Both the position numbers and the translations under genes were made by a program. A stretch of DNA of 64,000 nt from a virus, in IMG/VR virus record IMGVR_UViG_3300020048_000036, positions 1 through 64,000 of that record. One strand, written 5' to 3'. Of this stretch, positions 1 to 64,000 are shown piece by piece. Position 1 is the stretch's first letter, and the number at the start of each line of letters is the position of its first letter. Under the pieces are notes generated by a model. The model saw nothing but the letters and a program-made list of their open reading frames with translations, had not been told where the DNA came from and made no database searches.

Positions 1-152
1 TTTTTTACCATTGTTTACCTTGCTGGCAACCTTGATGGGTTTTACGACCATTAGGTAACCTAGTAGTAGTGCAACTAGTAAAGAGTAAAGTTGAAGCAAT
101 AAACAATACAATAAAATGTTTCATAATATAAAGTTAAAGGTTACGATATTGT

Positions 153-812
153 TTAATCTACGTGCTCCATTACATAAAAGTCAAGCGATATTTTATCTGT
201 TTCATAGTTATACTCAACTGCTCCACCATTTTCGTAGGTAAGTGAATAACCATTGTAGCTATTGCTAACTTCTTCGCCATTGATACTACCGTATATATCC
301 ACGTTGCCTGTAAGGTAGCCGTTTAGCTTAAAACAACGGGTATCAGTATAGCCACCACGAACATCAGCACCTCCATGAATTTGCAGCAAGGCATATTTGT
401 TGCCATCATAGTTGAACGTAATGAATAATAAAATTTGCGATAGGTTATTTTCGTGGTTGTATGTATTTACAACTGTACCTGTCGAAATTATAGCATCTTC
501 GTACTTTTGCATCAGCAATTCAAAACAACTTTGTACCCAATGCGCATCTATATCGCTGTTCTTGCGTTTGCGCTTAAAAAATGCGTTAACCTTGTCAGAA
601 AATTGGTCAGTATCAAGTACCTCGCTAAGGTAGTGAAACGTACTAACGGTTTGGTAGTCGCTCTCAATAGTTACCCTAGGCTCTTCAAGGAAATTTTTAC
701 CTTGGTTGCGCTGCCATGCTCTGTTATTGCTGCCACCACTGTCCCCAATGTGTTTACCTGTATTTTCGGTTAACATTGCAATAATCTGCTTTTGAATCTT
801 AGTAACCCTCAT
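153..812 (-). CDS. Conserved-looking phage hypothetical protein (early region)
   Basis: 219-aa ORF, LTENTG..DSGG..R.WQRNQ N-terminal motif, own promoter at ~843-875. Confidence 0.75.
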   Translation of the reverse strand: MRVTKIQKQIIAMLTENTGKHIGDSGGSNNRAWQRNQGKNFLEEPRVTIESDYQTVSTFHYLSEVLDTDQFSDKVNAFFKRKRKNSDIDAHWVQSCFELLMQKYEDAIISTGTVVNTYNHENNLSQILLFITFNYDGNKYALLQIHGGADVRGGYTDTRCFKLNGYLTGNVDIYGSINGEEVSNSYNGYSLTYENGGAVEYNYETDKISLDFYVMEHVD

Positions 813-842
813 AGCTGTATTTTATAACTGTTTAACAATGAT

Positions 843-875
843 GTAAAGATAAATAAAGTTTTTGACTTGCGCAAC
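843..875 (-). promoter_or_regulatory. Bacteroidota-type sigma70 promoter for 153..812
   Basis: minus strand reads TTGCG...TATCTTTACA, matching the -33/-7 (TAnnTTTG-like) consensus. Confidence 0.6.
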
Positions 876-952
876 TATTTTTGAAAATTTACTGAATTGG
901 CTCTGTTTTTTCTTTCAAAATAAGGTCAATTTCAGAAACGCTAATAGGTATA

Positions 953-1033
953 TTATTCCCTAGCTTTACTAATTTGCTTGTCAATAAGATAGAAAAATAC
1001 AGTATATACTATTACTCCTGCTATTACTTGCAT
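953..1033 (-). CDS. Small hydrophobic peptide MQVIAGVIVYTVFFYLIDKQISKARE (26 aa), not in the ORF track
   Basis: ATG preceded by A-rich leader AAAACAAAAAT; one TM-like segment; TAA stop. Confidence 0.45.
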   Translation of the reverse strand: MQVIAGVIVYTVFFYLIDKQISKARE

Positions 1034-1113
1034 ATTTTTGTTTTTACAGGTCAATTAAATAACTATCAGTTTCGCAATTAAGGCATTTACATAGCTGTTC
1101 CATTGTTTTAGTT

Positions 1114-1452
1114 TTAATACCCCGATACAGAAACATTTTGGTTTTGCAAATAAGATTGGCTCTCCCATTCCTCCTCATCAGGATTGGTAATGTTATGAAA
1201 GTATTGCTTCAATTGCTCCGCAATATTAGCTAACTTTTCAGCCTTTTTGTCGGAAATTGGTTTGTTGTAGGCTTGTATTGTGTTATTTTCGCACACACGA
1301 CCTAACATACCCCCTCCTAAGTAGTTTTGGTAAGCACTCATACGCTCACCTTTAAAACCTAATGTAGTTAGGTCAATTTCAATCCCCCCTCCCCTATGGC
1401 TAATTTCTTGCCTTAATGTTATTGCTTCAAAGTTGATTGCTTTCGTTGCCAT
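1114..1452 (-). CDS. Phage hypothetical protein
   Basis: 112-aa ORF with promoter at 1474-1507. Confidence 0.75.
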   Translation of the reverse strand: MATKAINFEAITLRQEISHRGGGIEIDLTTLGFKGERMSAYQNYLGGGMLGRVCENNTIQAYNKPISDKKAEKLANIAEQLKQYFHNITNPDEEEWESQSYLQNQNVSVSGY

Positions 1453-1473
1453 GATGTTTTGCTTTTAGTACAT

Positions 1474-1507
1474 TGTAAAGATAAACAATTATTTTTAGAC
1501 TACCAAA
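1474..1507 (-). promoter_or_regulatory. Core promoter TTTGG-N19-TATCTTTACA
   Basis: same 24-nt offset between TTTGG and TA as in the other promoters. Confidence 0.7.
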
Positions 1508-1519
1508 CTTTTTTTTCAA

Positions 1520-1759
1520 TTATTCTAAGCAAGTTCCACAAAAGTCCATTTCCACCTGTGGATATTGTTTTTCTAAATATACGTTTAACCTTTCCTTGCT
1601 TCTAAAGTTTTTTATCTTTACTTTATCGCTCCACGGGTTTTGGTATTGATACTCTTTTATTATAGCCACGTAGCCACCTTTAAATACTTTGCCCTTGCTA
1701 GGTACTAATAAGATATTGTCGGTTAGTACATTCTCTCTTAAAATAAATTCACTTGCCAT
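1520..1759 (-). CDS. Phage hypothetical protein (start revised to ATG 1759, MASEFIL...)
   Basis: a TATATTTGTA -7 box at 1781-1790 lies inside the longer track ORF, favouring the downstream ATG. Confidence 0.7.
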   Translation of the reverse strand: MASEFILRENVLTDNILLVPSKGKVFKGGYVAIIKEYQYQNPWSDKVKIKNFRSKERLNVYLEKQYPQVEMDFCGTCLE

Positions 1760-1813
1760 TACCTGTGTTTTAAAGTACGATACAAATATAGGCATACTAT
1801 TTGAATTGTGCAA

Positions 1814-2014
1814 CTATTTTTGTAAATAATTATTACTTTTTTTTAGGTCTACTCTAAATGCGTATAAATGTGCTTGCTTAGTCCATTTAAAAAACTCAAA
1901 AGAGTTGCTAAAAGATGGGCTATTTTGTTTGCCATTTTCATCTACTGTAAAGGTTTTACCTTTTTGCCCTAATGAATCGGTACAAGCTATATGTAATTTT
2001 CTAGTTGCAAACAT
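1814..2014 (-). CDS. Phage hypothetical protein
   Basis: 66-aa ORF; TATATTTGTA -7 box at 2043-2052. Confidence 0.65.
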   Translation of the reverse strand: MFATRKLHIACTDSLGQKGKTFTVDENGKQNSPSFSNSFEFFKWTKQAHLYAFRVDLKKSNNYLQK

Positions 2015-2226
2015 TGTAAAAGTGTTTAGTGATTAACAACGATACAAATATAGGTAGTTATTTGTTAGGTTGTACTATCTAATTGTAAAAAAAGTTGTAG
2101 GATTATTTTAAGTAGTTGATTTTCAGGCTAATAAAATACTTTTGCGAAAAAACTTTCATTACCCTATTGACAATACAAAAACATTACCCTATCTTTGAGG
2201 TATTATTAATCATTAAAGGAAACAAG

Positions 2227-2391
2227 ATGAAAACCAGAAAACAGTATGAGCAATATTTAAACGAGATTGCGCCCGATTATGATAGTGAAAATTGGATAAT
2301 AGGAGGTAAGCGTAGAAGAGGCAACTACGGTGCTGCAATACGTAAATATGACCCCATTGCTTTTAATGTTGGATATGGTGAATGGAAATAA
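2227..2391 (+). CDS. Small phage protein (start revised to ATG 2227, MKTRKQ...YDPIAFNVGYGEWK)
   Basis: promoter TTGACA...TATCTTTGA at ~2166-2198 inside the track ORF. Confidence 0.7.
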   Translation: MKTRKQYEQYLNEIAPDYDSENWIIGGKRRRGNYGAAIRKYDPIAFNVGYGEWK

Positions 2392-2524
2392 TAATTCCGC
2401 AAATAAACTACCTACTCAATAAACCATACAACCTATTACTATAAAATTAATGTGTCAAAAGCCTTGACAATGTAAAAAATTATACCGTACTTTGTAGCAT
2501 ACTTAAACACTTAAAAAAGACGTT

Positions 2525-2737
2525 ATGCAAAAATACACCTTGAAAAAAGATAAGTTCAACACAGGTAACGACACAATTTATAGGTTAGAACCCTATTTTA
2601 ATGACACTGTACCTACTGCCATTATAAACCACGAAAATAAGACCGTAAGACCTTGCCACGGATACTACAGTAAACACCCTTACGCAAAGCTAAACAAGGC
2701 TATTGCCGTTCGTATGGGCTACACTTGGTCTGAGTAA
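2525..2737 (+). CDS. Phage hypothetical protein
   Basis: 70-aa ORF with promoter TTGACA...TACTTTGTA at ~2464-2496. Confidence 0.7.
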   Translation: MQKYTLKKDKFNTGNDTIYRLEPYFNDTVPTAIINHENKTVRPCHGYYSKHPYAKLNKAIAVRMGYTWSE

Positions 2738-2764
2738 CTAACTCAACATAACCAAACAATACTA

Positions 2765-2795
2765 AGCCTTAACCCTAATACGGTTAGGGCTTTTT
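2765..2795 (+). terminator. Intrinsic terminator
   Basis: AGCCTTAACC/GGTTAGGGCT stem, 7-nt loop, T-tract. Confidence 0.8.
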
Positions 2796-2807
2796 GGCGT
2801 ATAGTAA

Positions 2808-2847
2808 ATAAAAAGACCTGCCAACATAAAATATAGTTAACAGGTCT
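2808..2847 (-). terminator. Intrinsic terminator, convergent with 2765-2795
   Basis: minus strand AGACCTGTTAAC/GTTGGCAGGTCT stem followed by Ts. Confidence 0.65.
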
Positions 2848-3247
2848 AAAGAATGATATTAAATAATGATTAGATTAGTCTAGCATTGTATTATAGTGTT
2901 GATAGATAGTAGATAGTTGTATAAAATAAATGTTTGCCCTGAAAATAAAAGGCTTCCAAAAAATATCGTATGTTAATTAGTTTGTATTATTATAGGTGGG
3001 GGGTACTTTGGTTTTTTTAGTTGGTGGGGGGTTGGTCTGTGTATTGGTTGCACAAGATAGAGCTTAGGCCCCTCACCACAAATAATTTTTTTTTTTTAAT
3101 TTCCCCCTGTAACTATTTTTTTTTAGATTGACGGAGCAACTGTCGGGGGCTATTGACGGACCTAATATAAATCCTTTACTGTATCCCTATGGGAGTTTTT
3201 ATGTATAATCTCCGCACGTTTCTTTAAGAACCTGTACCTGCTTTCTG

Positions 3248-3457
3248 TTAAGTGTAAAGGGGGCCAAAGTTTAATCTAGCGTACCATCCATTTGATAACA
3301 TAGCCCTGTATCCCCCTAATCCGTCTAGTCCTATGTAGTTTACTTTTTGACCGAAGTAATCAGGTTCGTTATTTTTCCATGAGCATAATAGTTTTTCATT
3401 CTTGTTGGTGAATAATATGAAGTAACCTTTCTTGTTGTGTTTGTTTAGTTTTTCCAT
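3248..3457 (-). CDS. Hypothetical protein
   Basis: 69-aa ORF in a co-oriented run. Confidence 0.6.
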   Translation of the reverse strand: MEKLNKHNKKGYFILFTNKNEKLLCSWKNNEPDYFGQKVNYIGLDGLGGYRAMLSNGWYARLNFGPLYT

Positions 3458-3609
3458 AATATGTTTTTTGTATGTTAATACAGGTTTTTGGCGAAAAATT
3501 TAGTTTCACCTACCATAAAAATCCCCTCTAGGTGACTTTGCTGTAATACAGACTACAGTTAGTTCTTAGGATTTTGGAAAGATACTTTTTTCGTTAAAAA
3601 CCAGGACAT

Positions 3610-3810
3610 TTACCCTAATTGAACTAGTCTATTATATAACACTATAGCGGGGTCTATTTCACCTCGTTCTAATTGGGGGATACTTAAATAATCCATTGTT
3701 TTTGACCTACTTAGGTAAGTTACACTACCTAGTGCTGCTTTTATTAATTCTATCTCCCTAGGTGTTTCTAAAGTGACTATTATTTTTCCTTTCTTTAGTT
3801 CTGTTATCAT
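3610..3810 (-). CDS. Hypothetical protein
   Basis: 66-aa ORF, ATGA overlap with upstream gene. Confidence 0.65.
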   Translation of the reverse strand: MITELKKGKIIVTLETPREIELIKAALGSVTYLSRSKTMDYLSIPQLERGEIDPAIVLYNRLVQLG

Positions 3811-4274
3811 GGTTTTGTGGGGTTTTTGGCGAAATTATCTAATGCTAGTTGGTTCTTTATTTTTTCGTAACTTAGGTATTCTTGTAGTTCTTTTTGGAGA
3901 ACTTGTTCTTTGCGGATTTTTTCCGTTGTGATTATATAATTTTTCTGCCCCCTCAACCTTTTTTGGTATTCTTCTTCCATTTCTTGTCTTGTATTAGTGT
4001 AGTTAAATTGGTTGCCCTCAAAATCATAATCAGAACCGTATATTTGAGGGTCTATTGTTATAATAGTTGCCCCTGCTTCCTTGGCTTTTCTTATATACTC
4101 TTCTAGTACAGAAGTTTCTATGGTTGTACCGTCAGTACTTCCTAGTGTATCACTTTTATCGTTCAAAATTTGGATAGGATAGTTTTCTCGCAAAAAACCC
4201 TCATTGTATTTCTCCTCTAGTTCTTTTTGGTATTCTGACAAGGCTTGCTTTAGTTCTTCTTTAGATTTTATCAT
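3807..4274 (-). CDS. Hypothetical protein (coiled-coil rich)
   Basis: 155-aa ORF, AAACC-ATG leader. Confidence 0.75.
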   Translation of the reverse strand: MIKSKEELKQALSEYQKELEEKYNEGFLRENYPIQILNDKSDTLGSTDGTTIETSVLEEYIRKAKEAGATIITIDPQIYGSDYDFEGNQFNYTNTRQEMEEEYQKRLRGQKNYIITTEKIRKEQVLQKELQEYLSYEKIKNQLALDNFAKNPTKP

Positions 4275-4407
4275 GGTTTATCTGTTTTGTACTACAATAT
4301 TAGTTCTTTATTTTGGGATTTCCAAATTTTTGTCCATTTTATTTGTGTTTTTCTCACAAAAAGTACCTTACTTGGACATGTGTTCATGTTATTGTCCAAG
4401 CTAGGGG

Positions 4408-4701
4408 TTAAATATTCAAGTACTTTCTTGCCATACTAGCATATATAGGTGTGTTGCCTAGAGATACGTTACCGTCTGTTCCGTTTATGCTTAACATGTA
4501 GGCTTTGTGTGCTGCTACGTTTTCTTCGTTGTATTCTGTGGTGTAGATTAAATTGTATTTGTCTATTTGGTTTTGTATTCCTTGTTTTAGTATCTTGCAT
4601 TCTTCAAATCTTTCTTCTTCCCCTAGTTGTTTTAGAAGAAATGTCATTGGTAGTATCGAGTATGTGAAACATGCTTTTTGTACTTCTTTTACATTTATCA
4701 T
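4408..4701 (-). CDS. Hypothetical protein
   Basis: 97-aa ORF. Confidence 0.7.
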   Translation of the reverse strand: MINVKEVQKACFTYSILPMTFLLKQLGEEERFEECKILKQGIQNQIDKYNLIYTTEYNEENVAAHKAYMLSINGTDGNVSLGNTPIYASMARKYLNI

Positions 4702-4844
4702 GGTTGTATAGTTATTAACTTTGAGAATAAGGGCTTTTTGCGGAGAAATGGTGGCTTAAATTAGAAAAGGCAACCCCAACATCAACTAGTGTCAGAATCG
4801 CCTCTTAGAATTGCTTAAAATTAATAGTAAATTATTTGTTAATA

Positions 4845-5141
4845 CTATTCGTAGAAATAAATCCGTTCCTCAACTAACTTTTTGTATTGCCTCCAAGCCC
4901 AATGCCTACACTTAAACTCCCAGTCTATATCCTCGTGCATCTCTACAACCTTTTCCTTAGATAAACACATTATCATTACGTATGTGAAAGGGTATTGTAT
5001 GGTTTCTACAAGCCAGTCATAAGGTGGTATGTAAATTCGGAGAAGGAAGTTAATTGGCGAAATAATTAGTCCGTAACAAAAATAGGCTAATATTAACGTC
5101 AAAATTATTATCGCTATTCCACCGTAGAGTTCAAGAAACAT
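4845..5141 (-). CDS. Predicted membrane protein
   Basis: hydrophobic N-terminal helix; abuts upstream gene. Confidence 0.65.
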   Translation of the reverse strand: MFLELYGGIAIIILTLILAYFCYGLIISPINFLLRIYIPPYDWLVETIQYPFTYVMIMCLSKEKVVEMHEDIDWEFKCRHWAWRQYKKLVEERIYFYE

Positions 5142-5142
5142 G

Positions 5143-5505
5143 TTAGTTTAGTTGAGGGTCAAATATCCTTGCGATAGAATGTACTTGGTTTACTGACTTC
5201 ATAATATCGTTGTCTACAATAACAAATACTCCTAGATGTTTTAGTTCTTCCGCAAATTCCGTTAGTGCTTTCTTTTGGTAAAAGTCCATTCCTTCGGGAA
5301 TTATTTGGAATATTGTATGGATGTTAGGGTTCTTTGAGGATTCAAAGATTTCGTTTGTCAAAGATATTTTACTCTCAACATCAATAACATACAACATTAT
5401 AGTTGCTTCGTCTTTGTTTAAGGTAATTTGTACTTGTGATTTTTTCGCCAAAACATCTACAAACTCTAAAGTTTTTGATGTACTTGCAATATACAGTTTC
5501 TCCAT
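5143..5505 (-). CDS. Hypothetical protein, possibly a degenerate nucleoside 2-deoxyribosyltransferase-like fold
   Basis: LYVI...E..ESSK.P...TIF...F.Q.K.L pattern; family call is weak. Confidence 0.6.
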   Translation of the reverse strand: MEKLYIASTSKTLEFVDVLAKKSQVQITLNKDEATIMLYVIDVESKISLTNEIFESSKNPNIHTIFQIIPEGMDFYQKKALTEFAEELKHLGVFVIVDNDIMKSVNQVHSIARIFDPQLN

Positions 5506-5506
5506 A

Positions 5507-5728
5507 TTATTTATGTTGGTTGGTTATCATTTTAAGAATTTTCTCTGCCGCATTCTCCGCCAAAGTTTTACTACTAAAAGCAAAAGTAGTCCCGTTAGTA
5601 CCATATTCTATATTTACACAATGCTTTTTTATATTGTTACATAAAAAGGTCTCCACATTGGTTACTTGGTTTTTTAGAATACGCCTGTGAGCATCATATT
5701 TAAGATTTACTTCCTTAACAATCCCCAT
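5507..5728 (-). CDS. Hypothetical protein (may be the 3' part of a frameshifted gene starting at 5876)
   Basis: 73-aa ORF; frame stays open upstream without a start codon. Confidence 0.6.
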   Translation of the reverse strand: MGIVKEVNLKYDAHRRILKNQVTNVETFLCNNIKKHCVNIEYGTNGTTFAFSSKTLAENAAEKILKMITNQHK

Positions 5729-5883
5729 ATCTTCATCCTCCTCCTCCGTTGTTACAGAGGCTTTGGTTATTACAGAAATATAACCAATATTATCAATGAT
5801 TTCTTGGGGGTTCGCTGGTAATAACTATTTCCTTTTTAAAAATAGGTATATAAGGTAGTACTATTTTAGTTTCCATACAATTT

Positions 5884-6087
5884 TTATTTAAGATAGTTAG
5901 TCCAAAAAGTCCTTATTGTACTCTTACAAGCACCACATTTTTGATTTGACGGTTGAGGTGAAACGTACTTGTGATATAGGTTAAACAAATTTGATACAGA
6001 AGTTTTTGAAGGCCAATCCGCTAGTTGCAGTATTGCGAAGTTCCTTTCCTCTGCTGTTAGGTTTGAAATTCCTAAAGGTTTTTCCAT
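5884..6087 (-). CDS. Small CxxC protein
   Basis: KCGACK motif; tightly packed. Confidence 0.7.
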   Translation of the reverse strand: MEKPLGISNLTAEERNFAILQLADWPSKTSVSNLFNLYHKYVSPQPSNQKCGACKSTIRTFWTNYLK

Positions 6088-6088
6088 A

Positions 6089-6400
6089 CTACAACTTGAT
6101 TTGTGTTGGTGCTGGTACTATTCCCGCAATACCTTCTTCTTTAACTGCGATGTATTTTTCACCATTATAAGTAAATCCAGTTCCAATAAGAGGCATATGC
6201 ACAACATAATCCCCCACCTTAACAAATTTTATATCCACCCCTACAGCTTCAACAGTACTTACATCAAATTCTCCTGATGGTCCTCCTGCTGATAAACTTA
6301 ATACACCTGCTTCAACTGTTTTCCAAGTCTTTCCAGTGCTTTTAAGTATTACTCGCTCTCCTTGGAGCTTGATTCCCGATTCTCTGATTGTGTGTTCCAT
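6089..6400 (-). CDS. groES: Co-chaperonin GroES-like (Cpn10)
   Basis: GERVILK...mobile loop...VEAVG....VKVGDYV...GEKYIAVKEEGIAGIV pattern. Confidence 0.85.
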   Translation of the reverse strand: MEHTIRESGIKLQGERVILKSTGKTWKTVEAGVLSLSAGGPSGEFDVSTVEAVGVDIKFVKVGDYVVHMPLIGTGFTYNGEKYIAVKEEGIAGIVPAPTQIKL

Positions 6401-6609
6401 ATTACTTTTGGTGTTTCCTCTGCTTGAGGTTCTTGTTTTAAAATTGGTTTGTTAATTCCTTTTTTTTGTATAAATATTTCCAGAAATTGTTTCATATCTT
6501 TATCCCAAACACCTTTTAGTTGAGGGTATTTTTCAAAGAGTTCTTTTGTGGAAATTAGGTATTTGTACTCTTTGTGGGCATCAAAATATACGTCTTCGGA
6601 AAGTTCCAT
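6349..6609 (-). CDS. Hypothetical protein
   Basis: 86-aa ORF. Confidence 0.6.
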   Translation of the reverse strand: MELSEDVYFDAHKEYKYLISTKELFEKYPQLKGVWDKDMKQFLEIFIQKKGINKPILKQEPQAEETPKVIWNTQSENRESSSKESE

Positions 6610-6837
6610 CTATTCTTTTGGTTGTGCGTTTTGATTTAACAACTCCATAAACTTTTGTGCAAGTGCTATGAATACATCCTTTTCTATTAGGTCATAGGTA
6701 GATTCATCCCTTGCTGCAAGTTTCTCGTTAGCTAGTGCTACAATCCCCACACCTTCCTTACCTTCTTCTTTTTGGGCAATCATTATAATACTTTCGTCAC
6801 CATTTGCGTTCTCAAATGTTATTTTTGCTAGTTGCAT
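6610..6837 (-). CDS. Hypothetical protein
   Basis: 75-aa ORF. Confidence 0.7.
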   Translation of the reverse strand: MQLAKITFENANGDESIIMIAQKEEGKEGVGIVALANEKLAARDESTYDLIEKDVFIALAQKFMELLNQNAQPKE

Positions 6838-6838
6838 T

Positions 6839-7147
6839 TTAGTTAAGTGTTATAAGTTCGTTTATCAAATTCTCTACTTCAATCATACAATCCGAATATT
6901 TCTTGTCCTCATTATCTTTTACCCATTCCTCTGGGTTTTTCATAAATTCTATATACTCATCAAAGTATTCTAGTTCGTTGTATATTGTAATGTTAAGATT
7001 TCCTTTTCCAAGGATGAAGTTTTTACCGCCTCCCATTATCTTCTCAGCTTCTTCCCAATCGTTGTCATCAGGTGCATCAAAATCAACTGCTAATGCTCTA
7101 GCTATAAATTCCTTGAAGGAAACCCAATCATAGTTATCTTCTCCCAT
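6839..7147 (-). CDS. Acidic hypothetical protein
   Basis: 102-aa ORF, TAATG coupling. Confidence 0.7.
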   Translation of the reverse strand: MGEDNYDWVSFKEFIARALAVDFDAPDDNDWEEAEKIMGGGKNFILGKGNLNITIYNELEYFDEYIEFMKNPEEWVKDNEDKKYSDCMIEVENLINELITLN

Positions 7148-7509
7148 TATATTAGGTTAATGTGTGGTGTAATTCTTTTTACGAAATCTTCATATGTGTC
7201 AGAAAATAACTGACCTACGTACTCTGGGCCATGTACTAATACTAGTCTTCCTTTTGGTGAGGAAAAGAAATTATGTACCTCTTTTATATTTACCGAAAAT
7301 AAGTTTGTACTATAATTTTTAATGTCATTTTCTAACTCGGAAATACTTGAGTTTTCATCTATACAAACATCACTACAATCATCTGTTATAATACCTAGCC
7401 TGTCTTCTTGTTCTGCGGAGGCTTTTTTACACTCGTCACATTCTAGGTCTTGTTGTAGGTTTGCTTTTCGTGTATATCCTTCTAGTTGTATGAATGTATG
7501 TTTTTCCAT
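7147..7509 (-). CDS. Hypothetical protein with CxxC
   Basis: 120-aa ORF. Confidence 0.7.
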   Translation of the reverse strand: MEKHTFIQLEGYTRKANLQQDLECDECKKASAEQEDRLGIITDDCSDVCIDENSSISELENDIKNYSTNLFSVNIKEVHNFFSSPKGRLVLVHGPEYVGQLFSDTYEDFVKRITPHINLI

Positions 7510-7510
7510 G

Positions 7511-8497
7511 TTATTTGGGGGTTGAAAGTGTCAATTGTTTTTTACTCTTTAAATTTGTTAGTGCTGTGCGGGAACGTCCTATGCTTCCACAATCACCACA
7601 ACGATATGCGGAATAGGTATTTGCGTAAGTACTGTATTCACCTGTCCACTGTAATTTTTCCGAACCACAAGAACTACAACAAGAAACATTTGAGTCAATA
7701 AAAAGACCGATGTTAGGGTGAGGTTTAATCCAAGGACGTAAATGTAAATATACTTCCTCAAGAACCTTTATATCTTGTATATTATACAGTTCCATTTCGT
7801 CCAATGCAGCTTCGTCACCATTATAACACCTGTCCCAAAGACTAAACCCGCTATGTTTTAATTTACCCTCAAGACCTAGTGTTTGCGCAATATAGTCCAG
7901 TTTATTGCTTACAAGTGAGAAAGACCTACGTGCGTGAACAAGAGTATCTATTACTTGGTAAGGCATCGGTGGTGTAAGTCCTGCTTTAAGAAACCTTGTA
8001 TTGACTTTCTTAATATCAAATTTAAGTGCGTTATGTGCCACTACAATATCCGCTTCCTCAAGTAACTGCCATAATTCACCTACAATCCTTGAATCGTTCT
8101 GTTGTATTGCTTCTTGACCTGTAAGCTTACCAGTCATTACTTTATCCTCAAATAACCATTTTGCGCTCCAAGTGATAATGAACCAATCCTTCACAATCAT
8201 TTGGGTATTTGCTGCGGGGTTTTGCTTCCAACCCCCCCACACATACGCCATTATCGGTGCTGTCTCTATGTCAAAGATAAGTATTTTGGCGGGGCTTTTT
8301 TGTTCTTTTGGTTCAGGTATTTTGCCTTCTTGAAGGTCACTTAATACCTCACCTAACCTACGTCTCCAAGAATCAGTGTATGTTATGTTGTTTAACTTAC
8401 AAAATTCCTGTGCTGTAATTGTATAGGATTTATTATTGTTGTATGCTTCTTGTATGCTTGTAATGTGCTTGATTATCAGCTCTTTCTTACTTTGCAT
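7511..8497 (-). CDS. DEDD/RNase H-like 3'-5' exonuclease with C-terminal Zn ribbon (start probably ATG 8497)
   Basis: IFDIET, VAHNALKFD and YNIQD exonuclease motifs; CSSCG...CGDCG. Confidence 0.85.
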   Translation of the reverse strand: MQSKKELIIKHITSIQEAYNNNKSYTITAQEFCKLNNITYTDSWRRRLGEVLSDLQEGKIPEPKEQKSPAKILIFDIETAPIMAYVWGGWKQNPAANTQMIVKDWFIITWSAKWLFEDKVMTGKLTGQEAIQQNDSRIVGELWQLLEEADIVVAHNALKFDIKKVNTRFLKAGLTPPMPYQVIDTLVHARRSFSLVSNKLDYIAQTLGLEGKLKHSGFSLWDRCYNGDEAALDEMELYNIQDIKVLEEVYLHLRPWIKPHPNIGLFIDSNVSCCSSCGSEKLQWTGEYSTYANTYSAYRCGDCGSIGRSRTALTNLKSKKQLTLSTPK

Positions 8498-8499
8498 TG

Positions 8500-8976
8500 T
8501 TAACAGGTTAAGTCGTTCGGCCAAAATTTGCCTAAGATGTTTTGGTTGTAGAACTTATCGGGGTTCCTTAACACGTCCATCTTTATTTGTGCTTCTATTT
8601 CAAGGTATGTTAATTGTTTTGTACAAAACGCAATACCTATTATTTCCTTTGTAATTTTATCTCCTTTCTTGATGTCTGCTTTCAGTTCTTCGTTTGAACC
8701 GCAATATTTTGTCCACGGTCCCTCTACCCTTACTTGGTAAACCCATACAGGTTCTCCTTTCTTGGATGTGGATTTGTTCTTGTGCCGTTTTACTTCCTCG
8801 CCCTTAGCCTTTAAATCCTCAAATACTTTAAGGCTTACCTTCTTCCAACAATACAGGTTTTTCTTTCCAATATAGTTTTTATTCTTTGTTGTATTGTGGA
8901 TGTTGTAGATAAATCCTAATGCGTTTTTTGGAAGTTGTGATGCTTTGGTAACTTCTTTTCCTTTATACTTCCACAT
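8500..8976 (-). CDS. GIY-YIG-like endonuclease
   Basis: GFIY...NYIGKK...YCGSN...YLE...FYN. Confidence 0.7.
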   Translation of the reverse strand: MWKYKGKEVTKASQLPKNALGFIYNIHNTTKNKNYIGKKNLYCWKKVSLKVFEDLKAKGEEVKRHKNKSTSKKGEPVWVYQVRVEGPWTKYCGSNEELKADIKKGDKITKEIIGIAFCTKQLTYLEIEAQIKMDVLRNPDKFYNQNILGKFWPNDLTC

Positions 8977-9976
8977 TTTGCTCCGTTATTTCAAATGTGC
9001 GGTTAAACAAATCTTTTTCGTATTCTGGGTTATCTTTAATAAATTGTATAACGGATTCAATACCCTGTCCTAATTTAATGTCTGCTTGGGGGTCAGAGTA
9101 CCAAGCACCCTTACGTACTACCAATTCTTTTTCACAAGCTAAAGTAGCTAGTTCTACAGCCTTATCAAAACCTTGCTCGTAGAAGTAAGGAACTGTAATT
9201 GATTTACTTACTGCTGATGCGGAAATCTTTGTCTTAATAAGTTTGTATGTTACAGTACGTCCTAGTTCAGGCTTATCTTTAAGTGCAGATGAAGAACAAC
9301 GGATACGAAGCAAAGCGTAAAACTTCAAAGAGTTCCCGCCAGTTGTAGTTTCGGGATTTCCGTACATTACGTTAAGCTTTTCCCTGATTTGATTTATAAA
9401 TACAAGGCATGTTCCTGTACGTTTTACAATACCCTTAATTTTACGAAGACCTTGCGACATCAACAAGGCTTGTTTCCCCATCTTACTTTCACCAAACTCA
9501 CCTTCCAACTCTGCTAATGGTAGCATTGCTGCAACACTATCAATAAGTACCATTCCCATTTCACCCGTTGAAATCAAATCTTCTGCAAGGGTAAATGTTT
9601 CTTCGGTGGTTTCGGGTTGTGCAAAAATAAGTTTCTCAAAGTTAATTCCTATCTTTTTCGCAAGGGATTGGTCAAAGGCTTGCTCTGTGTCCAATATTGC
9701 ACAAACTTTACCAGTCTCTTCTTGACATTGCTTGATAGCATAAAGTGCCGTAGTGGTTTTCATACTAGCTTCTGGTCCATACAACTCTACAATACCTCCT
9801 TTAGGAAAACCTTTTGCTTTGTTACCCCCAATCAACATATTTAAAGACAATATACCAGTAAGGGTTGTTTCTATATTTGAAGATGTGTTTTCCGACAAAA
9901 GGGAAATTGACCCGTTTCCGTGGTCTTTCCTATATTTTGCCATAACATCTTGGTAATTCAATTTCTTATCTGACAT
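8963..9976 (-). CDS. recA: RecA/UvsX recombinase
   Basis: IVELYGPEASMKTT, VLIDSVAAM, FINQIREK, GNPETTTGGNSLKFYA. Confidence 0.97.
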   Translation of the reverse strand: MSDKKLNYQDVMAKYRKDHGNGSISLLSENTSSNIETTLTGILSLNMLIGGNKAKGFPKGGIVELYGPEASMKTTTALYAIKQCQEETGKVCAILDTEQAFDQSLAKKIGINFEKLIFAQPETTEETFTLAEDLISTGEMGMVLIDSVAAMLPLAELEGEFGESKMGKQALLMSQGLRKIKGIVKRTGTCLVFINQIREKLNVMYGNPETTTGGNSLKFYALLRIRCSSSALKDKPELGRTVTYKLIKTKISASAVSKSITVPYFYEQGFDKAVELATLACEKELVVRKGAWYSDPQADIKLGQGIESVIQFIKDNPEYEKDLFNRTFEITEQNVEV

Positions 9977-9983
9977 AGTTGGT

Positions 9984-10262
9984 TTATAAAAAGTTTTTTG
10001 AAAGGTTGATTAACAATTCTGTTGCTTGAAAACATTGCACCCTTATTTTATAGCAGGATAAAAGGAAATCCTTTATTTGTTGTTCGTTTTGTTTGAACTG
10101 TTTTTCCGAGAGTTCTTCGTAGGTCACACCCGCAATAACACACTCCATGTAATCCTCGAAGAACATTTCCTCTACTGCGTGTTCTGGTGTGCTATATTGG
10201 TTTTCTTCTTGCATGTTTCCGTTTGTTGGGACAAATATAAAACTAATTTCTGACAATTCCAA
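9984..10262 (-). CDS. Hypothetical protein
   Basis: 92-aa ORF (TTG start) downstream of the promoter at 10297-10345. Confidence 0.65.
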   Translation of the reverse strand: MELSEISFIFVPTNGNMQEENQYSTPEHAVEEMFFEDYMECVIAGVTYEELSEKQFKQNEQQIKDFLLSCYKIRVQCFQATELLINLSKNFL

Positions 10263-10296
10263 ATTTATTGGTAACTATTTTTCAGATTTTGTTATT

Positions 10297-10345
10297 CAAA
10301 GGTAAATAATTTATTTTACAATACCAAATCCCTTACAAATAGGTG
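10297..10345 (-). promoter_or_regulatory. Extended phage promoter driving the recA operon
   Basis: minus strand CACCTATTTGTAAGGGATTTGG-N19-TACCTTTGAA. Confidence 0.75.
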
Positions 10346-10359
10346 CTTTGATAAGAATG

Positions 10360-10376
10360 TTGATAACTTTTATCAA
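10360..10376. repeat. Perfect 7-3-7 palindrome TTGATAA-CTT-TTATCAA with a TTGATAACTTT direct repeat at 10381
   Basis: read directly; lies between divergent promoters. Confidence 0.85.
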
Positions 10377-10402
10377 AATATTGATAACTTTATTGCAAAA
10401 TA

Positions 10403-10434
10403 TTTGGTAATCTCAAAAATTAGTTTTATCTTCG
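10403..10434 (+). promoter_or_regulatory. Core promoter TTTGGTAATCTC...TATCTTCG, no ORF downstream
   Basis: near-duplicate of 10663-10694 with the same spacing. Confidence 0.6.
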
Positions 10435-10444
10435 TTGCCTCAAA

Positions 10445-10490
10445 GGGGAAAAAGGGAAAAGGGGGGTAGGGGGGATTTGGGATAAAGGGG
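10445..10490 (+). other. G-run cluster (six runs of 3 or more G), G-quadruplex-capable
   Basis: GGGG-A5-GGG-A4-G-run-TA-G-run-ATTT-GGG-ATAAA-GGGG in an AT-rich genome. Confidence 0.7.
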
Positions 10491-10662
10491 TGATTAAGTA
10501 TGAAAAGTTGTATGGATTGGTAGTATAAGTAAATAAGGGGGATGAGTATAGTGGGGTGGTTAGCTAATAGTATTAATAAGTATTATAACTTCTGTCCTAA
10601 GTGTGTCTTTTTGGCGAAAACTATAATGGAACGAAATTAGTTCAAAAATAGTTGAAGAAAAA

Positions 10663-10694
10663 TTTGGTAATCTCGAAAATAATGTTTATCTTTA
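10663..10694 (+). promoter_or_regulatory. Core promoter for the packaging operon
   Basis: TTTGGTAATCTC...TATCTTTA, 4 nt before ATG 10699. Confidence 0.75.
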
Positions 10695-10698
10695 CTTA

Positions 10699-11073
10699 AT
10701 GGAAGCAAAATACGTAAAAATATCTGTTCCCTCCAACTACTCTGACAAATTAGTGCTAATTCAAAAGGCACTTGATTTATACAAGATAGTAGTGGATTGC
10801 AAGATGACCCAAAGGGATAAGGATATGCTTACGCTTTGTTTCTTATATGATGTGAGTGAGCCTACCTTTTCGCAAAAAGTACTACAATCCAATTTCGGTA
10901 TCCGTTCAATTGAGAACGTGAATATAATGAAAAGCAGGTTAAAGGTTAAGGGCTTTATTGATACAGACCCCAAAACATACAAGAAGAGGCTTATTCCAGC
11001 TTTAACTTATCTCCGTAAAGCCATAATGGAAAACGATACAATAGATTTTAACATCAATTTTCAGAAAAAGTAA
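10699..11073 (+). CDS. Hypothetical protein, possible winged-helix DNA binder
   Basis: 124-aa ORF; helical basic pattern. Confidence 0.75.
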   Translation: MEAKYVKISVPSNYSDKLVLIQKALDLYKIVVDCKMTQRDKDMLTLCFLYDVSEPTFSQKVLQSNFGIRSIENVNIMKSRLKVKGFIDTDPKTYKKRLIPALTYLRKAIMENDTIDFNINFQKK

Positions 11074-11074
11074 C

Positions 11075-11482
11075 ATGGAATTTGAGGATAAGGTTTATTT
11101 TTTGGAAGATATACTTAATGAGCTTGAGAAAGATGGTTTTAATAAGGATATGGTAAGGGAGGGGTACTACTTATTTCGGGAAAGATTACTGAAAGACTTA
11201 GATACAACTGACAACCTGACATACAAACTCGGAACACTTGGAATGCTCCACTTTACATTAAGTTCACTTACAAGGTTAAAAGATTGGGCCAAAAGGATAA
11301 TAGAGAAGGGTGAAAGGGAAGGAATACCCGAAGAAATTGAGAGGGGAAAGAAAAAACTAACAAATATCATACAACGAAAGAAGTTGATGAACGAGAAAAT
11401 AAAAATAGCCCAGGAAAAAGGGATTAAGAATATACAGTTTTTTCGAGTAAGGTTCAACCCAAAAAACATAAAGAATGAATAA
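11075..11482 (+). CDS. Hypothetical protein, possibly HU/IHF-like
   Basis: helix-helix then KLGTLGMLHF strand; weak family call. Confidence 0.7.
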   Translation: MEFEDKVYFLEDILNELEKDGFNKDMVREGYYLFRERLLKDLDTTDNLTYKLGTLGMLHFTLSSLTRLKDWAKRIIEKGEREGIPEEIERGKKKLTNIIQRKKLMNEKIKIAQEKGIKNIQFFRVRFNPKNIKNE

Positions 11483-12131
11483 GATTAGGCCAAAGAGAAT
11501 AATTGAGGGATGGAAAAATACAATACTTGGAAACCATACAACAATTTCAGATACCCGTATAGAAACATGCAACGGTTGTCCAAATAATAAAGCAGGTGTA
11601 TGCAACATTTGCGGGTGTCCTTTAATAGCAAAGACAAAAGTAATGCAAGAGTTTTGTCCCATAGACAAATGGGACGACATAAAGAAAGTTCCAGATAAGG
11701 GAATAGCAATTAGGCTCCACGAGGTAAATAAAGCCAAAATAAGCGTAGAAGAGGGAATTGTGACAGTTACCCACAACAACACCTACAAAAGGAACGAGGC
11801 TCCCGAAAACACCTTAATAACACTTGATTTTATAAACGCTAGGGCCGACTTACCAAGTATAGTCAATAAAGACATCCCCCTTACCAATATCTACCTTAAA
11901 TATTGCGGGTGTTATGAAGTTAGGTTAAACGGGAAACAAGCGGACTCAAAAGAGAAATCCCACAAGGTACTAGATGATGCACAACATTTGATACTTACAT
12001 TCAAATACAATACAGCCCTTGACCCAAACGAATACTCAATGGAAAAAACAATCAAAGTAATAACAGACCAAGGAACGATACCAATTAAATTCATAGGACA
12101 AGTAAAAGAAGATGATAGAGCAGATTCGTAA
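11475..12131 (+). CDS. Cys-rich Zn-binding N-domain plus DUF1573-like Ig domain
   Basis: R..TCNGC...CNICGC....K......CP..KW; CGC and KTIKV.TD..TIPIKFIGQV. Confidence 0.7.
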   Translation: MNKIRPKRIIEGWKNTILGNHTTISDTRIETCNGCPNNKAGVCNICGCPLIAKTKVMQEFCPIDKWDDIKKVPDKGIAIRLHEVNKAKISVEEGIVTVTHNNTYKRNEAPENTLITLDFINARADLPSIVNKDIPLTNIYLKYCGCYEVRLNGKQADSKEKSHKVLDDAQHLILTFKYNTALDPNEYSMEKTIKVITDQGTIPIKFIGQVKEDDRADS

Positions 12132-12327
12132 AACCCAAATTGCGGAAAATTTGGCAAAATTAATACTACAAAATTCCGACCTTACTGTAAGTGAACTATT
12201 ATGCGCAGTATATAGGCGCAGGAATTTCACCAAACCTAACGAGGACGTGTTACACCTTACAGCTAATGACGAGGAGTTGTCTAGGGCTTTGGAAATCACT
12301 TTAAATGAACTTAAAGAACAAGAATAA
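12112..12327 (+). CDS. Hypothetical protein
   Basis: 71-aa ORF, coupled. Confidence 0.7.
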   Translation: MIEQIRKTQIAENLAKLILQNSDLTVSELLCAVYRRRNFTKPNEDVLHLTANDEELSRALEITLNELKEQE

Positions 12328-12695
12328 TGGAACAAGACAAAGGAATCCAATACCTTACAAACCTTGTAAGTGTAAACACGGAAATATACAACGAACTAGA
12401 AAAGTTCCTACCAAATCCCGAAGACAAGGACGTTTCTACCCCGTATATCAATACAATAGTAAATATGGGTCTTAACGAATGTGTGTTTAAGATAAGGGAA
12501 GCATCCAGGGCAGCAAGACAAATTTTCGCAATAGACCTAGAAATACAAGAGAACATACAACAAATCTTAAATGGTATACAACCCTCTTACTATATAAAGG
12601 ATAAAACACTTTACGTTGCGGAAGGAGTTACATTTAAAGAAGCAGTAGAACAAACCAAAGTTGCGGTAAACGAAAAGTTCAAAAACCCAAAGTAA
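12327..12695 (+). CDS. Hypothetical protein, candidate terminase small subunit by position only
   Basis: directly upstream of terL. Confidence 0.6.
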   Translation: MEQDKGIQYLTNLVSVNTEIYNELEKFLPNPEDKDVSTPYINTIVNMGLNECVFKIREASRAARQIFAIDLEIQENIQQILNGIQPSYYIKDKTLYVAEGVTFKEAVEQTKVAVNEKFKNPK

Positions 12696-14849
12696 TTGGA
12701 AATACCTAAAATAGCATACAAAGACTTTCTTTTAAACCAGAAAGAACCTACAAGGGATAGTCCAAAATATATTCCTTTTTGGGAAAAGCATATTGGATAT
12801 TGTAAATCGGGTGTGGATGTTGGTGGTGTTTATATTTCTGGTTGGTTATACTGGCATTTAAATTTCTTTTTTGTAGCACAAGATGAAGAAGACGATTGGG
12901 GTAACATACTATCAGTTGTAAATAGACCTCAATTAAGGGATAATGAGTGGTACATAGATTACTACCTTAATAAAGCTAAGGTAGAGGATAATAAACCTAT
13001 CATTGCTTTCGGTACAAGGAGATTTGGTAAGTCCGTATTTATGACTTCCAAAATAAGCTATAAAACATTTGTATTTCAAAACAGTACCTCCGTGGTTATG
13101 GGAGGCTCCAATCCTGATTTGAATAATATAGTTAAGTACTTTAACGGTTATTATCAAGCAAGACAAGATTGTTTCTCCGATATTATTAAAATCGGGGATT
13201 GGAATAAAGCTACATCTTCTGATGTAAAATTTGAGTTTAGTAAAGCCTCTCTAAAAAAGAATCCCGTAAATCCTATTTCATACAAATGGTTTCCTATTAA
13301 GGAGAAACCAAATGAAAGGTCTTTTAGTTACTCTTCTATAGCTACAAGAAACCTTGAACACGGTCATGTAACAAGTAAAGAAGAATTACTGGCAGGTTTA
13401 ACACCCCAAGATGCCATTTGGGATGAAATTGGTAAGTTTAAGTATTCCAAGCAAAGGTCTGCACTTTTACCCGCAATAACAAGTAAATATGGTAAGAAGA
13501 GGTTTGTAGAGGTACTTATGGGTACTGGTGGTAATATTGAGTATGCAGAGGATGCCCAAGAGGATTTTCTCTATACTGACAAATCTGATTTTTTACATTG
13601 TGACCCAGAGGAGTATAAAATCCATGTAAAACCAGAATATTTCCAATACACACAAAATTCCAACAAAAAAGTAGGTTTATTCGTACCTGCCCAGATGTCT
13701 ATGGAAGCAGGTCTAAAAGTAGAGATACCTCTTTCAGAATACCTTAATAGAGAATATACAAAAGAACAATTAAAAGACCTAGAAGGTTTTAACATATGGG
13801 TTACTGATTGGGAACATGCAGAAGTTAGGGTAAAGGCATATGTGGAAAATAAACAAAAAAAGAAAGATGAAGAAGGTATAAAAGCAAAAATGTACTATCC
13901 CTTCCAACCAGAGGAATGTTTTCTTGACCTTGCCAAAAATCCTTTTCCAGTAGAAGAAGCCCGTAAAAGGCAAGAGTATTTAAAAGAGAAAGGGCTTACG
14001 GGTGAGTATGTGGAACTTACCAGTAGTTCAGATGGGGTTATAAGTGTGGAATCATCTAATTTAAAAATTGTAGAAAATTATCCATATAAAGGAGGGGCAC
14101 ATGAAGCCCCTATAGTTATTTATGAGAGACCTATATTTGAGAACCCACGTTTAATTAAACACGGAACTTATGTAGCGGGATTTGACGGTGTGAAAATGGA
14201 AAGTTCAGCTATATCGGATTCTGTAAATGTGTTGTATATACATAAAAGGATAGCTGGTGTAAGTGGTTATAGGAACCAAATAGTAGCTTCTTTTGCAGGG
14301 AGACCTAATAGGGATGTGTCTTACTATAGACAAGCAATGTTATTGTTAAAGTTGTACAATGCAGAATGTTTACCTGAAAGTGATGTAAATTTTACTAAGT
14401 ACCTAAGAGCTAATAATTCGGATTATTTATTAGCTGCCGCCAAAGGAACTAATTTACGTATAAATTCAAATAGTTCCGCAACAGCAGATGTAGGACTACC
14501 TACAAATACAAGAAATAAACAACACCTATTTAAACTACTTAAAGATTACTGTTGGGAAGAGGTGGAATCAGGTGAACTAGATGAAAATGGTAATAGGATA
14601 ACGATATTAGGTGTTAATAGGATTCCAGACCCTATATTACTTGAGGAAATCATTAAGTTTGGTAACTTTAAGAACTACGATAGGATAATGGCTTATGGTC
14701 ATGCTTTGATATGGGATGAAGAATTAACTATTAATAATATTATTGGTTCTGATGAAAAAAAACAGGCACAAGTAACCCAACACAAAGTACGTAACGGTAG
14801 TCTTGGAAGGAATACAAAATACATGCGAAGAAGCAAATACAGAAGATAA
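12696..14849 (+). CDS. terL: Terminase large subunit
   Basis: Walker A GTRRFGKS, Walker B IWDEIGK, nuclease AGFDG and YDRIMAYGHAL; upstream of portal. Confidence 0.93.
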   Translation: MEIPKIAYKDFLLNQKEPTRDSPKYIPFWEKHIGYCKSGVDVGGVYISGWLYWHLNFFFVAQDEEDDWGNILSVVNRPQLRDNEWYIDYYLNKAKVEDNKPIIAFGTRRFGKSVFMTSKISYKTFVFQNSTSVVMGGSNPDLNNIVKYFNGYYQARQDCFSDIIKIGDWNKATSSDVKFEFSKASLKKNPVNPISYKWFPIKEKPNERSFSYSSIATRNLEHGHVTSKEELLAGLTPQDAIWDEIGKFKYSKQRSALLPAITSKYGKKRFVEVLMGTGGNIEYAEDAQEDFLYTDKSDFLHCDPEEYKIHVKPEYFQYTQNSNKKVGLFVPAQMSMEAGLKVEIPLSEYLNREYTKEQLKDLEGFNIWVTDWEHAEVRVKAYVENKQKKKDEEGIKAKMYYPFQPEECFLDLAKNPFPVEEARKRQEYLKEKGLTGEYVELTSSSDGVISVESSNLKIVENYPYKGGAHEAPIVIYERPIFENPRLIKHGTYVAGFDGVKMESSAISDSVNVLYIHKRIAGVSGYRNQIVASFAGRPNRDVSYYRQAMLLLKLYNAECLPESDVNFTKYLRANNSDYLLAAAKGTNLRINSNSSATADVGLPTNTRNKQHLFKLLKDYCWEEVESGELDENGNRITILGVNRIPDPILLEEIIKFGNFKNYDRIMAYGHALIWDEELTINNIIGSDEKKQAQVTQHKVRNGSLGRNTKYMRRSKYRR

Positions 14850-14854
14850 TCTGT

Positions 14855-14905
14855 ACACCTGTTTGTTAGGTTTTTGGTAAATACAAATATTCTAAGTATC
14901 TTGCA
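14855..14905 (+). promoter_or_regulatory. Extended phage promoter (portal)
   Basis: ACACCTGTTTGTTAGGTTTTTGG-N19-TATCTTGCA. Confidence 0.8.
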
Positions 14906-14928
14906 TCCAATTTCCGCTAAATAACACT

Positions 14929-17646
14929 ATGAACCAATTTAGTCTTAGAGACAATTCAAGGACAGTAGGCCCATATAGGCTCCCGCCACAAGCAATACCT
15001 AGCAACAAAAAGACCAAGGAATGGAAAAAAGCCTGTCTTGACCAGTTGGAGACTATTGGTTTGCGGGATATTGATGCAAACAGGGCTAGGTTTGAGGATG
15101 CGTATAGGATTATCGAGGGAAGCTATACATATTCTGATGTAGCTAATACTTCTTTGTTCCTAACGGAAGTAGACCACCTTAGAAGCCAAGCAGATGTAAC
15201 TGAAAACCTAGAACATTACGGTTTTATAGAACCACTAGTTAACCAACTTGTAGGTGAGTACATCAAAGAACCAAACCCCTCCGTAATCTATGCGGATGAC
15301 CCCCACTCTACCAATGATTTCCTTGATGCACAGACAAGTTTGCTTGAACAAAGCACAATGGCTGCTATCCAGCGTAGGATAGACCTTAAATTGGTTCAGA
15401 TGGGACTTGACCCCGCAAAGAACGATTTCGGTAGCGAAGAAGAGAAGCAACAATATATACAACAAATACAACAGGTTCAAAACGAGAATATACCCCAAGA
15501 AGTAAAACAAAAAATGACGAGTGAATACAAACCTCGTTATATATCTTGGGCAGAAAGCACACTAGAACAATCAGAGGTACGGTTCGCCTTGGACGAATTG
15601 TATAGGGACACGTTTAGGGACTTCCTAATAACTGGAAGGTGTTTTATACATTGGCGCATGGGACAAGATTATTACCGTCCCGAAAGGTGGTCAACCCTAG
15701 AAACGTTCACATCAGTAGACCAAGAAATAAAATATCCCGAACTAGGGGACTATGTTGGAAGGGTAAAATACCTTACTGGAAACCAAATCATAACCAATTA
15801 CGGGCAAAACCTTAGCGAGAAATTAAAGAAACAAATACTAAGGTCAGAGTACTATTCCGCAGGACTTCTTAATGGTACAAGCATATACAATACAAGAAAC
15901 TGGATGGAGCAAGGTGGGGGCGTAACTCAAATGGTCCCGCACAAACACCACATGGCTTATGAAAATGCAGGATACCTACAAGAACAAACAGGAATAAATT
16001 TTGGCTATACTGGATGGTTTAATAACCAAGCAAGTACATTAAGTTTCGGAAGCGGTCACAAAAGGGACGATTTAATACAAGTAACAGAGGCTTATTGGGT
16101 CTCTTACAAACGTGTAGGATACTTAACTTACCAAGACCCCGAAACACAAGAGATATTCAGGGAACTCGTAACGGATGATTTGCTCAAAGAAATCATCAAC
16201 GAATACAACATAAAACAAATCCGCACAAGAACACCAGAAGAATACATAAAAAACCCCGAAACAAATACCATTGTATGGGACTATGTTAAAGAAGTGAGGT
16301 ATGGTGTTAAAATAAAAGGTGACAATACAGACCTAGAAGAAGACCTATATATTGGTGGGGAACCTTTAGAATATCAGTTACGTGGGGAAAGCTCACTTTA
16401 TGATACATTACTTCCAGTAACGGGAATGGTAGAAAATACCTCCCTTGTATCCCGTGTAGACATAGACCAAATAGAATACTCTATGGCTATGAACATGGTA
16501 AGGGATTACATGTCAAAAGAACTTGGATTGTTCTTCCTTATGGACATGGCTTACATTCCTGAATTTATCAAAAATAATGGTGGGGAAGAAGCACTTGCGA
16601 AACTACTTGATGTTACAAGACAATTAGGATTACTACCAGTAGACTCTTCACAAGCCAAAGGTACTGCATTCAACCACTTCCAAATGGTTAATATGGACTT
16701 ATCTAAGGTAATGTTGGATAAGTTTATGCTTGCCGAACAGATTAAACGTAGGGCTTTTGCAAAAATAGGATTTACTCCCGAAAGAATGGGTATGCCTACA
16801 GAGCAGAAATCCGCAACAGGGGTAGTAGTAACAAACGATGCAAGTTTCGCCCAAACAGGGTTATGGTTTGATAAGTTTTCAAAATTCCACCAACGGAACT
16901 CCGAGATGTGCATAAATGTGTCACAGTGGGCACAGTTTATGGGTAAGGACATAACAGTAAATTACACTGATTCCGACAAGACACAACAGTTTATAAAACT
17001 GAACGACCCCAAACTACCAATGCGTAGGTTTAGGATATACCCGCAAAACAACGCTAAACGTAGGGCTGAACTTGAAACGCTTCGTCAAACATACTTCTCC
17101 GATAACACCATAGCCAAGGATTTGACTACAATGGCACAAGTAGTGCAGTCAGATTCCATTTCCAATATTATCAAGGCAGCTAGGTTGGGTAGGGAAACAG
17201 CGGAACTACAACAGGAACTTGCACAGAAACAACAACTACAACAAATAGAGGCCCAAAAGGTAGCTAGGATGGAGGAGAACGCTCAAATACATGAGTACGA
17301 AAAAGAAATTGTAGACCTTAAAGGTAGGATTTCCCTTAACGAAAAAGCAATAGTAGCCCTTGGTTTCGCCAAAGACCCTGATGCCAATTCCAACCAAACC
17401 CCTGATATAATAGACCAACTAAAGCTATCTATAGCCGACCTTGACCTACAATTCAGGACACGTACAAAGGAAGAAGAACTTAGGATGAAGCAAATCAATG
17501 ACGATAGGAAGTATATGACGGAACAGGAAAAGATAAACCTGAAACGTGAGGATATACAAGCTAGACGTGAGGCTTCCGAAAATGCGCTTCTTGTAGCCAA
17601 GACTAACAAGAACCGTTATGACTTCAAACAACCCGTGAAACAATAA
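14929..17646 (+). CDS. Portal protein (crAss-like)
   Basis: 905 aa, position between terL and MCP, long C-terminal coiled coil. Confidence 0.88.
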   Translation: MNQFSLRDNSRTVGPYRLPPQAIPSNKKTKEWKKACLDQLETIGLRDIDANRARFEDAYRIIEGSYTYSDVANTSLFLTEVDHLRSQADVTENLEHYGFIEPLVNQLVGEYIKEPNPSVIYADDPHSTNDFLDAQTSLLEQSTMAAIQRRIDLKLVQMGLDPAKNDFGSEEEKQQYIQQIQQVQNENIPQEVKQKMTSEYKPRYISWAESTLEQSEVRFALDELYRDTFRDFLITGRCFIHWRMGQDYYRPERWSTLETFTSVDQEIKYPELGDYVGRVKYLTGNQIITNYGQNLSEKLKKQILRSEYYSAGLLNGTSIYNTRNWMEQGGGVTQMVPHKHHMAYENAGYLQEQTGINFGYTGWFNNQASTLSFGSGHKRDDLIQVTEAYWVSYKRVGYLTYQDPETQEIFRELVTDDLLKEIINEYNIKQIRTRTPEEYIKNPETNTIVWDYVKEVRYGVKIKGDNTDLEEDLYIGGEPLEYQLRGESSLYDTLLPVTGMVENTSLVSRVDIDQIEYSMAMNMVRDYMSKELGLFFLMDMAYIPEFIKNNGGEEALAKLLDVTRQLGLLPVDSSQAKGTAFNHFQMVNMDLSKVMLDKFMLAEQIKRRAFAKIGFTPERMGMPTEQKSATGVVVTNDASFAQTGLWFDKFSKFHQRNSEMCINVSQWAQFMGKDITVNYTDSDKTQQFIKLNDPKLPMRRFRIYPQNNAKRRAELETLRQTYFSDNTIAKDLTTMAQVVQSDSISNIIKAARLGRETAELQQELAQKQQLQQIEAQKVARMEENAQIHEYEKEIVDLKGRISLNEKAIVALGFAKDPDANSNQTPDIIDQLKLSIADLDLQFRTRTKEEELRMKQINDDRKYMTEQEKINLKREDIQARREASENALLVAKTNKNRYDFKQPVKQ

Positions 17647-17686
17647 CAAGTTTTGTTAGGAATTAAATAACAACCCAAGAAACGTA

Positions 17687-17738
17687 TCACCTATTTGTTA
17701 GGTATTTGGTTTTTCCAATAATTGTTTTTATCTTTACA
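17687..17738 (+). promoter_or_regulatory. Extended phage promoter (scaffold/capsid)
   Basis: TCACCTATTTGTTAGGTATTTGG-N19-TATCTTTACA. Confidence 0.8.
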
Positions 17739-17760
17739 CCACCAAACCAACTGGTAATTT

Positions 17761-18846
17761 ATGTTAATAGAAAATAGTTCAAACCCATTTGCAAATCCCG
17801 AAGCATTTAGTCTTCAATTTTCCGATGACGGTGAAGAAACAGTAATAGTAGATAAAGAGGAAGAAAAACCTTCGCCAAAAAATCCCCTACAAGAAGAACC
17901 TAATAAGGAAAAAGAAGTAGAGGATATACTTGACCAAGTACTTACTATTAGTGACGAGGAAGTAGAAGAAGCAGCCAAGGAAACAAAAGCAGCTTTAAGC
18001 GGTGACGAGGATGACTTTGATTACACTGCAATTGCCAAGCAAAACGTAAAACTAGGTATTTGGTCTGATTATGAGGATTCAGATAACTTAGAACTTACAA
18101 AAGAAACTTTTACCCAACTTCTTGAATTACAAGAGAACAGCAAAAAGACAGAGATTGAAAAATCAATCCTTGATGCTCAACTTCCAGAAGAAAAAGAATA
18201 TTTCGAGTTCAAGAAAAACGGTGGCAACCTAGATTCTTACTATAAAGCCCGTCAAAGGCAACAAAATGTACAGAACCTAGATATTAACACTGACACAGGT
18301 AAACAGAACGCAGTATATACCTATTATAAGAATGTAGTGGGTTGGGATGAAGCAAGAATCCTAAAGCACATTGAAAAATCCATTAAAGACCTAGATATTG
18401 ACGAAGAGGCACAATACGCCTACGACAAAATCTCGGAAATGGTAAACAAGGAAAAAGAAGATTTGCTTGCCGCCCAAAAAGAGTTTGCTCTAAACAGGGA
18501 AAAACAAATCAACGAATACAAAGGAACCTTACGTGAAAAGATGAAGAGTTCCAACTTCGATTCTAACAAGATTAAAACCGCTATTGACTCTTTCACGAAA
18601 TACGATGAAACAGGATTAGCACCAATAGATAAGACCTTTATAGCTTTTAAAAGCGACCCTGAAAAAGCAGTAGAACTATGGAAATACCTAACAGACCCAG
18701 ATAAATACATACAAGAGGCAACAAAGAAATCAAAAGAGAAAGAATCCGAAAAGATATTCCTATCCCTTAAAGATGCAAAGAAATCAGATACAACATCCAA
18801 TAAACCAATAACCTTAACCAAAAAGAATACATCACCCTTTACATAA
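17761..18846 (+). CDS. Scaffold-like acidic coiled-coil protein
   Basis: acidic N-terminus, KNGGN, position between portal and MCP as in crAss-like phages. Confidence 0.7.
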   Translation: MLIENSSNPFANPEAFSLQFSDDGEETVIVDKEEEKPSPKNPLQEEPNKEKEVEDILDQVLTISDEEVEEAAKETKAALSGDEDDFDYTAIAKQNVKLGIWSDYEDSDNLELTKETFTQLLELQENSKKTEIEKSILDAQLPEEKEYFEFKKNGGNLDSYYKARQRQQNVQNLDINTDTGKQNAVYTYYKNVVGWDEARILKHIEKSIKDLDIDEEAQYAYDKISEMVNKEKEDLLAAQKEFALNREKQINEYKGTLREKMKSSNFDSNKIKTAIDSFTKYDETGLAPIDKTFIAFKSDPEKAVELWKYLTDPDKYIQEATKKSKEKESEKIFLSLKDAKKSDTTSNKPITLTKKNTSPFT

Positions 18847-18872
18847 AAAAAACATCACACTAATAGTACAAC

Positions 18873-20543
18873 ATGGCAAAAGAAAATTTCAACGGAAAGA
18901 TAATCGGCTCCAACTTCAACGATTCCACTGTTATTGGTGTGATGGGTGGTGAAGAAATCAAGAGCCAGTTCGGGTTTGTAGACTCGGTAATGCTAAAATC
19001 CGCAGACTTTGTGGATGACAGGACATCACTTGGTATGTTGAGTTTGTTTGAGAACGCACGTATCATCAAAACACCTGTGTTTAGTGATGCGCTGAAAAAC
19101 AGCAACAAAATCCTCGTAAAAGGCATGAACGGTAGTTTCGACTACGAGATTGCTATGGACATCGACAAACCAGTTGTAGTTCAGAACGTAGAGGAAGGTG
19201 ATTATTTAGGTATTGATGAATCAGTATTCTGCATAAAGCTTTCACATTGTTACAGCCCAGGTGACGTAATTTCTTATGACCCTATTGATGGTGTGCATGT
19301 AATCGTTATCGAGGATGCAGAGGTAGTTGACGAAGGTGACGGATACGTACACTCTGTTAAAATTGCTGACCGTGACCGTACCTTGTGGTTCCCTAAAGAA
19401 AAATTGGAGCCAGGCACAGAATTTTGCAAAATCAATCACGTTGCTGGTGAGTTTTCAACTCAACTTTCCGCACCTGACCTTTCAGGCTTGAATCAAAGTA
19501 AAGTTAAACTACAATATACCCTTGGAGACTTCCGTGGCGTACAAGTAGGTTGGACTGCTTACTCTGACGTGTTAATGATTGACGGTAAGGCTTCTGAAAA
19601 ACTAACACAACGTATCAACAATACAAAAGAACAATACGGTGGCGCAGACTACTTCTTTATGACAAAGAAGAAAATGGATGGCACATATGACCGTAACTCG
19701 TTCCGTGTACAACCAATAATGGAAGGTTTGGCACTTGCCGAATTGTACAACCTTACAGGTGTAAGCGTAATGTATGGTAAAGGTGCTGTAATCACAGGTA
19801 TAAATGGTCACAAGCGTACTAATGAAGGTCTTTACCACCAGTTACGCAGAGGTCACCGTTTCGTGTATCAAAACATTGTAGAATTACGTCAGTACATACT
19901 TCGTGCAGCCGACACCATCTACCAAGGCACAAACATTCCTATTGAGCACCGTAGCATGACCTTTAAAGCAGGTTATGATGCTTACAATTTGGTTCGTGAA
20001 ATCTTCAAGGATGAGTTTGTAAACAACAACCCAATCCACGTTGACCAAGATGCCTTACCAGTAAAAATCCTTACAGGTACGGACCGTTACAACCTTTCGT
20101 TCAAATCTTTCGCCATTGGTGAAGCATTCCTGAACGGTATCGGTAACGTAAAAATCGTTCACGACCCCTCATTGGATTATGACCAATTTGGTGATTACCT
20201 AGAGCGTGGTTATTCTAACGGACGTTCTAAGCGTAGCTGGACACTAGTAATGTGGGACATTTCTGACCCAATGTACAGCAATGTATTTGACAGTTCGGTT
20301 TTGCCTAAAGGTGTTACAATCGACCCTAAATCAAAAGGCAACCCTAACCTGTACATTGTTAAACCACAGAACGTACCTGATGTATTTTGGGGCAACTCTA
20401 ACGGTTTCAGCTTTGAAGCAGGTCATATGTACAACCGTAGTCAAATGGGTAAAGAGTTCTCTTGCGGTTCTAGCCTTGCAGGTTGGATTCCAGACAAAGG
20501 ACGTGTTGTAATGATAGAGAAACTGAATACCACAGAGTTCTAA
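18873..20543 (+). CDS. Major capsid protein (crAss-like HK97 fold)
   Basis: 556 aa, high-expression codon bias, gene order, GEFSTQ / EGLYHQLRRG / KIVHDPSLD. Confidence 0.88.
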   Translation: MAKENFNGKIIGSNFNDSTVIGVMGGEEIKSQFGFVDSVMLKSADFVDDRTSLGMLSLFENARIIKTPVFSDALKNSNKILVKGMNGSFDYEIAMDIDKPVVVQNVEEGDYLGIDESVFCIKLSHCYSPGDVISYDPIDGVHVIVIEDAEVVDEGDGYVHSVKIADRDRTLWFPKEKLEPGTEFCKINHVAGEFSTQLSAPDLSGLNQSKVKLQYTLGDFRGVQVGWTAYSDVLMIDGKASEKLTQRINNTKEQYGGADYFFMTKKKMDGTYDRNSFRVQPIMEGLALAELYNLTGVSVMYGKGAVITGINGHKRTNEGLYHQLRRGHRFVYQNIVELRQYILRAADTIYQGTNIPIEHRSMTFKAGYDAYNLVREIFKDEFVNNNPIHVDQDALPVKILTGTDRYNLSFKSFAIGEAFLNGIGNVKIVHDPSLDYDQFGDYLERGYSNGRSKRSWTLVMWDISDPMYSNVFDSSVLPKGVTIDPKSKGNPNLYIVKPQNVPDVFWGNSNGFSFEAGHMYNRSQMGKEFSCGSSLAGWIPDKGRVVMIEKLNTTEF

Positions 20544-20564
20544 ACAATAAGCATAGACAAGTAT

Positions 20565-20588
20565 GGGGAGGGTAGCAATACCTTCCCC
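20565..20588 (+). terminator. Stable GNRA hairpin after MCP (no U-tract; stabiliser or partial terminator)
   Basis: GGGGAGGGTA-GCAA-TACCTTCCCC. Confidence 0.7.
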
Positions 20589-20619
20589 AATATTACGAAG
20601 TAAAAAACCAAACCAACCA

Positions 20620-21546
20620 ATGACATCATTAGCACCCCCACCAGTATTCACGATTCAGAAAAATAAAATCTATCAAATACGTGAAAAATTGGATAATAGC
20701 ACACCAAACGGCTTAAAGGAAATCCGTAGGTCTAAAATGGTAGCCAATACCATTGAACCCGCACGTTGTCTTTATATAGGTGACCCCGCAACAGGTCATT
20801 ATGATACTGGACTTGATAAAACATCAAGGGATTTCCGTGGGATGGAGGAAGCTGCAATCAAAAAAATACTTGCCGAAAGGAAAGACCTAAAAGAGTTCTA
20901 TGACAATAGGCTTGCTTCCTATCTAAAAAGGAACCCAACCCTAACCGAATCAGACTTTCTTGCCTCTGAACAAGGTGGTGTAGACCTTCACCACGGTCAG
21001 ATTATAGACACATCTAACTTAGATAGTTATTTGAAACTATACCTTGCTTATAGGGGTGGACAAATTACCCCCGCAACAGATAAGTCAAACCCAAAATACA
21101 ACTCTTCTGTGTATGTTATCGCTCCTTTGGATAACCAAGACGATAATTCAATGAACACTTTTGACAAAGAAGCAAAAGTAATCACTTGGTACACAAATAA
21201 GAAAGACGGAAACCTAGAAGAAGTTATCAAGACACTTCAATACGCTGGTGCAATTAACTACACCCGTACCGCTACCGCAGCCGTTGTAGCACAAACAATA
21301 AAGAACTGGATTCGGGACATAGGTAACCTAGATAACCTAATCAACATCATTGATAACGTTCCGCTTGAGGAAATCTATATCAAGACAAAGATTAATCAAC
21401 TGATTACTAAGAGGGTTATCACCAAAGAAGGTACTGAATACTACTACAAAAACGTACTTTTGGGAAAAACGGTATCACAGATTTACCAATTCCTGATGGA
21501 CGTGAAGAACGATAGTGTTCTTGACCAAATCTCAAATGAAAAATAA
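20620..21546 (+). CDS. Conserved crAss-like virion-module protein (start revised to ATG 20620)
   Basis: track start lies in the hairpin; AAACCAAACCAACCA leader precedes ATG 20620. Confidence 0.8.
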   Translation: MTSLAPPPVFTIQKNKIYQIREKLDNSTPNGLKEIRRSKMVANTIEPARCLYIGDPATGHYDTGLDKTSRDFRGMEEAAIKKILAERKDLKEFYDNRLASYLKRNPTLTESDFLASEQGGVDLHHGQIIDTSNLDSYLKLYLAYRGGQITPATDKSNPKYNSSVYVIAPLDNQDDNSMNTFDKEAKVITWYTNKKDGNLEEVIKTLQYAGAINYTRTATAAVVAQTIKNWIRDIGNLDNLINIIDNVPLEEIYIKTKINQLITKRVITKEGTEYYYKNVLLGKTVSQIYQFLMDVKNDSVLDQISNEK

Positions 21547-21550
21547 CTAG

Positions 21551-22219
21551 ATGAACATTGAAGCTGCTTACCAAAGTTTTTTGCTGAAAGTCAACCAAAA
21601 CTACAAATCCAGCAACGTAGCAGCATCAAAAGATAGGTTCGTTATCCTATACAACGAGGAACAAGTAAGGAGAATAGAATACATACTTGGTAAAAAAAGT
21701 GATGATTCTATAAGAGAGATACAAAACTTCCTCACTACAACTAAGATAACAACAATAGGAACTACGTTAGGTAACAAAGTAACAGTACCATTACCACAAG
21801 ACTACCTTGACCTTTCAAGCGCATACTGCACGGTAAAGAGCAAAGATTGCAAGGGAATAAGGTTAAGCCTATTTGAAATCAAGGACTTTGACACAGAGCA
21901 AATTCTGCTTGACGTAAACAGTTCACCTTCTTTAGCATACAGGGAAGCACCCTACTATATAGGTGGGGATTCATTACAAGTTTTTACAGATAATTTTACA
22001 CTTGAAAGCGCAACCTTAACCTATTATAGGTATCCTACACAAGTAGATATTTCGGGTTACATTCATTTAGACAATACCGCATCATCAAGCATAGACCCAG
22101 AGGGGGATGATTCATTTGTAAACAAGGTAATTTCAATGTGCGCTGAATCATTTTTCCGCAACTACGGTGACCCCCAACAACTTCAAATCAATAAAGACAG
22201 AATAATTAATAATCATTAA
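21551..22219 (+). CDS. Head-tail adaptor / tail ring protein
   Basis: LPQDYL...YYRYP pattern; crAss gene order. Confidence 0.7.
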   Translation: MNIEAAYQSFLLKVNQNYKSSNVAASKDRFVILYNEEQVRRIEYILGKKSDDSIREIQNFLTTTKITTIGTTLGNKVTVPLPQDYLDLSSAYCTVKSKDCKGIRLSLFEIKDFDTEQILLDVNSSPSLAYREAPYYIGGDSLQVFTDNFTLESATLTYYRYPTQVDISGYIHLDNTASSSIDPEGDDSFVNKVISMCAESFFRNYGDPQQLQINKDRIINNH

Positions 22220-22257
22220 TACTAATCTTACAAAATAAACAAAATTAAACAATTACC

Positions 22258-24789
22258 ATGACAGTTAGAAGTCACAATTCTCCTTATTCGCACGTAATCG
22301 TGCTCTCACCAACCGCCCCAAAAACTTCTGGTGGCTCCCTTGAGTTGGTTGATGGTCAAATCGCATTGACCCAAGAAAGGTCTGGCACTCCCACAGGCCA
22401 AAAAGTAGTACCTAGTCTTGCTGGTGCATCCGCCAAAGACGAGTTCAAAATCCAAGTAGGTACTGGGCGAAAAAGCACATCTGGTAACGTTAGCAACAAA
22501 AATATTGCTACAGTACCATTTACCAAGGACGAAATCCTTGACGTAACCTATTCTGGTGCCAAAGCCCCCGTACTTGCCTCTGTAACATTAGGATACAACG
22601 GTGTCGCTGGTACTGGTTTTAAACTTAAAGAAAAACAAGCTACTTCGGTATCTTTGTGGTTGTCTGGTGCTCCTTTGCAGTATCTAGGCTACAACGATGG
22701 TGAAGCCCACTTGATGTTCAGTATTTACGCTGGTAACCCAGACGAATGTACTAACTGTGCAGAGCCTTGTGCAAGTGTGTCTTGTAAGGACATTACCACT
22801 AATTTGGTAGAGCGTATCCGTACACACCAACTTCGTGCTGGTGGTGTAGGTGAGTCTGTAACCGTTGGTGACTTGATTGATGTAATTCCTACCTTCTCTT
22901 GCGTACCTACATCTACCCCTACTGGAACCGCTACTTACTACACATTGACTATCAATGACGGTGGTACACAGGAAGATTTGGCTGTTGTGGCTCAAAGTTA
23001 TCCTAATGATGTGGTAAACCGTATTTCTTACACAGGTATCACTTCTGTATATCAGATTTTGACAACTGGTGGAGCACCTGCTGCATTTAGCCCATTGACC
23101 TCAAACGCATTGTTGTTTGATTGTGAGTGCCCTACAAACTACACCGAAGCTGCTGGTGGATTTATCTACACTATTACAGCCTATGATACTGGTGCTGATA
23201 TTTCTACTACCTTACTGGATACCGTAGTAGGTGTTTCTGACCAAGAGGGTGCTATTTCAACCACTACATTCGCAACTTCCGCTGCTGGTTTGACCCCAGG
23301 AACTAACACTGGTGAAACTGGAACCGCAAGTGGTGCTGGTACTGGTGCTACCTTTACCGTAACTGTAGGTGGTGGTGGAACCGTAACAGGCGTAACCCTT
23401 ACCGCAGAAGGTTCAGGATATGTTGTAGGTGAGACCATTACTATTGCTGGTACAGCTTTGACAGGTGGTTCTAGCCCCGCAGATGACGTAGTTGTTACTG
23501 TAACGGCTTTGGAAGTTGAAGCTACAAGCATTGTAAAAACTGGTAACAACGGAAGTATTGGTAACTATGTGGTTTCATTTGAATCACAATTGTCTGATGC
23601 TGTTATAGCAAATATTGAAGCTGTAAATGATACTTACACAGTGTACTTTGAAGGTGAGGCAGATACACTTTGTATCCCTGATGCTCAACCCGCAGATACT
23701 TCATGGGTTGCAGGTGAGTCTTGTACCGTAAGTACCCAACAATACTACATTGACTTGAAGGATACCGAATGTGGTGACTCTCGTTTGGCGGAACTACAAG
23801 ATGCTTACCCTAACTTGACTATTACAGAAGATACAACTACAACCCATACCAATTGTCGTAGGCGTTATCTGACCACTGTAACATCTGATGTGGTTTGCGA
23901 AGGTTGCGAGACCCCAGAATACATTTTTGAAGCCCCTGCTGATTATTCTTTTGAGGTTTGGAAAGCAGTTGCTATTGAGGACGGTGGTTTAACTTCATTC
24001 ACAGTATTACCAGATACAACCTTTGACATAGCTAATAACGCTTCAATCGCTGTTGCTACTGGTTCAATCACTACAAACGGTACTGGTACTGGTGCATCGT
24101 TCACTGTTAACGCAAATGCTGACGGTACTTTTAAATCTGTAACTTTAACCAATTCTGGTGAGGGTTATGAAGTAGGTGATACAATCACAATTCCTGGAAC
24201 TGCCCTTAGTGGAAACGGTGACGATGATATTGTCCTTACAGTAACAGGTGTTAGTGGTCAATACCCTACCGATTGCGAATGTGGTATCACTTTCAAAGCC
24301 AAACTGGTTGATTTGTGTCCTCCCGCAACACTTACAAACAACGGTGCAGGTTATGCTTCCATCAAACCCGTAACCCCTCAAGGAGTTAAGATAATGGTTT
24401 CTGGTGGGGAAGCCCCTGAAAACCTATTGTTTGGTTACAAATATGTAACAATGCCTTTCAAAGTAACCTATGATGCTCGTCATTTCGAGGGTACTGGTTG
24501 GGGTATACAGTTCATGCGCCAAGAGAAAGAGCAATACGAGCGTTTCTTAGGTACTAGCCACGCACGTAACTATGCGGAAGGTTGGTTCCAAGGACACGAG
24601 ACCAAGTTGGAACCTTGCAGCCAATATGACGTGGTGACCGTGAAAATCAAGCGTAAGAACTACGCTGGAACACAAAGCCGTCAGGTAGAGGAACACATTC
24701 GTTACTTGTTCGTGTTCGATAGTGGTCGCCTTTGCGAATACGAGGCATTGTTCAATTCCCTTGGTGGAGCGTTTACTTGCCCCGCATAA
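22258..24789 (+). CDS. Auxiliary capsid-like structural protein with two inserted beta modules
   Basis: 843 aa, high-expression codons, Cys-rich, position after ring gene. Confidence 0.65.
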   Translation: MTVRSHNSPYSHVIVLSPTAPKTSGGSLELVDGQIALTQERSGTPTGQKVVPSLAGASAKDEFKIQVGTGRKSTSGNVSNKNIATVPFTKDEILDVTYSGAKAPVLASVTLGYNGVAGTGFKLKEKQATSVSLWLSGAPLQYLGYNDGEAHLMFSIYAGNPDECTNCAEPCASVSCKDITTNLVERIRTHQLRAGGVGESVTVGDLIDVIPTFSCVPTSTPTGTATYYTLTINDGGTQEDLAVVAQSYPNDVVNRISYTGITSVYQILTTGGAPAAFSPLTSNALLFDCECPTNYTEAAGGFIYTITAYDTGADISTTLLDTVVGVSDQEGAISTTTFATSAAGLTPGTNTGETGTASGAGTGATFTVTVGGGGTVTGVTLTAEGSGYVVGETITIAGTALTGGSSPADDVVVTVTALEVEATSIVKTGNNGSIGNYVVSFESQLSDAVIANIEAVNDTYTVYFEGEADTLCIPDAQPADTSWVAGESCTVSTQQYYIDLKDTECGDSRLAELQDAYPNLTITEDTTTTHTNCRRRYLTTVTSDVVCEGCETPEYIFEAPADYSFEVWKAVAIEDGGLTSFTVLPDTTFDIANNASIAVATGSITTNGTGTGASFTVNANADGTFKSVTLTNSGEGYEVGDTITIPGTALSGNGDDDIVLTVTGVSGQYPTDCECGITFKAKLVDLCPPATLTNNGAGYASIKPVTPQGVKIMVSGGEAPENLLFGYKYVTMPFKVTYDARHFEGTGWGIQFMRQEKEQYERFLGTSHARNYAEGWFQGHETKLEPCSQYDVVTVKIKRKNYAGTQSRQVEEHIRYLFVFDSGRLCEYEALFNSLGGAFTCPA

Positions 24790-24811
24790 GGATTAAATAG
24801 AAACGGTTAAG

Positions 24812-24835
24812 AGGGGTGGGGTAAAACCTGCCCCT
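24812..24835 (+). terminator. Hairpin after the auxiliary capsid gene
   Basis: AGGGGTGGG-GTAAAA-CCTGCCCCT. Confidence 0.55.
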
Positions 24836-24870
24836 TAAAACTATCCCAAAACACAAAGAAGAAACACACA

Positions 24871-25407
24871 ATGGACGTATCATTACCACAAAAATATCTG
24901 GTTAAAAATAACTGCAACATACCTGTTGGTCATTTTTACCTATCTTGTCATTTTGTTCAGAAACAGACCTTTGACGAGTTTGAAACGGGTTTGGCTGAAA
25001 GTTTTACATCAAGTACTATTTCCACAGATAATATAACGGAAGAGACTAGTGGTGCAGGTGTTACCGTGGATGGTGTATTAATTAAAGATGGTTCGGTTGA
25101 GGTTACAAAAGGGAATGTAACACAACTTACCTCAATTACTACTGGTGTAACAAGTACTGCTTCCTCAGGGACTATCACTACAGTTAGTTCTACTATTGCT
25201 GCTGGCGCATCCGCTAGTTTTATAGTCACCACACCTTTCGCAAAAACTACATCTAAGATATTCCTTAATGCTAATTCAGCAGGTGACGGTATCCCATATG
25301 CAGTAGTTTCCGCAAAAACCAATGGAACATTCACGGTCAAATTATTCAACGTAGATGGTACAGATGCTTTAAACGCTGTAGTAACAGTGGATTTCTTGAT
25401 TGTATAA
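24871..25407 (+). CDS. Fibre-like virion protein (head fibre candidate)
   Basis: DNITEETSGAGVTVDGVLIKDG, beta-rich C-terminus. Confidence 0.65.
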   Translation: MDVSLPQKYLVKNNCNIPVGHFYLSCHFVQKQTFDEFETGLAESFTSSTISTDNITEETSGAGVTVDGVLIKDGSVEVTKGNVTQLTSITTGVTSTASSGTITTVSSTIAAGASASFIVTTPFAKTTSKIFLNANSAGDGIPYAVVSAKTNGTFTVKLFNVDGTDALNAVVTVDFLIV

Positions 25408-25419
25408 TACAACAAACTA

Positions 25420-25905
25420 ATGCACAAATTTTTAGATATTGCTCTGCCCTTAGAGTACTTCCAAAAATTAAACTGCCCTACCCCGTTAGGATACATCAAG
25501 TTATCCAAACACTTTTATTCCAAATGGCACCCCGTATTTATCTTCCAAGACCCACAATACAACGGTTCTTGGGTATATTATAAGGGGATAGGCAACAACG
25601 GACTTCCAAATAAATGTGAGGTACTTGAAAAAAACGATTATCGTGAAGGGGTTGATGCAACAGGAAACTATGGGGTACAACAGTACAATGGTACTGGTTG
25701 GGAAGCAAGGGAAGCTTGGATAAGCGGAACATATTGTAAAGCGTTTCCGTCAAACGGGGTTACTTTGACTGGGGCAACATCTATAGGTTTACGTGTAGAA
25801 TGCACAAATCCTGATGGCTCAAAAACAGCATACACAAAAATGGCTGATGGGCCAAACACAGATTTTGCAAACAGCCCTGATTTTATAGTAACAAGTCAAT
25901 ACTAA
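25420..25905 (+). CDS. Hypothetical protein
   Basis: 161-aa ORF. Confidence 0.65.
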   Translation: MHKFLDIALPLEYFQKLNCPTPLGYIKLSKHFYSKWHPVFIFQDPQYNGSWVYYKGIGNNGLPNKCEVLEKNDYREGVDATGNYGVQQYNGTGWEAREAWISGTYCKAFPSNGVTLTGATSIGLRVECTNPDGSKTAYTKMADGPNTDFANSPDFIVTSQY

Positions 25906-25912
25906 AGATAAC

Positions 25913-27835
25913 ATGAAAATATTTTATACAACACTTTTAACGTTACTTACATTAACTTCCTTTGCACAATACGCACCAGTAGTAATAGATGGTGATACTA
26001 TTTGGAGCCACGGAAGGACTGCACAAATAAGGAACAATACGGGTGTAGGTTACTTTATTACCAACTGGGCTACGGGTGACAGCAGCAAAGCAGCTTTGTG
26101 TTTTGTAGTAGATACCGATACGGCTTGTTTTGTGTTGTCTTCTGATAGTTTTTATTTGTATAGTACCTCTACAAACAAGATTAGCGGTACTGGCGGTGGA
26201 GGTGGAGGCAATATTAGCACCATTAATGTTACCTACGCAGAAGCACAAGCCTTAGTAGCCGCTGGTACTGTATTAGAAAACAGGTGGTACAACATTACTA
26301 CGGACAGTATCTACCTTATGGGCGTAACAGATAGCTCTTTTTCGCTTAACGGCTACTATGCCGATAGCGTAATTTGGGAGGTTGATGCCATAGAATTTGA
26401 TTTTGAAAACAGGCACATACAGCTTAGGGTTGATAGCAGAGGCAACAGGGTAGGGGCTAGCTTTTTGGCTGTTATTATTGGTTCAACATTAGACCCCATT
26501 CCGCTTTTTTGGTGGGGCAATGATTTGGTGGCAAACAACACCGTAAGTGATGCGTATATGCTTTTTGACTTTGGCAATGATAGTATTGCAATGGTTGGCA
26601 ATACTGTATCAAACGCTAGTTTTCTTGATATAAGCCAACGTGGTGCTAGAGATGTGCTATTTGTAAGTGTAAGAGATTTTAGTGATGTTATACTACACGA
26701 CCAAACTTCTTGTAAATCGTGTACAATAATTGAAAGTGACTTTACCGCTACTGGCAATGCCAGTTGTTTGAATTGTGATATAACAAACTCAGCCGTTACT
26801 ATATCGGATAGCGTGGTTTTGGATAATAGTGTGGTAAGGTCTAGTATCGTAACGGCTACCGATAATGTAACTATGTCAGATGCCAACATTTGGGCAAACT
26901 CTGACATAACAGTCAGTGGCGATGTACAAGCTAATGCTATATTGTTGTATGAAGGCAATGAGGTTGAGCTGTCAGACAGTGTTAATGCAATTGGCGTAAG
27001 AATGTATAGCGCAGCAAAACTCTTTGCTTCTGACTATGCAATGGTTGAAGGGTTGATAATCCAAAATGTGTCAGTTGTAACAGCAAGCGGTACATCTTGG
27101 GCATCGCCTGGTTTTATTTGCAACGAATCAACGGTAACTTTTCTGGATTCTGCCGACATGGGCGATATTTGGGTAGCATCTTCTAATATCGTATTTACAG
27201 ATAGTGCTGATTGCTTTGATTGCAAATTTCTTACCGTAAACGATACGATTGGCGGCAGTTTAGCTAGCACAAATTATACCTTAGCCAACAGAAGCGAGTT
27301 TATACAGAAGTTGCAAACCAATGTGTTTACCTACACCAATGGCACACAAGGTGCTGGTAAGATACTGGCCAGCGATGCCAATGGTAGTGCCACATGGAAA
27401 GACCACACGGCATATGGTGAGATGGGTTTTGGCGATAGCACCCGTACAATAGCACTAACCCAAAACGTGTTTAGCGTTGTAACCAATTCTAACAACACGT
27501 TATGGAGCACAGCAGCAGTTGACCTGCACAACGTAACATATTCAGGCGATAGCCTTATAATTGACAGTGCAGGCACATACCAAGTAAATGTTCAACTAAG
27601 CATTGACGGCACAAGTGGCAGCGTTATACGCTTGGGCGTGTTTATTAACGGTGTGCTCGCTTGCTCATGCACAGGCTATCAAGAGTTATTAAACAACCGT
27701 ATCATTCAACTTAACTACATAAACATAGATGCGTTGAACGCTGGAGATGTATTGCAGGTAGTGATAACCAACACGGCCAATAATGACGATGTTGATGCAG
27801 TAGGGGGTAAGATAACAATTAACAAGATACGGTAA
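25913..27835 (+). CDS. Beta-helix fibre/spike-like protein with N-terminal signal peptide and C1q/TNF-like C-terminus
   Basis: MKIFYTTLLTLLTLTSFAQ; short beta-helix repeats; GAGKILASDANGSATW linker; AGTYQVNVQLSI...LNAGDVLQV. Confidence 0.7.
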   Translation: MKIFYTTLLTLLTLTSFAQYAPVVIDGDTIWSHGRTAQIRNNTGVGYFITNWATGDSSKAALCFVVDTDTACFVLSSDSFYLYSTSTNKISGTGGGGGGNISTINVTYAEAQALVAAGTVLENRWYNITTDSIYLMGVTDSSFSLNGYYADSVIWEVDAIEFDFENRHIQLRVDSRGNRVGASFLAVIIGSTLDPIPLFWWGNDLVANNTVSDAYMLFDFGNDSIAMVGNTVSNASFLDISQRGARDVLFVSVRDFSDVILHDQTSCKSCTIIESDFTATGNASCLNCDITNSAVTISDSVVLDNSVVRSSIVTATDNVTMSDANIWANSDITVSGDVQANAILLYEGNEVELSDSVNAIGVRMYSAAKLFASDYAMVEGLIIQNVSVVTASGTSWASPGFICNESTVTFLDSADMGDIWVASSNIVFTDSADCFDCKFLTVNDTIGGSLASTNYTLANRSEFIQKLQTNVFTYTNGTQGAGKILASDANGSATWKDHTAYGEMGFGDSTRTIALTQNVFSVVTNSNNTLWSTAAVDLHNVTYSGDSLIIDSAGTYQVNVQLSIDGTSGSVIRLGVFINGVLACSCTGYQELLNNRIIQLNYINIDALNAGDVLQVVITNTANNDDVDAVGGKITINKIR

Positions 27836-27878
27836 AACCTATAATTAAAACCCCTCCATAGGGAGAGACAAAGACAAA

Positions 27879-28088
27879 ATGAAATACCTATTAATAATAC
27901 TTTTATTAATTAGTACGAATTGTATAGCAAAGCCTAATATAAAAATGATTTATGGTTTAACTGGATTTGGAGTAAGTCTAGTTGGAGCTACCATAACACC
28001 ACATAATAAACCCATAGGATTAACTACTTTTGCATCAGGATTTCCATTTGTAGGAGTAGCAATAATACTTGACAATAAAAATAAATAA
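27879..28088 (+). CDS. Small membrane protein with signal-peptide-like start
   Basis: MKYLLIILLLISTNCIA plus two hydrophobic segments. Confidence 0.65.
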   Translation: MKYLLIILLLISTNCIAKPNIKMIYGLTGFGVSLVGATITPHNKPIGLTTFASGFPFVGVAIILDNKNK

Positions 28089-29360
28089 GTGAAAACAGAA
28101 GGTAGTTATTTTCCAAGGTTAGGCCAAAAAAGGATTTCAGTAGTTTGCTGTAATCCACAATCTTCTGGCGAAACTACAACTGTTACCGCAACAAATAGTG
28201 ATTCAGATATAGTAGGGAGTATTACTGTTCCTTGTGGAACCCCCGCAAGCATAAATATTGCGGATACAGCGATTAACCAATCAGACGGGACACCTATAAC
28301 AACAACACCATCTACAATACCATACAATGTAGCTGATAGTGTAATAACAGTAGAATACAATGACGGAACACCGATAAGCACAACAAACGTAAAAGCAACA
28401 GACCCCGCAACAATAGTAGTACCTGACCCACTTGTTTGCGATACGTTAGACGAATTAGTGGACAGCAGCACCAACCAACAGGTAAGGGATGCGATTGTTT
28501 TAGCTGGCAAAGAATGTTCACAGCTACGTTTCGGCTTGGACAGTTTCGGAAATACATCGGATGTGAACAATTACGTTTTTGCGGTAATGGAGGGTTTCGG
28601 AACGGTAAGCGCATCAAGCAGGGGTTGCAGTATTGACGGAAATGTTCTATACGCTACGGACGGCAGCAACGTGAGGTTGTTTAACGCCACCACCAACGCA
28701 CCCATAGCGGTTGTGGGCGGCTTTTCCAGTGCCTGTAAAGTGGTTTGTACGGCAACATATTGGATAGTTACCAATTTTGGCACTAACCAAGTGTACGTAA
28801 TGAACAAAAGCGATAACTCGCTGCACTCCACAATCAACACCACCGCCACACCGTATGCTATTGCTTTAGACCCTACCAATACGATTATTTACGTATCCTC
28901 GTTCAGCAGCGGTGCTGGGGTGTTTAAGTACAACCTAGCCACGGGCGCACAAATAGGTTTAGCTATAACTGGTTTTGACACACAGGTACTGGATATTGTA
29001 ACGGTAGGTACTGAGTGGTGGGTATTGACATCCACTGGCACGGCTTTGGCAAGTACCCAACGCATAAGGAAAATGAGCTTTGCCACCGATACAGAGGTCA
29101 GCAACCACCCGTTAGGCACGGTAGCCACGATTGGTGCGGTTAGGGCTTTGGCTTTGATAGGTACTAGGGTATTCGTTACCGCCGCCTTTACCAACATGGT
29201 AGGCATATACGAATACACCTCTGCTATTGTTTTAGTAAGGAACAAAAACTTACCATTCAACCGTGACAACCATTTCGGACTGACTCACAACCCTAACAAC
29301 TGCAACAGCCTAACGGCTACCTTTGGAACGGCACAATTAATCTCTAAACTTGCGGTATGA
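28089..29360 (+). CDS. Virion-associated protein: Thr-rich stalk plus YVTN/YncE-like beta-propeller
   Basis: repeated DGTPI; LYATDGSNVRLF, IVTNFGTNQVYVM, PYAIALDP, IYVSSF blades. Confidence 0.7.
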   Translation: MKTEGSYFPRLGQKRISVVCCNPQSSGETTTVTATNSDSDIVGSITVPCGTPASINIADTAINQSDGTPITTTPSTIPYNVADSVITVEYNDGTPISTTNVKATDPATIVVPDPLVCDTLDELVDSSTNQQVRDAIVLAGKECSQLRFGLDSFGNTSDVNNYVFAVMEGFGTVSASSRGCSIDGNVLYATDGSNVRLFNATTNAPIAVVGGFSSACKVVCTATYWIVTNFGTNQVYVMNKSDNSLHSTINTTATPYAIALDPTNTIIYVSSFSSGAGVFKYNLATGAQIGLAITGFDTQVLDIVTVGTEWWVLTSTGTALASTQRIRKMSFATDTEVSNHPLGTVATIGAVRALALIGTRVFVTAAFTNMVGIYEYTSAIVLVRNKNLPFNRDNHFGLTHNPNNCNSLTATFGTAQLISKLAV

Positions 29361-29527
29361 GCCATTGGATAAAAACAGAGGGTGAAATAATAAAGGTGGT
29401 TTACTTTACGGAGCACCCCGACACGGTAAAAGTTGAACTGCCTGAGGGGTTTTTGGAAAGCGATTTCGCAAACGAATACAGATTTATTAACGGGCAAATA
29501 GTAGAGCATGGACACATTGACAGTTGA
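29357..29527 (+). CDS. 56-aa ORF MSHWIKTEGEII...HGHIDS, possible fibre chaperone (not in track)
   Basis: ATGA overlap with upstream stop; open frame read directly. Confidence 0.6.
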   Translation: MSHWIKTEGEIIKVVYFTEHPDTVKVELPEGFLESDFANEYRFINGQIVEHGHIDS

Positions 29528-29729
29528 ATACCTATCCTTTAAAGAACTGATGACGGGCGGTATGCCTTTACATTATTGGTTTGCCCTGTTTATCTTTTAC
29601 TTGATAGGGGCTAATATTTACCAAGCCACCAAGGTAAGCAAAGGCATAACTGAGAACCCTTTGAAATGTAATTGCCTAGTTTCCGCATTAGGTGGTGCAG
29701 GTGTGCTTATTAACATTATACACCCATAA
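29508..29729 (+). CDS. Membrane protein, partial paralog of 29735..30130
   Basis: GGMPLHYWFALFIFYLIG vs GEMPYWPEWVVLLIMFLIG. Confidence 0.55.
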   Translation: MDTLTVEYLSFKELMTGGMPLHYWFALFIFYLIGANIYQATKVSKGITENPLKCNCLVSALGGAGVLINIIHP

Positions 29730-29734
29730 AAAAA

Positions 29735-30130
29735 ATGGATAAAAAACCCTTCACAGAACTTATTTTTGGCGAGATGCCGTATTGGCCCGAATGGGTAGTG
29801 TTGCTTATTATGTTCCTTATAGGTGGTTTTATATTTCAATTATACAAAGGTCACCAAGGCGCAAAAGCAGAAAACGGTTCACCAAGCAAGTTTAAATGGA
29901 AATACTTTTTCACGGATTTCCAAAATTATGTGGACTTGTTGGGGAATATTTTTGCGGGATATGTGGTACTTAGGTTCCTCATCCCCAAAATGGACTTTGA
30001 CCTACTTATGCTGTTAACAATAGCTTTAGGTGGCTTAGGACAAGGCATATTGGATATAGTAATTGAAGGTATAAGGGGTAAAACCAGTGTGGTATTGGAT
30101 TTGTTCAAGAAAAAAGAACCAAAATCATAA
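29735..30130 (+). CDS. Holin-like membrane protein
   Basis: three hydrophobic segments, basic C-terminus. Confidence 0.6.
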   Translation: MDKKPFTELIFGEMPYWPEWVVLLIMFLIGGFIFQLYKGHQGAKAENGSPSKFKWKYFFTDFQNYVDLLGNIFAGYVVLRFLIPKMDFDLLMLLTIALGGLGQGILDIVIEGIRGKTSVVLDLFKKKEPKS

Positions 30131-30453
30131 TGGACGTGGAAAATACAAGAACAGACTCAGGGTTAAACCCAATGTTAACATACATAGTAACCACAGGGGC
30201 AATTTTATTTGGAATGGTAAAGGGAACGGAAGTTATAATGTTGTTACAGGCAATATCCTTAGTTGGGGCAAGTTGTGTGGCATTCGTGACTTTTTACGAA
30301 AAGGTTACGGGTAATACTAAAATAATGGCTTTCCTGTACAAGTGCTATGAATTTATGGTATATTTATTTTGGCACTTCAAAATATGTATGTCGTTCTTTA
30401 GCGAGGGGTTGAGGTGGGCTTATAGAAGTCTTTTTAAAAAACGTAAACAATAA
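30130..30453 (+). CDS. Membrane protein (holin/antiholin candidate)
   Basis: two TM-like segments, basic C-terminus. Confidence 0.55.
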   Translation: MDVENTRTDSGLNPMLTYIVTTGAILFGMVKGTEVIMLLQAISLVGASCVAFVTFYEKVTGNTKIMAFLYKCYEFMVYLFWHFKICMSFFSEGLRWAYRSLFKKRKQ

Positions 30454-30465
30454 ATCAACAATAAT

Positions 30466-30834
30466 ATGAAACTATTACAAAAACACGAGTTATTGCCTTT
30501 AGAAGCTACCAAAGAACAAGTAGCTGAATTTCTATCTAACAGTTCTTTTCGTTCTGTAAAACGTACAACCGCTTTGCTGTCTGGCGATAAAGAAAGACTT
30601 TTGCGGAAAGGTAGGAATGTACAAGAAGTAATGGAGTATGATTTGGATAAAATTATTGCCACATACAACTTTGTAGCACTAACAATCAACTACAACATTT
30701 CCAAAGCACTGGAAGTATTCAAACAATTTATTATCCTTTGGCCTACAATCAAGAATGTACGTAGCTTCGATGATGTGTTGGGTATCTTTGCCGATGCCGA
30801 AGAAAGTGAGGATGACGAAGCTGAATTAGCTTAA
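30466..30834 (+). CDS. Hypothetical virion-module protein
   Basis: 122-aa ORF. Confidence 0.75.
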   Translation: MKLLQKHELLPLEATKEQVAEFLSNSSFRSVKRTTALLSGDKERLLRKGRNVQEVMEYDLDKIIATYNFVALTINYNISKALEVFKQFIILWPTIKNVRSFDDVLGIFADAEESEDDEAELA

Positions 30835-30842
30835 ACTAACAC

Positions 30843-31385
30843 ATGAGCCTGAAACCAATCATATCATTTGAAGTAATATCTACTTTTGACAGTAGGTTAT
30901 TAATTGTAGCTGATACTTCGGAGTGGAAACACCTTTCGGAGGAAACAACTACGATGGATATTGTGTTACCTGGCTCTAAAAGGACTACTACAAACTACTT
31001 CCAAAAAGGTAAACTGAACAAATATAATTCAGGTAATTTATCTTTTGGTTGTGTTGTGGAATGTGAGGATGATTTGGTTTCTTTACCTGATGGTATCTAC
31101 AAGCTAACGCTGAATGTTTGCGAAGGAAACAAGTTCTCCAAGGAAGCACATTATCTTAGGACTGTACTTACGGAAATACGGATAATGAAGTTCCTGACTG
31201 GCCTTAACCTAGACTGTAATCCCGAAACAAGCTGTATCAACCAAGTAATACATATCAAGCTTTTATTGGAGGGGGCAAAGGCAGATGTACTTTTTGGTAA
31301 CATAAAATCCGCAAAAGCCAAGTTTGACAAAGCTGTGGAGTTGTTAGATGATTTGGAGCACTGTAGTTGTAATAACTGTAAATAA
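30843..31385 (+). CDS. Tail hub-like protein (crAss-like)
   Basis: LPDGIYKLT motif, Cys-rich C-terminus; position before fibre genes. Confidence 0.55.
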   Translation: MSLKPIISFEVISTFDSRLLIVADTSEWKHLSEETTTMDIVLPGSKRTTTNYFQKGKLNKYNSGNLSFGCVVECEDDLVSLPDGIYKLTLNVCEGNKFSKEAHYLRTVLTEIRIMKFLTGLNLDCNPETSCINQVIHIKLLLEGAKADVLFGNIKSAKAKFDKAVELLDDLEHCSCNNCK

Positions 31386-31386
31386 C

Positions 31387-31635
31387 ATGGAGATACAGCA
31401 ACTACATACAAACACAATTGATAGCGTTCGCAAGGAAGCACATCAATGGCTTTCGCAAACATCCTCCAATCTCCTGAACCAATATCGCTTTGATAAACCA
31501 TACAAGGTAGATAAATCACGGTATCTAATCATAGATGCAATGACAACAATGCTTTGTAGTAACCTTGAATGTGACTATGAACTCACAGATTGCGTTCTGG
31601 AAAAAATGAATAAATTCATAACCAAACATTGCTAA
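31387..31635 (+). CDS. Small Cys-containing virion-module protein (start ATG 31387)
   Basis: ATG 1 nt after upstream stop; ends in KHC. Confidence 0.7.
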   Translation: MEIQQLHTNTIDSVRKEAHQWLSQTSSNLLNQYRFDKPYKVDKSRYLIIDAMTTMLCSNLECDYELTDCVLEKMNKFITKHC

Positions 31636-32073
31636 ATGGCTTGTAATAGTTTTAAATATAGTGATACTTGTGGGACAAGCCTATTTGCGACATGCGTGAA
31701 CGTTGAACAGGAATTTCCAAGTATATCAAGCCTAAGCAACCAAAGTTGTACAGACTTGGATTCGGTGATTGAAGACCTGTATGAACTTATTAATAACTCA
31801 TACGTAGATATGGATTCGTATGAGAAAGGTTGTCTTGACTATTCACCAACCGCTGATGCGGATATTACACCTGTAGATGTACTTAACAAACTAACTAGTG
31901 AATTATGCACTTTAAAGGTCACTGTGGATGGTTTAAGCTCTGTTAACATAGATGACCTAGACTTCTCTTGTTTGGGGCCTCTGGATGCCTGTGGAGTGCC
32001 TTTAGCGGTAAGTAATCTTACAGACCTTATCCAAGTCTTAATTAATGAAGTTTGCGCTTTAAAAACTCCTTAA
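31636..32073 (+). CDS. Cys-rich fibre-base protein
   Basis: MAC start, Cys-rich domains followed by short coiled coils. Confidence 0.65.
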   Translation: MACNSFKYSDTCGTSLFATCVNVEQEFPSISSLSNQSCTDLDSVIEDLYELINNSYVDMDSYEKGCLDYSPTADADITPVDVLNKLTSELCTLKVTVDGLSSVNIDDLDFSCLGPLDACGVPLAVSNLTDLIQVLINEVCALKTP

Positions 32074-32086
32074 CTAACTAATTACA

Positions 32087-32980
32087 ATGAATTGTACTAC
32101 CTGCAATGAGATTACTGGACACGGATGTGAAGAAACACTATGTAACGGAACTGTAAGTTTACCTTGTGATTTCGTAATACCTGCTTCTTGCATAAAAAAC
32201 GTAACTGCACTTCCTAATTTGGGAGCATGTGACGAGGTAGCAGGTAACTATGCTTGTACCGATTTGCAAACTATTTTGCTTGCAATTGATGACAAGTTGG
32301 AGAATTGTGGTGTAGATACTTATGTTGAAAGTGGGGCTTTGGATGGTGGCACACTTACATTAACGTTAAATGACGAAACAGAAGTAGAGATTGATTTATC
32401 TTCTTTGGTAGTAAGTTCTGTTTGGAGTAGGAATAGTGGGGATGGTTTTTTGTTTCCTACAACTTTAACTGATAGCGTTGGTGTTGGTACAAATACCCCT
32501 GATTATAAACTTGAAGTTGAAGGTGATTTTCAAACTACTTTTGCACCTAATGTAGATGAGGAATCCTTTATATTAAATGGGGAAAGGTCTCTCACTTTAC
32601 CATACACAGGAGCATCTACTCTTGAAGGAGGTATAATTGGTTGTACTAGTACTACAACATCCTCTCTCTTGGCTGTGTTACCTTCGTCAACTAGTCTTAA
32701 TTATCAAACAAGTTCTTTAATTGCAGAAATAAGTACATCAGCCGCTATCGGGGCTAACTTAAACTGTACCACAGGTGTAGATATATACTCTCAAATCACC
32801 GCAAGCGTAGGTAATACCGCTTCCATGAGAAGTCAAACAGCAACGGATAACACTGTTTTACTTGTAAACCCCACTCAACTTACCATTGATGGTAATGTTG
32901 GTTGGTCAGGAACATTCACAACAGGCACAGGAGATACTGTAACAGTACGTAAAGGAATTATAACTAGCGTAGCACCATAA
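32087..32980 (+). CDS. Tail fibre-like protein
   Basis: Cys-rich N-domain, DTYVESGALDGGTLTLTL, VGVGTNTPDYKLEVEG, VTVRKGIIT. Confidence 0.7.
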   Translation: MNCTTCNEITGHGCEETLCNGTVSLPCDFVIPASCIKNVTALPNLGACDEVAGNYACTDLQTILLAIDDKLENCGVDTYVESGALDGGTLTLTLNDETEVEIDLSSLVVSSVWSRNSGDGFLFPTTLTDSVGVGTNTPDYKLEVEGDFQTTFAPNVDEESFILNGERSLTLPYTGASTLEGGIIGCTSTTTSSLLAVLPSSTSLNYQTSSLIAEISTSAAIGANLNCTTGVDIYSQITASVGNTASMRSQTATDNTVLLVNPTQLTIDGNVGWSGTFTTGTGDTVTVRKGIITSVAP

Positions 32981-32993
32981 AACCAAAAACCAA

Positions 32994-33152
32994 ATGGAAG
33001 AATTTATTATCACGGAAAATTTGCGGAAAGACCTAAGAACCATAATCTTAGCAAGCAAACAAAACGTAGCAACTACGGAAGAGGTAATAAAAATCCTCAA
33101 CCAACTACAACAATTAAAACCAGTTTCTAAAGAGGAATCACCCCAAGTATAA
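32994..33152 (+). CDS. 52-aa helical ORF MEEFIITENL... (not in track), possible fibre chaperone
   Basis: AAACCAAAAACCAA leader; TAA stop. Confidence 0.7.
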   Translation: MEEFIITENLRKDLRTIILASKQNVATTEEVIKILNQLQQLKPVSKEESPQV

Positions 33153-33161
33153 CAAACCAAT

Positions 33162-33932
33162 ATGAAGTGTAACGGTACATGTAGTCAATCAAAATGCAAC
33201 AAAGGCTGTAATTGCAGTACTTTAGGATGCACACATACACATGCAGATAGTTGTATTACACTATCTAAACCATTGTCTATTTGTGGAACCAAGACATTAC
33301 CTGTAGGTACATCACTTGATATTGTATTGGCTGATACCCTAACAGAACTATGCTCACTCGAAGGTGTAACTGGTCCCGCTGGACCTACTGGTGCAACGGG
33401 AGCCGCAGGAGCTACGGGTGCTACAGGCCCCGCAGGAGCTACGGGTGCTACTGGTGCAGCGGGTGCGGATGGTAGCGAGACTTATGCGCTATTACATTCA
33501 GACCCTACAACAGATACTACTACAAGTTCCAGTTTTACTATACTTAAAACATTTACTTTACCCGCAGGTACTTTTACAAATAATAATGATAAAATAACTG
33601 TAACGACTTTAATTAGAGCAAGCGGAACAGGTAATTCAGGTTTTGTTTTCACTATTGATGGTGGTTCTATTACAAATACAGGCCAACGTCCTGTATCCCC
33701 TTCGCTTACTGAAAAGATGGTACTTGAGATATTCAGGATAAATAACACTACAATCAGGAGTACTTTTTCCGTAATAACCTCTGGTGGTATACATAGTGTA
33801 TATGCAATGGGAAACACAACTGTACCTTCTTTGGCTGTAAACCCTATTGATATACAACTACAAGGTATTGCGACTTCCGTAGGCAGTACTGCAATTTGTG
33901 ATTTGTTAACCGTGGAAATCTACAAACAATAA
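33162..33932 (+). CDS. Collagen-like fibre protein
   Basis: Cys-rich N-domain, Gly-X-Y run, beta-sandwich C-terminus. Confidence 0.75.
   Translation: MKCNGTCSQSKCNKGCNCSTLGCTHTHADSCITLSKPLSICGTKTLPVGTSLDIVLADTLTELCSLEGVTGPAGPTGATGAAGATGATGPAGATGATGAAGADGSETYALLHSDPTTDTTTSSSFTILKTFTLPAGTFTNNNDKITVTTLIRASGTGNSGFVFTIDGGSITNTGQRPVSPSLTEKMVLEIFRINNTTIRSTFSVITSGGIHSVYAMGNTTVPSLAVNPIDIQLQGIATSVGSTAICDLLTVEIYKQ
33403..33451 (+). repeat. 27-nt-period repeat in the collagen region
   Basis: CCGCAGGAGCTACGGGTGCTAC at 33403 and 33430. Confidence 0.8.
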
Positions 33933-33934
33933 TA

Positions 33935-35293
33935 ATGGCTAATAAGAAGAATATATTAATACTAGAGATAGATGACATTGGTGGTACTTACAACGTATCA
34001 AACGACCCTCTGTTAAGGACACAAGTCATAGTTGTTAAAAGAGCCACAGGAGACACAGGTACATTGACAGGTAGTGTTACTATTGCTGCAACTGCAAATG
34101 TAGAAGATGGTGTTTACTATGAATTTGAACTAGAAGATACATTTGTACTTGGTGCCAATACCTTTAGTATTTTTGGCGAACAACTTACAGCTACCCAATT
34201 ATTAGCTCATCCACAAGTAACCGTAAGGGACAACGGAGCAAGCTATGAAGTATACTTAGAAAACAATGGACTATATGTTACTACAGAAACAGCAAATATA
34301 GCTGATGAAGCAGTAACTTTAGCTAAAATGGCTGACCTTGCAAGAGGTTCTATTATAGTAGGTAACTCTACAACAAGACCTACTGCATACGATGCAAAAA
34401 CATCTGGTAGGATACTTGTAGGGGACGGTACAGACCTTGTTTCAGTTGCGGTAAGCGGTGATGTTACATTGGCTGCAAACGGGGCCGTAACGGTAGCTAA
34501 TGATGCTATAAACAACAACAAACTGGCAAATATTGCCCGTGGTAGTATAAAGGTTGGTGGTACATCTAACGCCCCCACGGATTTGGATGCAAAAACCTCT
34601 GGGTACATTCTTGTAGGTGACGGTACTGATATTAATTCCGTAGCCGTAAGTGGTGATGCAACTTTAAGTTCCGCTGGTGTGGTAACTATTGCAACAGATG
34701 CGATAACAAATACTAAACTTGCCAACATACCAGAAGGTAGTGTAAAAGTAGGAGGAGCATCAAACGCACCAACAGACTTAGACAACTCCACAGCAGGTGC
34801 AATAATCATAGGAAATGGAACAGGTGTAACATCACAAGTACTTACAGGTGCAATTACATTAAATTCAGCAGGTCTAACTACAATAGTGGACGATGCTGTG
34901 GTTACCGCAAAGATACTGGATGATAACGTAACTGTTGATAAAGTTTCTACAAACTTAAAGTATGATACAATAAATTTTGAAGCTAGTTTTGAAACTGGTG
35001 AATTAGGTGCTACAAAGATAAAGCTACCTTTTGGTGGTACTTTAGACAATATTTATGGTTTTGCCACAAAAACAATAGAAGCAACCAACAACGGTACTAT
35101 TACAATAAAGAACCATGCTGGATTAACATTAGCTACAATAACCGCTACCGCAGGTGATATAAGGACTACCGAATATAATAACACCCCTGCTTCAAACAAC
35201 GTATTTGCTATTGAGCAGTATATTACAGTTGAGACAAGCAAAGCTAATGCGGGTGGAAAAGTATTGTTACAGATGAGAGTATTAAAATCATAA
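33935..35293 (+). CDS. Tail fibre/spike protein with three 65-aa repeats
   Basis: units start at 34301, 34496 and 34691 (195-nt period). Confidence 0.75.
   Translation: MANKKNILILEIDDIGGTYNVSNDPLLRTQVIVVKRATGDTGTLTGSVTIAATANVEDGVYYEFELEDTFVLGANTFSIFGEQLTATQLLAHPQVTVRDNGASYEVYLENNGLYVTTETANIADEAVTLAKMADLARGSIIVGNSTTRPTAYDAKTSGRILVGDGTDLVSVAVSGDVTLAANGAVTVANDAINNNKLANIARGSIKVGGTSNAPTDLDAKTSGYILVGDGTDINSVAVSGDATLSSAGVVTIATDAITNTKLANIPEGSVKVGGASNAPTDLDNSTAGAIIIGNGTGVTSQVLTGAITLNSAGLTTIVDDAVVTAKILDDNVTVDKVSTNLKYDTINFEASFETGELGATKIKLPFGGTLDNIYGFATKTIEATNNGTITIKNHAGLTLATITATAGDIRTTEYNNTPASNNVFAIEQYITVETSKANAGGKVLLQMRVLKS
34301..34885 (+). repeat. Three tandem 195-nt coding repeats
   Basis: A.DA....KLA.IARGSI.VG...PT..DAKTSG.ILVGDGTD..SVAVSGD.TL. 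Confidence 0.85.
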
Positions 35294-35332
35294 AGAAATA
35301 GAGCAGTTTTAGTTGGTTTTTACTGTTCGGGA

Positions 35333-35360
35333 GGGAGGGTCTTATGGCTCTCCCTTTTTT
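35333..35360 (+). terminator. Intrinsic terminator
   Basis: GGGAGGGTC-TTAT-GGCTCTCCC-T6. Confidence 0.85.
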
Positions 35361-35361
35361 G

Positions 35362-35414
35362 GTAGGTATTTGTTAGGTTTTTGGTAATGTCAAAACTTTA
35401 TCCTATATTTGTAG
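35362..35414 (+). promoter_or_regulatory. Extended phage promoter driving tnpB
   Basis: GTATTTGTTAGGTTTTTGG-N19-TATATTTGTA, 2 nt before TTG start. Confidence 0.8.
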
Positions 35415-35415
35415 C

Positions 35416-36525
35416 TTGAAATTATACAAAACATACAAGTTCAAACTCAAACCTAATAAGGCACAAGAGGAGACTTTTGAGTCTTGGGTAAATATTTGTA
35501 GGAAAATATACAATGTCGCATTAGAAGAACGTATCTGGGCTTATAAAACACTAGGTAAATCAATTAGCAAATTTGACCAACATAACCAATTACCTGAAAT
35601 TAAAAAATCATTTCCTTATGTAGGTGAAGTGTACTCGAATACCTTACAAGAAGTATTAGATAGATTAGACAAAGCTTATAAAAGTTTCTTCAAAGGTACA
35701 GGTTTTCCTAAGTTTGCCAAGAAAGGAAAATATAATTCTTTCACTTACAAGAGTCGTTTTACTGTTAAAGAAAAAACCATTAAACTACCCAAAATAGGTG
35801 AGGTCAAATATTTTAATTCCCAACCTATTTTGGGTAAACCAAAAACAGCAACAATAATAAAAGAAAACAACGGTTGGTTCATTTGTATAGTTAGTGAATA
35901 TGAAACAGAATTTAATCAAGTGGTGGTTGATAACCAAAACCCCATCGGATTGGATTGTGGTGTTACAAGGTTTCTAGCATTGTCAAATGGTACTTTTATT
36001 GATTCACCAAATTTCCTTCAAAAAGAGAGCAACAAATTAAGGCTACTCCAAAGAAAACTTAGCCGTCAGGTCAAAGGCTCCAAATCCCGTGATAAGACCA
36101 AGCAACAAATAAGGAAACTTCATAAGAAAATTTCCAATAGGCGTTTGGACTTTTTACATAAAACCTCTACCAACCTTTCCAACAATTTTTCCGCTATTTA
36201 CATGGAAGATTTGAATCTCCAAATAATGCAGGAGAAAGGGTTTAAGGAAGTCAACAAAGGTATGTTAGACAATGGTTTTTACACGTTTAAGGTGTTACTT
36301 GGTTACAAGATGGTTGAACGGGGCAAGCACCTTGGTCTTGTTAATCCCGCTTACACTTCCCAAACTTGTTTCTCTTGTGGCAACGTAGATAAACAATCAA
36401 GGATTTCACAATCAGAATACGTCTGTGTCAAATGTGGTTACATAAGTAACGCTGACACTATGGCTTCAAAGAACATATTGAGCAAGGGCATTGCTCAGGT
36501 TACAAAAGTACAACCGTTAGGTTAA
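35416..36525 (+). CDS. tnpB: RNA-guided endonuclease TnpB (IS200/IS605 OrfB)
   Basis: N-terminal KTYKFKLKP, RuvC-I GLDCG, RuvC-II EDL, Zn finger CFSCG...CVKCG, RuvC-III NADTMASKNIL. Confidence 0.95.
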   Translation: MKLYKTYKFKLKPNKAQEETFESWVNICRKIYNVALEERIWAYKTLGKSISKFDQHNQLPEIKKSFPYVGEVYSNTLQEVLDRLDKAYKSFFKGTGFPKFAKKGKYNSFTYKSRFTVKEKTIKLPKIGEVKYFNSQPILGKPKTATIIKENNGWFICIVSEYETEFNQVVVDNQNPIGLDCGVTRFLALSNGTFIDSPNFLQKESNKLRLLQRKLSRQVKGSKSRDKTKQQIRKLHKKISNRRLDFLHKTSTNLSNNFSAIYMEDLNLQIMQEKGFKEVNKGMLDNGFYTFKVLLGYKMVERGKHLGLVNPAYTSQTCFSCGNVDKQSRISQSEYVCVKCGYISNADTMASKNILSKGIAQVTKVQPLG

Positions 36526-36580
36526 GGCTGTAACCAGAATCCCGCTTTGGGAGTTGTCAAACACCTGTTTGTTAGTTTTT
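36470..36580 (+). ncRNA. TnpB omegaRNA/reRNA (3' part) plus guide from 36561; 5' end probably further upstream
   Basis: stems GGGC/GCTC, GGTTACA/TGTAACC, AACC/GGTT, TCCC/GGGA; terminal TCAA with a complementary TTGA at 36478. Confidence 0.75.
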
Positions 36581-36612
36581 TGGATATTAAAAAATTAAGT
36601 TGTAAATTTACA
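36561..36612 (+). promoter_or_regulatory. Extended phage promoter for the ring/muzzle operon (doubles as TnpB guide template)
   Basis: ACACCTGTTTGTTAGTTTTTTGG-N19-TAAATTTACA. Confidence 0.75.
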
Positions 36613-36615
36613 AGC

Positions 36616-37317
36616 ATGACCGTTGGCGAGTTCATTTCAGATGTGAAAAATTCTGTACGTGCCTTAACTAAGGACGACAGGATAAGTGGTAGGTATATCC
36701 ATAGCCTATCAAAAGACTTTACTAGTTACCTTATTGCAAACAGACCCCTTAGTGACGTGCTTAGGGACAGTTCTATTTTCACTGAAATAACCTGTGTGCA
36801 GATGGATAGGGTTAGGGCTGATATATGTGATATTGCGGAGTTCCGAAAGTGTAACAAGGTAATGAAATCCCACTGTAAACTTCCAGAACTATACAACTCT
36901 TCTATCGGCCCACTTGTAACTTCGGTTATGAATATTACAGGGGACGTGACTTACCAACACCTACGTTCCCCCGCAGACTACACGAATGCACAAAAAAGAA
37001 AGTTCCAAACCGCTACAAGATATTGGTATATATCAAATGGATATTTGTATTTATTAGGTTCTACTAGTGAGAGGGTAACTGTAAGCGGTTTGTTTTTGGA
37101 TGAACTTGAAGCACTTAAATTTTCGGAATGTTCTGATAAAGAAGAAAGCGAATGTGATTCAGTACTTGACTATAAGATAGTTATACCTAACAAATACTTA
37201 TCTACGGTAAAGGAACAAACAATTCAACATATTCTTAATACAAGAAAACGTATTCCCGCAGATGAATTGAGTAACCTTGACTCCAATACAAAAACAAACC
37301 AACAATTAGGCCAGTAA
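36616..37317 (+). CDS. Tail ring/adaptor protein (start revised to ATG 36616, MTVGEFISDV)
   Basis: track start overlaps the IS end and promoter; crAss gene order. Confidence 0.75.
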   Translation: MTVGEFISDVKNSVRALTKDDRISGRYIHSLSKDFTSYLIANRPLSDVLRDSSIFTEITCVQMDRVRADICDIAEFRKCNKVMKSHCKLPELYNSSIGPLVTSVMNITGDVTYQHLRSPADYTNAQKRKFQTATRYWYISNGYLYLLGSTSERVTVSGLFLDELEALKFSECSDKEESECDSVLDYKIVIPNKYLSTVKEQTIQHILNTRKRIPADELSNLDSNTKTNQQLGQ

Positions 37318-37826
37318 TGGAAAAACAAAAGAAAGATTATGGTTTTAACCGAAATGAAAAACCGTGGAAAGGAAAATCTTTAGGGAAGGCAAAAAGCCTA
37401 ATGCAAGATAGGTACTATTCCCACATAGTAAAGAAAAACCCCAAGTTCAAAGGTGTAACCGACACAGAATACAGGAAGATGATGGAAGCCTTTTGGGACA
37501 AGGTAGGGGAGGTATTGATAGGACAACCTAACGGGGTAGTATTGGATGGGTTGGGGTATTTTGCATTCCCATCGTATATAAAAAAAATGAGAAGCCCTGT
37601 AACTAAAAAGATTAACGTAAAGACCAAGGGTTTTGTATATTACCCGCAATTCTTTGGAAAACTGTTCAATAATTTCCATGTTTCAGGATTGTCCCTTGAA
37701 TTGGCAAGGAAATTCCGCAGAAGGTGGTATCACTTGGTAGAAGCAGGACAACCATACAAATTTCATTACAGTACCCTCAAACAACTAGTAGGTGGAAAAC
37801 GGAAATACGCATATAAAATTAAGTGA
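37317..37826 (+). CDS. Basic HU/IHF-like protein
   Basis: IGQPNGVVLDGLGYF; position between ring genes. Confidence 0.6.
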   Translation: MEKQKKDYGFNRNEKPWKGKSLGKAKSLMQDRYYSHIVKKNPKFKGVTDTEYRKMMEAFWDKVGEVLIGQPNGVVLDGLGYFAFPSYIKKMRSPVTKKINVKTKGFVYYPQFFGKLFNNFHVSGLSLELARKFRRRWYHLVEAGQPYKFHYSTLKQLVGGKRKYAYKIK

Positions 37827-38742
37827 ATTTGTTGCGGATTTAAAAGCCACAAATTGGATTAAAGACAACCCCCACTTACTAGACGAGAACTCCGTTGCTA
37901 GGTGGGTGTATTTGGAACTAAAGGGTTTCGGAAGGAACGTTATGGACCAATATGAAGAGGTTGTGCATATCAACAATTACAGGGGTGAGATGCCAAGTAA
38001 TTTCTCGAACCTTAACCTAGCTGTTTATTGTGAAGTAGATTACGTGGCTGTACCAAAGGGAAGTGACCTTATACGTGTACAAACTAGGTTAATCGGGGAA
38101 AGGATAACTACACCCGAAGTAGTTATATGTGATAGTTGCGCCCCAATTGAAGACTCGAACAGATGCCCCGAAAGAGTAGTTGAAAACCTATATGTAGAGG
38201 GAACACAAACCAACATACACTACAAGAATTTTAATTACGTAAAAATTGGCCCTGACCTTATAAGGAACCATTGCTCCCCCGATTGTTTTAACAGGGGGAT
38301 AAAAAACAGCCCTTATGAAATCAATATCAAGGGAACTACAATATACGCTACTGGTTTTAAACAAGGCTCTTTATATACACGTTACTACGGTACACCAATG
38401 GATGAAGATGGTCTACCAGTTATCCCAATTACCCCAAATAGGTTTCTTGAAAAGTACCTTGAAGTATATGTAAAGCGCAGGATACTAGAGGATGCAATGT
38501 TATCTAAGGATGCTACAAATTTGCAGTTTATGTATCAGGCTTTTATGCAACAAGAATTAGACCTATACAACAAAGCCAAAAACGACACATCAAAAATAGA
38601 TATGGTAGCGTTGTATAAAGCTGTAGGCCACAACAGAAAACGCATGAACAAATATTATATCAATCTAGGCACAATAAAGTCAAACGCACAAAACAGTTAC
38701 CAAGGATACCTTGGAGCAGCATTTAACCCCAACTCATTTTAA
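37792..38742 (+). CDS. Tail ring/adaptor protein
   Basis: YYGTPMDEDGLPVIP motif; precedes muzzle. Confidence 0.7.
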   Translation: MENGNTHIKLSEFVADLKATNWIKDNPHLLDENSVARWVYLELKGFGRNVMDQYEEVVHINNYRGEMPSNFSNLNLAVYCEVDYVAVPKGSDLIRVQTRLIGERITTPEVVICDSCAPIEDSNRCPERVVENLYVEGTQTNIHYKNFNYVKIGPDLIRNHCSPDCFNRGIKNSPYEINIKGTTIYATGFKQGSLYTRYYGTPMDEDGLPVIPITPNRFLEKYLEVYVKRRILEDAMLSKDATNLQFMYQAFMQQELDLYNKAKNDTSKIDMVALYKAVGHNRKRMNKYYINLGTIKSNAQNSYQGYLGAAFNPNSF

Positions 38743-38745
38743 GGC

Positions 38746-41700
38746 ATGAAAAAAGAACGCAGTGTTGGGGGGGGTAAGTTAGGTATGATGAAAGATGCAC
38801 ATATAACATCTTTGCAAGAAACCATGTACGTACATGCCCTGAACTCAAATACCCAAGGTCAGGACGGAGATAGTTTGAACTTACAAAACGAGGAAAGTAA
38901 CGTGCTTTGTCATAACTTTCCAGCAGGTTTCAAAGTCGTAGGACCACCGTTAAAGGACATTACCGCAGATAGGACTTATTTCTTCCTGACAGACCCACTT
39001 ACACGTAGGTCTGAAATCGGCTATATAAGCGAACTTGAAAACCCAATATCCTTTACAGACACAATAGAGAATACTTGTGGTTGCGGTGTGGAAACTGTTT
39101 TGGCAGAAGGTCTTGAAAACATACAACAAACAGAGACTTGTACATATGTATCTATCATAAGGGACTATGTGTGTGAGTTTGGAGTACCAAACCTATGTCT
39201 TAACTTTGATATAAACTATCCAATCTCAAGTTCCCTAAAAGACGAGAAATGTGGGAAGGTAATATATTTTGCCGATGACCTTAACAATGACCGCAGGTTA
39301 GAACTTGATAACATAAACCAATATTATAGGACTACAATATTCTGTTCAGATGACCCCGAAGCAGTAGATTATGTAGAGAACTGTGATTGTGGGATGATAG
39401 AAGAAGACATTTGTATCAACTGTGACAAAATGTCTATTAGGCCAAAGAACCTACCGCTTAAAATTGAGGTAGAGGGATTGGTTAACGGTGGTCAAGTACG
39501 TCATGGGCAGTACGCATTTTTTGCGGGATACTCTGATTCCCAAGGAAACATGATTACAGAATACCTTACTACAACAAGTAAGACTTCCGTAAAAGACCCA
39601 AACAAAAACACCTATGAGCAACCCGAACTGGATGCAATAACAAATTTTTCTATTAAACTATCTTTAGATGGATTAGACCCCTCATTTGAATACTACAAGG
39701 TAGGTATATTACAAAGGAGTTCTGTTGATGGGGCAAATGGTTATTTTGAACTAGGGGTATTCCCCACCTCAACCAAACAAGTGTTGTTTTCGGGCGAACA
39801 GAACCTTGAACGTATAACAATAAATGAACTAGTTCAGCAATTTCCCGAATACCTACGTTCCAAGACTTTGGTTCAGGCAAACAACATGCTTTTCCGTTCA
39901 AACCTAGAAGCAAGACCTGACCCAAACCTACAGCCCGTAGTTAACTTCATGGGGCACTTTGCCAAATGGAGAACCGTAATTGCGGACGAGGAAATATATG
40001 AAACCGCAAGGGGAACGGCAAACTATGTAGGTTACATGAGGGACGAGGTAGTTCCTTTTGGAATAAGGTTTATTACCAATACAGGGTACAAAACCCCTCT
40101 TTATCCACTTATCCCAAGAGCACCGAAAGATAGCGATGAGTTGTTCACGGGAGAAATCAATTTAGAGGCACAGATAGACACGATAAACGATTATCTAGCC
40201 ATAGACCCACCAACAACATTATCTCCTAGTGATGGGTGGCTATTTGACGTTAGGTCAATAATTGATTCGGGCAACGGTGTGTGTACCACGGAGGAAAGGA
40301 ACAAAAAGTGGCAATTTTACAATACGGCTACCAATGACAGTACTATCTTTCAAACTTGCGGGGAAGACAGGGAAACAGAGATAAAAGAACTTACAAGGAA
40401 CTGTACCAATAGTAGTTTTATAGAAATTGACCTTTCTACTCCAATAGTACTTGACAATTTTAATGAAGATGATACCTTTACAACTTTCATACAATATTTG
40501 CGAGATAACGAAGGTAACTATCCCGATGACCTATCTGATTTACAAGATGCACTAGATGCTGCCGATACTGATGGGACTTCAACATATCTAGGTTGTTGTG
40601 ACCCAACTGATTTATTTGATGAAAATACTTGCGGTGACCCAATAGTACAGGAAAGGGGTGATGTAAGTCTAACTAAACTCTCACCAGTTGTATCTACAGA
40701 TAGACTTGTTTTTAATACAGAGTACCATCCTTGTAATTCAGGATTATATACAAGGCTAAAAACAACCACTACTTGTGATGAAGTATATACTTTTAGGTTT
40801 ACCGAAGAGGGAACGGCTGTAGGTAAGAACATAAATTTGTTTGATGGAGTTAGTGCTTTTATTTATGACCCTTGGTTACAAGGTACTGTAGGTTGTGGAC
40901 CTCCTTTTTATTTTGAGCGTAACCCTAACTATTTAAACAACAACAGCCCCACTTCCGCATTAGCTATAACACCTATACCCTATGATAATGTAACTGGTAG
41001 TTTTTATATCATACCACAATTTCCCCCTTTAGCCACAGCAACATCAGATACAACTTTAATAACAAATATAGATTCAGAAGTACCAGCAGGAGTGGTAGTT
41101 CTGCAAAACAAAGAGGGTATATGTACTGACCCAGATTATTCCTTTTTAAGTAAATGTCCTCCTAGTGTAACTGGTTACTTTAACCAAAAAGTACATAAAA
41201 ATGCTATTTGGTACAAGGTGAATAATATTGATACGGATTTTATAATGATTAACATAAGTAAAATAACTAATCCAAATGAGTTGTTTTATGATTGCTTAAC
41301 TTATTCAAACCATTTACGCCTTAGTGTATTTGATTCCACATTTTCATTAATAAACGATACTAGCGGAAACAAACTGGCAAAATTAGTACCTATAAAAGAG
41401 TTTGGTACAGTGTTACCCTCTGATGGGGTTTATTGTGTAGATACAAGGGGTTTGGAGACTATTTATTTTGCAGTTGATTCCCCTATTATACAAGGAGGTA
41501 TAGACCCACTTAACAAGTATCTTTCTGGAACACAGAACTGTATTAGTTTTGGGGTACATGAACCCCTTATAAATAGGGTTGTAGTTGAGTTGGAAAACCC
41601 TGCAATGAACGGTATTTTCAACTTGGAAATAACTAGGAGCTGTATTTATTCAGCAGCTTGTGAAGTACCTGTTAGTGATAAACTCAAATGTAATCCTTAT

Positions 41701-44700
41701 CCTTGGGAAGAAGGTACTTTTTCTTATTGGGAATCCACTATAAACTATCCTAACAACAAATTCCTATATGATAGTTTTTCGCAAATAAAAAACCTTTCCG
41801 CACTTAACTTTGAAGACAATAATAACTTAGTTGAATTTAATGATGCCTTTACTACAAACGGTGTAATAGACCCAATCAAAGCGGACTTCACTTGTCAACC
41901 AATAAGGCATTTTAAGTTCCCTGACGTAAACGTATCAAACATTATTGACCAAAACACCTCTATAGGTCAAGACAATAAAATATTCCCTATAGGTTTTTAC
42001 ATTGATAACGATATTATAAGGAACTGTCTTAACCTTGCGGTAAGCAACTCTCTCATTACAAGTGATTTCAGGAACTCAATAACCCACTATGAGATATTCA
42101 GGGGAGACACAAGGCTTAATAAATCTATTGTAGCTAAGGGTCTGACTTATGATATGTTTAAATATAGGGAAGAGGGGGGTAGTTACAATGAGGAAACTTG
42201 GTTTGCAAACTTCCCATATAATGATTTAAGAGAAAACAAGTTAATTTATCTTGACGAAAGGGAAGAAAACTTTGTAACTCACCCTGACCCAGAAACATTT
42301 TCCAACCACAGGTTTTTGTTCCATTCGCCCGAAACTTCTTATGAAAAACCAGGACTTCCATTTGAAATGTACGTGGAGTCATATATGAAAGGTTTTAGTA
42401 GGGGGGTATTTTCAGAAGTAGAACGACACCCCACAATGGTAGTGCTTACACAAAAAGCTATTACATTAGCTAAAGTTTTGGCAACCGTAGAGATAGTACT
42501 TGATGGTATAACAAAAATTTCGGAACTTATAGCAAACCAAACAGTAGGCTTGTCCACAAACATAGGCGCAATTATTGCAACTAGTTTGTACGGTACTAGT
42601 TATTTCGCATCAAGTTTTACCAAGGGGAGGTTAAAAGTAGAGGAATGGACTACAATATTTTCCAACCTATCCAAACCTACAAACTTTGCTTATTATTATA
42701 CATCAGAAGGCAAGTATAATTCATTCTTTAACAATGTTCGCCAAGAAGGTAATACAACCCGTGGATTATCTGAACGTCAATATCTAAACGAAGGTAGGTA
42801 TAGGTTTGATGAAAGACTTATATCTAATCCTAATCTAATTACACCACCCCCTACCGCAGCCAAACCAACTGTTATTAACCATTATAACAGGGAAAGTGGT
42901 GTGTATCTTTACACAAGGGAAGTATTGGGATTACCTCGTGCTGCTGCAAATGGGGATTCTTCCCGTGTAAAAGCATCTGACTTTGGTTGTTTCAAAGGTA
43001 ACGTAACACCAGAATACGTAACACAAATTAGTTCGCCCTATGTGTCACTCAAACAATACGTACCTAACCAATTTGGTAGTATAAACGATATACAGTGGTT
43101 ATATACTGGATATTGCGGGATACTAGGTAAAGAGAATCCATGTGACGTGGTTTTTGGCGGGGACACTTTTATATCAAGGTTCTCTCTTAAACGAAAATTC
43201 CCTTTCTTTGTAAACAATATGATTGATGGTGCTAATAGTCTGCCCAACCTAGTACCGTTCAATTACAGGAAACAAAGGAACATAGGTTACCCTACTTTTT
43301 ATGTAAGCTACTTATCTACAGAGGAGGATTCAGGTAAGTTCCTTGGGGTGGAGATGAGGGCACCGTTCCAAGCATCCGATTATACTTTTGATTGTTTAGA
43401 TACTACAAATAGCAGGGGCAAACAAGCACTTGCGGTTCAGGAAGGTTCAAAATTCTATCTATGGTACTACGGTATCCCTAGTTTCATTGTAGAGTCCCGT
43501 GTAAACAACAATTTCCGCTATGGAAGGAACAACACAAATAGGGATTTCTACCCTAACAATAGTGACTATGTAAGGTGGACACAAGAAAGGAACGTGTCAA
43601 TCCGTGAAGATAATTATTATCACTACAATAATATATATAGTAGCGAGAACGACCTATACGCATACAGGACTTTACCCAATAACTATGAACCTGATGAATG
43701 GAATTGTAGGTTCAACCATTGGGATAGGACAATCTATTCTTTGCCCGATAATAACGAGCAGGATTTATTGGACAACTTTAGGGTATTCAGGGCCAATGAT
43801 TACTACGATTTCGGTAATAAGTACGGTGATTTTTATGGACTAAAACCTATAGAGCAGCAAAAAGTTGTAGGTAGGTTCGAGAATGGTCTTGTAATATTCA
43901 ATGCTTACTCAACTATACAAGGTAGCACGGAAAACTACACTGTTGGAAGTGGTAACATATTCCAAAACAGGCCAAGTGATTTCTACCAAACAGAACTAGG
44001 TTACTGTGGAACCCAACATATGGCTTGGGTTTCATGTGAACATGGTCACTTTACTTTGGATGCCAAACGTGGTAAAATATTCAACATCAAGCCTGGGGGT
44101 GCGGGTATACAGGAAATTTCCTCAATCGGCATGAAAAACTGGTTCAGGGAAAACCTACCTTTCCGCATAAAGAAACAGTTCCCAGATATACCTAATGACA
44201 TGCTAGATAATACCTTTGATGGGTTAGGAATAAGTATGGTGTGGGATGATAGGTACGGTAGATTGTTTGTAACTAAAAAGGACTACAAGGTTAAGGAGCA
44301 ATATATTGGAAAAGTATTTATACAAGAACTTGATTTCTACCTTAACACTACAAGCCCTTTCCAAAAAATCCACGTAACGGACAAAGAGTATTTTGAGGAT
44401 TGTTCTTGGACAGTAGCATATACACCTACTGGTAACCCACAGACATCAACTTGGATTTCCTTCTATTCATTCTTACCTGATTATTATGTGGCGCACCAAA
44501 ACTATTTCTCATCAGGTATCAACTATGGTGAGGGTCAGGGATTTTGGAACCACTTGCTTGGTAATAACCAAACCTTCCAAGTATTTTATGGAAAACTGTA
44601 TCCTTGGATAATAGAACTTCCCGTAAAGAGTAACCTTCAAACAAAAATGTACGAAGATTTTTCATATAGGCTTGATGTAAGAAGATACAAAAACGAATAT

Positions 44701-45117
44701 GACTATGGGTATTATGAGGGTAACTTTAACGAAGCCGTGTTCTACAATGACAGGGAATCAACGGGCTTGCTTAAATTTACTACCCAAGACCCAAATAACC
44801 AACGTCAACGTATAGATTTTCCGAAGTACACCCCAAATAGCGGTGTAGAAGTAATCGCTACCAAGGAGGATTATGTTTGGTCTGTAAATTACTTCTTTGA
44901 CAACGTAAGGGAAAACCACACACAACCATTGTGGTTCAACGCTTTAAATAATGTGGAGAAAACCCTTAACCCAATAGCGTTTGATTACAGATATACTTTT
45001 AAGAACCATATAAGGGGACAATACCTGAAAGCTAGGCTTATCCAAAACAAGGAATCTAGGTTGAAGTTTATCTTTGAACATAACGTGGTAGGTAGCATAG
45101 ATTATGATGCGTACTAA
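38746..45117 (+). CDS. Muzzle / tail stabilisation protein (crAss-like), 2123 aa
   Basis: GYMRDEVVPFGI, YEIFRGDTR, FGGDTFISRF, SWTVAY..WISFYSFLPDYY. Confidence 0.85.
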   Translation: MKKERSVGGGKLGMMKDAHITSLQETMYVHALNSNTQGQDGDSLNLQNEESNVLCHNFPAGFKVVGPPLKDITADRTYFFLTDPLTRRSEIGYISELENPISFTDTIENTCGCGVETVLAEGLENIQQTETCTYVSIIRDYVCEFGVPNLCLNFDINYPISSSLKDEKCGKVIYFADDLNNDRRLELDNINQYYRTTIFCSDDPEAVDYVENCDCGMIEEDICINCDKMSIRPKNLPLKIEVEGLVNGGQVRHGQYAFFAGYSDSQGNMITEYLTTTSKTSVKDPNKNTYEQPELDAITNFSIKLSLDGLDPSFEYYKVGILQRSSVDGANGYFELGVFPTSTKQVLFSGEQNLERITINELVQQFPEYLRSKTLVQANNMLFRSNLEARPDPNLQPVVNFMGHFAKWRTVIADEEIYETARGTANYVGYMRDEVVPFGIRFITNTGYKTPLYPLIPRAPKDSDELFTGEINLEAQIDTINDYLAIDPPTTLSPSDGWLFDVRSIIDSGNGVCTTEERNKKWQFYNTATNDSTIFQTCGEDRETEIKELTRNCTNSSFIEIDLSTPIVLDNFNEDDTFTTFIQYLRDNEGNYPDDLSDLQDALDAADTDGTSTYLGCCDPTDLFDENTCGDPIVQERGDVSLTKLSPVVSTDRLVFNTEYHPCNSGLYTRLKTTTTCDEVYTFRFTEEGTAVGKNINLFDGVSAFIYDPWLQGTVGCGPPFYFERNPNYLNNNSPTSALAITPIPYDNVTGSFYIIPQFPPLATATSDTTLITNIDSEVPAGVVVLQNKEGICTDPDYSFLSKCPPSVTGYFNQKVHKNAIWYKVNNIDTDFIMINISKITNPNELFYDCLTYSNHLRLSVFDSTFSLINDTSGNKLAKLVPIKEFGTVLPSDGVYCVDTRGLETIYFAVDSPIIQGGIDPLNKYLSGTQNCISFGVHEPLINRVVVELENPAMNGIFNLEITRSCIYSAACEVPVSDKLKCNPYPWEEGTFSYWESTINYPNNKFLYDSFSQIKNLSALNFEDNNNLVEFNDAFTTNGVIDPIKADFTCQPIRHFKFPDVNVSNIIDQNTSIGQDNKIFPIGFYIDNDIIRNCLNLAVSNSLITSDFRNSITHYEIFRGDTRLNKSIVAKGLTYDMFKYREEGGSYNEETWFANFPYNDLRENKLIYLDEREENFVTHPDPETFSNHRFLFHSPETSYEKPGLPFEMYVESYMKGFSRGVFSEVERHPTMVVLTQKAITLAKVLATVEIVLDGITKISELIANQTVGLSTNIGAIIATSLYGTSYFASSFTKGRLKVEEWTTIFSNLSKPTNFAYYYTSEGKYNSFFNNVRQEGNTTRGLSERQYLNEGRYRFDERLISNPNLITPPPTAAKPTVINHYNRESGVYLYTREVLGLPRAAANGDSSRVKASDFGCFKGNVTPEYVTQISSPYVSLKQYVPNQFGSINDIQWLYTGYCGILGKENPCDVVFGGDTFISRFSLKRKFPFFVNNMIDGANSLPNLVPFNYRKQRNIGYPTFYVSYLSTEEDSGKFLGVEMRAPFQASDYTFDCLDTTNSRGKQALAVQEGSKFYLWYYGIPSFIVESRVNNNFRYGRNNTNRDFYPNNSDYVRWTQERNVSIREDNYYHYNNIYSSENDLYAYRTLPNNYEPDEWNCRFNHWDRTIYSLPDNNEQDLLDNFRVFRANDYYDFGNKYGDFYGLKPIEQQKVVGRFENGLVIFNAYSTIQGSTENYTVGSGNIFQNRPSDFYQTELGYCGTQHMAWVSCEHGHFTLDAKRGKIFNIKPGGAGIQEISSIGMKNWFRENLPFRIKKQFPDIPNDMLDNTFDGLGISMVWDDRYGRLFVTKKDYKVKEQYIGKVFIQELDFYLNTTSPFQKIHVTDKEYFEDCSWTVAYTPTGNPQTSTWISFYSFLPDYYVAHQNYFSSGINYGEGQGFWNHLLGNNQTFQVFYGKLYPWIIELPVKSNLQTKMYEDFSYRLDVRRYKNEYDYGYYEGNFNEAVFYNDRESTGLLKFTTQDPNNQRQRIDFPKYTPNSGVEVIATKEDYVWSVNYFFDNVRENHTQPLWFNALNNVEKTLNPIAFDYRYTFKNHIRGQYLKARLIQNKESRLKFIFEHNVVGSIDYDAY

Positions 45118-45121
45118 AATA

Positions 45122-45173
45122 TCACGTATTTGTTAGGTTTTTGGTTATTCCGAATACTTTACCTATCTTTACA
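45122..45173 (+). promoter_or_regulatory. Extended phage promoter (cargo operon)
   Basis: TCACGTATTTGTTAGGTTTTTGG-N19-TATCTTTACA. Confidence 0.8.
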
Positions 45174-45187
45174 AACTGAATCACAAA

Positions 45188-46267
45188 ATGGAAAACAACT
45201 ATAATAAATACCAAATGGGGGATTACTTGAACCAGTTCAACAACTTTCAGTATCCCCAATTCAACCCACAATACCGTCCTAATCCAGCCTTTCAAACGGG
45301 GCTGGCTTTTGGCGTTAATGCACCTTTGGGCGCAAAAGTAGGAACAACATTTGACCTACTTACCCAATCCTTGTTTAATCTCAACAACAAACTACAACCT
45401 TTTTTTCCGCAAAACAACTCTAATCAAAATATACAACAAGCAACAGCTACAAGTGGTACAACCCAACAACCCCAAACAAGGGAAAACCCACGTAGGGGAG
45501 GAGCCACAGCAATGTACAAAAATGGGGGTAAGAAAGCAAAAGGTTTTCCTAAAAGGGGACAATTTAACCAAATCGTCCCACAAGACCCAACACAACTCTA
45601 TCCTAACCAATTTGATTTAACCCCTAACCCTTATTGGCAGCAAGAACAACAACCACTACCTAACCAACCCCAATCTGATTTTGTGGATTTGACGATGGTA
45701 GATTATACAACTCCATCATCTGTAAGGGAAGAGCAAACTAGGGCTACTCCACAGGATAATAGGATGGGTGCTGCTAATATCGTAGGGGCTTCCGCAGCAG
45801 GGTTATCATTTGGGATGGACTTAGCCAAGAATATTGCGGGGGGAATAGGTGTAGGTAGACGTTCACAGTATGCTTGGGAACGGGCACAAGAACGTATGCG
45901 TGATGCTACTATCCAACAAGGTTATGAAAAAGATAGGATGGACTTGTTTAATCAAGGCTATTTACAGACTACCAATTATATGGCACAGGATGGTGGGCAA
46001 ATACCAGTATCATTAGATGGGTTAAACCAATTTCCAAAACAACCTGTTATTGTTCCAAGTAACAATATAACTATGCAAGGTATCCCATATGATGTAATGG
46101 CATACCCAAATAATGATGCGCCACAGCTAATGAAACCTGACCAACAATACAGTTTTCCAAATTCAACCCAAGTACTTGAAAAACCCGTAATGAAGAACGG
46201 TGGTTTGGTAAAACTAGAGGAAGGTGTTTACTTTGACCCAACAACCCAAGAATTTATCTTACAATGA
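45188..46267 (+). CDS. Internal virion cargo protein (Q/N/P-rich)
   Basis: low complexity, (Q/K)xGG motifs, hydrophobic GAANIVGASAAGLSFG segment; follows muzzle. Confidence 0.7.
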   Translation: MENNYNKYQMGDYLNQFNNFQYPQFNPQYRPNPAFQTGLAFGVNAPLGAKVGTTFDLLTQSLFNLNNKLQPFFPQNNSNQNIQQATATSGTTQQPQTRENPRRGGATAMYKNGGKKAKGFPKRGQFNQIVPQDPTQLYPNQFDLTPNPYWQQEQQPLPNQPQSDFVDLTMVDYTTPSSVREEQTRATPQDNRMGAANIVGASAAGLSFGMDLAKNIAGGIGVGRRSQYAWERAQERMRDATIQQGYEKDRMDLFNQGYLQTTNYMAQDGGQIPVSLDGLNQFPKQPVIVPSNNITMQGIPYDVMAYPNNDAPQLMKPDQQYSFPNSTQVLEKPVMKNGGLVKLEEGVYFDPTTQEFILQ

Positions 46268-48234
46268 GAAAATGCTCCGCAAATAGTCCAGAAGGTAAAA
46301 AACTAATGGACAAATATAAAAACATGATAATGCAGAACGGTGGTATTGCCCCCGAAGAAGTATTGTCTGGAAGCGTAGTTACAGGTGTAGGCCCCACCCA
46401 ACCTTCAAACGTGGAAGTGGAAGGAGAGGAGTTTATTCAAACCCCCGAAGGAAACGTAACAAAAGTTAAAGGTAAACCACATACGGAAGGTGGCGAGAAA
46501 CTTAATTTGCCCGAAGGTAGTAAGATACTTTCAGACAACATTAAGATTGGTAAGGATATGAAAAAAATGCTTGAGGAAGAGTATAATGTTAACCTCACGA
46601 CAACTACAACTTTTGCAGAAGCCCATGATAAAATCAAAAAGAAACTAGGTGTAACAGATGTAGAGGAAGAGCAAGAAAATTATTTAAACCTTCTCGCCAA
46701 AAACAAAGAAATAGAGGACGAAGGAACACAAACGGTAAACGAACAATTCCTCGCCAAAAAGATAAGGGAATCAGAACAAAAACTACAACTAAAAAAATCA
46801 CAGGAATCAGCAATATACAACACCTTATTTGAAGCACAAGAAAAACGCAAAAAATCAAAAGAGGATGTACAGGTAGAGGAAACCTATATTGACGAGGAAG
46901 AAGTACCAATGGCACAAGATGGGGGTTTTATAATTGCCCAAAACGGAACACAGACCCGTAGGCAAAAGATGGATGCTAATAAACCTGCTGGTACTACTAA
47001 TCAAACAGATTTATCTAATTTATTTACTCTTCCCGCAGGTAAACTAATAGACCAACTTACCCCCAAAGAAAGGGAAAAACTAAACCAAGATATAGCTGCT
47101 TGGATAACTTCTTTTAAGGAAACCCAAGGGGATAATTGGGTAAACGCACTTAACAACATTAGTTTTGTAAGTGGTAGCTCTAAAATACCAATTAGTCCTG
47201 CTACTAGGAAAGAACTAGGGATACCATTAAATTTAGATGAGGAAAAGGCTAATAAGATGTTAGCTGACTTACGTTTACAAGATATAAAAAACGAATTTAA
47301 CAATGCACTTGTTGTAGCGGGTATCCCCGCAGATGACATAGCAAAAATAACTTTTGCACCTGATAAAGTAACAGCGTATGAGGGATACCCTTGGGACCCT
47401 AAGAGGGGTAAAGAAGATTACCGAAAATGGCAAAATCTAGGTATTGAATTAAATACTTCCGCAACACCTACAACCCCTGAACCAAGAGAAGCAGCAACTC
47501 AAACAGAATTAGACCAACAACTACAACAAACCCCTTATCAAAAACCACCAGAGGACGTACTTGGTAGACCCTTCCCAATAGCAACACCATACAGAGGGTT
47601 ACCAAACCCCCTTATGACTACCCAACTGAACATGCCTGATGCGGAAATGGTTACGCCTATCAAGGTATCACCAGAGGAAGCAATAAGGGAAAACAACAGG
47701 GGCTTTGTTGCTGCAAGGGATGTTCTAAGTACTATGCCTGGCGCAAGTGTTGGCGCAAATATAGCAAACCTACTTGGACAAACACAAAACGTAAACAACC
47801 AAGCGGTAGCGGAAGCAAACAGACAGAACGCACAATACGCAATGCAAGCCCAAAACCAAAACCAACAGGTGGGAGCTAACCTAAGCCAAGCAAGGACACA
47901 AGCAATGGACATTTTCGGCAAGGAAAACCTGATGGCACTAGACAATACCCTAAACGATATTAGGAACTGGCAAAGCGTAATATCTACAGACCAAATAAAC
48001 GCACAACGTGAAGGTAGGCAAATGAACATGTTGGATGCACTTTCACCTGAATATAGCTTTGATATGTTCGGTAATGTGGTATTTACAGATACAAACCGTC
48101 AATGGTACCTACCTGAAAATTCTGTACAAGCACAATTGTATAATGGTACAACACAGCAACAACCTACACAAGAACAGATGTACCAACAGATGTACCAACA
48201 ATGGTTAAAATCAAACCAACAACCACAAGCATAA
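46264..48234 (+). CDS. Internal virion cargo protein
   Basis: NVEVEGEE...GKPHTEGG domain, xGG motifs, Q-rich tail. Confidence 0.7.
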   Translation: MRKCSANSPEGKKLMDKYKNMIMQNGGIAPEEVLSGSVVTGVGPTQPSNVEVEGEEFIQTPEGNVTKVKGKPHTEGGEKLNLPEGSKILSDNIKIGKDMKKMLEEEYNVNLTTTTTFAEAHDKIKKKLGVTDVEEEQENYLNLLAKNKEIEDEGTQTVNEQFLAKKIRESEQKLQLKKSQESAIYNTLFEAQEKRKKSKEDVQVEETYIDEEEVPMAQDGGFIIAQNGTQTRRQKMDANKPAGTTNQTDLSNLFTLPAGKLIDQLTPKEREKLNQDIAAWITSFKETQGDNWVNALNNISFVSGSSKIPISPATRKELGIPLNLDEEKANKMLADLRLQDIKNEFNNALVVAGIPADDIAKITFAPDKVTAYEGYPWDPKRGKEDYRKWQNLGIELNTSATPTTPEPREAATQTELDQQLQQTPYQKPPEDVLGRPFPIATPYRGLPNPLMTTQLNMPDAEMVTPIKVSPEEAIRENNRGFVAARDVLSTMPGASVGANIANLLGQTQNVNNQAVAEANRQNAQYAMQAQNQNQQVGANLSQARTQAMDIFGKENLMALDNTLNDIRNWQSVISTDQINAQREGRQMNMLDALSPEYSFDMFGNVVFTDTNRQWYLPENSVQAQLYNGTTQQQPTQEQMYQQMYQQWLKSNQQPQA

Positions 48235-48237
48235 TAA

Positions 48238-50886
48238 ATGGCAACAGCATTTTCGCAACCAACACAGTTTACACCATACGTTGAGAATTGGGATAAAGAC
48301 CTAGTTCAAAAAGCCTTGATGTACAAACAAGGCAAGTACGACCTCAACCGCCAAAAAATACAGAGCACAATCAACAGTGCTATATCATTGGATTTGGCTA
48401 AGGACGAGGATGCGGATTATCTTTATGGTAAATTGAAAGAAACACTTGACGTAGTAAACCAATATGGTTCAGGTGATTTGTCATTGGATTCCCGCACAGA
48501 CTATCTTCAAGGACACATATCATCAGTTGCGGATGATAACGTAATGAACGGTTACCTTGGAACACTTAAACTACGTAACATACAAAAAGAAGCAGCAGCC
48601 GCAAAGAAAGACGGGTTGTATAGTGATTTGAATTTTGCTTACTCTATGCAGGATGCCCAAAAATGGCTGACGGATGGTACTGTAGGTTCAGAATATAGTG
48701 GTAATAGTTCTTATGTTCCTTACTCTGATAACAACAAGAAATTCTTGGACATTATTAAGGAACTTAAACCAAATGTAACAGCAGTAAGGAGACCTAACGG
48801 ACAATATGAATACTACTCCGAAAATGAGGTAATTGAACCCGCAACCATAAAAGGGGCGATTGAATTGTTACTTGATTCAGACCCAATGGCAGCAAGACAG
48901 ATGCAAGTCAATGCTTGGGGCCAGTTTCAGGGTATGGATGATAATACTTTTTTCGCAAATGTTGGAACAACCGTAAACTCATTAAGAAACGGTGTACAAG
49001 AAGACATCAAAAAACTAGAACAGCAAAAGGATAAAATTGGGAATAACACAAACCCAAAAGCAATAGAACTACAAAAGTTAATTGACTATCAAAATGAGCA
49101 ATTAAAATATGTAGAAAAATTATCAACAGATAGAACTGCACTTGAAAACTTTATCTACAAAAAAAGCACCCTTAACGGATATGCTGATGTATTTGCCGTT
49201 TCCCGCACCAAATCCGAGATAACAACAAATGACGGTTATTGGAAACAACTTGATTACGACCTAGCCAATAAGAAACTTCTAATGGAAAAAGGGTCAAAAA
49301 TGTTTGATGTTTACAAAGAAATAAATGCTTTAAAAAGCGACAAGAAATATGCCGAAGCGGAAGGTTTGTGGAACATTGCATTGGATAATGGTATTTTACC
49401 CACAAAAAGGATTGTTAATGGTCAAGAAATAGATAATACTTACACAAATGATATAGTAAATTACGCATCTAACAAATTAGTAGCAACAGGACAAGTTATT
49501 AATGAGGATGTGGCTATAGATAAGTTACAAGACCTTAACCAAAAGAATACCGAACAATACAGTGATTTAAGTAACAAGGTAAGAAACCTCCTACAGCATA
49601 GGTCAGATATTGATATTAACACCTATATTAAAGGTAACAATACTACACCAACTCCTTTAATACCTACTGGTGGAAGTCCAGTTTTAGGGGCTTCTGAAAA
49701 TATTTTAGACCTTGATGCCAGTATTGCTTTTCTTCAAAGTAAAAATACTTATGGTGAATATACTGATGTTATAAGGGAGTATAAAAAGTTGCAAGGGAAT
49801 ATTACTAAGGTCACAGAGGCGGAAACAAGTATAAAAAATCTAGCTACCCCTAAAGTAAGTACTTGGTTAAATAATCCTACCCAAGGAAGTACTTTTAAAA
49901 TAGGTGATGAGGGAGTAATTTATGATAATGGGCAGTACTATAGAACTAAGAAAGAATTAGTGTTCGGTATGGGGCCATCGGGAACGGGTTCTGCTAGTGG
50001 GGGTACAAATTATCAATATATTAAGCAAGAAATGTTAACTCCTTCCCAAGTAATGAATTTTGTACAAAATAAAACAGCAGAAGGCCAAAATGATATTTAT
50101 TTTAATGACATTAATGTAATACCTGTAGAAAATATTAAAAAAACAGCGGAAGGGTTTTTAACTAGCAATATGACTGGTGTTATAGCAAACACACAAACCT
50201 ACAATGTAAATACCCAAGACCCTAATTCAATGATTATGTTTGGAGAAGCTATGGGTATAATAAATGCAAAGGGGTACAAGTCTAATAAAGAGGGGGACAT
50301 GTATCTATTTAATCAAGACCTTGATAAATTAAAAGAGAATTATCTCAATCCTAGTGCAACAGTTGATAAACCTATGTTGGACAAACCTATAAACATGGTA
50401 TTTGACCAAGAAAATGACCAAGTATTAATTACTGTAGGTTCAGGGGAAGAAATAGAAACAGTTGCAATTCCAAGAAATGAGTTATCATCTGCCCCTACGT
50501 TGTTAAATCAATATAATAGACTTGTTAACGAGTTTGAAACACAAGGTTTATTGGAGGCTGAAAAAATAAAAATAAATACCAATATAAACAAAGCAGGGGG
50601 GAAAACAACTGAACTTATAGATAATGTATTATTACCCATAGGGGATTTTCAAATACCTATTTCCGTTAACATTGTAGGTACTAAAAATAATGAGGTATAT
50701 AGTTACTCCCCTTCATACACTTTTGATTTAGATGGTAAAACTATTGTTCTTTCGCAAGAAGACCTTGCCCCATTTTATAATACCCCGCTGGTCTCCTCTA
50801 ATTTTGATAACATTTATACAACCACTACAAGTATAAGTAGTGATGTAATAATAGCTGCATACAAACGTAAGTACGGGATAAAGTAA
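48238..50886 (+). CDS. Ejection/cargo protein
   Basis: 882 aa, helical N-terminus, Cys-free. Confidence 0.7.
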   Translation: MATAFSQPTQFTPYVENWDKDLVQKALMYKQGKYDLNRQKIQSTINSAISLDLAKDEDADYLYGKLKETLDVVNQYGSGDLSLDSRTDYLQGHISSVADDNVMNGYLGTLKLRNIQKEAAAAKKDGLYSDLNFAYSMQDAQKWLTDGTVGSEYSGNSSYVPYSDNNKKFLDIIKELKPNVTAVRRPNGQYEYYSENEVIEPATIKGAIELLLDSDPMAARQMQVNAWGQFQGMDDNTFFANVGTTVNSLRNGVQEDIKKLEQQKDKIGNNTNPKAIELQKLIDYQNEQLKYVEKLSTDRTALENFIYKKSTLNGYADVFAVSRTKSEITTNDGYWKQLDYDLANKKLLMEKGSKMFDVYKEINALKSDKKYAEAEGLWNIALDNGILPTKRIVNGQEIDNTYTNDIVNYASNKLVATGQVINEDVAIDKLQDLNQKNTEQYSDLSNKVRNLLQHRSDIDINTYIKGNNTTPTPLIPTGGSPVLGASENILDLDASIAFLQSKNTYGEYTDVIREYKKLQGNITKVTEAETSIKNLATPKVSTWLNNPTQGSTFKIGDEGVIYDNGQYYRTKKELVFGMGPSGTGSASGGTNYQYIKQEMLTPSQVMNFVQNKTAEGQNDIYFNDINVIPVENIKKTAEGFLTSNMTGVIANTQTYNVNTQDPNSMIMFGEAMGIINAKGYKSNKEGDMYLFNQDLDKLKENYLNPSATVDKPMLDKPINMVFDQENDQVLITVGSGEEIETVAIPRNELSSAPTLLNQYNRLVNEFETQGLLEAEKIKINTNINKAGGKTTELIDNVLLPIGDFQIPISVNIVGTKNNEVYSYSPSYTFDLDGKTIVLSQEDLAPFYNTPLVSSNFDNIYTTTTSISSDVIIAAYKRKYGIK

Positions 50887-50895
50887 AAACCAACC

Positions 50896-53800
50896 ATGAC
50901 CCAAGAAGAACTAAACCAATTACTTACTACAAATACCCCTACAACTAACGTAGCTCCACAGGAACCATTGGATTTTAACAAACTGTTATCTTCTGATGCT
51001 CCCGTAGGACAACTTATAGGAACGGAGAAGTTTATTAAGAGGGATATATACAATCCCAACTTAACCAATGCTGTTAGACCAATAGCGTTTAATGACATCT
51101 ATGCTTATACTGGCCCCAATTCAGGTTTTTTCCGTAAGTACCCTACATTTACCCCAGGTGAAAACAACGAGGTTATAAGTGCTGCAAACCAAAGTGGTTG
51201 GGAACTAACAGGTAATACATTAATGACATTCGGTACATTAATGGGTAGCACTATTGCCAATTATTTTGGTTCTACTGCTGCTAACATAGGAAAAATTGCA
51301 TCAGGTGATTATGAAAATTTCTTTGACTCTGAACTTACTGAATTTGCGGCAGGTGTTACGGAAGGGGTACAATGGAAATACCCTATTTACTCTACGGCAG
51401 AAATGCAGCAATACGAAGCAAACAATGTAGGTGCAGGGGCTTCAATAGGTAAATTCATTCCTGGTATTTCACCAAATTTTGGCAGGTACTCCGCAAGGCT
51501 TTTAGGCCAGTTAGGTTTTTCCGCAGGTACAGTAGTTACAGCCATAGGAGAAGAAATAGCTTTGGCTGCACTTACAGCAGAGGCAGGTGGAGCAGGTGCA
51601 ATAGTTAACGCACCAAGACAATTGTACAAAGTATTTAGGTCTTTCTCACAAGTATTAAAAAATGCTGATAGACTTTCAGACCTATACAAAACTACAAATA
51701 CTCTTGAGAAAGTAGGTAAGTCAGGTGTGTTTCTGTTACGTGAGGCAAATAGGGCTACAGGTGAAGCTAGGCTAGAAGCATTAATGGCTTCCGAAGCATT
51801 CAAGGTAAAAGAACTACAAGCCCTAGAAGAAAAAGGTATCTTTCCTACAGCAGAACAGCTTTTACAAATAGAGTTACAATCAGAGAAAGTAGGTAATGCT
51901 ACATTCAACTGGAACATGCCTATACTTATGGCTAGTAACATTATTATGTTAAACAACATAATAAAACCCAAGTCACTAAGTACTGGAAAACTAACATCAG
52001 AAGCCTCAAAGGTAGCTTTTAAAGATGGTGTATGGAGCACAAATAAGGAACTTATTAAAAATGGTTTCTTAAAATCCGTAGACCCTGCTTGGAACTGGTT
52101 GAAAAAAGCACCAGCGGTAACTTTTTCGGAGGGTATAGAAGAGGTAGCACAAGGTATAGGTAGCCGTGCAGCAGAACAATACTATAGTCTTCAAAATACC
52201 GATGCAGGTAAATCCAATACTAATTTTATACAATCTTTGGGAACCGAATTTTCACGTAGTTTCAGTACTGGTGAGGGTTGGGACGAGTTTGTGTCAGGAG
52301 CACTCACAGGTCTTTTGATTGGTAGTGGTCCTAACGCAATGAAAGTAAGGGAAGAGTATAGGGGCGCAACGGAAGTACGTGACCTACTTAACACCACTGC
52401 TAATGATTTAGTAAACAGTATCAACTACAAGAACCTCACAGAACAGGTTAACATGGCGGGAAAATCCGCAAATGAACTTGAAAAAGGTAATGTAAAGGCT
52501 GCAAAGGATATTCGTAATCAAGCTATGGTGGGTTTCTTCCAAGTAGCAAGGCGCACGGGAAAAGACAAAGAAGCAATCACAGAACTTATAGGTTACCTTA
52601 ACAACGCAAAAGACGAGAACAGGTTAGCAGTAGAGGAAATAACCAAGGACAAGACTATTGAGGAGTACCAAGCAGAACTTAATAAAAAATACGATGAGTA
52701 CACCAAGATAGCGGATATGTCCGAAAACCTGTTTTCAAAGGAACTAACTTCGGGGACAAAGATTGACCAAGGTGTAGCGGAGTTTGTAAAGAACCAATAT
52801 GTTACTGCTTTGATGGGCAGTTCTGATGCTCGTGAAAGGGTAGCTAGTATTAGTAGGGACCTAAATACCCTAACCCAAAACTCAAAGAACTCGTCTAAAA
52901 TAAATGAACTTACAAGGAACGTATTTGATTCCGAGGAACTTGCCCGTGTTATAGGCCAAGTAAGTTCTTCTATTGAAACTACAGAGGATTTCTTAACTAA
53001 TGTAAAAATAACCAAAGAAGAGCGTTACGCAAAGAACCAAGAACTAGAAGCGAATAGGAAACACCTTGCTAACCTACAATTGGTTAATGATGCGTTGTAT
53101 GGTACAAAAGAGAAATACTCTCCTGCACAAGCAAGTAAAAGGATTGTAGAGGCAATTAAGAATTATGACTCTAACGTAAATGTAGAGGAAGTTCAAAAAT
53201 TGGTAGATGACATGGTTCAACTTGAAACAGAGAATGAACAATTGACCTTTTTCGCCAACTACCTACACAATCCCCAATTCAGAAGCAAGTTTTATAATGC
53301 TGCAAAGGACATGCAGGATAAGTATAACAAAACACCCAAAGAAACTTCCGCACAAGAAACTGCACCGACAAGTCCAGAACAAGTAAATGAAACTTTAACT
53401 AATTCAGGACTTACAAAGGATAGTGTTGATACAGCAGTAACAGAGCTAAACAAAATCACCGAAAATGACGGGGTGTTTGAATATGCAGGTAATAGTTACG
53501 ATACAATAGAGGAAGCAAGAGAAGCAGTAGTAGAGAATTTACCAGTATCAGATAGGGCTTCCGCAAGAACAGTATTACCATCATTAGTACAACAAGCAGA
53601 AGCACAAAACGCACCACAAGAAATAGAGCGTGTTTCCACGGAACCAGTTACCCAAGCCGAATATGATAAATTCAAGGAAACCAATACAATCCCCGAAGAT
53701 GTAAGGACAAAATTATTTAATATTGACGGTGCTCTAACAACTCAAGAACAGGAGATGTTTGATTTCTTGCTTGAGGAAGATAAGAGTACCCAAACAGTAA

Positions 53801-56800
53801 CTAACACGGAAAAAGTACTTACGCCAAAAACAATGGCAGATGTACGTAAAGACCCGTTGGGATGGGGAGCTGGTTCCGATTCTGGAATATTAACTAACTA
53901 TTATAATGTAGTTGTAGGAAGGATATATGATAGTTTACCTTTTGCGCTTAAAATTTTGGGCCTAAAAACCTTACTTAAAGACTTTAAAGGAATAACCATT
54001 TCTACAATAAACCTTAATGACAATGTAATTAAGGACAATGTAAATACAATTGAAAAAGTTACGGTTGAACAAATAAGGACTGATATAGATGATAGAGGTT
54101 ATTCAGTTATCAAGGATAACAAAGGTAGGTTAATTATAGTAAGCAGGGGTAATAGGCTTGAAGCCAAAAATCTAATATCCAAACCAGTTGCAGAGGGTGG
54201 ATTAGGGTTGTATATGAACCCAAGTGCATACGGACGTTTTACGGAAGTACGTCAAGGTGGGCCAAAGGGAAAAACAATAGCTAGTTCTTTTGGTGAGGAG
54301 TCTTTTAATGTAGAATCATCCCGTGCAATAGCAACCGTTAGGAAGGGGGACAAGATTCAAGTATTCATTCCAAATAACAAATTTAACCAAGACTTATTAA
54401 AAACATTCCGCAAAGCCAAGGATGTAGAAAAAGCTTTTGCAAAACTAAAAGAAAGCCTTGTAATTGAACTTCGTAAAAACGGAGCCACAATAGGTGTGAT
54501 GAGGGCGGGGGATTACTTTAACGAGGATTCCAAAATGTCTCCAAAGGTCAAGTCATTTAGGGACAAAGCCGTAACAACCGCTTTGCTTACCCAACTAGGA
54601 CAAGAGGATATTATGATTGGTACTGTAGGTGTGTCAAGTATTGTAGCACAGCATACAGTAAATGTAAATGATAATGGTGATTATGTTTTCACCACACTTT
54701 CGGATTATGAACAATCCCAAAAGAGGAACAAGGACATCAAAATCACCTATTTTGTTGGTAATACCACCGAAACCGCTATTGATAAGAATGGTAAAGAGAT
54801 TTCCCGCAGCAGCGTTGGACGTGTAAAATCATTTATACCAAATGCTATTTATGTACAAATCAAGAACACCAAGACAGGTGAAGAGGCTTTGTTACAGGCA
54901 GTTGCGGAAGAAGCCCTAACATTTTCGCAAGAAGACTTGAAGAACAATGATTTTAAACAACAACTATCAATAAACCTACAACCCTCTGAAAGCCCATTAA
55001 TATCAAAAAGGGTAGCAATAGACGAAAACACATTCTCATCTAGTACAAGGGAAGAAACAAACAAAGCGGAACTAAGGCAAGAACTTGAAACAGCTCTTTC
55101 CGAAAGTCAAAATCTTACACTAGATTTGGGTGGAGTACAATTACCTTTAACTAATGTTGAAGCAGACTATGACTTACAAATCGTAACAGGTGTTGACCCT
55201 AATGGAAATAACCAAGTACTAAGTTTCCTTAATATAACTGGTGTATCGGAATATATAGATGTCCCGCAAGAAACCACTACAACCAATGAAGTTGTAAATG
55301 AAGAAACAACTAATGAGGTTGTGACTGACCCCACCACCACAACGGAACCACTTGAAGAAAGTATTCCTGAACTAAATACTGAACAAAAAGAAGATTGGAT
55401 AAAAGAAAACGGAGAGGTAGGAAAAACATATACGTTAGAAGATGGAACAACATTAGTTATCCAAAGGAAAGATGAAAACGGAACCGTAATTACAAAAGGT
55501 GGTTTCCTAATCAGGTTCAAACCAGATGGCTCCGAAGAAAGCATAGATATTCTAAAAACACTTGAAGAAATAGAAAATACAACTTTTTCGGAAGAAAATC
55601 TCTATAATATTTGGATTTCTCAAAAAGAAGGTTTATCTTTGAGGGATGAAATGATATTAGTAGTAAACAGTGAAAGAATAGCTAAGTTTAAAAAGACACA
55701 AGAACAAGTAATAAAGGACTTACAAAACGGATATGACAACTATCTTCCAATTGGCCTAAAGGATTTGTTAACAGCTTTAAATGTTAGACCAAATGAATTG
55801 ATGTTGGTACTTTCGCTAACCAACTTGGACTTGGTTCAAAAAGGAATAGAGGTGACTTCATTAGAACAACTAATGACAGAAGCCCAAGTTCCAACCGAAG
55901 TATCAGAAAGTATACAAGAGGTATTGTCTTTTGGAAGTTATATAGCTTTGTTCAATTTAGTAACAAGCGGAATACAAGTAAATGTAAGCAACAGAAAGTA
56001 TGAGCAAGGAGTACAACTTATGATGGAATTTGCCGACACTAACGCAGAAAATGCTATTAATGTTGAGATTTCCCAACAAGACGAGGAACTTATGGAAGCG
56101 ACCAATAAATTCGCAAAAGGCTTTAAATCACTTATGGGAAAACAAGGCTTGTTCGTGAAGGGATTAAACACATTAAGTGAATTAGCTAGTGACCAGATTA
56201 AGAGTGTTGCTACTGCTGTTAAAAACTTTGTGCTTACAAGCAATTATGACCAAGGGGATAATTTCATTAAGGCTTTTGTAACATTAAATCAAGCACTCCG
56301 TCCACATGGACTTGAAGTAAACTTGGAAAACCTGATAAAAGTAGAACCAAAAGGAATGTTTGACGTGGGCGTTGATTTCATACAGATTAACGATACAAAA
56401 AACTTCCTTAAAGAGTTCGATGATATATTGATGCAAAAGGAAAACCAAGAAAGGATTACCAACGGTAAGAACACAATTTTGATTAAGAGGGATAACGGTG
56501 GTCTATTTGAACTCCCAATACGTCAGATAAGCACTGTAATGAACGAAAACGAACAAAACGATAGTGTATACTTAAATGACATTTTAGAGCCTGTAGGTGT
56601 CTCTATTGAGGATATTTACGTAATTGCTAACCATACTGTTAACGGAAACGCAACTAGTCTTATTGAACGTAGTATTAGGAGGGTTAACCAAGAAACATTG
56701 GAAGCAAGGGAATCCTTTGTAGTTAATAGGGAACCAACAATAAATGGAAGTTCGCAAGAGGAATATTTTAACAAGAGCAAAGTAGAGAAAGAAGTAAAAA

Positions 56801-56817
56801 CCAAAACTTGTAGTTAA
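50896..56817 (+). CDS. Giant virion ejection protein (1973 aa)
   Basis: EGIEEVAQG-type N-domain with hydrophobic Gly/Ala helices; no RNAP catalytic motif seen. Confidence 0.75.
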   Translation: MTQEELNQLLTTNTPTTNVAPQEPLDFNKLLSSDAPVGQLIGTEKFIKRDIYNPNLTNAVRPIAFNDIYAYTGPNSGFFRKYPTFTPGENNEVISAANQSGWELTGNTLMTFGTLMGSTIANYFGSTAANIGKIASGDYENFFDSELTEFAAGVTEGVQWKYPIYSTAEMQQYEANNVGAGASIGKFIPGISPNFGRYSARLLGQLGFSAGTVVTAIGEEIALAALTAEAGGAGAIVNAPRQLYKVFRSFSQVLKNADRLSDLYKTTNTLEKVGKSGVFLLREANRATGEARLEALMASEAFKVKELQALEEKGIFPTAEQLLQIELQSEKVGNATFNWNMPILMASNIIMLNNIIKPKSLSTGKLTSEASKVAFKDGVWSTNKELIKNGFLKSVDPAWNWLKKAPAVTFSEGIEEVAQGIGSRAAEQYYSLQNTDAGKSNTNFIQSLGTEFSRSFSTGEGWDEFVSGALTGLLIGSGPNAMKVREEYRGATEVRDLLNTTANDLVNSINYKNLTEQVNMAGKSANELEKGNVKAAKDIRNQAMVGFFQVARRTGKDKEAITELIGYLNNAKDENRLAVEEITKDKTIEEYQAELNKKYDEYTKIADMSENLFSKELTSGTKIDQGVAEFVKNQYVTALMGSSDARERVASISRDLNTLTQNSKNSSKINELTRNVFDSEELARVIGQVSSSIETTEDFLTNVKITKEERYAKNQELEANRKHLANLQLVNDALYGTKEKYSPAQASKRIVEAIKNYDSNVNVEEVQKLVDDMVQLETENEQLTFFANYLHNPQFRSKFYNAAKDMQDKYNKTPKETSAQETAPTSPEQVNETLTNSGLTKDSVDTAVTELNKITENDGVFEYAGNSYDTIEEAREAVVENLPVSDRASARTVLPSLVQQAEAQNAPQEIERVSTEPVTQAEYDKFKETNTIPEDVRTKLFNIDGALTTQEQEMFDFLLEEDKSTQTVTNTEKVLTPKTMADVRKDPLGWGAGSDSGILTNYYNVVVGRIYDSLPFALKILGLKTLLKDFKGITISTINLNDNVIKDNVNTIEKVTVEQIRTDIDDRGYSVIKDNKGRLIIVSRGNRLEAKNLISKPVAEGGLGLYMNPSAYGRFTEVRQGGPKGKTIASSFGEESFNVESSRAIATVRKGDKIQVFIPNNKFNQDLLKTFRKAKDVEKAFAKLKESLVIELRKNGATIGVMRAGDYFNEDSKMSPKVKSFRDKAVTTALLTQLGQEDIMIGTVGVSSIVAQHTVNVNDNGDYVFTTLSDYEQSQKRNKDIKITYFVGNTTETAIDKNGKEISRSSVGRVKSFIPNAIYVQIKNTKTGEEALLQAVAEEALTFSQEDLKNNDFKQQLSINLQPSESPLISKRVAIDENTFSSSTREETNKAELRQELETALSESQNLTLDLGGVQLPLTNVEADYDLQIVTGVDPNGNNQVLSFLNITGVSEYIDVPQETTTTNEVVNEETTNEVVTDPTTTTEPLEESIPELNTEQKEDWIKENGEVGKTYTLEDGTTLVIQRKDENGTVITKGGFLIRFKPDGSEESIDILKTLEEIENTTFSEENLYNIWISQKEGLSLRDEMILVVNSERIAKFKKTQEQVIKDLQNGYDNYLPIGLKDLLTALNVRPNELMLVLSLTNLDLVQKGIEVTSLEQLMTEAQVPTEVSESIQEVLSFGSYIALFNLVTSGIQVNVSNRKYEQGVQLMMEFADTNAENAINVEISQQDEELMEATNKFAKGFKSLMGKQGLFVKGLNTLSELASDQIKSVATAVKNFVLTSNYDQGDNFIKAFVTLNQALRPHGLEVNLENLIKVEPKGMFDVGVDFIQINDTKNFLKEFDDILMQKENQERITNGKNTILIKRDNGGLFELPIRQISTVMNENEQNDSVYLNDILEPVGVSIEDIYVIANHTVNGNATSLIERSIRRVNQETLEARESFVVNREPTINGSSQEEYFNKSKVEKEVKTKTCS

Positions 56818-56818
56818 C

Positions 56819-59800
56819 ATGGCTTGTACAATTAAAAGAGATGAAAACGGAATAATAAGTGTACTAGCTGAAAATGGTAATAAATCACTATTATACCAAT
56901 CTATACTTAAACTGCCCTTCACCAAAAGTGAAGAGGATGCGCTTAATTATTACCAAGCAGCGTTAAAATACAAAGGTTCAGATTATCTAGTTGACATTAA
57001 TAATGAGCCTATTTTAATGTTTGCCTCACTTTCCGCATCAAACACCCTCGCTCTACCAAATAAAACAGTACTTACGTCATCTTATACAGAAGCACTTGCC
57101 CAAGATAAGGAGCAGAAAGGTATTGAAGTAGGATTTTTAAAGAAAAGCAAACCACTTGATTTAGGTCAAATCTCCGACAATAACTTCTTTTCAAAAATGC
57201 GGAACATTTCCGCAAGGACCAACGGTCAAGTGATAGGACACAATGAAAGCGGAACAATACTTGTATCAGACCCATCAACAAATAACTTCAAACCAATTAC
57301 AAAAGTAAACCCCCAAGCAATTGATAATACTCTAGGTGGTTTTATACAAAATTTGGTAAGCAGTAACTTAATCAAAGCCGAGAAAATCCCCGCAACAAAC
57401 CTACAACAAGAAGAATCAACTGTAGTTTTTAAGGTATTTGATATGGGAAACAACGACATATCAGTAATGGCTATTGAGGAAGGAAGAAAAATAGGTGTAC
57501 TACGTTTAATAAAGAAAGGGGATATAATCCAAGTACGTGAAGTAAGAGTAGATAAGGGTAATAGAAAGAAAGGTATAGGAAGGGAACTGTACTTTACTGC
57601 AAGGGAAGAACTGGGCCAGGATATATACTCAGATGCTTTCCATTCCCCCGAAGTTATTATGTTGTGGGAGAGTTTAGTACGTGATGGTTTTGCTGAAAAA
57701 ATAGGACCCAAAACTACACCTGTTACTAAAAGAACAGAGGAAGTAAGTAAAGGTGTAGAAGCCGTTAGGAAAATAGCAGCAGAGTATAAAAAGTTGAACA
57801 AAATTAAAGGAACTGCACCTCTTGTTGTTACTGCGCTGGAAACTACTGTTTCAGAAGAAATGGCAAGAGAGTACGAGTTAGTAGAAGATAGGCCCAATAA
57901 CCCAGAAGTAAAGAAATCATATGCTGCTTTAATTGCAGAAACCATAGCACAGTATGATTTTATTGTAGGTAAAGGATTACAAGTAGAAAAATATCTAGGA
58001 AAAGGGGAACCTTACCAAGATTCTAAAGAAATGTTGGAAGATTTAAGAACCAATAATACTCTTAAATTCTTACCAAACGATGAGGCATTTGGCGAAGGTG
58101 CAGAAATATACAAAGACAGTATTGGTTTACAACCTAGTGGTAGATTTTTGGCAGATGGTTACCAATTAACTAACTCAGAAGTATTTAGGATTGTACATGA
58201 TTACTTTGGGCATGGTATACTGGGAAATCAATTTGGGGCAATCGGTGAAGAAAATGCAACACTACAACACTTGGATTTATACTCTGACGAAGCAAAACCT
58301 GCTGTTGTGTTCCAAACAAGGGGACAAAATAGTTGGGTAAACTTTTCTGGGGAAAATAAAGAAGTATTTTCAATGTTTGCCGAGGCAAAAAAGCTTAAAA
58401 ATGAAGGTAAATCAGAAGAGGCAAAAAAAGTTTTAGATAAAGCAAGGGAAGCGTTTAAATTTGCAAAACCAAAAGAAGGTATATTTAAAAACAAATACAA
58501 TTTCAAAAAATATGACACAGCAAGAAGAATCAGAGAGCAAGAACAAATCGAAAGAGCTAACGATGCCAGAACGAATGAAAGTAATGACTTACGAAACTCA
58601 TTACCAATCATTAGTAAAAACAATGTTACAACGAGGGGCATCAACAGAAGAAATAGACAAGGAAATACAAAAATACAGTCACATGTATTAAAAAATGTAA
58701 CTGAGGTATCTTTGTCCAGTGAAGCCCAAGAAGCCATTAAAAAGGCTTTTCCCAAAATAACGACTTTTCCTAAAATATTTGAAATAAAAGATGGAGCAGT
58801 ATATAGGGACTTACAGATAAAAGGACTTGAAGGAGTACCTATGTCTAGTTCTGTAACTATACATTCTACCGAAGAGTACAACACTATGAGGATGTTTGTA
58901 ACTGAGGATGGTTACACAGGTATTACTATAACAAAAGATGGTCACTTAGGAGGTGCATTTAGTAGTGAAAAATCAGGTAGAAGTGCAGATTTAGCGCAAC
59001 TAATGGTTATAGGGGTTAAGGAAGGAGCTACTAATGCAGAAGCATTTGATACATTTTTACCCGATTACTATACTAAGTTTGGGTTCAAAGCAGTAAGTAC
59101 TGTAGCTTTTAATGAAGAAGTTGCCGAGGGAAATGGTTGGAACTACGAAGAGTACAAAGGATACAATAACGGTAAACCTGATATAGTTCATTTTATCTAC
59201 GATGGGGGAGATAGGGCCACAATAGAGGAAAGGTTAGACCAATTTGACACGTACAGTGATTACCAAAAAGAGGAAGTTAAGAAGTTTGATAAAAACTCTT
59301 ATGATGAATCATATAAGTACATGGAAGTAGAGGTTGTAAAAAGGTACAACTTTGAGAAAGAACAAAATAGAACAGGGTACAAACTAACTAGTGTTCCAAG
59401 TGATATTAAATTCCAAACCTCTACTGTAGAAGAAGTTGTACAAGAAGAAGTAATAGATGAAGTAATAGGTAGGTTAAAATCAGCAGGACTAACAAGCAAC
59501 ATATTTCAACTTTCGCAAGAAGAAATCACCCAAAAATTAGAGCAATTAGGTAGCACACCTGTAAACAGTATTTCTAAAGGCTTTATAGTAACGGAGAACG
59601 GTCAGAAAAACGTGTATCTTAATAAAGATACTATGACATTGGATACACCTTTGCATGAGGTTGCGGGACATGCCATGCTGGATTTTGTAAAGGTAAAGGC
59701 AAGGAATATCTATGATAGGGGTATGACATTGGTAAGCCAAGAACTCCGCAAAGAAAATTCAAGCATCCAAGACGTAATAGATTATGTAAGAACCACACAA

Positions 59801-62293
59801 CCTACTTTAACAGGGGAAGCGTTAAATAATGAAATCCTAGCTGAATATATTGGTAGGGTAGGTTCAGAACTTATACAGAACCAAAAAAATCCCGCACTAA
59901 CAAAATGGCTAAGTGATTTATGGAATTTTGTAAAGAAATCCTTGGGTATTTTTGACAAAAACTTTGACCTAAACAACGCTACAATAAGGGATTTTGCGGA
60001 AGCAATGAGTATATCTACACTTAGAGGAGATAACGTAGCAGAACAGGCTCAAAACTACTTTGGAAGGGTTGCCGACAGACTTCCCCTAACCCTAGCGGTG
60101 TTCAATACAAAACCTTTCCAAGACTTAATAGGAAAACAAGTAAATCCAGTTACAATACAACAACTCCTAAACCAATCAGGAATAAAACAAATAGAAAAAG
60201 ACCTGATTAACCAAATAATCACAGACAACTACACTGGACAAAAGAAAATAGACTACAACGAACTAGAAGCAACGGTAAGGGCTAATATAATGCCATTAGA
60301 AAGGGTTATCACATCATCCTACGCTAATTATGGTATGAAAAATCTAGGTGATGGTAATTACGGTGATGCAAACACGCTTATCCTTAACGCACCTATAGAA
60401 CATGGAATTACAGGTCACTTTTCGGATGCATTCAAAGCCAGTGGTCGTAAAAACATCAAATACATACCTAAGCAATTAAACGACAATACTTGGGTAGCAG
60501 TAGAGGAAGGGTATGAAAGCCAAGCAAACAATAACAATATTTATCAGTTTGTAGGTACTGCTGGAACAAAAGAAGCTGTTGATAATTGGATTAATAACTA
60601 TGATGGAATAAAATATATTAAAATTGAAGAAGGAGTAAAAGTAAGGTATGAAGATAGCAGGGGGGTAATGCGAGATGCAACAGTGGTGTCTATATCCGAT
60701 AACAACGTAAAAGTAATAAATATAGTAGATGGTGAGTTTTACGAAGCGGATATATCAAATTTTAGACCTATTGGTTTAGATGCTGTACAAGAAATAAACA
60801 AAGGCATGTTTGGTCATATCCGTGTATGGCAAGACAATACAGATTTCTATGTAGCAGAGCTTCAATCGGACTACTTTCAAAAATATAATGCGAGGAAAGA
60901 GTTTTTGGAAAATAATGAAGAGTTTAAAGAAATAAATAAAGAGTATAATACTCAAAAAGAAGAAATACAAGTTGATAAATTAAACTATAAACGACTTAAA
61001 GCAACAGAGGATGCGTTAGCTATTATAGAAAGTAATAGTAGAGTTAAAATTCAGCCTTATAAGTTGGAATTATACGATGGTACTTTAGACGAGGAATATT
61101 TATGGATTTTTGTTGATGGTAACCCTATAATTAAAGGCAGAGTAGCTACTAGTACTGGATATAGTACAGATTATCAAAGGGATTATTTGATAAAAGATAG
61201 AAACCTTGAATCTTTGTTTGAGTTGCTTGGGGAAGATTTCCAAGTTAGTTTCAACAAACAAATGCAAAAAAACCTTGATAATTTTGACCTTCAAGGGAAG
61301 TTATTAGAAAAAGAATACAACAAAAAAGTAGAAGCGTTACTAAGTGAATTACCACTACAACAAAAACAATTCATAGCATCCCAAAAAGAATGGGAAAAAC
61401 GTATGGTAAGGGAAGCTATAAAAGAAGCAGCATTATCAGGAGCAGAGACACTAAGGTTCCCTACACCATATACGTTAAGTGTTATTGAGGGTTATATTGA
61501 GGGTGCAAATGGTAGTGCTGTAGAGTTAGTAGGTACTAATGAGATAGGACAAGACGTTTACTATCTTGGTGAATTATATACTATAATGAATACTTACTAT
61601 GATGACAGTATAGACATTGCACCAGCAAATCAAGTAGATTCTGTGGATTTAGATACTTACATAGAATCAGAACAAGAGTTTAGGGTTGGTGATTATCTAT
61701 ATGAAATAACTGTTGGTAATACATATTCTTACAAAGAAGTTAAAAATTTATTTTCGGAAGCCCAACTTTACCTTGAAAATGAGTTAGAGAGTATAGCAGA
61801 AGAGCAGGGTATAGAAGTGGATGAAGCAAAATTAACCTTAACTCAAGGTATGGTTGATGATATTACGGAAGATATAAAAAGAAGTATTAAAGAGAATATA
61901 GATTATAGCCCTGAAAATTATTTTACCGATATGGGATATGATAATGTAGTGCTGTTTAATAATACTATTTATTATACTAGAGGTAGTGTTTCACTAGAAA
62001 ATGTATCTACTGCTACGAATCTTTCTGATAAAGATGATTTTACTATTGAAAGCCTAGATAACACCCAACAAACAGTAGCTAGAAAATATGAAGAGATAGC
62101 TGCAATTCTTACAAAAGAAAGGGGTGAAGATAATGTGGAAATTATAACAGATGATAACGGATTTGATTGGTATGAAACCAAGATACTATCATCGGAAACC
62201 CAAAACCCAGTTATAGCTTTTCAAAAATCAATTGACCAAGTTGTATCGGAAATGATTAGAAGCGGAGAAATTTCAGCAAACTGTAAATTATAG
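56819..62293 (+). CDS. Giant polyvalent virion protein (GNAT, VHDYFGH domain, second GNAT-like, zincin-like, HxR..ELQSD domain)
   Basis: VRVDKGNRKKGIGRELY; FRIVHDYFGH; AFDTFLPDYYTKFGF; DTPLHEVAGH...NEILAE; FGHIR...ELQSD. Confidence 0.75.
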   Translation: MACTIKRDENGIISVLAENGNKSLLYQSILKLPFTKSEEDALNYYQAALKYKGSDYLVDINNEPILMFASLSASNTLALPNKTVLTSSYTEALAQDKEQKGIEVGFLKKSKPLDLGQISDNNFFSKMRNISARTNGQVIGHNESGTILVSDPSTNNFKPITKVNPQAIDNTLGGFIQNLVSSNLIKAEKIPATNLQQEESTVVFKVFDMGNNDISVMAIEEGRKIGVLRLIKKGDIIQVREVRVDKGNRKKGIGRELYFTAREELGQDIYSDAFHSPEVIMLWESLVRDGFAEKIGPKTTPVTKRTEEVSKGVEAVRKIAAEYKKLNKIKGTAPLVVTALETTVSEEMAREYELVEDRPNNPEVKKSYAALIAETIAQYDFIVGKGLQVEKYLGKGEPYQDSKEMLEDLRTNNTLKFLPNDEAFGEGAEIYKDSIGLQPSGRFLADGYQLTNSEVFRIVHDYFGHGILGNQFGAIGEENATLQHLDLYSDEAKPAVVFQTRGQNSWVNFSGENKEVFSMFAEAKKLKNEGKSEEAKKVLDKAREAFKFAKPKEGIFKNKYNFKKYDTARRIREQEQIERANDARTNESNDLRNSLPIISKNNVTTRGINRRNRQGNTKIQSHVLKNVTEVSLSSEAQEAIKKAFPKITTFPKIFEIKDGAVYRDLQIKGLEGVPMSSSVTIHSTEEYNTMRMFVTEDGYTGITITKDGHLGGAFSSEKSGRSADLAQLMVIGVKEGATNAEAFDTFLPDYYTKFGFKAVSTVAFNEEVAEGNGWNYEEYKGYNNGKPDIVHFIYDGGDRATIEERLDQFDTYSDYQKEEVKKFDKNSYDESYKYMEVEVVKRYNFEKEQNRTGYKLTSVPSDIKFQTSTVEEVVQEEVIDEVIGRLKSAGLTSNIFQLSQEEITQKLEQLGSTPVNSISKGFIVTENGQKNVYLNKDTMTLDTPLHEVAGHAMLDFVKVKARNIYDRGMTLVSQELRKENSSIQDVIDYVRTTQPTLTGEALNNEILAEYIGRVGSELIQNQKNPALTKWLSDLWNFVKKSLGIFDKNFDLNNATIRDFAEAMSISTLRGDNVAEQAQNYFGRVADRLPLTLAVFNTKPFQDLIGKQVNPVTIQQLLNQSGIKQIEKDLINQIITDNYTGQKKIDYNELEATVRANIMPLERVITSSYANYGMKNLGDGNYGDANTLILNAPIEHGITGHFSDAFKASGRKNIKYIPKQLNDNTWVAVEEGYESQANNNNIYQFVGTAGTKEAVDNWINNYDGIKYIKIEEGVKVRYEDSRGVMRDATVVSISDNNVKVINIVDGEFYEADISNFRPIGLDAVQEINKGMFGHIRVWQDNTDFYVAELQSDYFQKYNARKEFLENNEEFKEINKEYNTQKEEIQVDKLNYKRLKATEDALAIIESNSRVKIQPYKLELYDGTLDEEYLWIFVDGNPIIKGRVATSTGYSTDYQRDYLIKDRNLESLFELLGEDFQVSFNKQMQKNLDNFDLQGKLLEKEYNKKVEALLSELPLQQKQFIASQKEWEKRMVREAIKEAALSGAETLRFPTPYTLSVIEGYIEGANGSAVELVGTNEIGQDVYYLGELYTIMNTYYDDSIDIAPANQVDSVDLDTYIESEQEFRVGDYLYEITVGNTYSYKEVKNLFSEAQLYLENELESIAEEQGIEVDEAKLTLTQGMVDDITEDIKRSIKENIDYSPENYFTDMGYDNVVLFNNTIYYTRGSVSLENVSTATNLSDKDDFTIESLDNTQQTVARKYEEIAAILTKERGEDNVEIITDDNGFDWYETKILSSETQNPVIAFQKSIDQVVSEMIRSGEISANCKL

Positions 62294-62296
62294 ATT

Positions 62297-62344
62297 ATGG
62301 GATGTGGATGTAGTAAACCTAAAAAACCAAAACCAAAGAAGTAA
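62297..62344 (+). CDS. 15-aa micro-ORF MGCGCSKPKKPKPKK
   Basis: fills the gap between two giant genes: starts 3 nt after one stop and ends 1 nt before the next ATG. Confidence 0.55.
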   Translation: MGCGCSKPKKPKPKK

Positions 62345-62345
62345 C

Positions 62346-64000
62346 ATGGCGTGTACTTATAATTTCAAAGGAATAGAATATAATACAAAGAAACAACTTG
62401 CTGATGCAGTTGCACTTGAATTTACTAACACTACAACATCACCTAACAAAATGATGTTTGAGGTTAATGGTAAGGTAGGTGAAAACGAAGCAAGACTTTC
62501 CGCAAGAAACAGGTTCGGAACAGACGAATTTCTTACTTTTGTAGAAAAAGAAGATAAAACGTATATGTTAGTAGATGAACGTCTGTTTAACGAGCAGACA
62601 GGTTCACAACGTCTAATATACAATGACCAAGGACAACTTGTAGAAGTGGATATTGATGAAATGATTAACAAGATGAACAGAGGTCAATTAAAAAACATCA
62701 ACGGCTCACTTTATGATACAATCCAAGCAAGGATAGCGGATAAAATGATAAAATCCGCAAAGGAAGAGTTAAAGAACGAGCAAGAAGGAACTACCCAAGA
62801 TTTAATGGATAGCCTTGCAGATTTTGCAGCTAACATGGGGATAACCGTAACAACCCTTGAAGAGTACAAAGCTAGTTATGAGGAACGTAACGGTATTCCA
62901 ATAACCACCCAAGCACTAGCAGATATATTCAACAAAACCATTGCATTAGGTGAGAACGCTACATTAGAGGACTTTACGGAAGAAATAGCCCACTTCGCAG
63001 TTAAATATTATAAGAACCAAGATGAACTTACACGCCTATTAGAAAAGGTAAACCAAACAGGTACCTACCAAAGATACGCAGAACAATATAGGACTGCTTA
63101 CTCAAAGGACTATTCAGGTGAAGCACTTGAAAATAAAGTACGTGAGGAAGTGTTAGGTAAACTTTGGGCAGAGAATATATTAAATAACTACAACACACAA
63201 AACAAAGGTCTTAACGAAACTGGAATCATAAATAAATTACAAGAGCTTTTTAATAGGTTCTTGGATTTGTTCCGCATTACAGATAGTAACCAAGCGTTTT
63301 TTAGGGAATTTGGCAAGACACTAGATAATCTAGCACAACAAACCACGTCCAAAAGGTACGAAAGTTTTTCACCTGTTGATTCTAAAGAAGTATACTATAG
63401 CCTTTCCGCAGAACAAAAGAGCGTAGAAAAGAGTTTAACTAATATACATGGAGATTTAGTTAATAAATATAAAGCAATACACAAAGATAACAAATCTTTA
63501 TTAAGGGACAGGAACACAAGACTTGCCGAAATAGCAGATAACATTAAAAACGCTTTTTACCTAAAAGCCATACAACGTGTTATAGCTATGGAAACAGATG
63601 ACATGCGAAAAGCCTTTAACGCATTAAGTAATGCTAGGATTGCAGTAGAGGAAATCTTGGACAAAAAGAAACAACTAGAAGGTTCCACATATGTAGCCCC
63701 AACCCAAGAAGAAAAGAGTAACATGATTGCCAAGGAACTAGGGGACGTTAATATAGCTAACCTAACCGTATTTAACCGTAATGTAGATGAGGTAATAGGC
63801 AAGTTACGTGCGGATATAGATTTTATCGCCAAAAACGATAAAAATATTAAGAGGGAAGACATAGCTTCCGTAAACCGCAGTCTTGAATCATTGGCTAGGT
63901 TGAAAGGTGAAGTTGGTCCAGATTTGCTTAGTATGCAACGCAATCTCGTGTACAACCTTATTTTGAAGAACTACCTTAATGAAGGTATAAGCATGGAACT
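62346..64000 (+). CDS. Giant virion protein, N-terminal part only (runs off the window); zincin-like motif; may be an RNA polymerase subunit
   Basis: open from ATG 62346 to the window end; MACTYNFKG start; TEEIAHF...REEVLGK. Confidence 0.75.
   Translation, partial: MACTYNFKGIEYNTKKQLADAVALEFTNTTTSPNKMMFEVNGKVGENEARLSARNRFGTDEFLTFVEKEDKTYMLVDERLFNEQTGSQRLIYNDQGQLVEVDIDEMINKMNRGQLKNINGSLYDTIQARIADKMIKSAKEELKNEQEGTTQDLMDSLADFAANMGITVTTLEEYKASYEERNGIPITTQALADIFNKTIALGENATLEDFTEEIAHFAVKYYKNQDELTRLLEKVNQTGTYQRYAEQYRTAYSKDYSGEALENKVREEVLGKLWAENILNNYNTQNKGLNETGIINKLQELFNRFLDLFRITDSNQAFFREFGKTLDNLAQQTTSKRYESFSPVDSKEVYYSLSAEQKSVEKSLTNIHGDLVNKYKAIHKDNKSLLRDRNTRLAEIADNIKNAFYLKAIQRVIAMETDDMRKAFNALSNARIAVEEILDKKKQLEGSTYVAPTQEEKSNMIAKELGDVNIANLTVFNRNVDEVIGKLRADIDFIAKNDKNIKREDIASVNRSLESLARLKGEVGPDLLSMQRNLVYNLILKNYLNEGISME

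Follow-up and report, generated by a model that had tools for sequence, protein, structure and literature searches.

On its right side, the insertion sequence IS608 closes with a hairpin and a further 9 nt or so, the last of which are TCAA. Its TAM is TTAC, and that of ISDra2 is TTGAT. TnpB proteins of the IS200/IS605 family are omegaRNA-guided nucleases (Karvelis 2021, PMC8612924). Nuclease-dead derivatives of TnpB, the TldRs, serve as RNA-guided repressors (PMC10705468). Spread of IS605 that depends on TnpB and not on TnpA was reported in a plasmid population, and homing into co-infecting phages was proposed as theoretically possible (PMC13565253).

In this study, we analysed a tnpB cassette in a 64,000-nt stretch of viral DNA, hereafter the window, which forms the first 64 kb of a complete IMG/VR virus genome of 130,638 bp with direct terminal repeats. 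Like IS608/IS605 of Helicobacter pylori and ISDra2 of Deinococcus, the cassette encodes a protein with the same three Pfam domains, the RuvC D-E-D residues and a zinc finger, and it has a predicted omegaRNA that runs across the tnpB 3' end and the right end and takes its guide from the flank. The right end of the window lineage has the layout given above for IS608, and full relatives of the window element have a divergent Y1 tnpA, as does IS605. However, the TAM of the lineage, which appears to be TTCAT, differs from those of IS608 and ISDra2. The window copy also differs from these elements in having neither left end nor tnpA, and its lineage was seen on phage-like contigs only.

Genomic setting

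The genome is that of a crAss-like phage of Bacteroidota, to which the terminase, the portal, the ring genes and the appearance of the promoters all point. Its terminase is 32% identical to those of Cellulophaga phages phi17:2 and phi4:1, and to that of an epsilon crAss-like phage. The promoters have the form TTTG / TAnnTTTG, which we take to be Bacteroidota-like. The host is probably one of the Flavobacteriia. A RecA homologue is encoded by the phage. A nucleotide search against cultured phages found nothing matching.

Upstream of the cassette lies a gene of 452 aa (33935..35293, + strand, taken from the ORF list) with Pfam DUF5907 repeats, whose product is probably a fibre or decoration protein. 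A first scan with this protein returned repeat-domain matches only and no synteny; homologues of the gene precede the ring-2 gene in L286 and L285, two of the related contigs described below. An identical copy of the protein is encoded on a second contig of 131,054 bp. The genes to the right of the cassette are CrAss_Ring_2 and CrAss_Ring_1, the former encoding tail ring protein 2 (36616..37317, + strand; Pfam PF25702, 1.9e-20).

The tnpB gene and its product

The tnpB gene (35416..36525, + strand) starts with TTG and encodes 369 aa, which is full length in comparison with its relatives, and the C-terminus is intact. The Pfam domains HTH_OrfB_IS605, OrfB_IS605 (RuvC) and Cas12f1-like TNB zinc-ribbon were detected at 1.8e-11, 8.9e-25 and 5.9e-19, respectively, all above the cut-offs. 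The earlier note on this DNA had described the RuvC D-E-D triad as intact, and this was confirmed: all 38 homologues compared keep D180, E264 and D347, and the cysteines of the CxxC..CxxC zinc finger are invariant or nearly so among them. The triad aligns with the RuvC motifs (GvDlG, vEDL and the D before the final helix) of PDB 9yyg, an AI-designed TnpB-like nuclease, and the best solved relative is ISDra2 TnpB (8EXA/8H1J, 5e-38). The protein looks like an active nuclease. The TnpBs found in cultured phages or bacteria are only 30-39% identical to it. The Y1 transposase TnpA (PF01797) is absent across the whole 130,638-bp genome, so that its absence, previously noted for the window, holds beyond it.

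A mobile IS605-like family and its TAM

Twelve further loci with TnpBs of 55-78% identity were gathered from IMG/VR, ENA and Logan. TnpB profile scans of JGI metagenome contigs and of GTDB species genomes found no relative above 47% and 38%, respectively, and a left-end motif scan of IMG/VR returned one contig, which was previously known. In the collections scanned, the lineage occurs on phage-like contigs only, where the context is visible. A complete IS605-type arrangement, with a divergent Y1 tnpA 5' of tnpB, is found in L162, L165, L167/168, L021 and L249. The tnpA gene is lost in L017, L018, L020, L022, L163, L166 and L251-254 as it is in the window; in L164 the loss came about by a deletion between two short TTTTAC repeats. 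The flank is different at every locus, and L164 and L165 have identical TnpBs in different flanks. The lineage is therefore mobile. The closest context-bearing relative, L017 (TnpB 77% identical), resides in a related phage (TerL 63.5% identical) at a different site, between homologues of the window genes 11075-11482 and 11475-12131.

These insertions also point to the target. In L167, L021, L249 and L163 the conserved left end has TTCAT as its immediate left neighbour, beyond which the flanks are unrelated; L164 has TCAT at equal spacing from its left end. The L017 insertion is bracketed as ...GTCAT / IS ... GTCAA / TCAT..., and its TAM was fixed by the equivalent empty site in the window (11470..11482), where two phage genes overlap. 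Were TCAT part of the IS, nothing conserved would be left outside it; TTCAT, or at least TCAT, is therefore the putative target or TAM. From six independent insertions, in relatives at 68-77% protein identity, we infer TTCAT/TCAT as the TAM of the family. TTCAT and ATGAA are complementary, so that insertions lie against start codons; in five cases the start codon is that of a minus-strand phage gene.

Right end, omegaRNA and guide

The right end is conserved through ...GTCAA in the 13 homologous loci, which are unrelated beyond it. After the tnpB stop codon, all loci show the same order of a GAAT motif, a hairpin with a covarying stem and about 9 nt ending in GTCAA, and the next 16 nt are different at every locus. 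The earlier note had ended the element in TCAA at 36560 and had let the guide start at 36561 as the DNA 3' of the right end. Both assignments stand, as the loci are conserved up to ...GTCAA only and their flanks diverge immediately after TCAA, which closes the right end of the window copy at 36557-36560. The predicted guide (36561..36576, + strand) lies directly 3' of it, where the homologous loci diverge; its length of 16 nt is our assumption, taken from ISDra2. The same nucleotides double as the upstream part of the ring-2 promoter.

The omegaRNA scaffold was predicted with RNAalifold from the 13 loci at 36386..36560 (+ strand), overlapping the tnpB 3' end and the right end, with a well-supported core at 36454-36560. 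Among its 34 pairs, 21 show compensatory changes, and a long-range GAC/GUC closure involves the last bases before the guide. The predicted RNA is thus well supported in silico by covariation. The terminal hairpin (36541-36552) has only 4 bp in the window copy and is shorter than in the relatives. No omegaRNA or other family of Rfam scored above threshold.

Left boundary

The left end was previously placed at 35327, directly after CTGT. The DNA around this position proved to be phage backbone. Two syntenic relatives have no tnpB at the site, L016 (ring-2 protein 62% identical) and L286 (70%). In both, the homologous stop codon is followed by a conserved 16-mer, a stable hairpin and a T-run, and then at once by the positional equivalent of the ring-2 promoter, which comes straight after the terminator. 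The window has the same block at 35306..35360 (+ strand), composed of the 16-nt 3'UTR block (35306-35321), the hairpin (35329-35354) and the T-run (35355-35360). Since the block is present in relatives without tnpB, 35294-35360 is assigned to the 3'UTR and terminator of the phage. The hairpins fold at -16 to -20 kcal/mol with z of about -3.7 to -3.9, and the hairpin and T-run at 35329-35360 are read from sequence and folding as the intrinsic terminator of the upstream gene. A simple terminator scan missed this hairpin, which is backed by folding and positional conservation.

Alignment with tnpB-less relatives, the check proposed in the earlier note, thus placed the left boundary elsewhere than at 35327, and IS-derived DNA appears to begin within or just past the T-run (35355-35360). 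Directly to its right lies the tnpB promoter (35361..35415, + strand), with a -33-type core at 35369-35384 and a -7-type box at 35404-35411; the stretch 35364-35415 is homologous to the tnpA-tnpB intergenic promoter region of the full element L162, and to that of L017. The left end, which in a complete IS605-type element bears a subterminal hairpin beside the TAM, is conserved in L167, L021, L249 and L164. It is missing from the window copy, from which left end, tnpA and original TAM are deleted. The cassette is hence a tnpB-omegaRNA unit of IS605/IS608-like type without tnpA and left end, and not a complete autonomous element. Deletion of 35327-36560 does rebuild CTGT joined to the first 15 nt after the right end, as had been pointed out; the arithmetic is right, while the boundary chosen is arbitrary and the junction coincidental.

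Three other candidates for left-end features were rejected. TTAC at 35321-35324, considered as an IS608-type TAM, and TCAT at 35288-35291, which overlaps the upstream stop codon, both lie in stretches that are backbone in L016 and L286. The window hairpin and the left end of L167 look alike at a local score of 24, which is noise, since unrelated loci score 25-33; homology to L016 and L286 explains the region.

Late promoters and the resemblance of the guide

The 15-mer that follows the right end occurs exactly at two sites, 14855 and 36561. The 23 nt after 36560 match 14855-14877 at 22/23 positions, with the first 15 all equal; weaker copies of the 15-mer are found at 17687 (2 mismatches), 45122 (3) and 10346 on the minus strand (3), and 35362-35376 matches at 10/15. 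All of these matches were recounted as the earlier note had given them. A 16-nt promoter core has 11 occurrences at up to 3 mismatches against 3.0 expected, and 0 shuffles attained 11. The core is present without mismatch at 14862, 35369 and 45129, and with 1 mismatch at 17694 and 36568. Genome-wide, the motif marks 5-6 intergenic sites 5' of structural genes, including those of the portal, ring-2 and a virion protein.

The motif defines a family of late-type promoters, which have an extended upstream element. Its members are the promoter copy of the portal gene (14855..14877, + strand), two copies identified by motif matching (17687..17709 and 45122..45144, both + strand), a weaker member found in the same way (10324..10346, - strand), and the late-type promoter of the CrAss_Ring_2 gene (36561..36615, + strand), with its core at 36568-36583 and 1 mismatch. 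That the 14855 copy is a portal promoter had been claimed before, and the 905-aa gene downstream is indeed the portal gene (phrog_6547, 1.5e-83). The guide resembles the portal promoter because the cassette abuts one copy of this promoter family of five to six members. The guides of the 12 sister elements are unrelated to promoters, so that the match stems from this one insertion site and is not a family trait.

A copy of the late-type promoter also belongs to tnpB itself, as was noticed earlier, with 0 core mismatches to the family at 35369-35384. In three phages, the -33-type element of the tnpB promoter is the late-promoter variant of the phage in which it resides. The window tnpB promoter has a GTTAGG-type core with 0 mismatches to the portal promoter; that of L017 is of the GACAGG type, like the TerL-portal intergenic promoter of its phage; and that of L020 is of the GGTAG type, with about 20/23 positions common to the portal promoter of its phage. 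The variant in L162 resembles the promoters of L016-type phages. Copying of the host phage's variant would thus wire tnpB into the late programme, which would explain why tnpB has a promoter copy of its own.

Potential targets in the phage genome

On both strands of the 130,638 bp, the sole strong match to the guide besides the donor copy is at 14855 (15/16), with ATCTGT before it. Before the other copies of the promoter come AACGTA, AAAATA and ATCAAA, and before the donor copy GTCAA. No guide match of at least 12/16 is flanked by TTCAT on either strand of the whole genome; self-cutting or promoter binding is therefore not predicted, and the donor copy at the right end would be protected by ...GTCAA. 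CTGT had been suggested as the TAM. It lies in the backbone (35323-35326 falls within the conserved block), and the family insertions show TTCAT/TCAT instead. A TAM other than CTGT and a left boundary elsewhere in relatives are two of the outcomes that the earlier note had named as speaking against its reading. The portal promoter, proposed as a second target, has ATCTGT in place of the family TAM, and with this the paradox of an active nuclease with a target in its own genome dissolves.

The only empty alleles found, those of L016 and L286, have neither the 15-mer nor TTCAT at the site and are too diverged. A scan of IMG/VR with the 15-mer gave 26 chance matches in unrelated viruses and no empty site.

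An island of identity shared with a related phage

The same cassette was found at the same site in a second phage, here called phage B, which is represented by four Logan contigs from three samples, L285 on the left and L282-284 on the right. The latter are mutually identical where they overlap, and the contigs of phage B break inside tnpB. Identity to the window is 100% over 1,508 nt (35156..36663), of which 35442-35511 is uncovered by any contig. Leftward, identity is 90-100% to about 34742 and 52-97% per 100 nt beyond. Rightward, it falls through 95, 92, 86, 74 and 69% per 100 nt and thereafter ranges over 67-99%. Over the roughly 9 kb compared, no other tract above 1 kb is 100% identical; this one has the cassette at its centre and loses identity to either side.

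This pattern is suggestive of homing or co-conversion, and the cassette looks recently copied between related phages. Repair of double-strand breaks with co-conversion leaves such a perfect tract with decaying flanks in a diverged background, and the free-standing homing endonuclease genes of T-even phages show the same signature (PMC13565253). The island could also come from ordinary mosaic recombination without cleavage by TnpB.

Origin and possible function of the cassette

In our view the cassette is probably selfish, a right-hand remnant of an IS605/IS608-like element that spreads among phages by TnpA-independent, non-restorative homing. An IS would have landed between the terminator of the fibre-like gene and the ring-2 late promoter. 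Its left end, Y1 tnpA and TAM would then have been deleted, probably between the T-run of the terminator and the T-run of the IS intergenic region, and what survived would be a tnpB that is apparently active, along with its internal promoter, the omegaRNA scaffold and the right end. TnpB production would fall late in infection, driven by a promoter that mimics the late promoters of the phage. Since the guide of a TnpB is the DNA beside the right end, here it would be the first 16 nt of the ring-2 promoter, and TnpB may cut the tnpB-less allele of a co-infecting relative, in which TTCAT adjoins the ring-2 promoter; a natural target flanked by TTCAT is a prediction of this model, by which closer tnpB-less alleles would have the terminator T-run followed by CAT and the 15-mer. 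Recombinational repair would finally copy the cassette and some flanking DNA into the cut genome. A homing-like action on the empty allele in co-infecting relatives had been suggested from the sequence before, and the 100% island shared with a diverged phage fits it.

The island also bears on whether the cassette is inert, a stranded and non-mobile IS fragment that phage B shares through ordinary mosaic recombination. We regard this as unlikely. In its favour, left end, tnpA and TAM are gone and the terminal hairpin has become shorter; mosaicism is general among phage genomes, and the comparison shows short patches of 97-99% identity in other places. However, the ORF is intact with all invariant residues kept, the omegaRNA scaffold is conserved by covariation, and no other perfect tract of more than 1 kb exists in the roughly 9 kb compared than the one that centres on the cassette and decays both ways. 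Moreover, loss of tnpA with retention of tnpB recurs in many phages, which suggests that tnpB alone is maintained. The evidence for homing would equally suit a weapon between phages, by which TnpB cuts relatives too diverged for repair and brings an advantage without copying of the cassette, a concept known for free-standing homing endonucleases (PMC13565253). L016 and L286 would escape such cutting, having neither 15-mer nor TTCAT at the site, and the identity island shows that copying took place, which leaves this reading highly improbable.

We give just as little credence to a self-targeting or regulatory TnpB, one that uses a CTGT TAM to bind or cut late promoters, among them that of the portal gene, together with its own, and would act as an RNA-guided regulator of structural operons. 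It would account for the 15/16 guide identity at 14855 within a common promoter family, and the TldR repressors provide a precedent (PMC10705468). Against it, CTGT at 35323-35326 is backbone and not beside IS DNA, and no promoter copy is flanked by the family TAM TTCAT. The RuvC triad and the full-length C-terminus are conserved, unlike in TldRs, and with 12 sister guides unrelated to promoters, promoter targeting is no family trait. The domesticated, autoregulating regulator considered in the earlier note has no support either, with the triad and C-terminus intact and no promoter copy bearing a TAM.

Returning to the selfish homing cassette, an extension that we put forward tentatively is an RNA-guided gene drive among co-infecting crAss-like phages, with a promoter converging on the late variant of each host phage. 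Such a drive would account for the recurrent loss of tnpA as well as for the 1.5-kb island of perfect identity and, if true, would be the first evidence from natural sequences of TnpA-independent TnpB homing between viruses. Two findings of this study are new, the identity island with phage B and the tnpB promoter that copies the late variant of its own phage. They belong to a well-delimited IS605-like lineage on phage-like contigs, with defined right end, left end and TAM and a covariation-supported omegaRNA. The signature suggests recombination as the route by which TnpB cassettes pass from one lytic phage to a related one, a mode proposed in theory and shown for plasmids only. Together, the lineage, the loss of tnpA, the identity island and the tracking promoter make phage-to-phage homing of TnpB directly testable.

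Comparison with known systems

The window TnpB resembles the TldRs in being a phage-borne TnpB homologue with a guide region that resembles a promoter. It differs from them in its intact triad and C-terminus and in that the matched promoters have no TAM; the guide match itself is explained by the position of the insertion. The closer parallel is with the Seg and Mob genes of T-even phages, known for localized marker exclusion and co-conversion, in which a nuclease gene likewise lies between conserved phage genes. Both these genes and the proposed "transposon non-restorative homing" (PMC13565253) share with the window cassette an identity island with decaying flanks between diverged phages that have a recombinase of their own, here the RecA homologue. 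The target of Seg and Mob enzymes is set by the protein, whereas that of the window cassette is predicted to be set by RNA and TAM. Self-protection differs as well, and in the window cassette it would come from the replacement of the TAM by the right end.

Promoters of tnpB and of the phage

The extended -33 element of the tnpB promoter corresponds to the portal or late-promoter variant of its own phage in three different phages, where GTTAGG, GACAGG and GGTAG types are matched (sites compared: window 35369-35384, L017:4940-4994, L020:4890-5000, and the region upstream of portal in L289). Such a match points to conversion of the promoter, or to its capture by the insertion sequence. Members of the late-promoter family of the window phage are located at 14855, 17687, 36561 and 45122 on the plus strand and at 10346 on the minus strand. 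Their conserved upstream element, CACCT-N-TTTGTTAGGTTTTTGG, is unusually long (about 23 nt), and its length suggests that a sequence-specific factor may recognize it or that the promoters may undergo concerted evolution. The phage also encodes a RecA homologue (8963-9976, minus strand; Pfam RecA, 2.6e-74), a protein that bears on homing and on repair by recombination, and a weaker copy of the motif (10324-10346) lies upstream of its gene.

The 452-aa protein P0143, encoded upstream of the cassette (33935-35293), has an identical counterpart in another assembly, 131,054 bp long. This assembly, differing by 416 bp in length, probably represents the same phage, recovered from a different sample.

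Insertion sites and loss of tnpA

TTCAT, the TAM, is complementary to ATGAA, and in five loci with related TnpB the insertion directly abuts the start codon of a phage gene on the minus strand: L167 (2533-2539, a metallophosphatase gene), L021 (4443-4449), L163 (4853-4859), L249 (2432-2438) and L017 (4881-4885). The left end thus becomes the new 5' leader of the abutted gene.

L286, a syntenic relative without tnpB at the site of the window cassette, carries a different tnpB (5386-6600) directly 3' of the ring-2 stop codon. It was called as 348 aa, though an open frame seems to begin already at a TTG, 3 nt past that stop; it possesses neither its own promoter nor its own left end, and its right end again ends in ...GGATGTCAA.

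Loss of tnpA with retention of tnpB is recurrent across the lineage. The TnpB of L164 is identical to that of L165, but tnpA is gone from L164, where the left end is kept; comparison of L164:1-120 with L165:1-60 places the deletion between two TTTTAC repeats.

Follow-up and report, generated by a model that had tools for sequence, protein, structure and literature searches.

Our analyses suggest, from sequence, that a crAss-related phage carries an undescribed head-to-tail disulfide chain. Three large consecutive proteins, here called A, B and C, would be internal cargo joined by cysteines at their extreme ends, most likely through disulfides, so as to make up an injectable linear thread, a reading to which we give a probability of roughly 0.6. 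The phage is nearest to the Lightbulbvirus phages phi17:2 and phi4:1 and to the epsilon-type csAssE-Sib. In the human gut, crAss-like phages are the most abundant viruses, and protein on the megadalton scale, RNA polymerase included, has to pass through their narrow tail. A covalent head-to-tail thread, if real, would explain the order, stoichiometry and completeness of cargo delivery, as well as the existence of interchangeable fused and split gene versions.

Cysteines of the cargo block

The window, that is, the whole stretch of 64,000 nucleotides analysed, belongs to a complete phage genome of 130.6 kb, which allowed us to follow its last open reading frame (ORF) beyond the window to position 67550. 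The relevant features, in order, are the following:

22258..45117, + strand: tail and external virion genes, used as contrast set, 145 Cys in 7,168 aa (2.0%)
From 38746, + strand: large tail protein of 2123 aa with 39 Cys, just ahead of the cargo block
45188..46267, + strand: cargo-block ORF of 359 aa, no Cys, not a chain member, matching the N-terminal part of phi17:2 gp041
46264..48234, + strand: cargo-block ORF of 656 aa, single Cys4 (codon 46273-46275), matching the remainder of phi17:2 gp041
48238..50886, + strand: cargo-block ORF of 882 aa, no Cys, no family match
50896..56817, + strand: protein A, 1973 aa, 219 kDa, its only Cys being the penultimate residue Cys1972 (codon 56809-56811; ..KTCS), homolog of phi17:2 gp039, a 2208-aa protein of csAssE-Sib and crAss001 gp47
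56819..62293, + strand: protein B, putative middle link, 1824 aa, 206.5 kDa, its only Cys being Cys3 (56825-56827; MAC..) and Cys1822 (62282-62284; ..NCKL)
62346..67550 (to 64000 in the window), + strand: protein C, 1734 aa, 198 kDa, its only Cys being Cys3 (62352-62354; MAC..), homolog of phi17:2 gp036 and crAss001 gp49

The cargo block (45188-67550) thus comprises six consecutive ORFs that together encode 7,428 aa and only five Cys (0.067%), against 121 expected at the rate of 1.63% found in the other ORFs of the genome (Poisson P ~6e-45). In-frame TGY codons account for 0.07% of the codons of the block as compared with 1.6% and 4.5% in the two off-frames, implying that the depletion reflects selection and not base composition. 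Histidine is also scarce, at 0.30 of the genome level. All five Cys lie at most 4 residues from a terminus (chance ~1e-11), where 0.8 would be expected at the background rate (P of at least five = 0.0013). The original prediction had placed these five Cys correctly (C4 in the ORF at 46264, C1972 of 1973 in that at 50896, C3 and C1822 of 1824 in that at 56819, and C3 in that at 62346), and its claim that the block is Cys-free except at the ends extends to the part of protein C beyond the window, which adds no Cys. It had also described the external virion genes as Cys-rich, which is true of the region as a whole, though a few genes there have none.

The distribution among the three proteins follows an exact parity: A has a Cys at its C-end only, B at both ends, and C at its N-end only. 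For C, we favour the ATG at 62346 over the GTG at 62304 as the start because the M-x-C N-terminus is conserved. The fifth Cys, C4 of the ORF at 46264, is replaced by V, I and I in orthologs at 77, 56 and 42% identity, respectively, which places it outside the A-B-C system; as it also lacks a facing partner, we rejected it as a chain member. The idea that the ejection proteins encoded from 45 to 64 kb form a chain is consequently retained for A, B and C, a set of three, and abandoned for the other ORFs of the block.

Terminal cysteines across related phages

The similarity of A and C to known phage proteins is distant. By blastp, A matched phi17:2 gp039 (E = 7.5e-12), the csAssE-Sib 2208-aa protein (1.4e-9) and crAss001 gp47 (3e-9), with no direct match to phi14:2 g067. 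C matched phi17:2 gp036 (6e-28) and crAss001 gp49 (1.7e-8) and, by tblastn, crAss genes annotated as ‘putative RNA-polymerase subunit’; it had no direct blastp match to phi14:2 g065, though both hold the same chain position. Neither A, B and C nor the portal or the 2123-aa tail protein hit a PDB sequence in phmmer searches, and a megablast search of the 44-64 kb region against the phage collection gave no match. Mass spectrometry places homologs of A and C in the virion, and crAss-like cargo has to unfold in part to get through constrictions narrower than 50 Å (PMC10172136). The phi14:2 cargo proteins have likewise been detected in virions by mass spectrometry, and the phi17:2/phi4:1 homologs are annotated as structural proteins. 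Judging from such distant homologs (21-25% identity), A, B and C are probably packed inside the virion and injected.

The same parity occurs in phi17:2 (gp039, gp038, gp036), csAssE-Sib, phi14:2 (g067-g066-g065, also named gp67-gp66-gp65), crAss001 (gp47-gp50-gp49) and six metagenome contigs (L005-L008, L013 and L014). The original prediction had mentioned that phi14:2 gp66 begins with MAC, and so it does. In IMG/VR, an alignment of 60 C sequences retrieved 80 loci, whereas a single C protein or a 4-row alignment retrieved none; the rule was kept in 12 out of the 12 lineages that could be evaluated, among them epsilon-type genomes with ~6 kb between B and C. A-family homologs have a single Cys each, always as last or penultimate residue. 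Among 134 C-family representatives of at least 1,600 aa, 128 have a Cys within the first eight residues (98 of them at position 3), this N-terminal Cys is the sole one in 114, all 134 lack a C-terminal Cys, and internal positions are Cys at a rate of 0.011%. In the alignment of 60 C sequences (17-50% identity), just 10 columns are invariant, Cys3 among them. The four exceptions that we examined were artefacts: two were truncated at contig edges, one gene call was interrupted by an N-run, and in one the start had been called wrongly, the true N-termini of the last two being MSC.. and MPSC... Overall, the pattern is kept down to ~20% identity and spans more than 100 lineages below 50% identity, with 1-3 internal Cys tolerated in some gut relatives (crAss001 gp50 and epsilon-type C proteins). 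Counting Cys across crAss-like orthologs, a check that the original prediction had proposed, hence upheld the terminal Cys of A, B and C and not that of the ORF at 46264.

In ten long representatives (2,505-4,974 aa), B and C are fused. These proteins contain an internal copy of the N-module core ~1,930-2,130 aa from the C-end with no Cys at that junction, and they keep the Cys3 that faces A. Other rearrangements separate the pattern from the DNA around it: in crAss001, gp47 is encoded on the strand opposite to gp50 and gp49, and in contig L013 an extra gene is inserted between A and B. Both indicate that the DNA of the gene junctions is not the cause of the pattern. The pairing of C-end with N-end postulated by the original prediction is strongly supported by the exact parity, the conservation to ~20% identity and the loss of Cys in the fusions, as well as by a disulfide in cyanophage A4 (see below), once C4 of the ORF at 46264 is left aside.

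A variable middle protein between conserved ends

Protein B consists of a conserved N-terminal region and a C-terminal tail (..EI.A.CKL) flanking a variable payload, and shows no similarity to phi14:2 g066 or crAss001 gp50. Residues 307-509 match genes annotated as ‘lysin’ and ‘large polyvalent protein’, and the payload has GNAT matches that are only sub-threshold. No PolyVal-type Pfam domain (Kinase-PolyVal, ART-PolyVal and the like) reached threshold in B of the window; such domains were above threshold in the B proteins of contigs L006 and L008, and PF18762 and PF18760 are present in B-position proteins of relatives. Like the polyvalent proteins of phages and conjugative elements, B is long and multi-domain; to our knowledge, no polyvalent protein has been described with conserved end modules that bear Cys. 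The D[FY..]DxD motif is absent in A, B and C. DFDKD of phi17:2 gp039 was considered as RNA polymerase site of the A family and rejected, since it is not conserved. A search with PF00940 (T7-type RNA polymerase) gave no match in this genome, and none in the control genomes either. An AlphaFold2 model of B residues 1-150 contains a moderately confident small domain at 1-70 (pLDDT 70-87) made of a beta-hairpin, two helices and one strand, with Cys3 directly ahead of the first strand; Foldseek found no meaningful match for this N-terminal model in the PDB. As far as its sequence tells, the middle link here is a swappable effector-type payload with conserved end modules and not an RNA polymerase, which is new.

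A more speculative idea, which we regard as possible though rather doubtful, is that the Cys-bearing end modules act as a general coupling adaptor, such that any payload placed between an N-terminal M-x-C module and a ..C-x(0-2) tail becomes a link of the covalent thread injected with the DNA. This would account for middle links ranging from 355 to ~2,470 aa, which bring an RNA polymerase in some phages and, in others, effectors of kinase, ADP-ribosyltransferase or GNAT type. If true, it would represent a natural chain for protein delivery, modular and released by redox, spread over Crassvirales and their marine relatives. Modular ends suggest how phages may swap injected effectors and could offer a handle to load foreign proteins into phage particles.

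The proposed chain, its alternatives and known systems

What follows is inferred, from the bond itself and the time and chemistry of its formation to the threading and release. The C-end Cys of A would bond Cys3 of B, and the C-end Cys of B would bond Cys3 of C, most likely as disulfides, yielding one linear thread of 5,531 residues (~624 kDa). The short N-terminal M-[A/S]-C module probably docks the ..K.C. C-terminal tail of the preceding protein, and the thiols might oxidise once the capsid has closed around the cargo or the virion has left the cell. The remaining Cys would have been lost in the way seen for proteins ejected by N4, T7 and A4, so that wrong or knotting cross-links cannot form. 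With bonds 0-4 residues from the chain ends, the linked proteins could still traverse the narrow tail channel as an unbranched, partly unfolded chain, passing in fixed order and in a 1:1:1 ratio. The reducing cytoplasm of the host would then separate A, B and C.

Other observations touch on this scheme. A complex prediction that paired the C-terminal 150 aa of A with the N-terminal 150 aa of B, using 7-row alignments, scored 0.24 against a mark of 0.32. The phi14:2 gp66 protein was purified with DTT. What speaks against disulfides is that the proteins are made in a reducing cytoplasm before any such bond can form, and that gut phages live in an anoxic habitat, although the tails of crAss001 do carry disulfides (PMC10172136). 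Two other uses of a terminal Cys were considered and rejected: an intein or native chemical ligation, as the Cys is at residue 3-5 and not 1 and residue 2 is usually A or S (Met removal would therefore leave an A-C or S-C N-terminus), and a lipoprotein or CaaX-type modification, as there is neither signal peptide nor lipobox and the parity would be left unexplained.

The same inter-protein disulfides might instead have a static role, stapling a folded cargo core (pre-ejectosome) for stability and stoichiometry, without ordered threading or redox release. In the only solved case, that of A4, the bond is found in a folded, C5-symmetric ring and is termed stabilising by the authors (PMC12002296), and terminal position and parity fit this explanation equally well. 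We nevertheless find it unlikely: the cargo shows no ordered density in the crAss001 maps (PMC10172136), and the linear A-B-C topology, the equivalence to gene fusion and the extreme-end position of the Cys are all needed for a thread but exceed the requirements of a staple.

The nature of the link could also differ. Parity demonstrates pairing and not chemistry, and the original prediction had offered a shared metal as an alternative; yet a metal ion or other non-disulfide chemistry would have just two thiolates per junction, the usual co-ligand His is itself depleted in the block, and the A4 structure shows a plain disulfide (PMC12002296), making it very improbable. Slimmer still are the odds that each terminal Cys anchors its protein not to the neighbouring cargo protein but elsewhere (to the portal, the capsid interior, a DNA end or a lipid). 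Nothing specific favours this, apart from the lone Cys2 without obvious partner in T7 gp14, and it would leave unexplained why A has no N-terminal Cys, why a C-terminal Cys occurs in 0/134 C proteins, and why both junction Cys are lost together in B-C fusions while the Cys3 facing A stays. Finally, the window genes abut (stop 56817, start 56819), as a nucleotide-level constraint on the junction (start/stop context or translational coupling) would have it. However, this and chance are effectively refuted by the persistence of the pattern with opposite strands, an inserted gene or a ~6 kb gap, and over such divergent lineages; the sole plausibly random Cys, C4 of the ORF at 46264, is precisely the non-conserved one.

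The bonds proposed for A, B and C find their only direct precedent in the pre-ejectosome of cyanophage A4 (Anabaena phage A-4L), where cryo-EM revealed a disulfide between gp27 Cys1715 and gp26 Cys5 (PNAS 2025, PMC12002296). In the A4 sequences, these are single Cys in proteins of 1,717 and 1,114 aa, respectively. The signature is the same, with the upstream lone Cys 2 residues from the C-end and the downstream lone Cys at residue 5; in the window, the upstream only-Cys is likewise at most 2 residues from the C-end and the downstream only-Cys in the first five. By contrast, A4 has one link between two proteins and not a three-member chain, its authors do not put forward a conservation rule, a Cys purge, modular ends or an equivalence to fusion, and A, B and C had no blastp match to A4 gp26-gp29 at E <= 1. 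With the Crassvirales RNA polymerase cargo block (phi14:2, crAss001), our phage has in common the gene order, the syntenic position behind the large tail protein and the parity of terminal Cys, although the middle protein there is a two-barrel virion RNA polymerase with DFDxD (phi14:2 g066) and here a variable payload. The two key papers on crAss-like cargo (PMC10172136 and one from 2020) leave the terminal Cys unmentioned, and we found no description of a terminal-Cys chain for crAss-like phages in the literature. The Cys depletion that the original prediction cited for N4 is real: the virion RNA polymerase gp50 has none in 3,500 aa, nor have gp51 and gp52 (0 Cys in 4,294 aa for the three), and T7 gp15 and gp16 have 0 in 2,065 aa. 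No sequence similarity was found between A, B or C and the N4 and T7 ejection proteins. These ejected proteins show the same full avoidance of Cys but lack paired terminal Cys, suggesting that only crAss-like phages and A4 have added the clasp.

Cysteine depletion in the cargo block

The phage genome is complete (130,638 bp, with direct terminal repeats), and the window corresponds to its first 64 kb. No close DNA relative of the window exists in the phage collection; among cultured phages it is nearest to phi17:2 and phi4:1 of Cellulophaga (Lightbulbvirus) and to the epsilon-type crAss-like phage csAssE-Sib, at ~24% protein identity, and many crAss genomes also match window proteins more weakly. 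The structural module runs from terminase, portal and a major-head-like protein to many tail genes, and is followed by a virion protein and a cargo block of six ORFs proposed to encode internal, ejected proteins:

After the structural module and before the six large ORFs, + strand: virion protein, 2123 aa
45188 to 67550, + strand: six large ORFs of 359, 656, 882, 1973, 1824 and 1734 aa

We hereafter call A, B and C the last three of these (ORFs starting at 50896, 56819 and 62346). Re-translation confirmed every cysteine position reported in the original prediction, and the portion of C that extends beyond the window to 67550 adds none. The six ORFs thus contain 5 Cys in 7,428 residues, against 121 expected from the 1.63% of the remaining genome (P ~ 6e-45). 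TGY codons make up 0.07% in-frame; the two off-frames have 1.6% and 4.5%, and position-specific base use predicts ~1%, so that selection accounts for the depletion. All five Cys lie at most 4 residues from a terminus (chance ~1e-11), where 0.8 would be predicted at the background rate (P = 0.0013). Genes for tail and external proteins at 22-45 kb are indeed Cys-rich (145 Cys in 7,168 aa). N4 gp50, gp51 and gp52 are likewise Cys-free (none in 4,294 aa), as are T7 gp15 and gp16 (none in 2,065 aa), which shows that ejected proteins in general are purged of Cys and that the paired terminal Cys are a special addition.

Several other compositional features were observed. Within 45188-67550, His and Trp fall to 0.30 and 0.55 of the genome level and Gln, Asn and Ala are enriched. 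The T7 ejection protein gp14 has its sole Cys at residue 2 (MCW..) with no facing partner, gp15 and gp16 having none. At 31636-33932, three adjacent ORFs of 145, 297 and 256 aa start with MAC, MNC and MKC and carry 8-9 of their 9-11 Cys within the first 60-75 residues; their products may belong to the tail or fibre hub as Cys-knot or disulfide-rich proteins.

Terminal cysteine parity and its conservation

In A the sole Cys is the penultimate residue, B has one at residue 3 and one at the third residue from the end and nowhere else, and the sole Cys of C is residue 3. The same parity occurs in csAssE-Sib, in six metagenome contigs with C homologs (25-50% identity) and, with minor shifts in position, in the following phages, crAss001 gp47 and gp49 being homologous to A and C, respectively:

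phi17:2: gp039, Cys as last residue; gp038, C4 and C516 of 517; gp036, C3
phi14:2 (a bona fide crassvirus): g067, ending ..NTIC with Cys as last residue; g066, starting MACK.. and ending ..QECK, C3 and C2179 of 2180; g065, starting MSCK.., C3
crAss001 (likewise a bona fide crassvirus): gp47, C2339 of 2341; gp50, C5 and C2404 plus a single internal Cys; gp49, C5

In the A family, every homolog carries just one Cys, which is either its final or its penultimate residue. For the C family, we searched 1.84 billion representatives with a profile built from the C-terminal portion of C, which retrieved 1,579 relatives; the best hits, plus earlier ones, of at least 1,600 aa formed a census of 134 sequences. 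A Cys occurs within the first eight residues in 128 of them (at position 3 in 98) and is the only one in 114, the last eight residues are always free of Cys, and the internal Cys rate is 0.011%. Cys3 is among the ten invariant columns in an alignment of 60 C-family sequences (17-50% identity). Four of the six exceptions were examined and all are artefacts: two are cut at contig edges, one is a gene call broken by an N-run (true start MSC..) and one has a mis-called start (truly MPSC..). The rule was also kept in all 12 evaluable lineages out of the 13 that comprise 80 IMG/VR loci, with A and B following it wherever visible. The terminal-Cys pattern is therefore real, highly non-random and deeply conserved, and comparison across these phages demonstrates both the rule and its parity.

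Two loci deserve comment. The C homolog of csAssE-Sib (OR575929, 18746-25148) is given in GenBank as two overlapping CDS of 281 and 1885 aa, and 65 related IMG/VR loci have one C ORF of ~2,140 aa starting M-x-S-T-C; the split is probably a frameshift or annotation artefact. In another locus (L005, 2634-3026), A is preceded by an ORF of 130 aa whose sole Cys is the penultimate residue (..GKGCR).

The fifth Cys of the block, C4 of the 656-aa protein (ORF at 46264), had also been proposed as a linker. Orthologs at 77, 56 and 42% identity have V, I and I instead, and the C-terminus of the upstream protein offers no Cys as a partner, so that we treat this Cys as incidental and exclude it from the chain. 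The 359-aa and 656-aa ORFs (45188-48234) overlap by ATGA and jointly match the single 895-aa gp041 of phi17:2, which identifies them as a split gene devoid of a Cys pair; near relatives share the split, their orthologs starting at the same place.

Clasp modules and probable pairing between neighbours

B proteins have an N-terminal module in common with many C proteins, M-[A/S]-C-x-[I/V]-x-[R/T]-[N/D]..G.I..V...NG..S.L[F/Y] followed by a helix that ends ..AL..Y; AlphaFold2 models the module with moderate confidence as a hairpin-plus-helices fold with Cys3 immediately before the first strand. B proteins range from 355 to ~2,470 aa, keeping roughly the first 190-300 and last 35-65 residues (..EIEA.CK[LI] at the C-terminus in the window's clade) around a variable middle. 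Relatives carry Kinase-PolyVal and ART-PolyVal domains there; the window B has a sub-threshold GNAT match and a domain common to proteins annotated as lysin or polyvalent protein. We considered whether B (56819-62293) might be the two-barrel RNAP of phi14:2 and crAss001 and rejected this, as it has neither the motif nor similarity to phi14:2 gp66 or crAss001 gp50; the DxDxD site is also absent from A and C. A PF00940 search for a T7-type RNAP found no match in the genome, nor in the control genomes. Since B is not that RNAP, the clasp is independent of middle-link identity, and what is new here is that the middle link is an exchangeable payload flanked by conserved clasp modules.

Could the pattern merely reflect a nucleotide constraint at gene junctions? 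Such a constraint is excluded by gene arrangement: in crAss001, gp50 and gp49 are encoded on one strand and gp47 on the other; another gene sits between A and B in one locus (L013); and in the large gut epsilon group, which keeps the rule, ~6 kb of unrelated, Cys-rich genes lie between B and C. The inserted gene in L013 (7952-8506; 184 aa, faint EcoRI-methylase match) leaves the Cys of A and B undisturbed. Alternatively, each terminal Cys might pair with a third partner rather than with the neighbouring cargo protein. This is less likely, because the outer chain ends never bear Cys and fusions lose the junction Cys. In ten long representatives (2,505-4,974 aa), the core of the N-terminal module recurs internally, ~1,930-2,130 aa from the C-end, where a separate C protein would start; this copy lacks Cys, and all ten retain Cys3 at their own N-terminus, facing A. 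Comparably, a lineage represented by loci L023 and L026 (68-15502) has a chain of two members, namely a protein of 2,959 aa whose only Cys is penultimate and, after it, a C homolog of 2,182 aa with Cys3 alone, which suggests that B has fused to one neighbour. [quoted passage not shown] 2020). This complementarity with fusion, evident in the gene sequences, supports facing pairs between neighbours. The original prediction is thus partly supported: C-end to N-end linkage is the probable reading for A, B and C, backed by parity, conservation and fusions.

Proposed mechanism and known systems

We infer a bond between the facing termini, together with its chemistry and the threading and release that it would permit. 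A, B and C would dock end to end, and their facing thiols would oxidise to disulfides inside the particle to produce a linear thread of 624 kDa. As the links are at the extreme chain ends, this thread could travel through the tail as a single polypeptide does, and it would then come apart in the reducing cytoplasm. Complex prediction with the A and B termini (7-row alignments) scored 0.24 against a mark of 0.32.

The phi14:2 RNAP paper and the crAss001 structural atlas (PMC10172136) do not mention these cysteines, and a full-text search of the literature yielded no other account of disulfides in the ejection of crassviruses. The atlas does report disulfides in the crAss001 tail, and cargo that is unresolved in the maps and argued to unfold partly to pass constrictions <50 A. 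In phi14:2 and crAss001 the middle protein is the two-barrel RNAP, unlike the window B. The closest parallel comes from cyanophage A4, whose pre-ejectosome shows by cryo-EM a disulfide between gp27 Cys1715 and gp26 Cys5 (PMC12002296). Our check of the A-4L genome found one Cys each in gp27 (1,717 aa) and gp26 (1,114 aa), at precisely these positions. The main rival to a releasable thread is suggested by this very case, namely the same bond with a static, stabilising role; metal bridging between the terminal thiols, as also envisaged originally, seems less likely. Sequence comparison of the A4 proteins with A, B and C revealed no similarity, and we therefore read A4 as an analogous case of the same terminal-Cys signature, one in which the bond has been experimentally verified.
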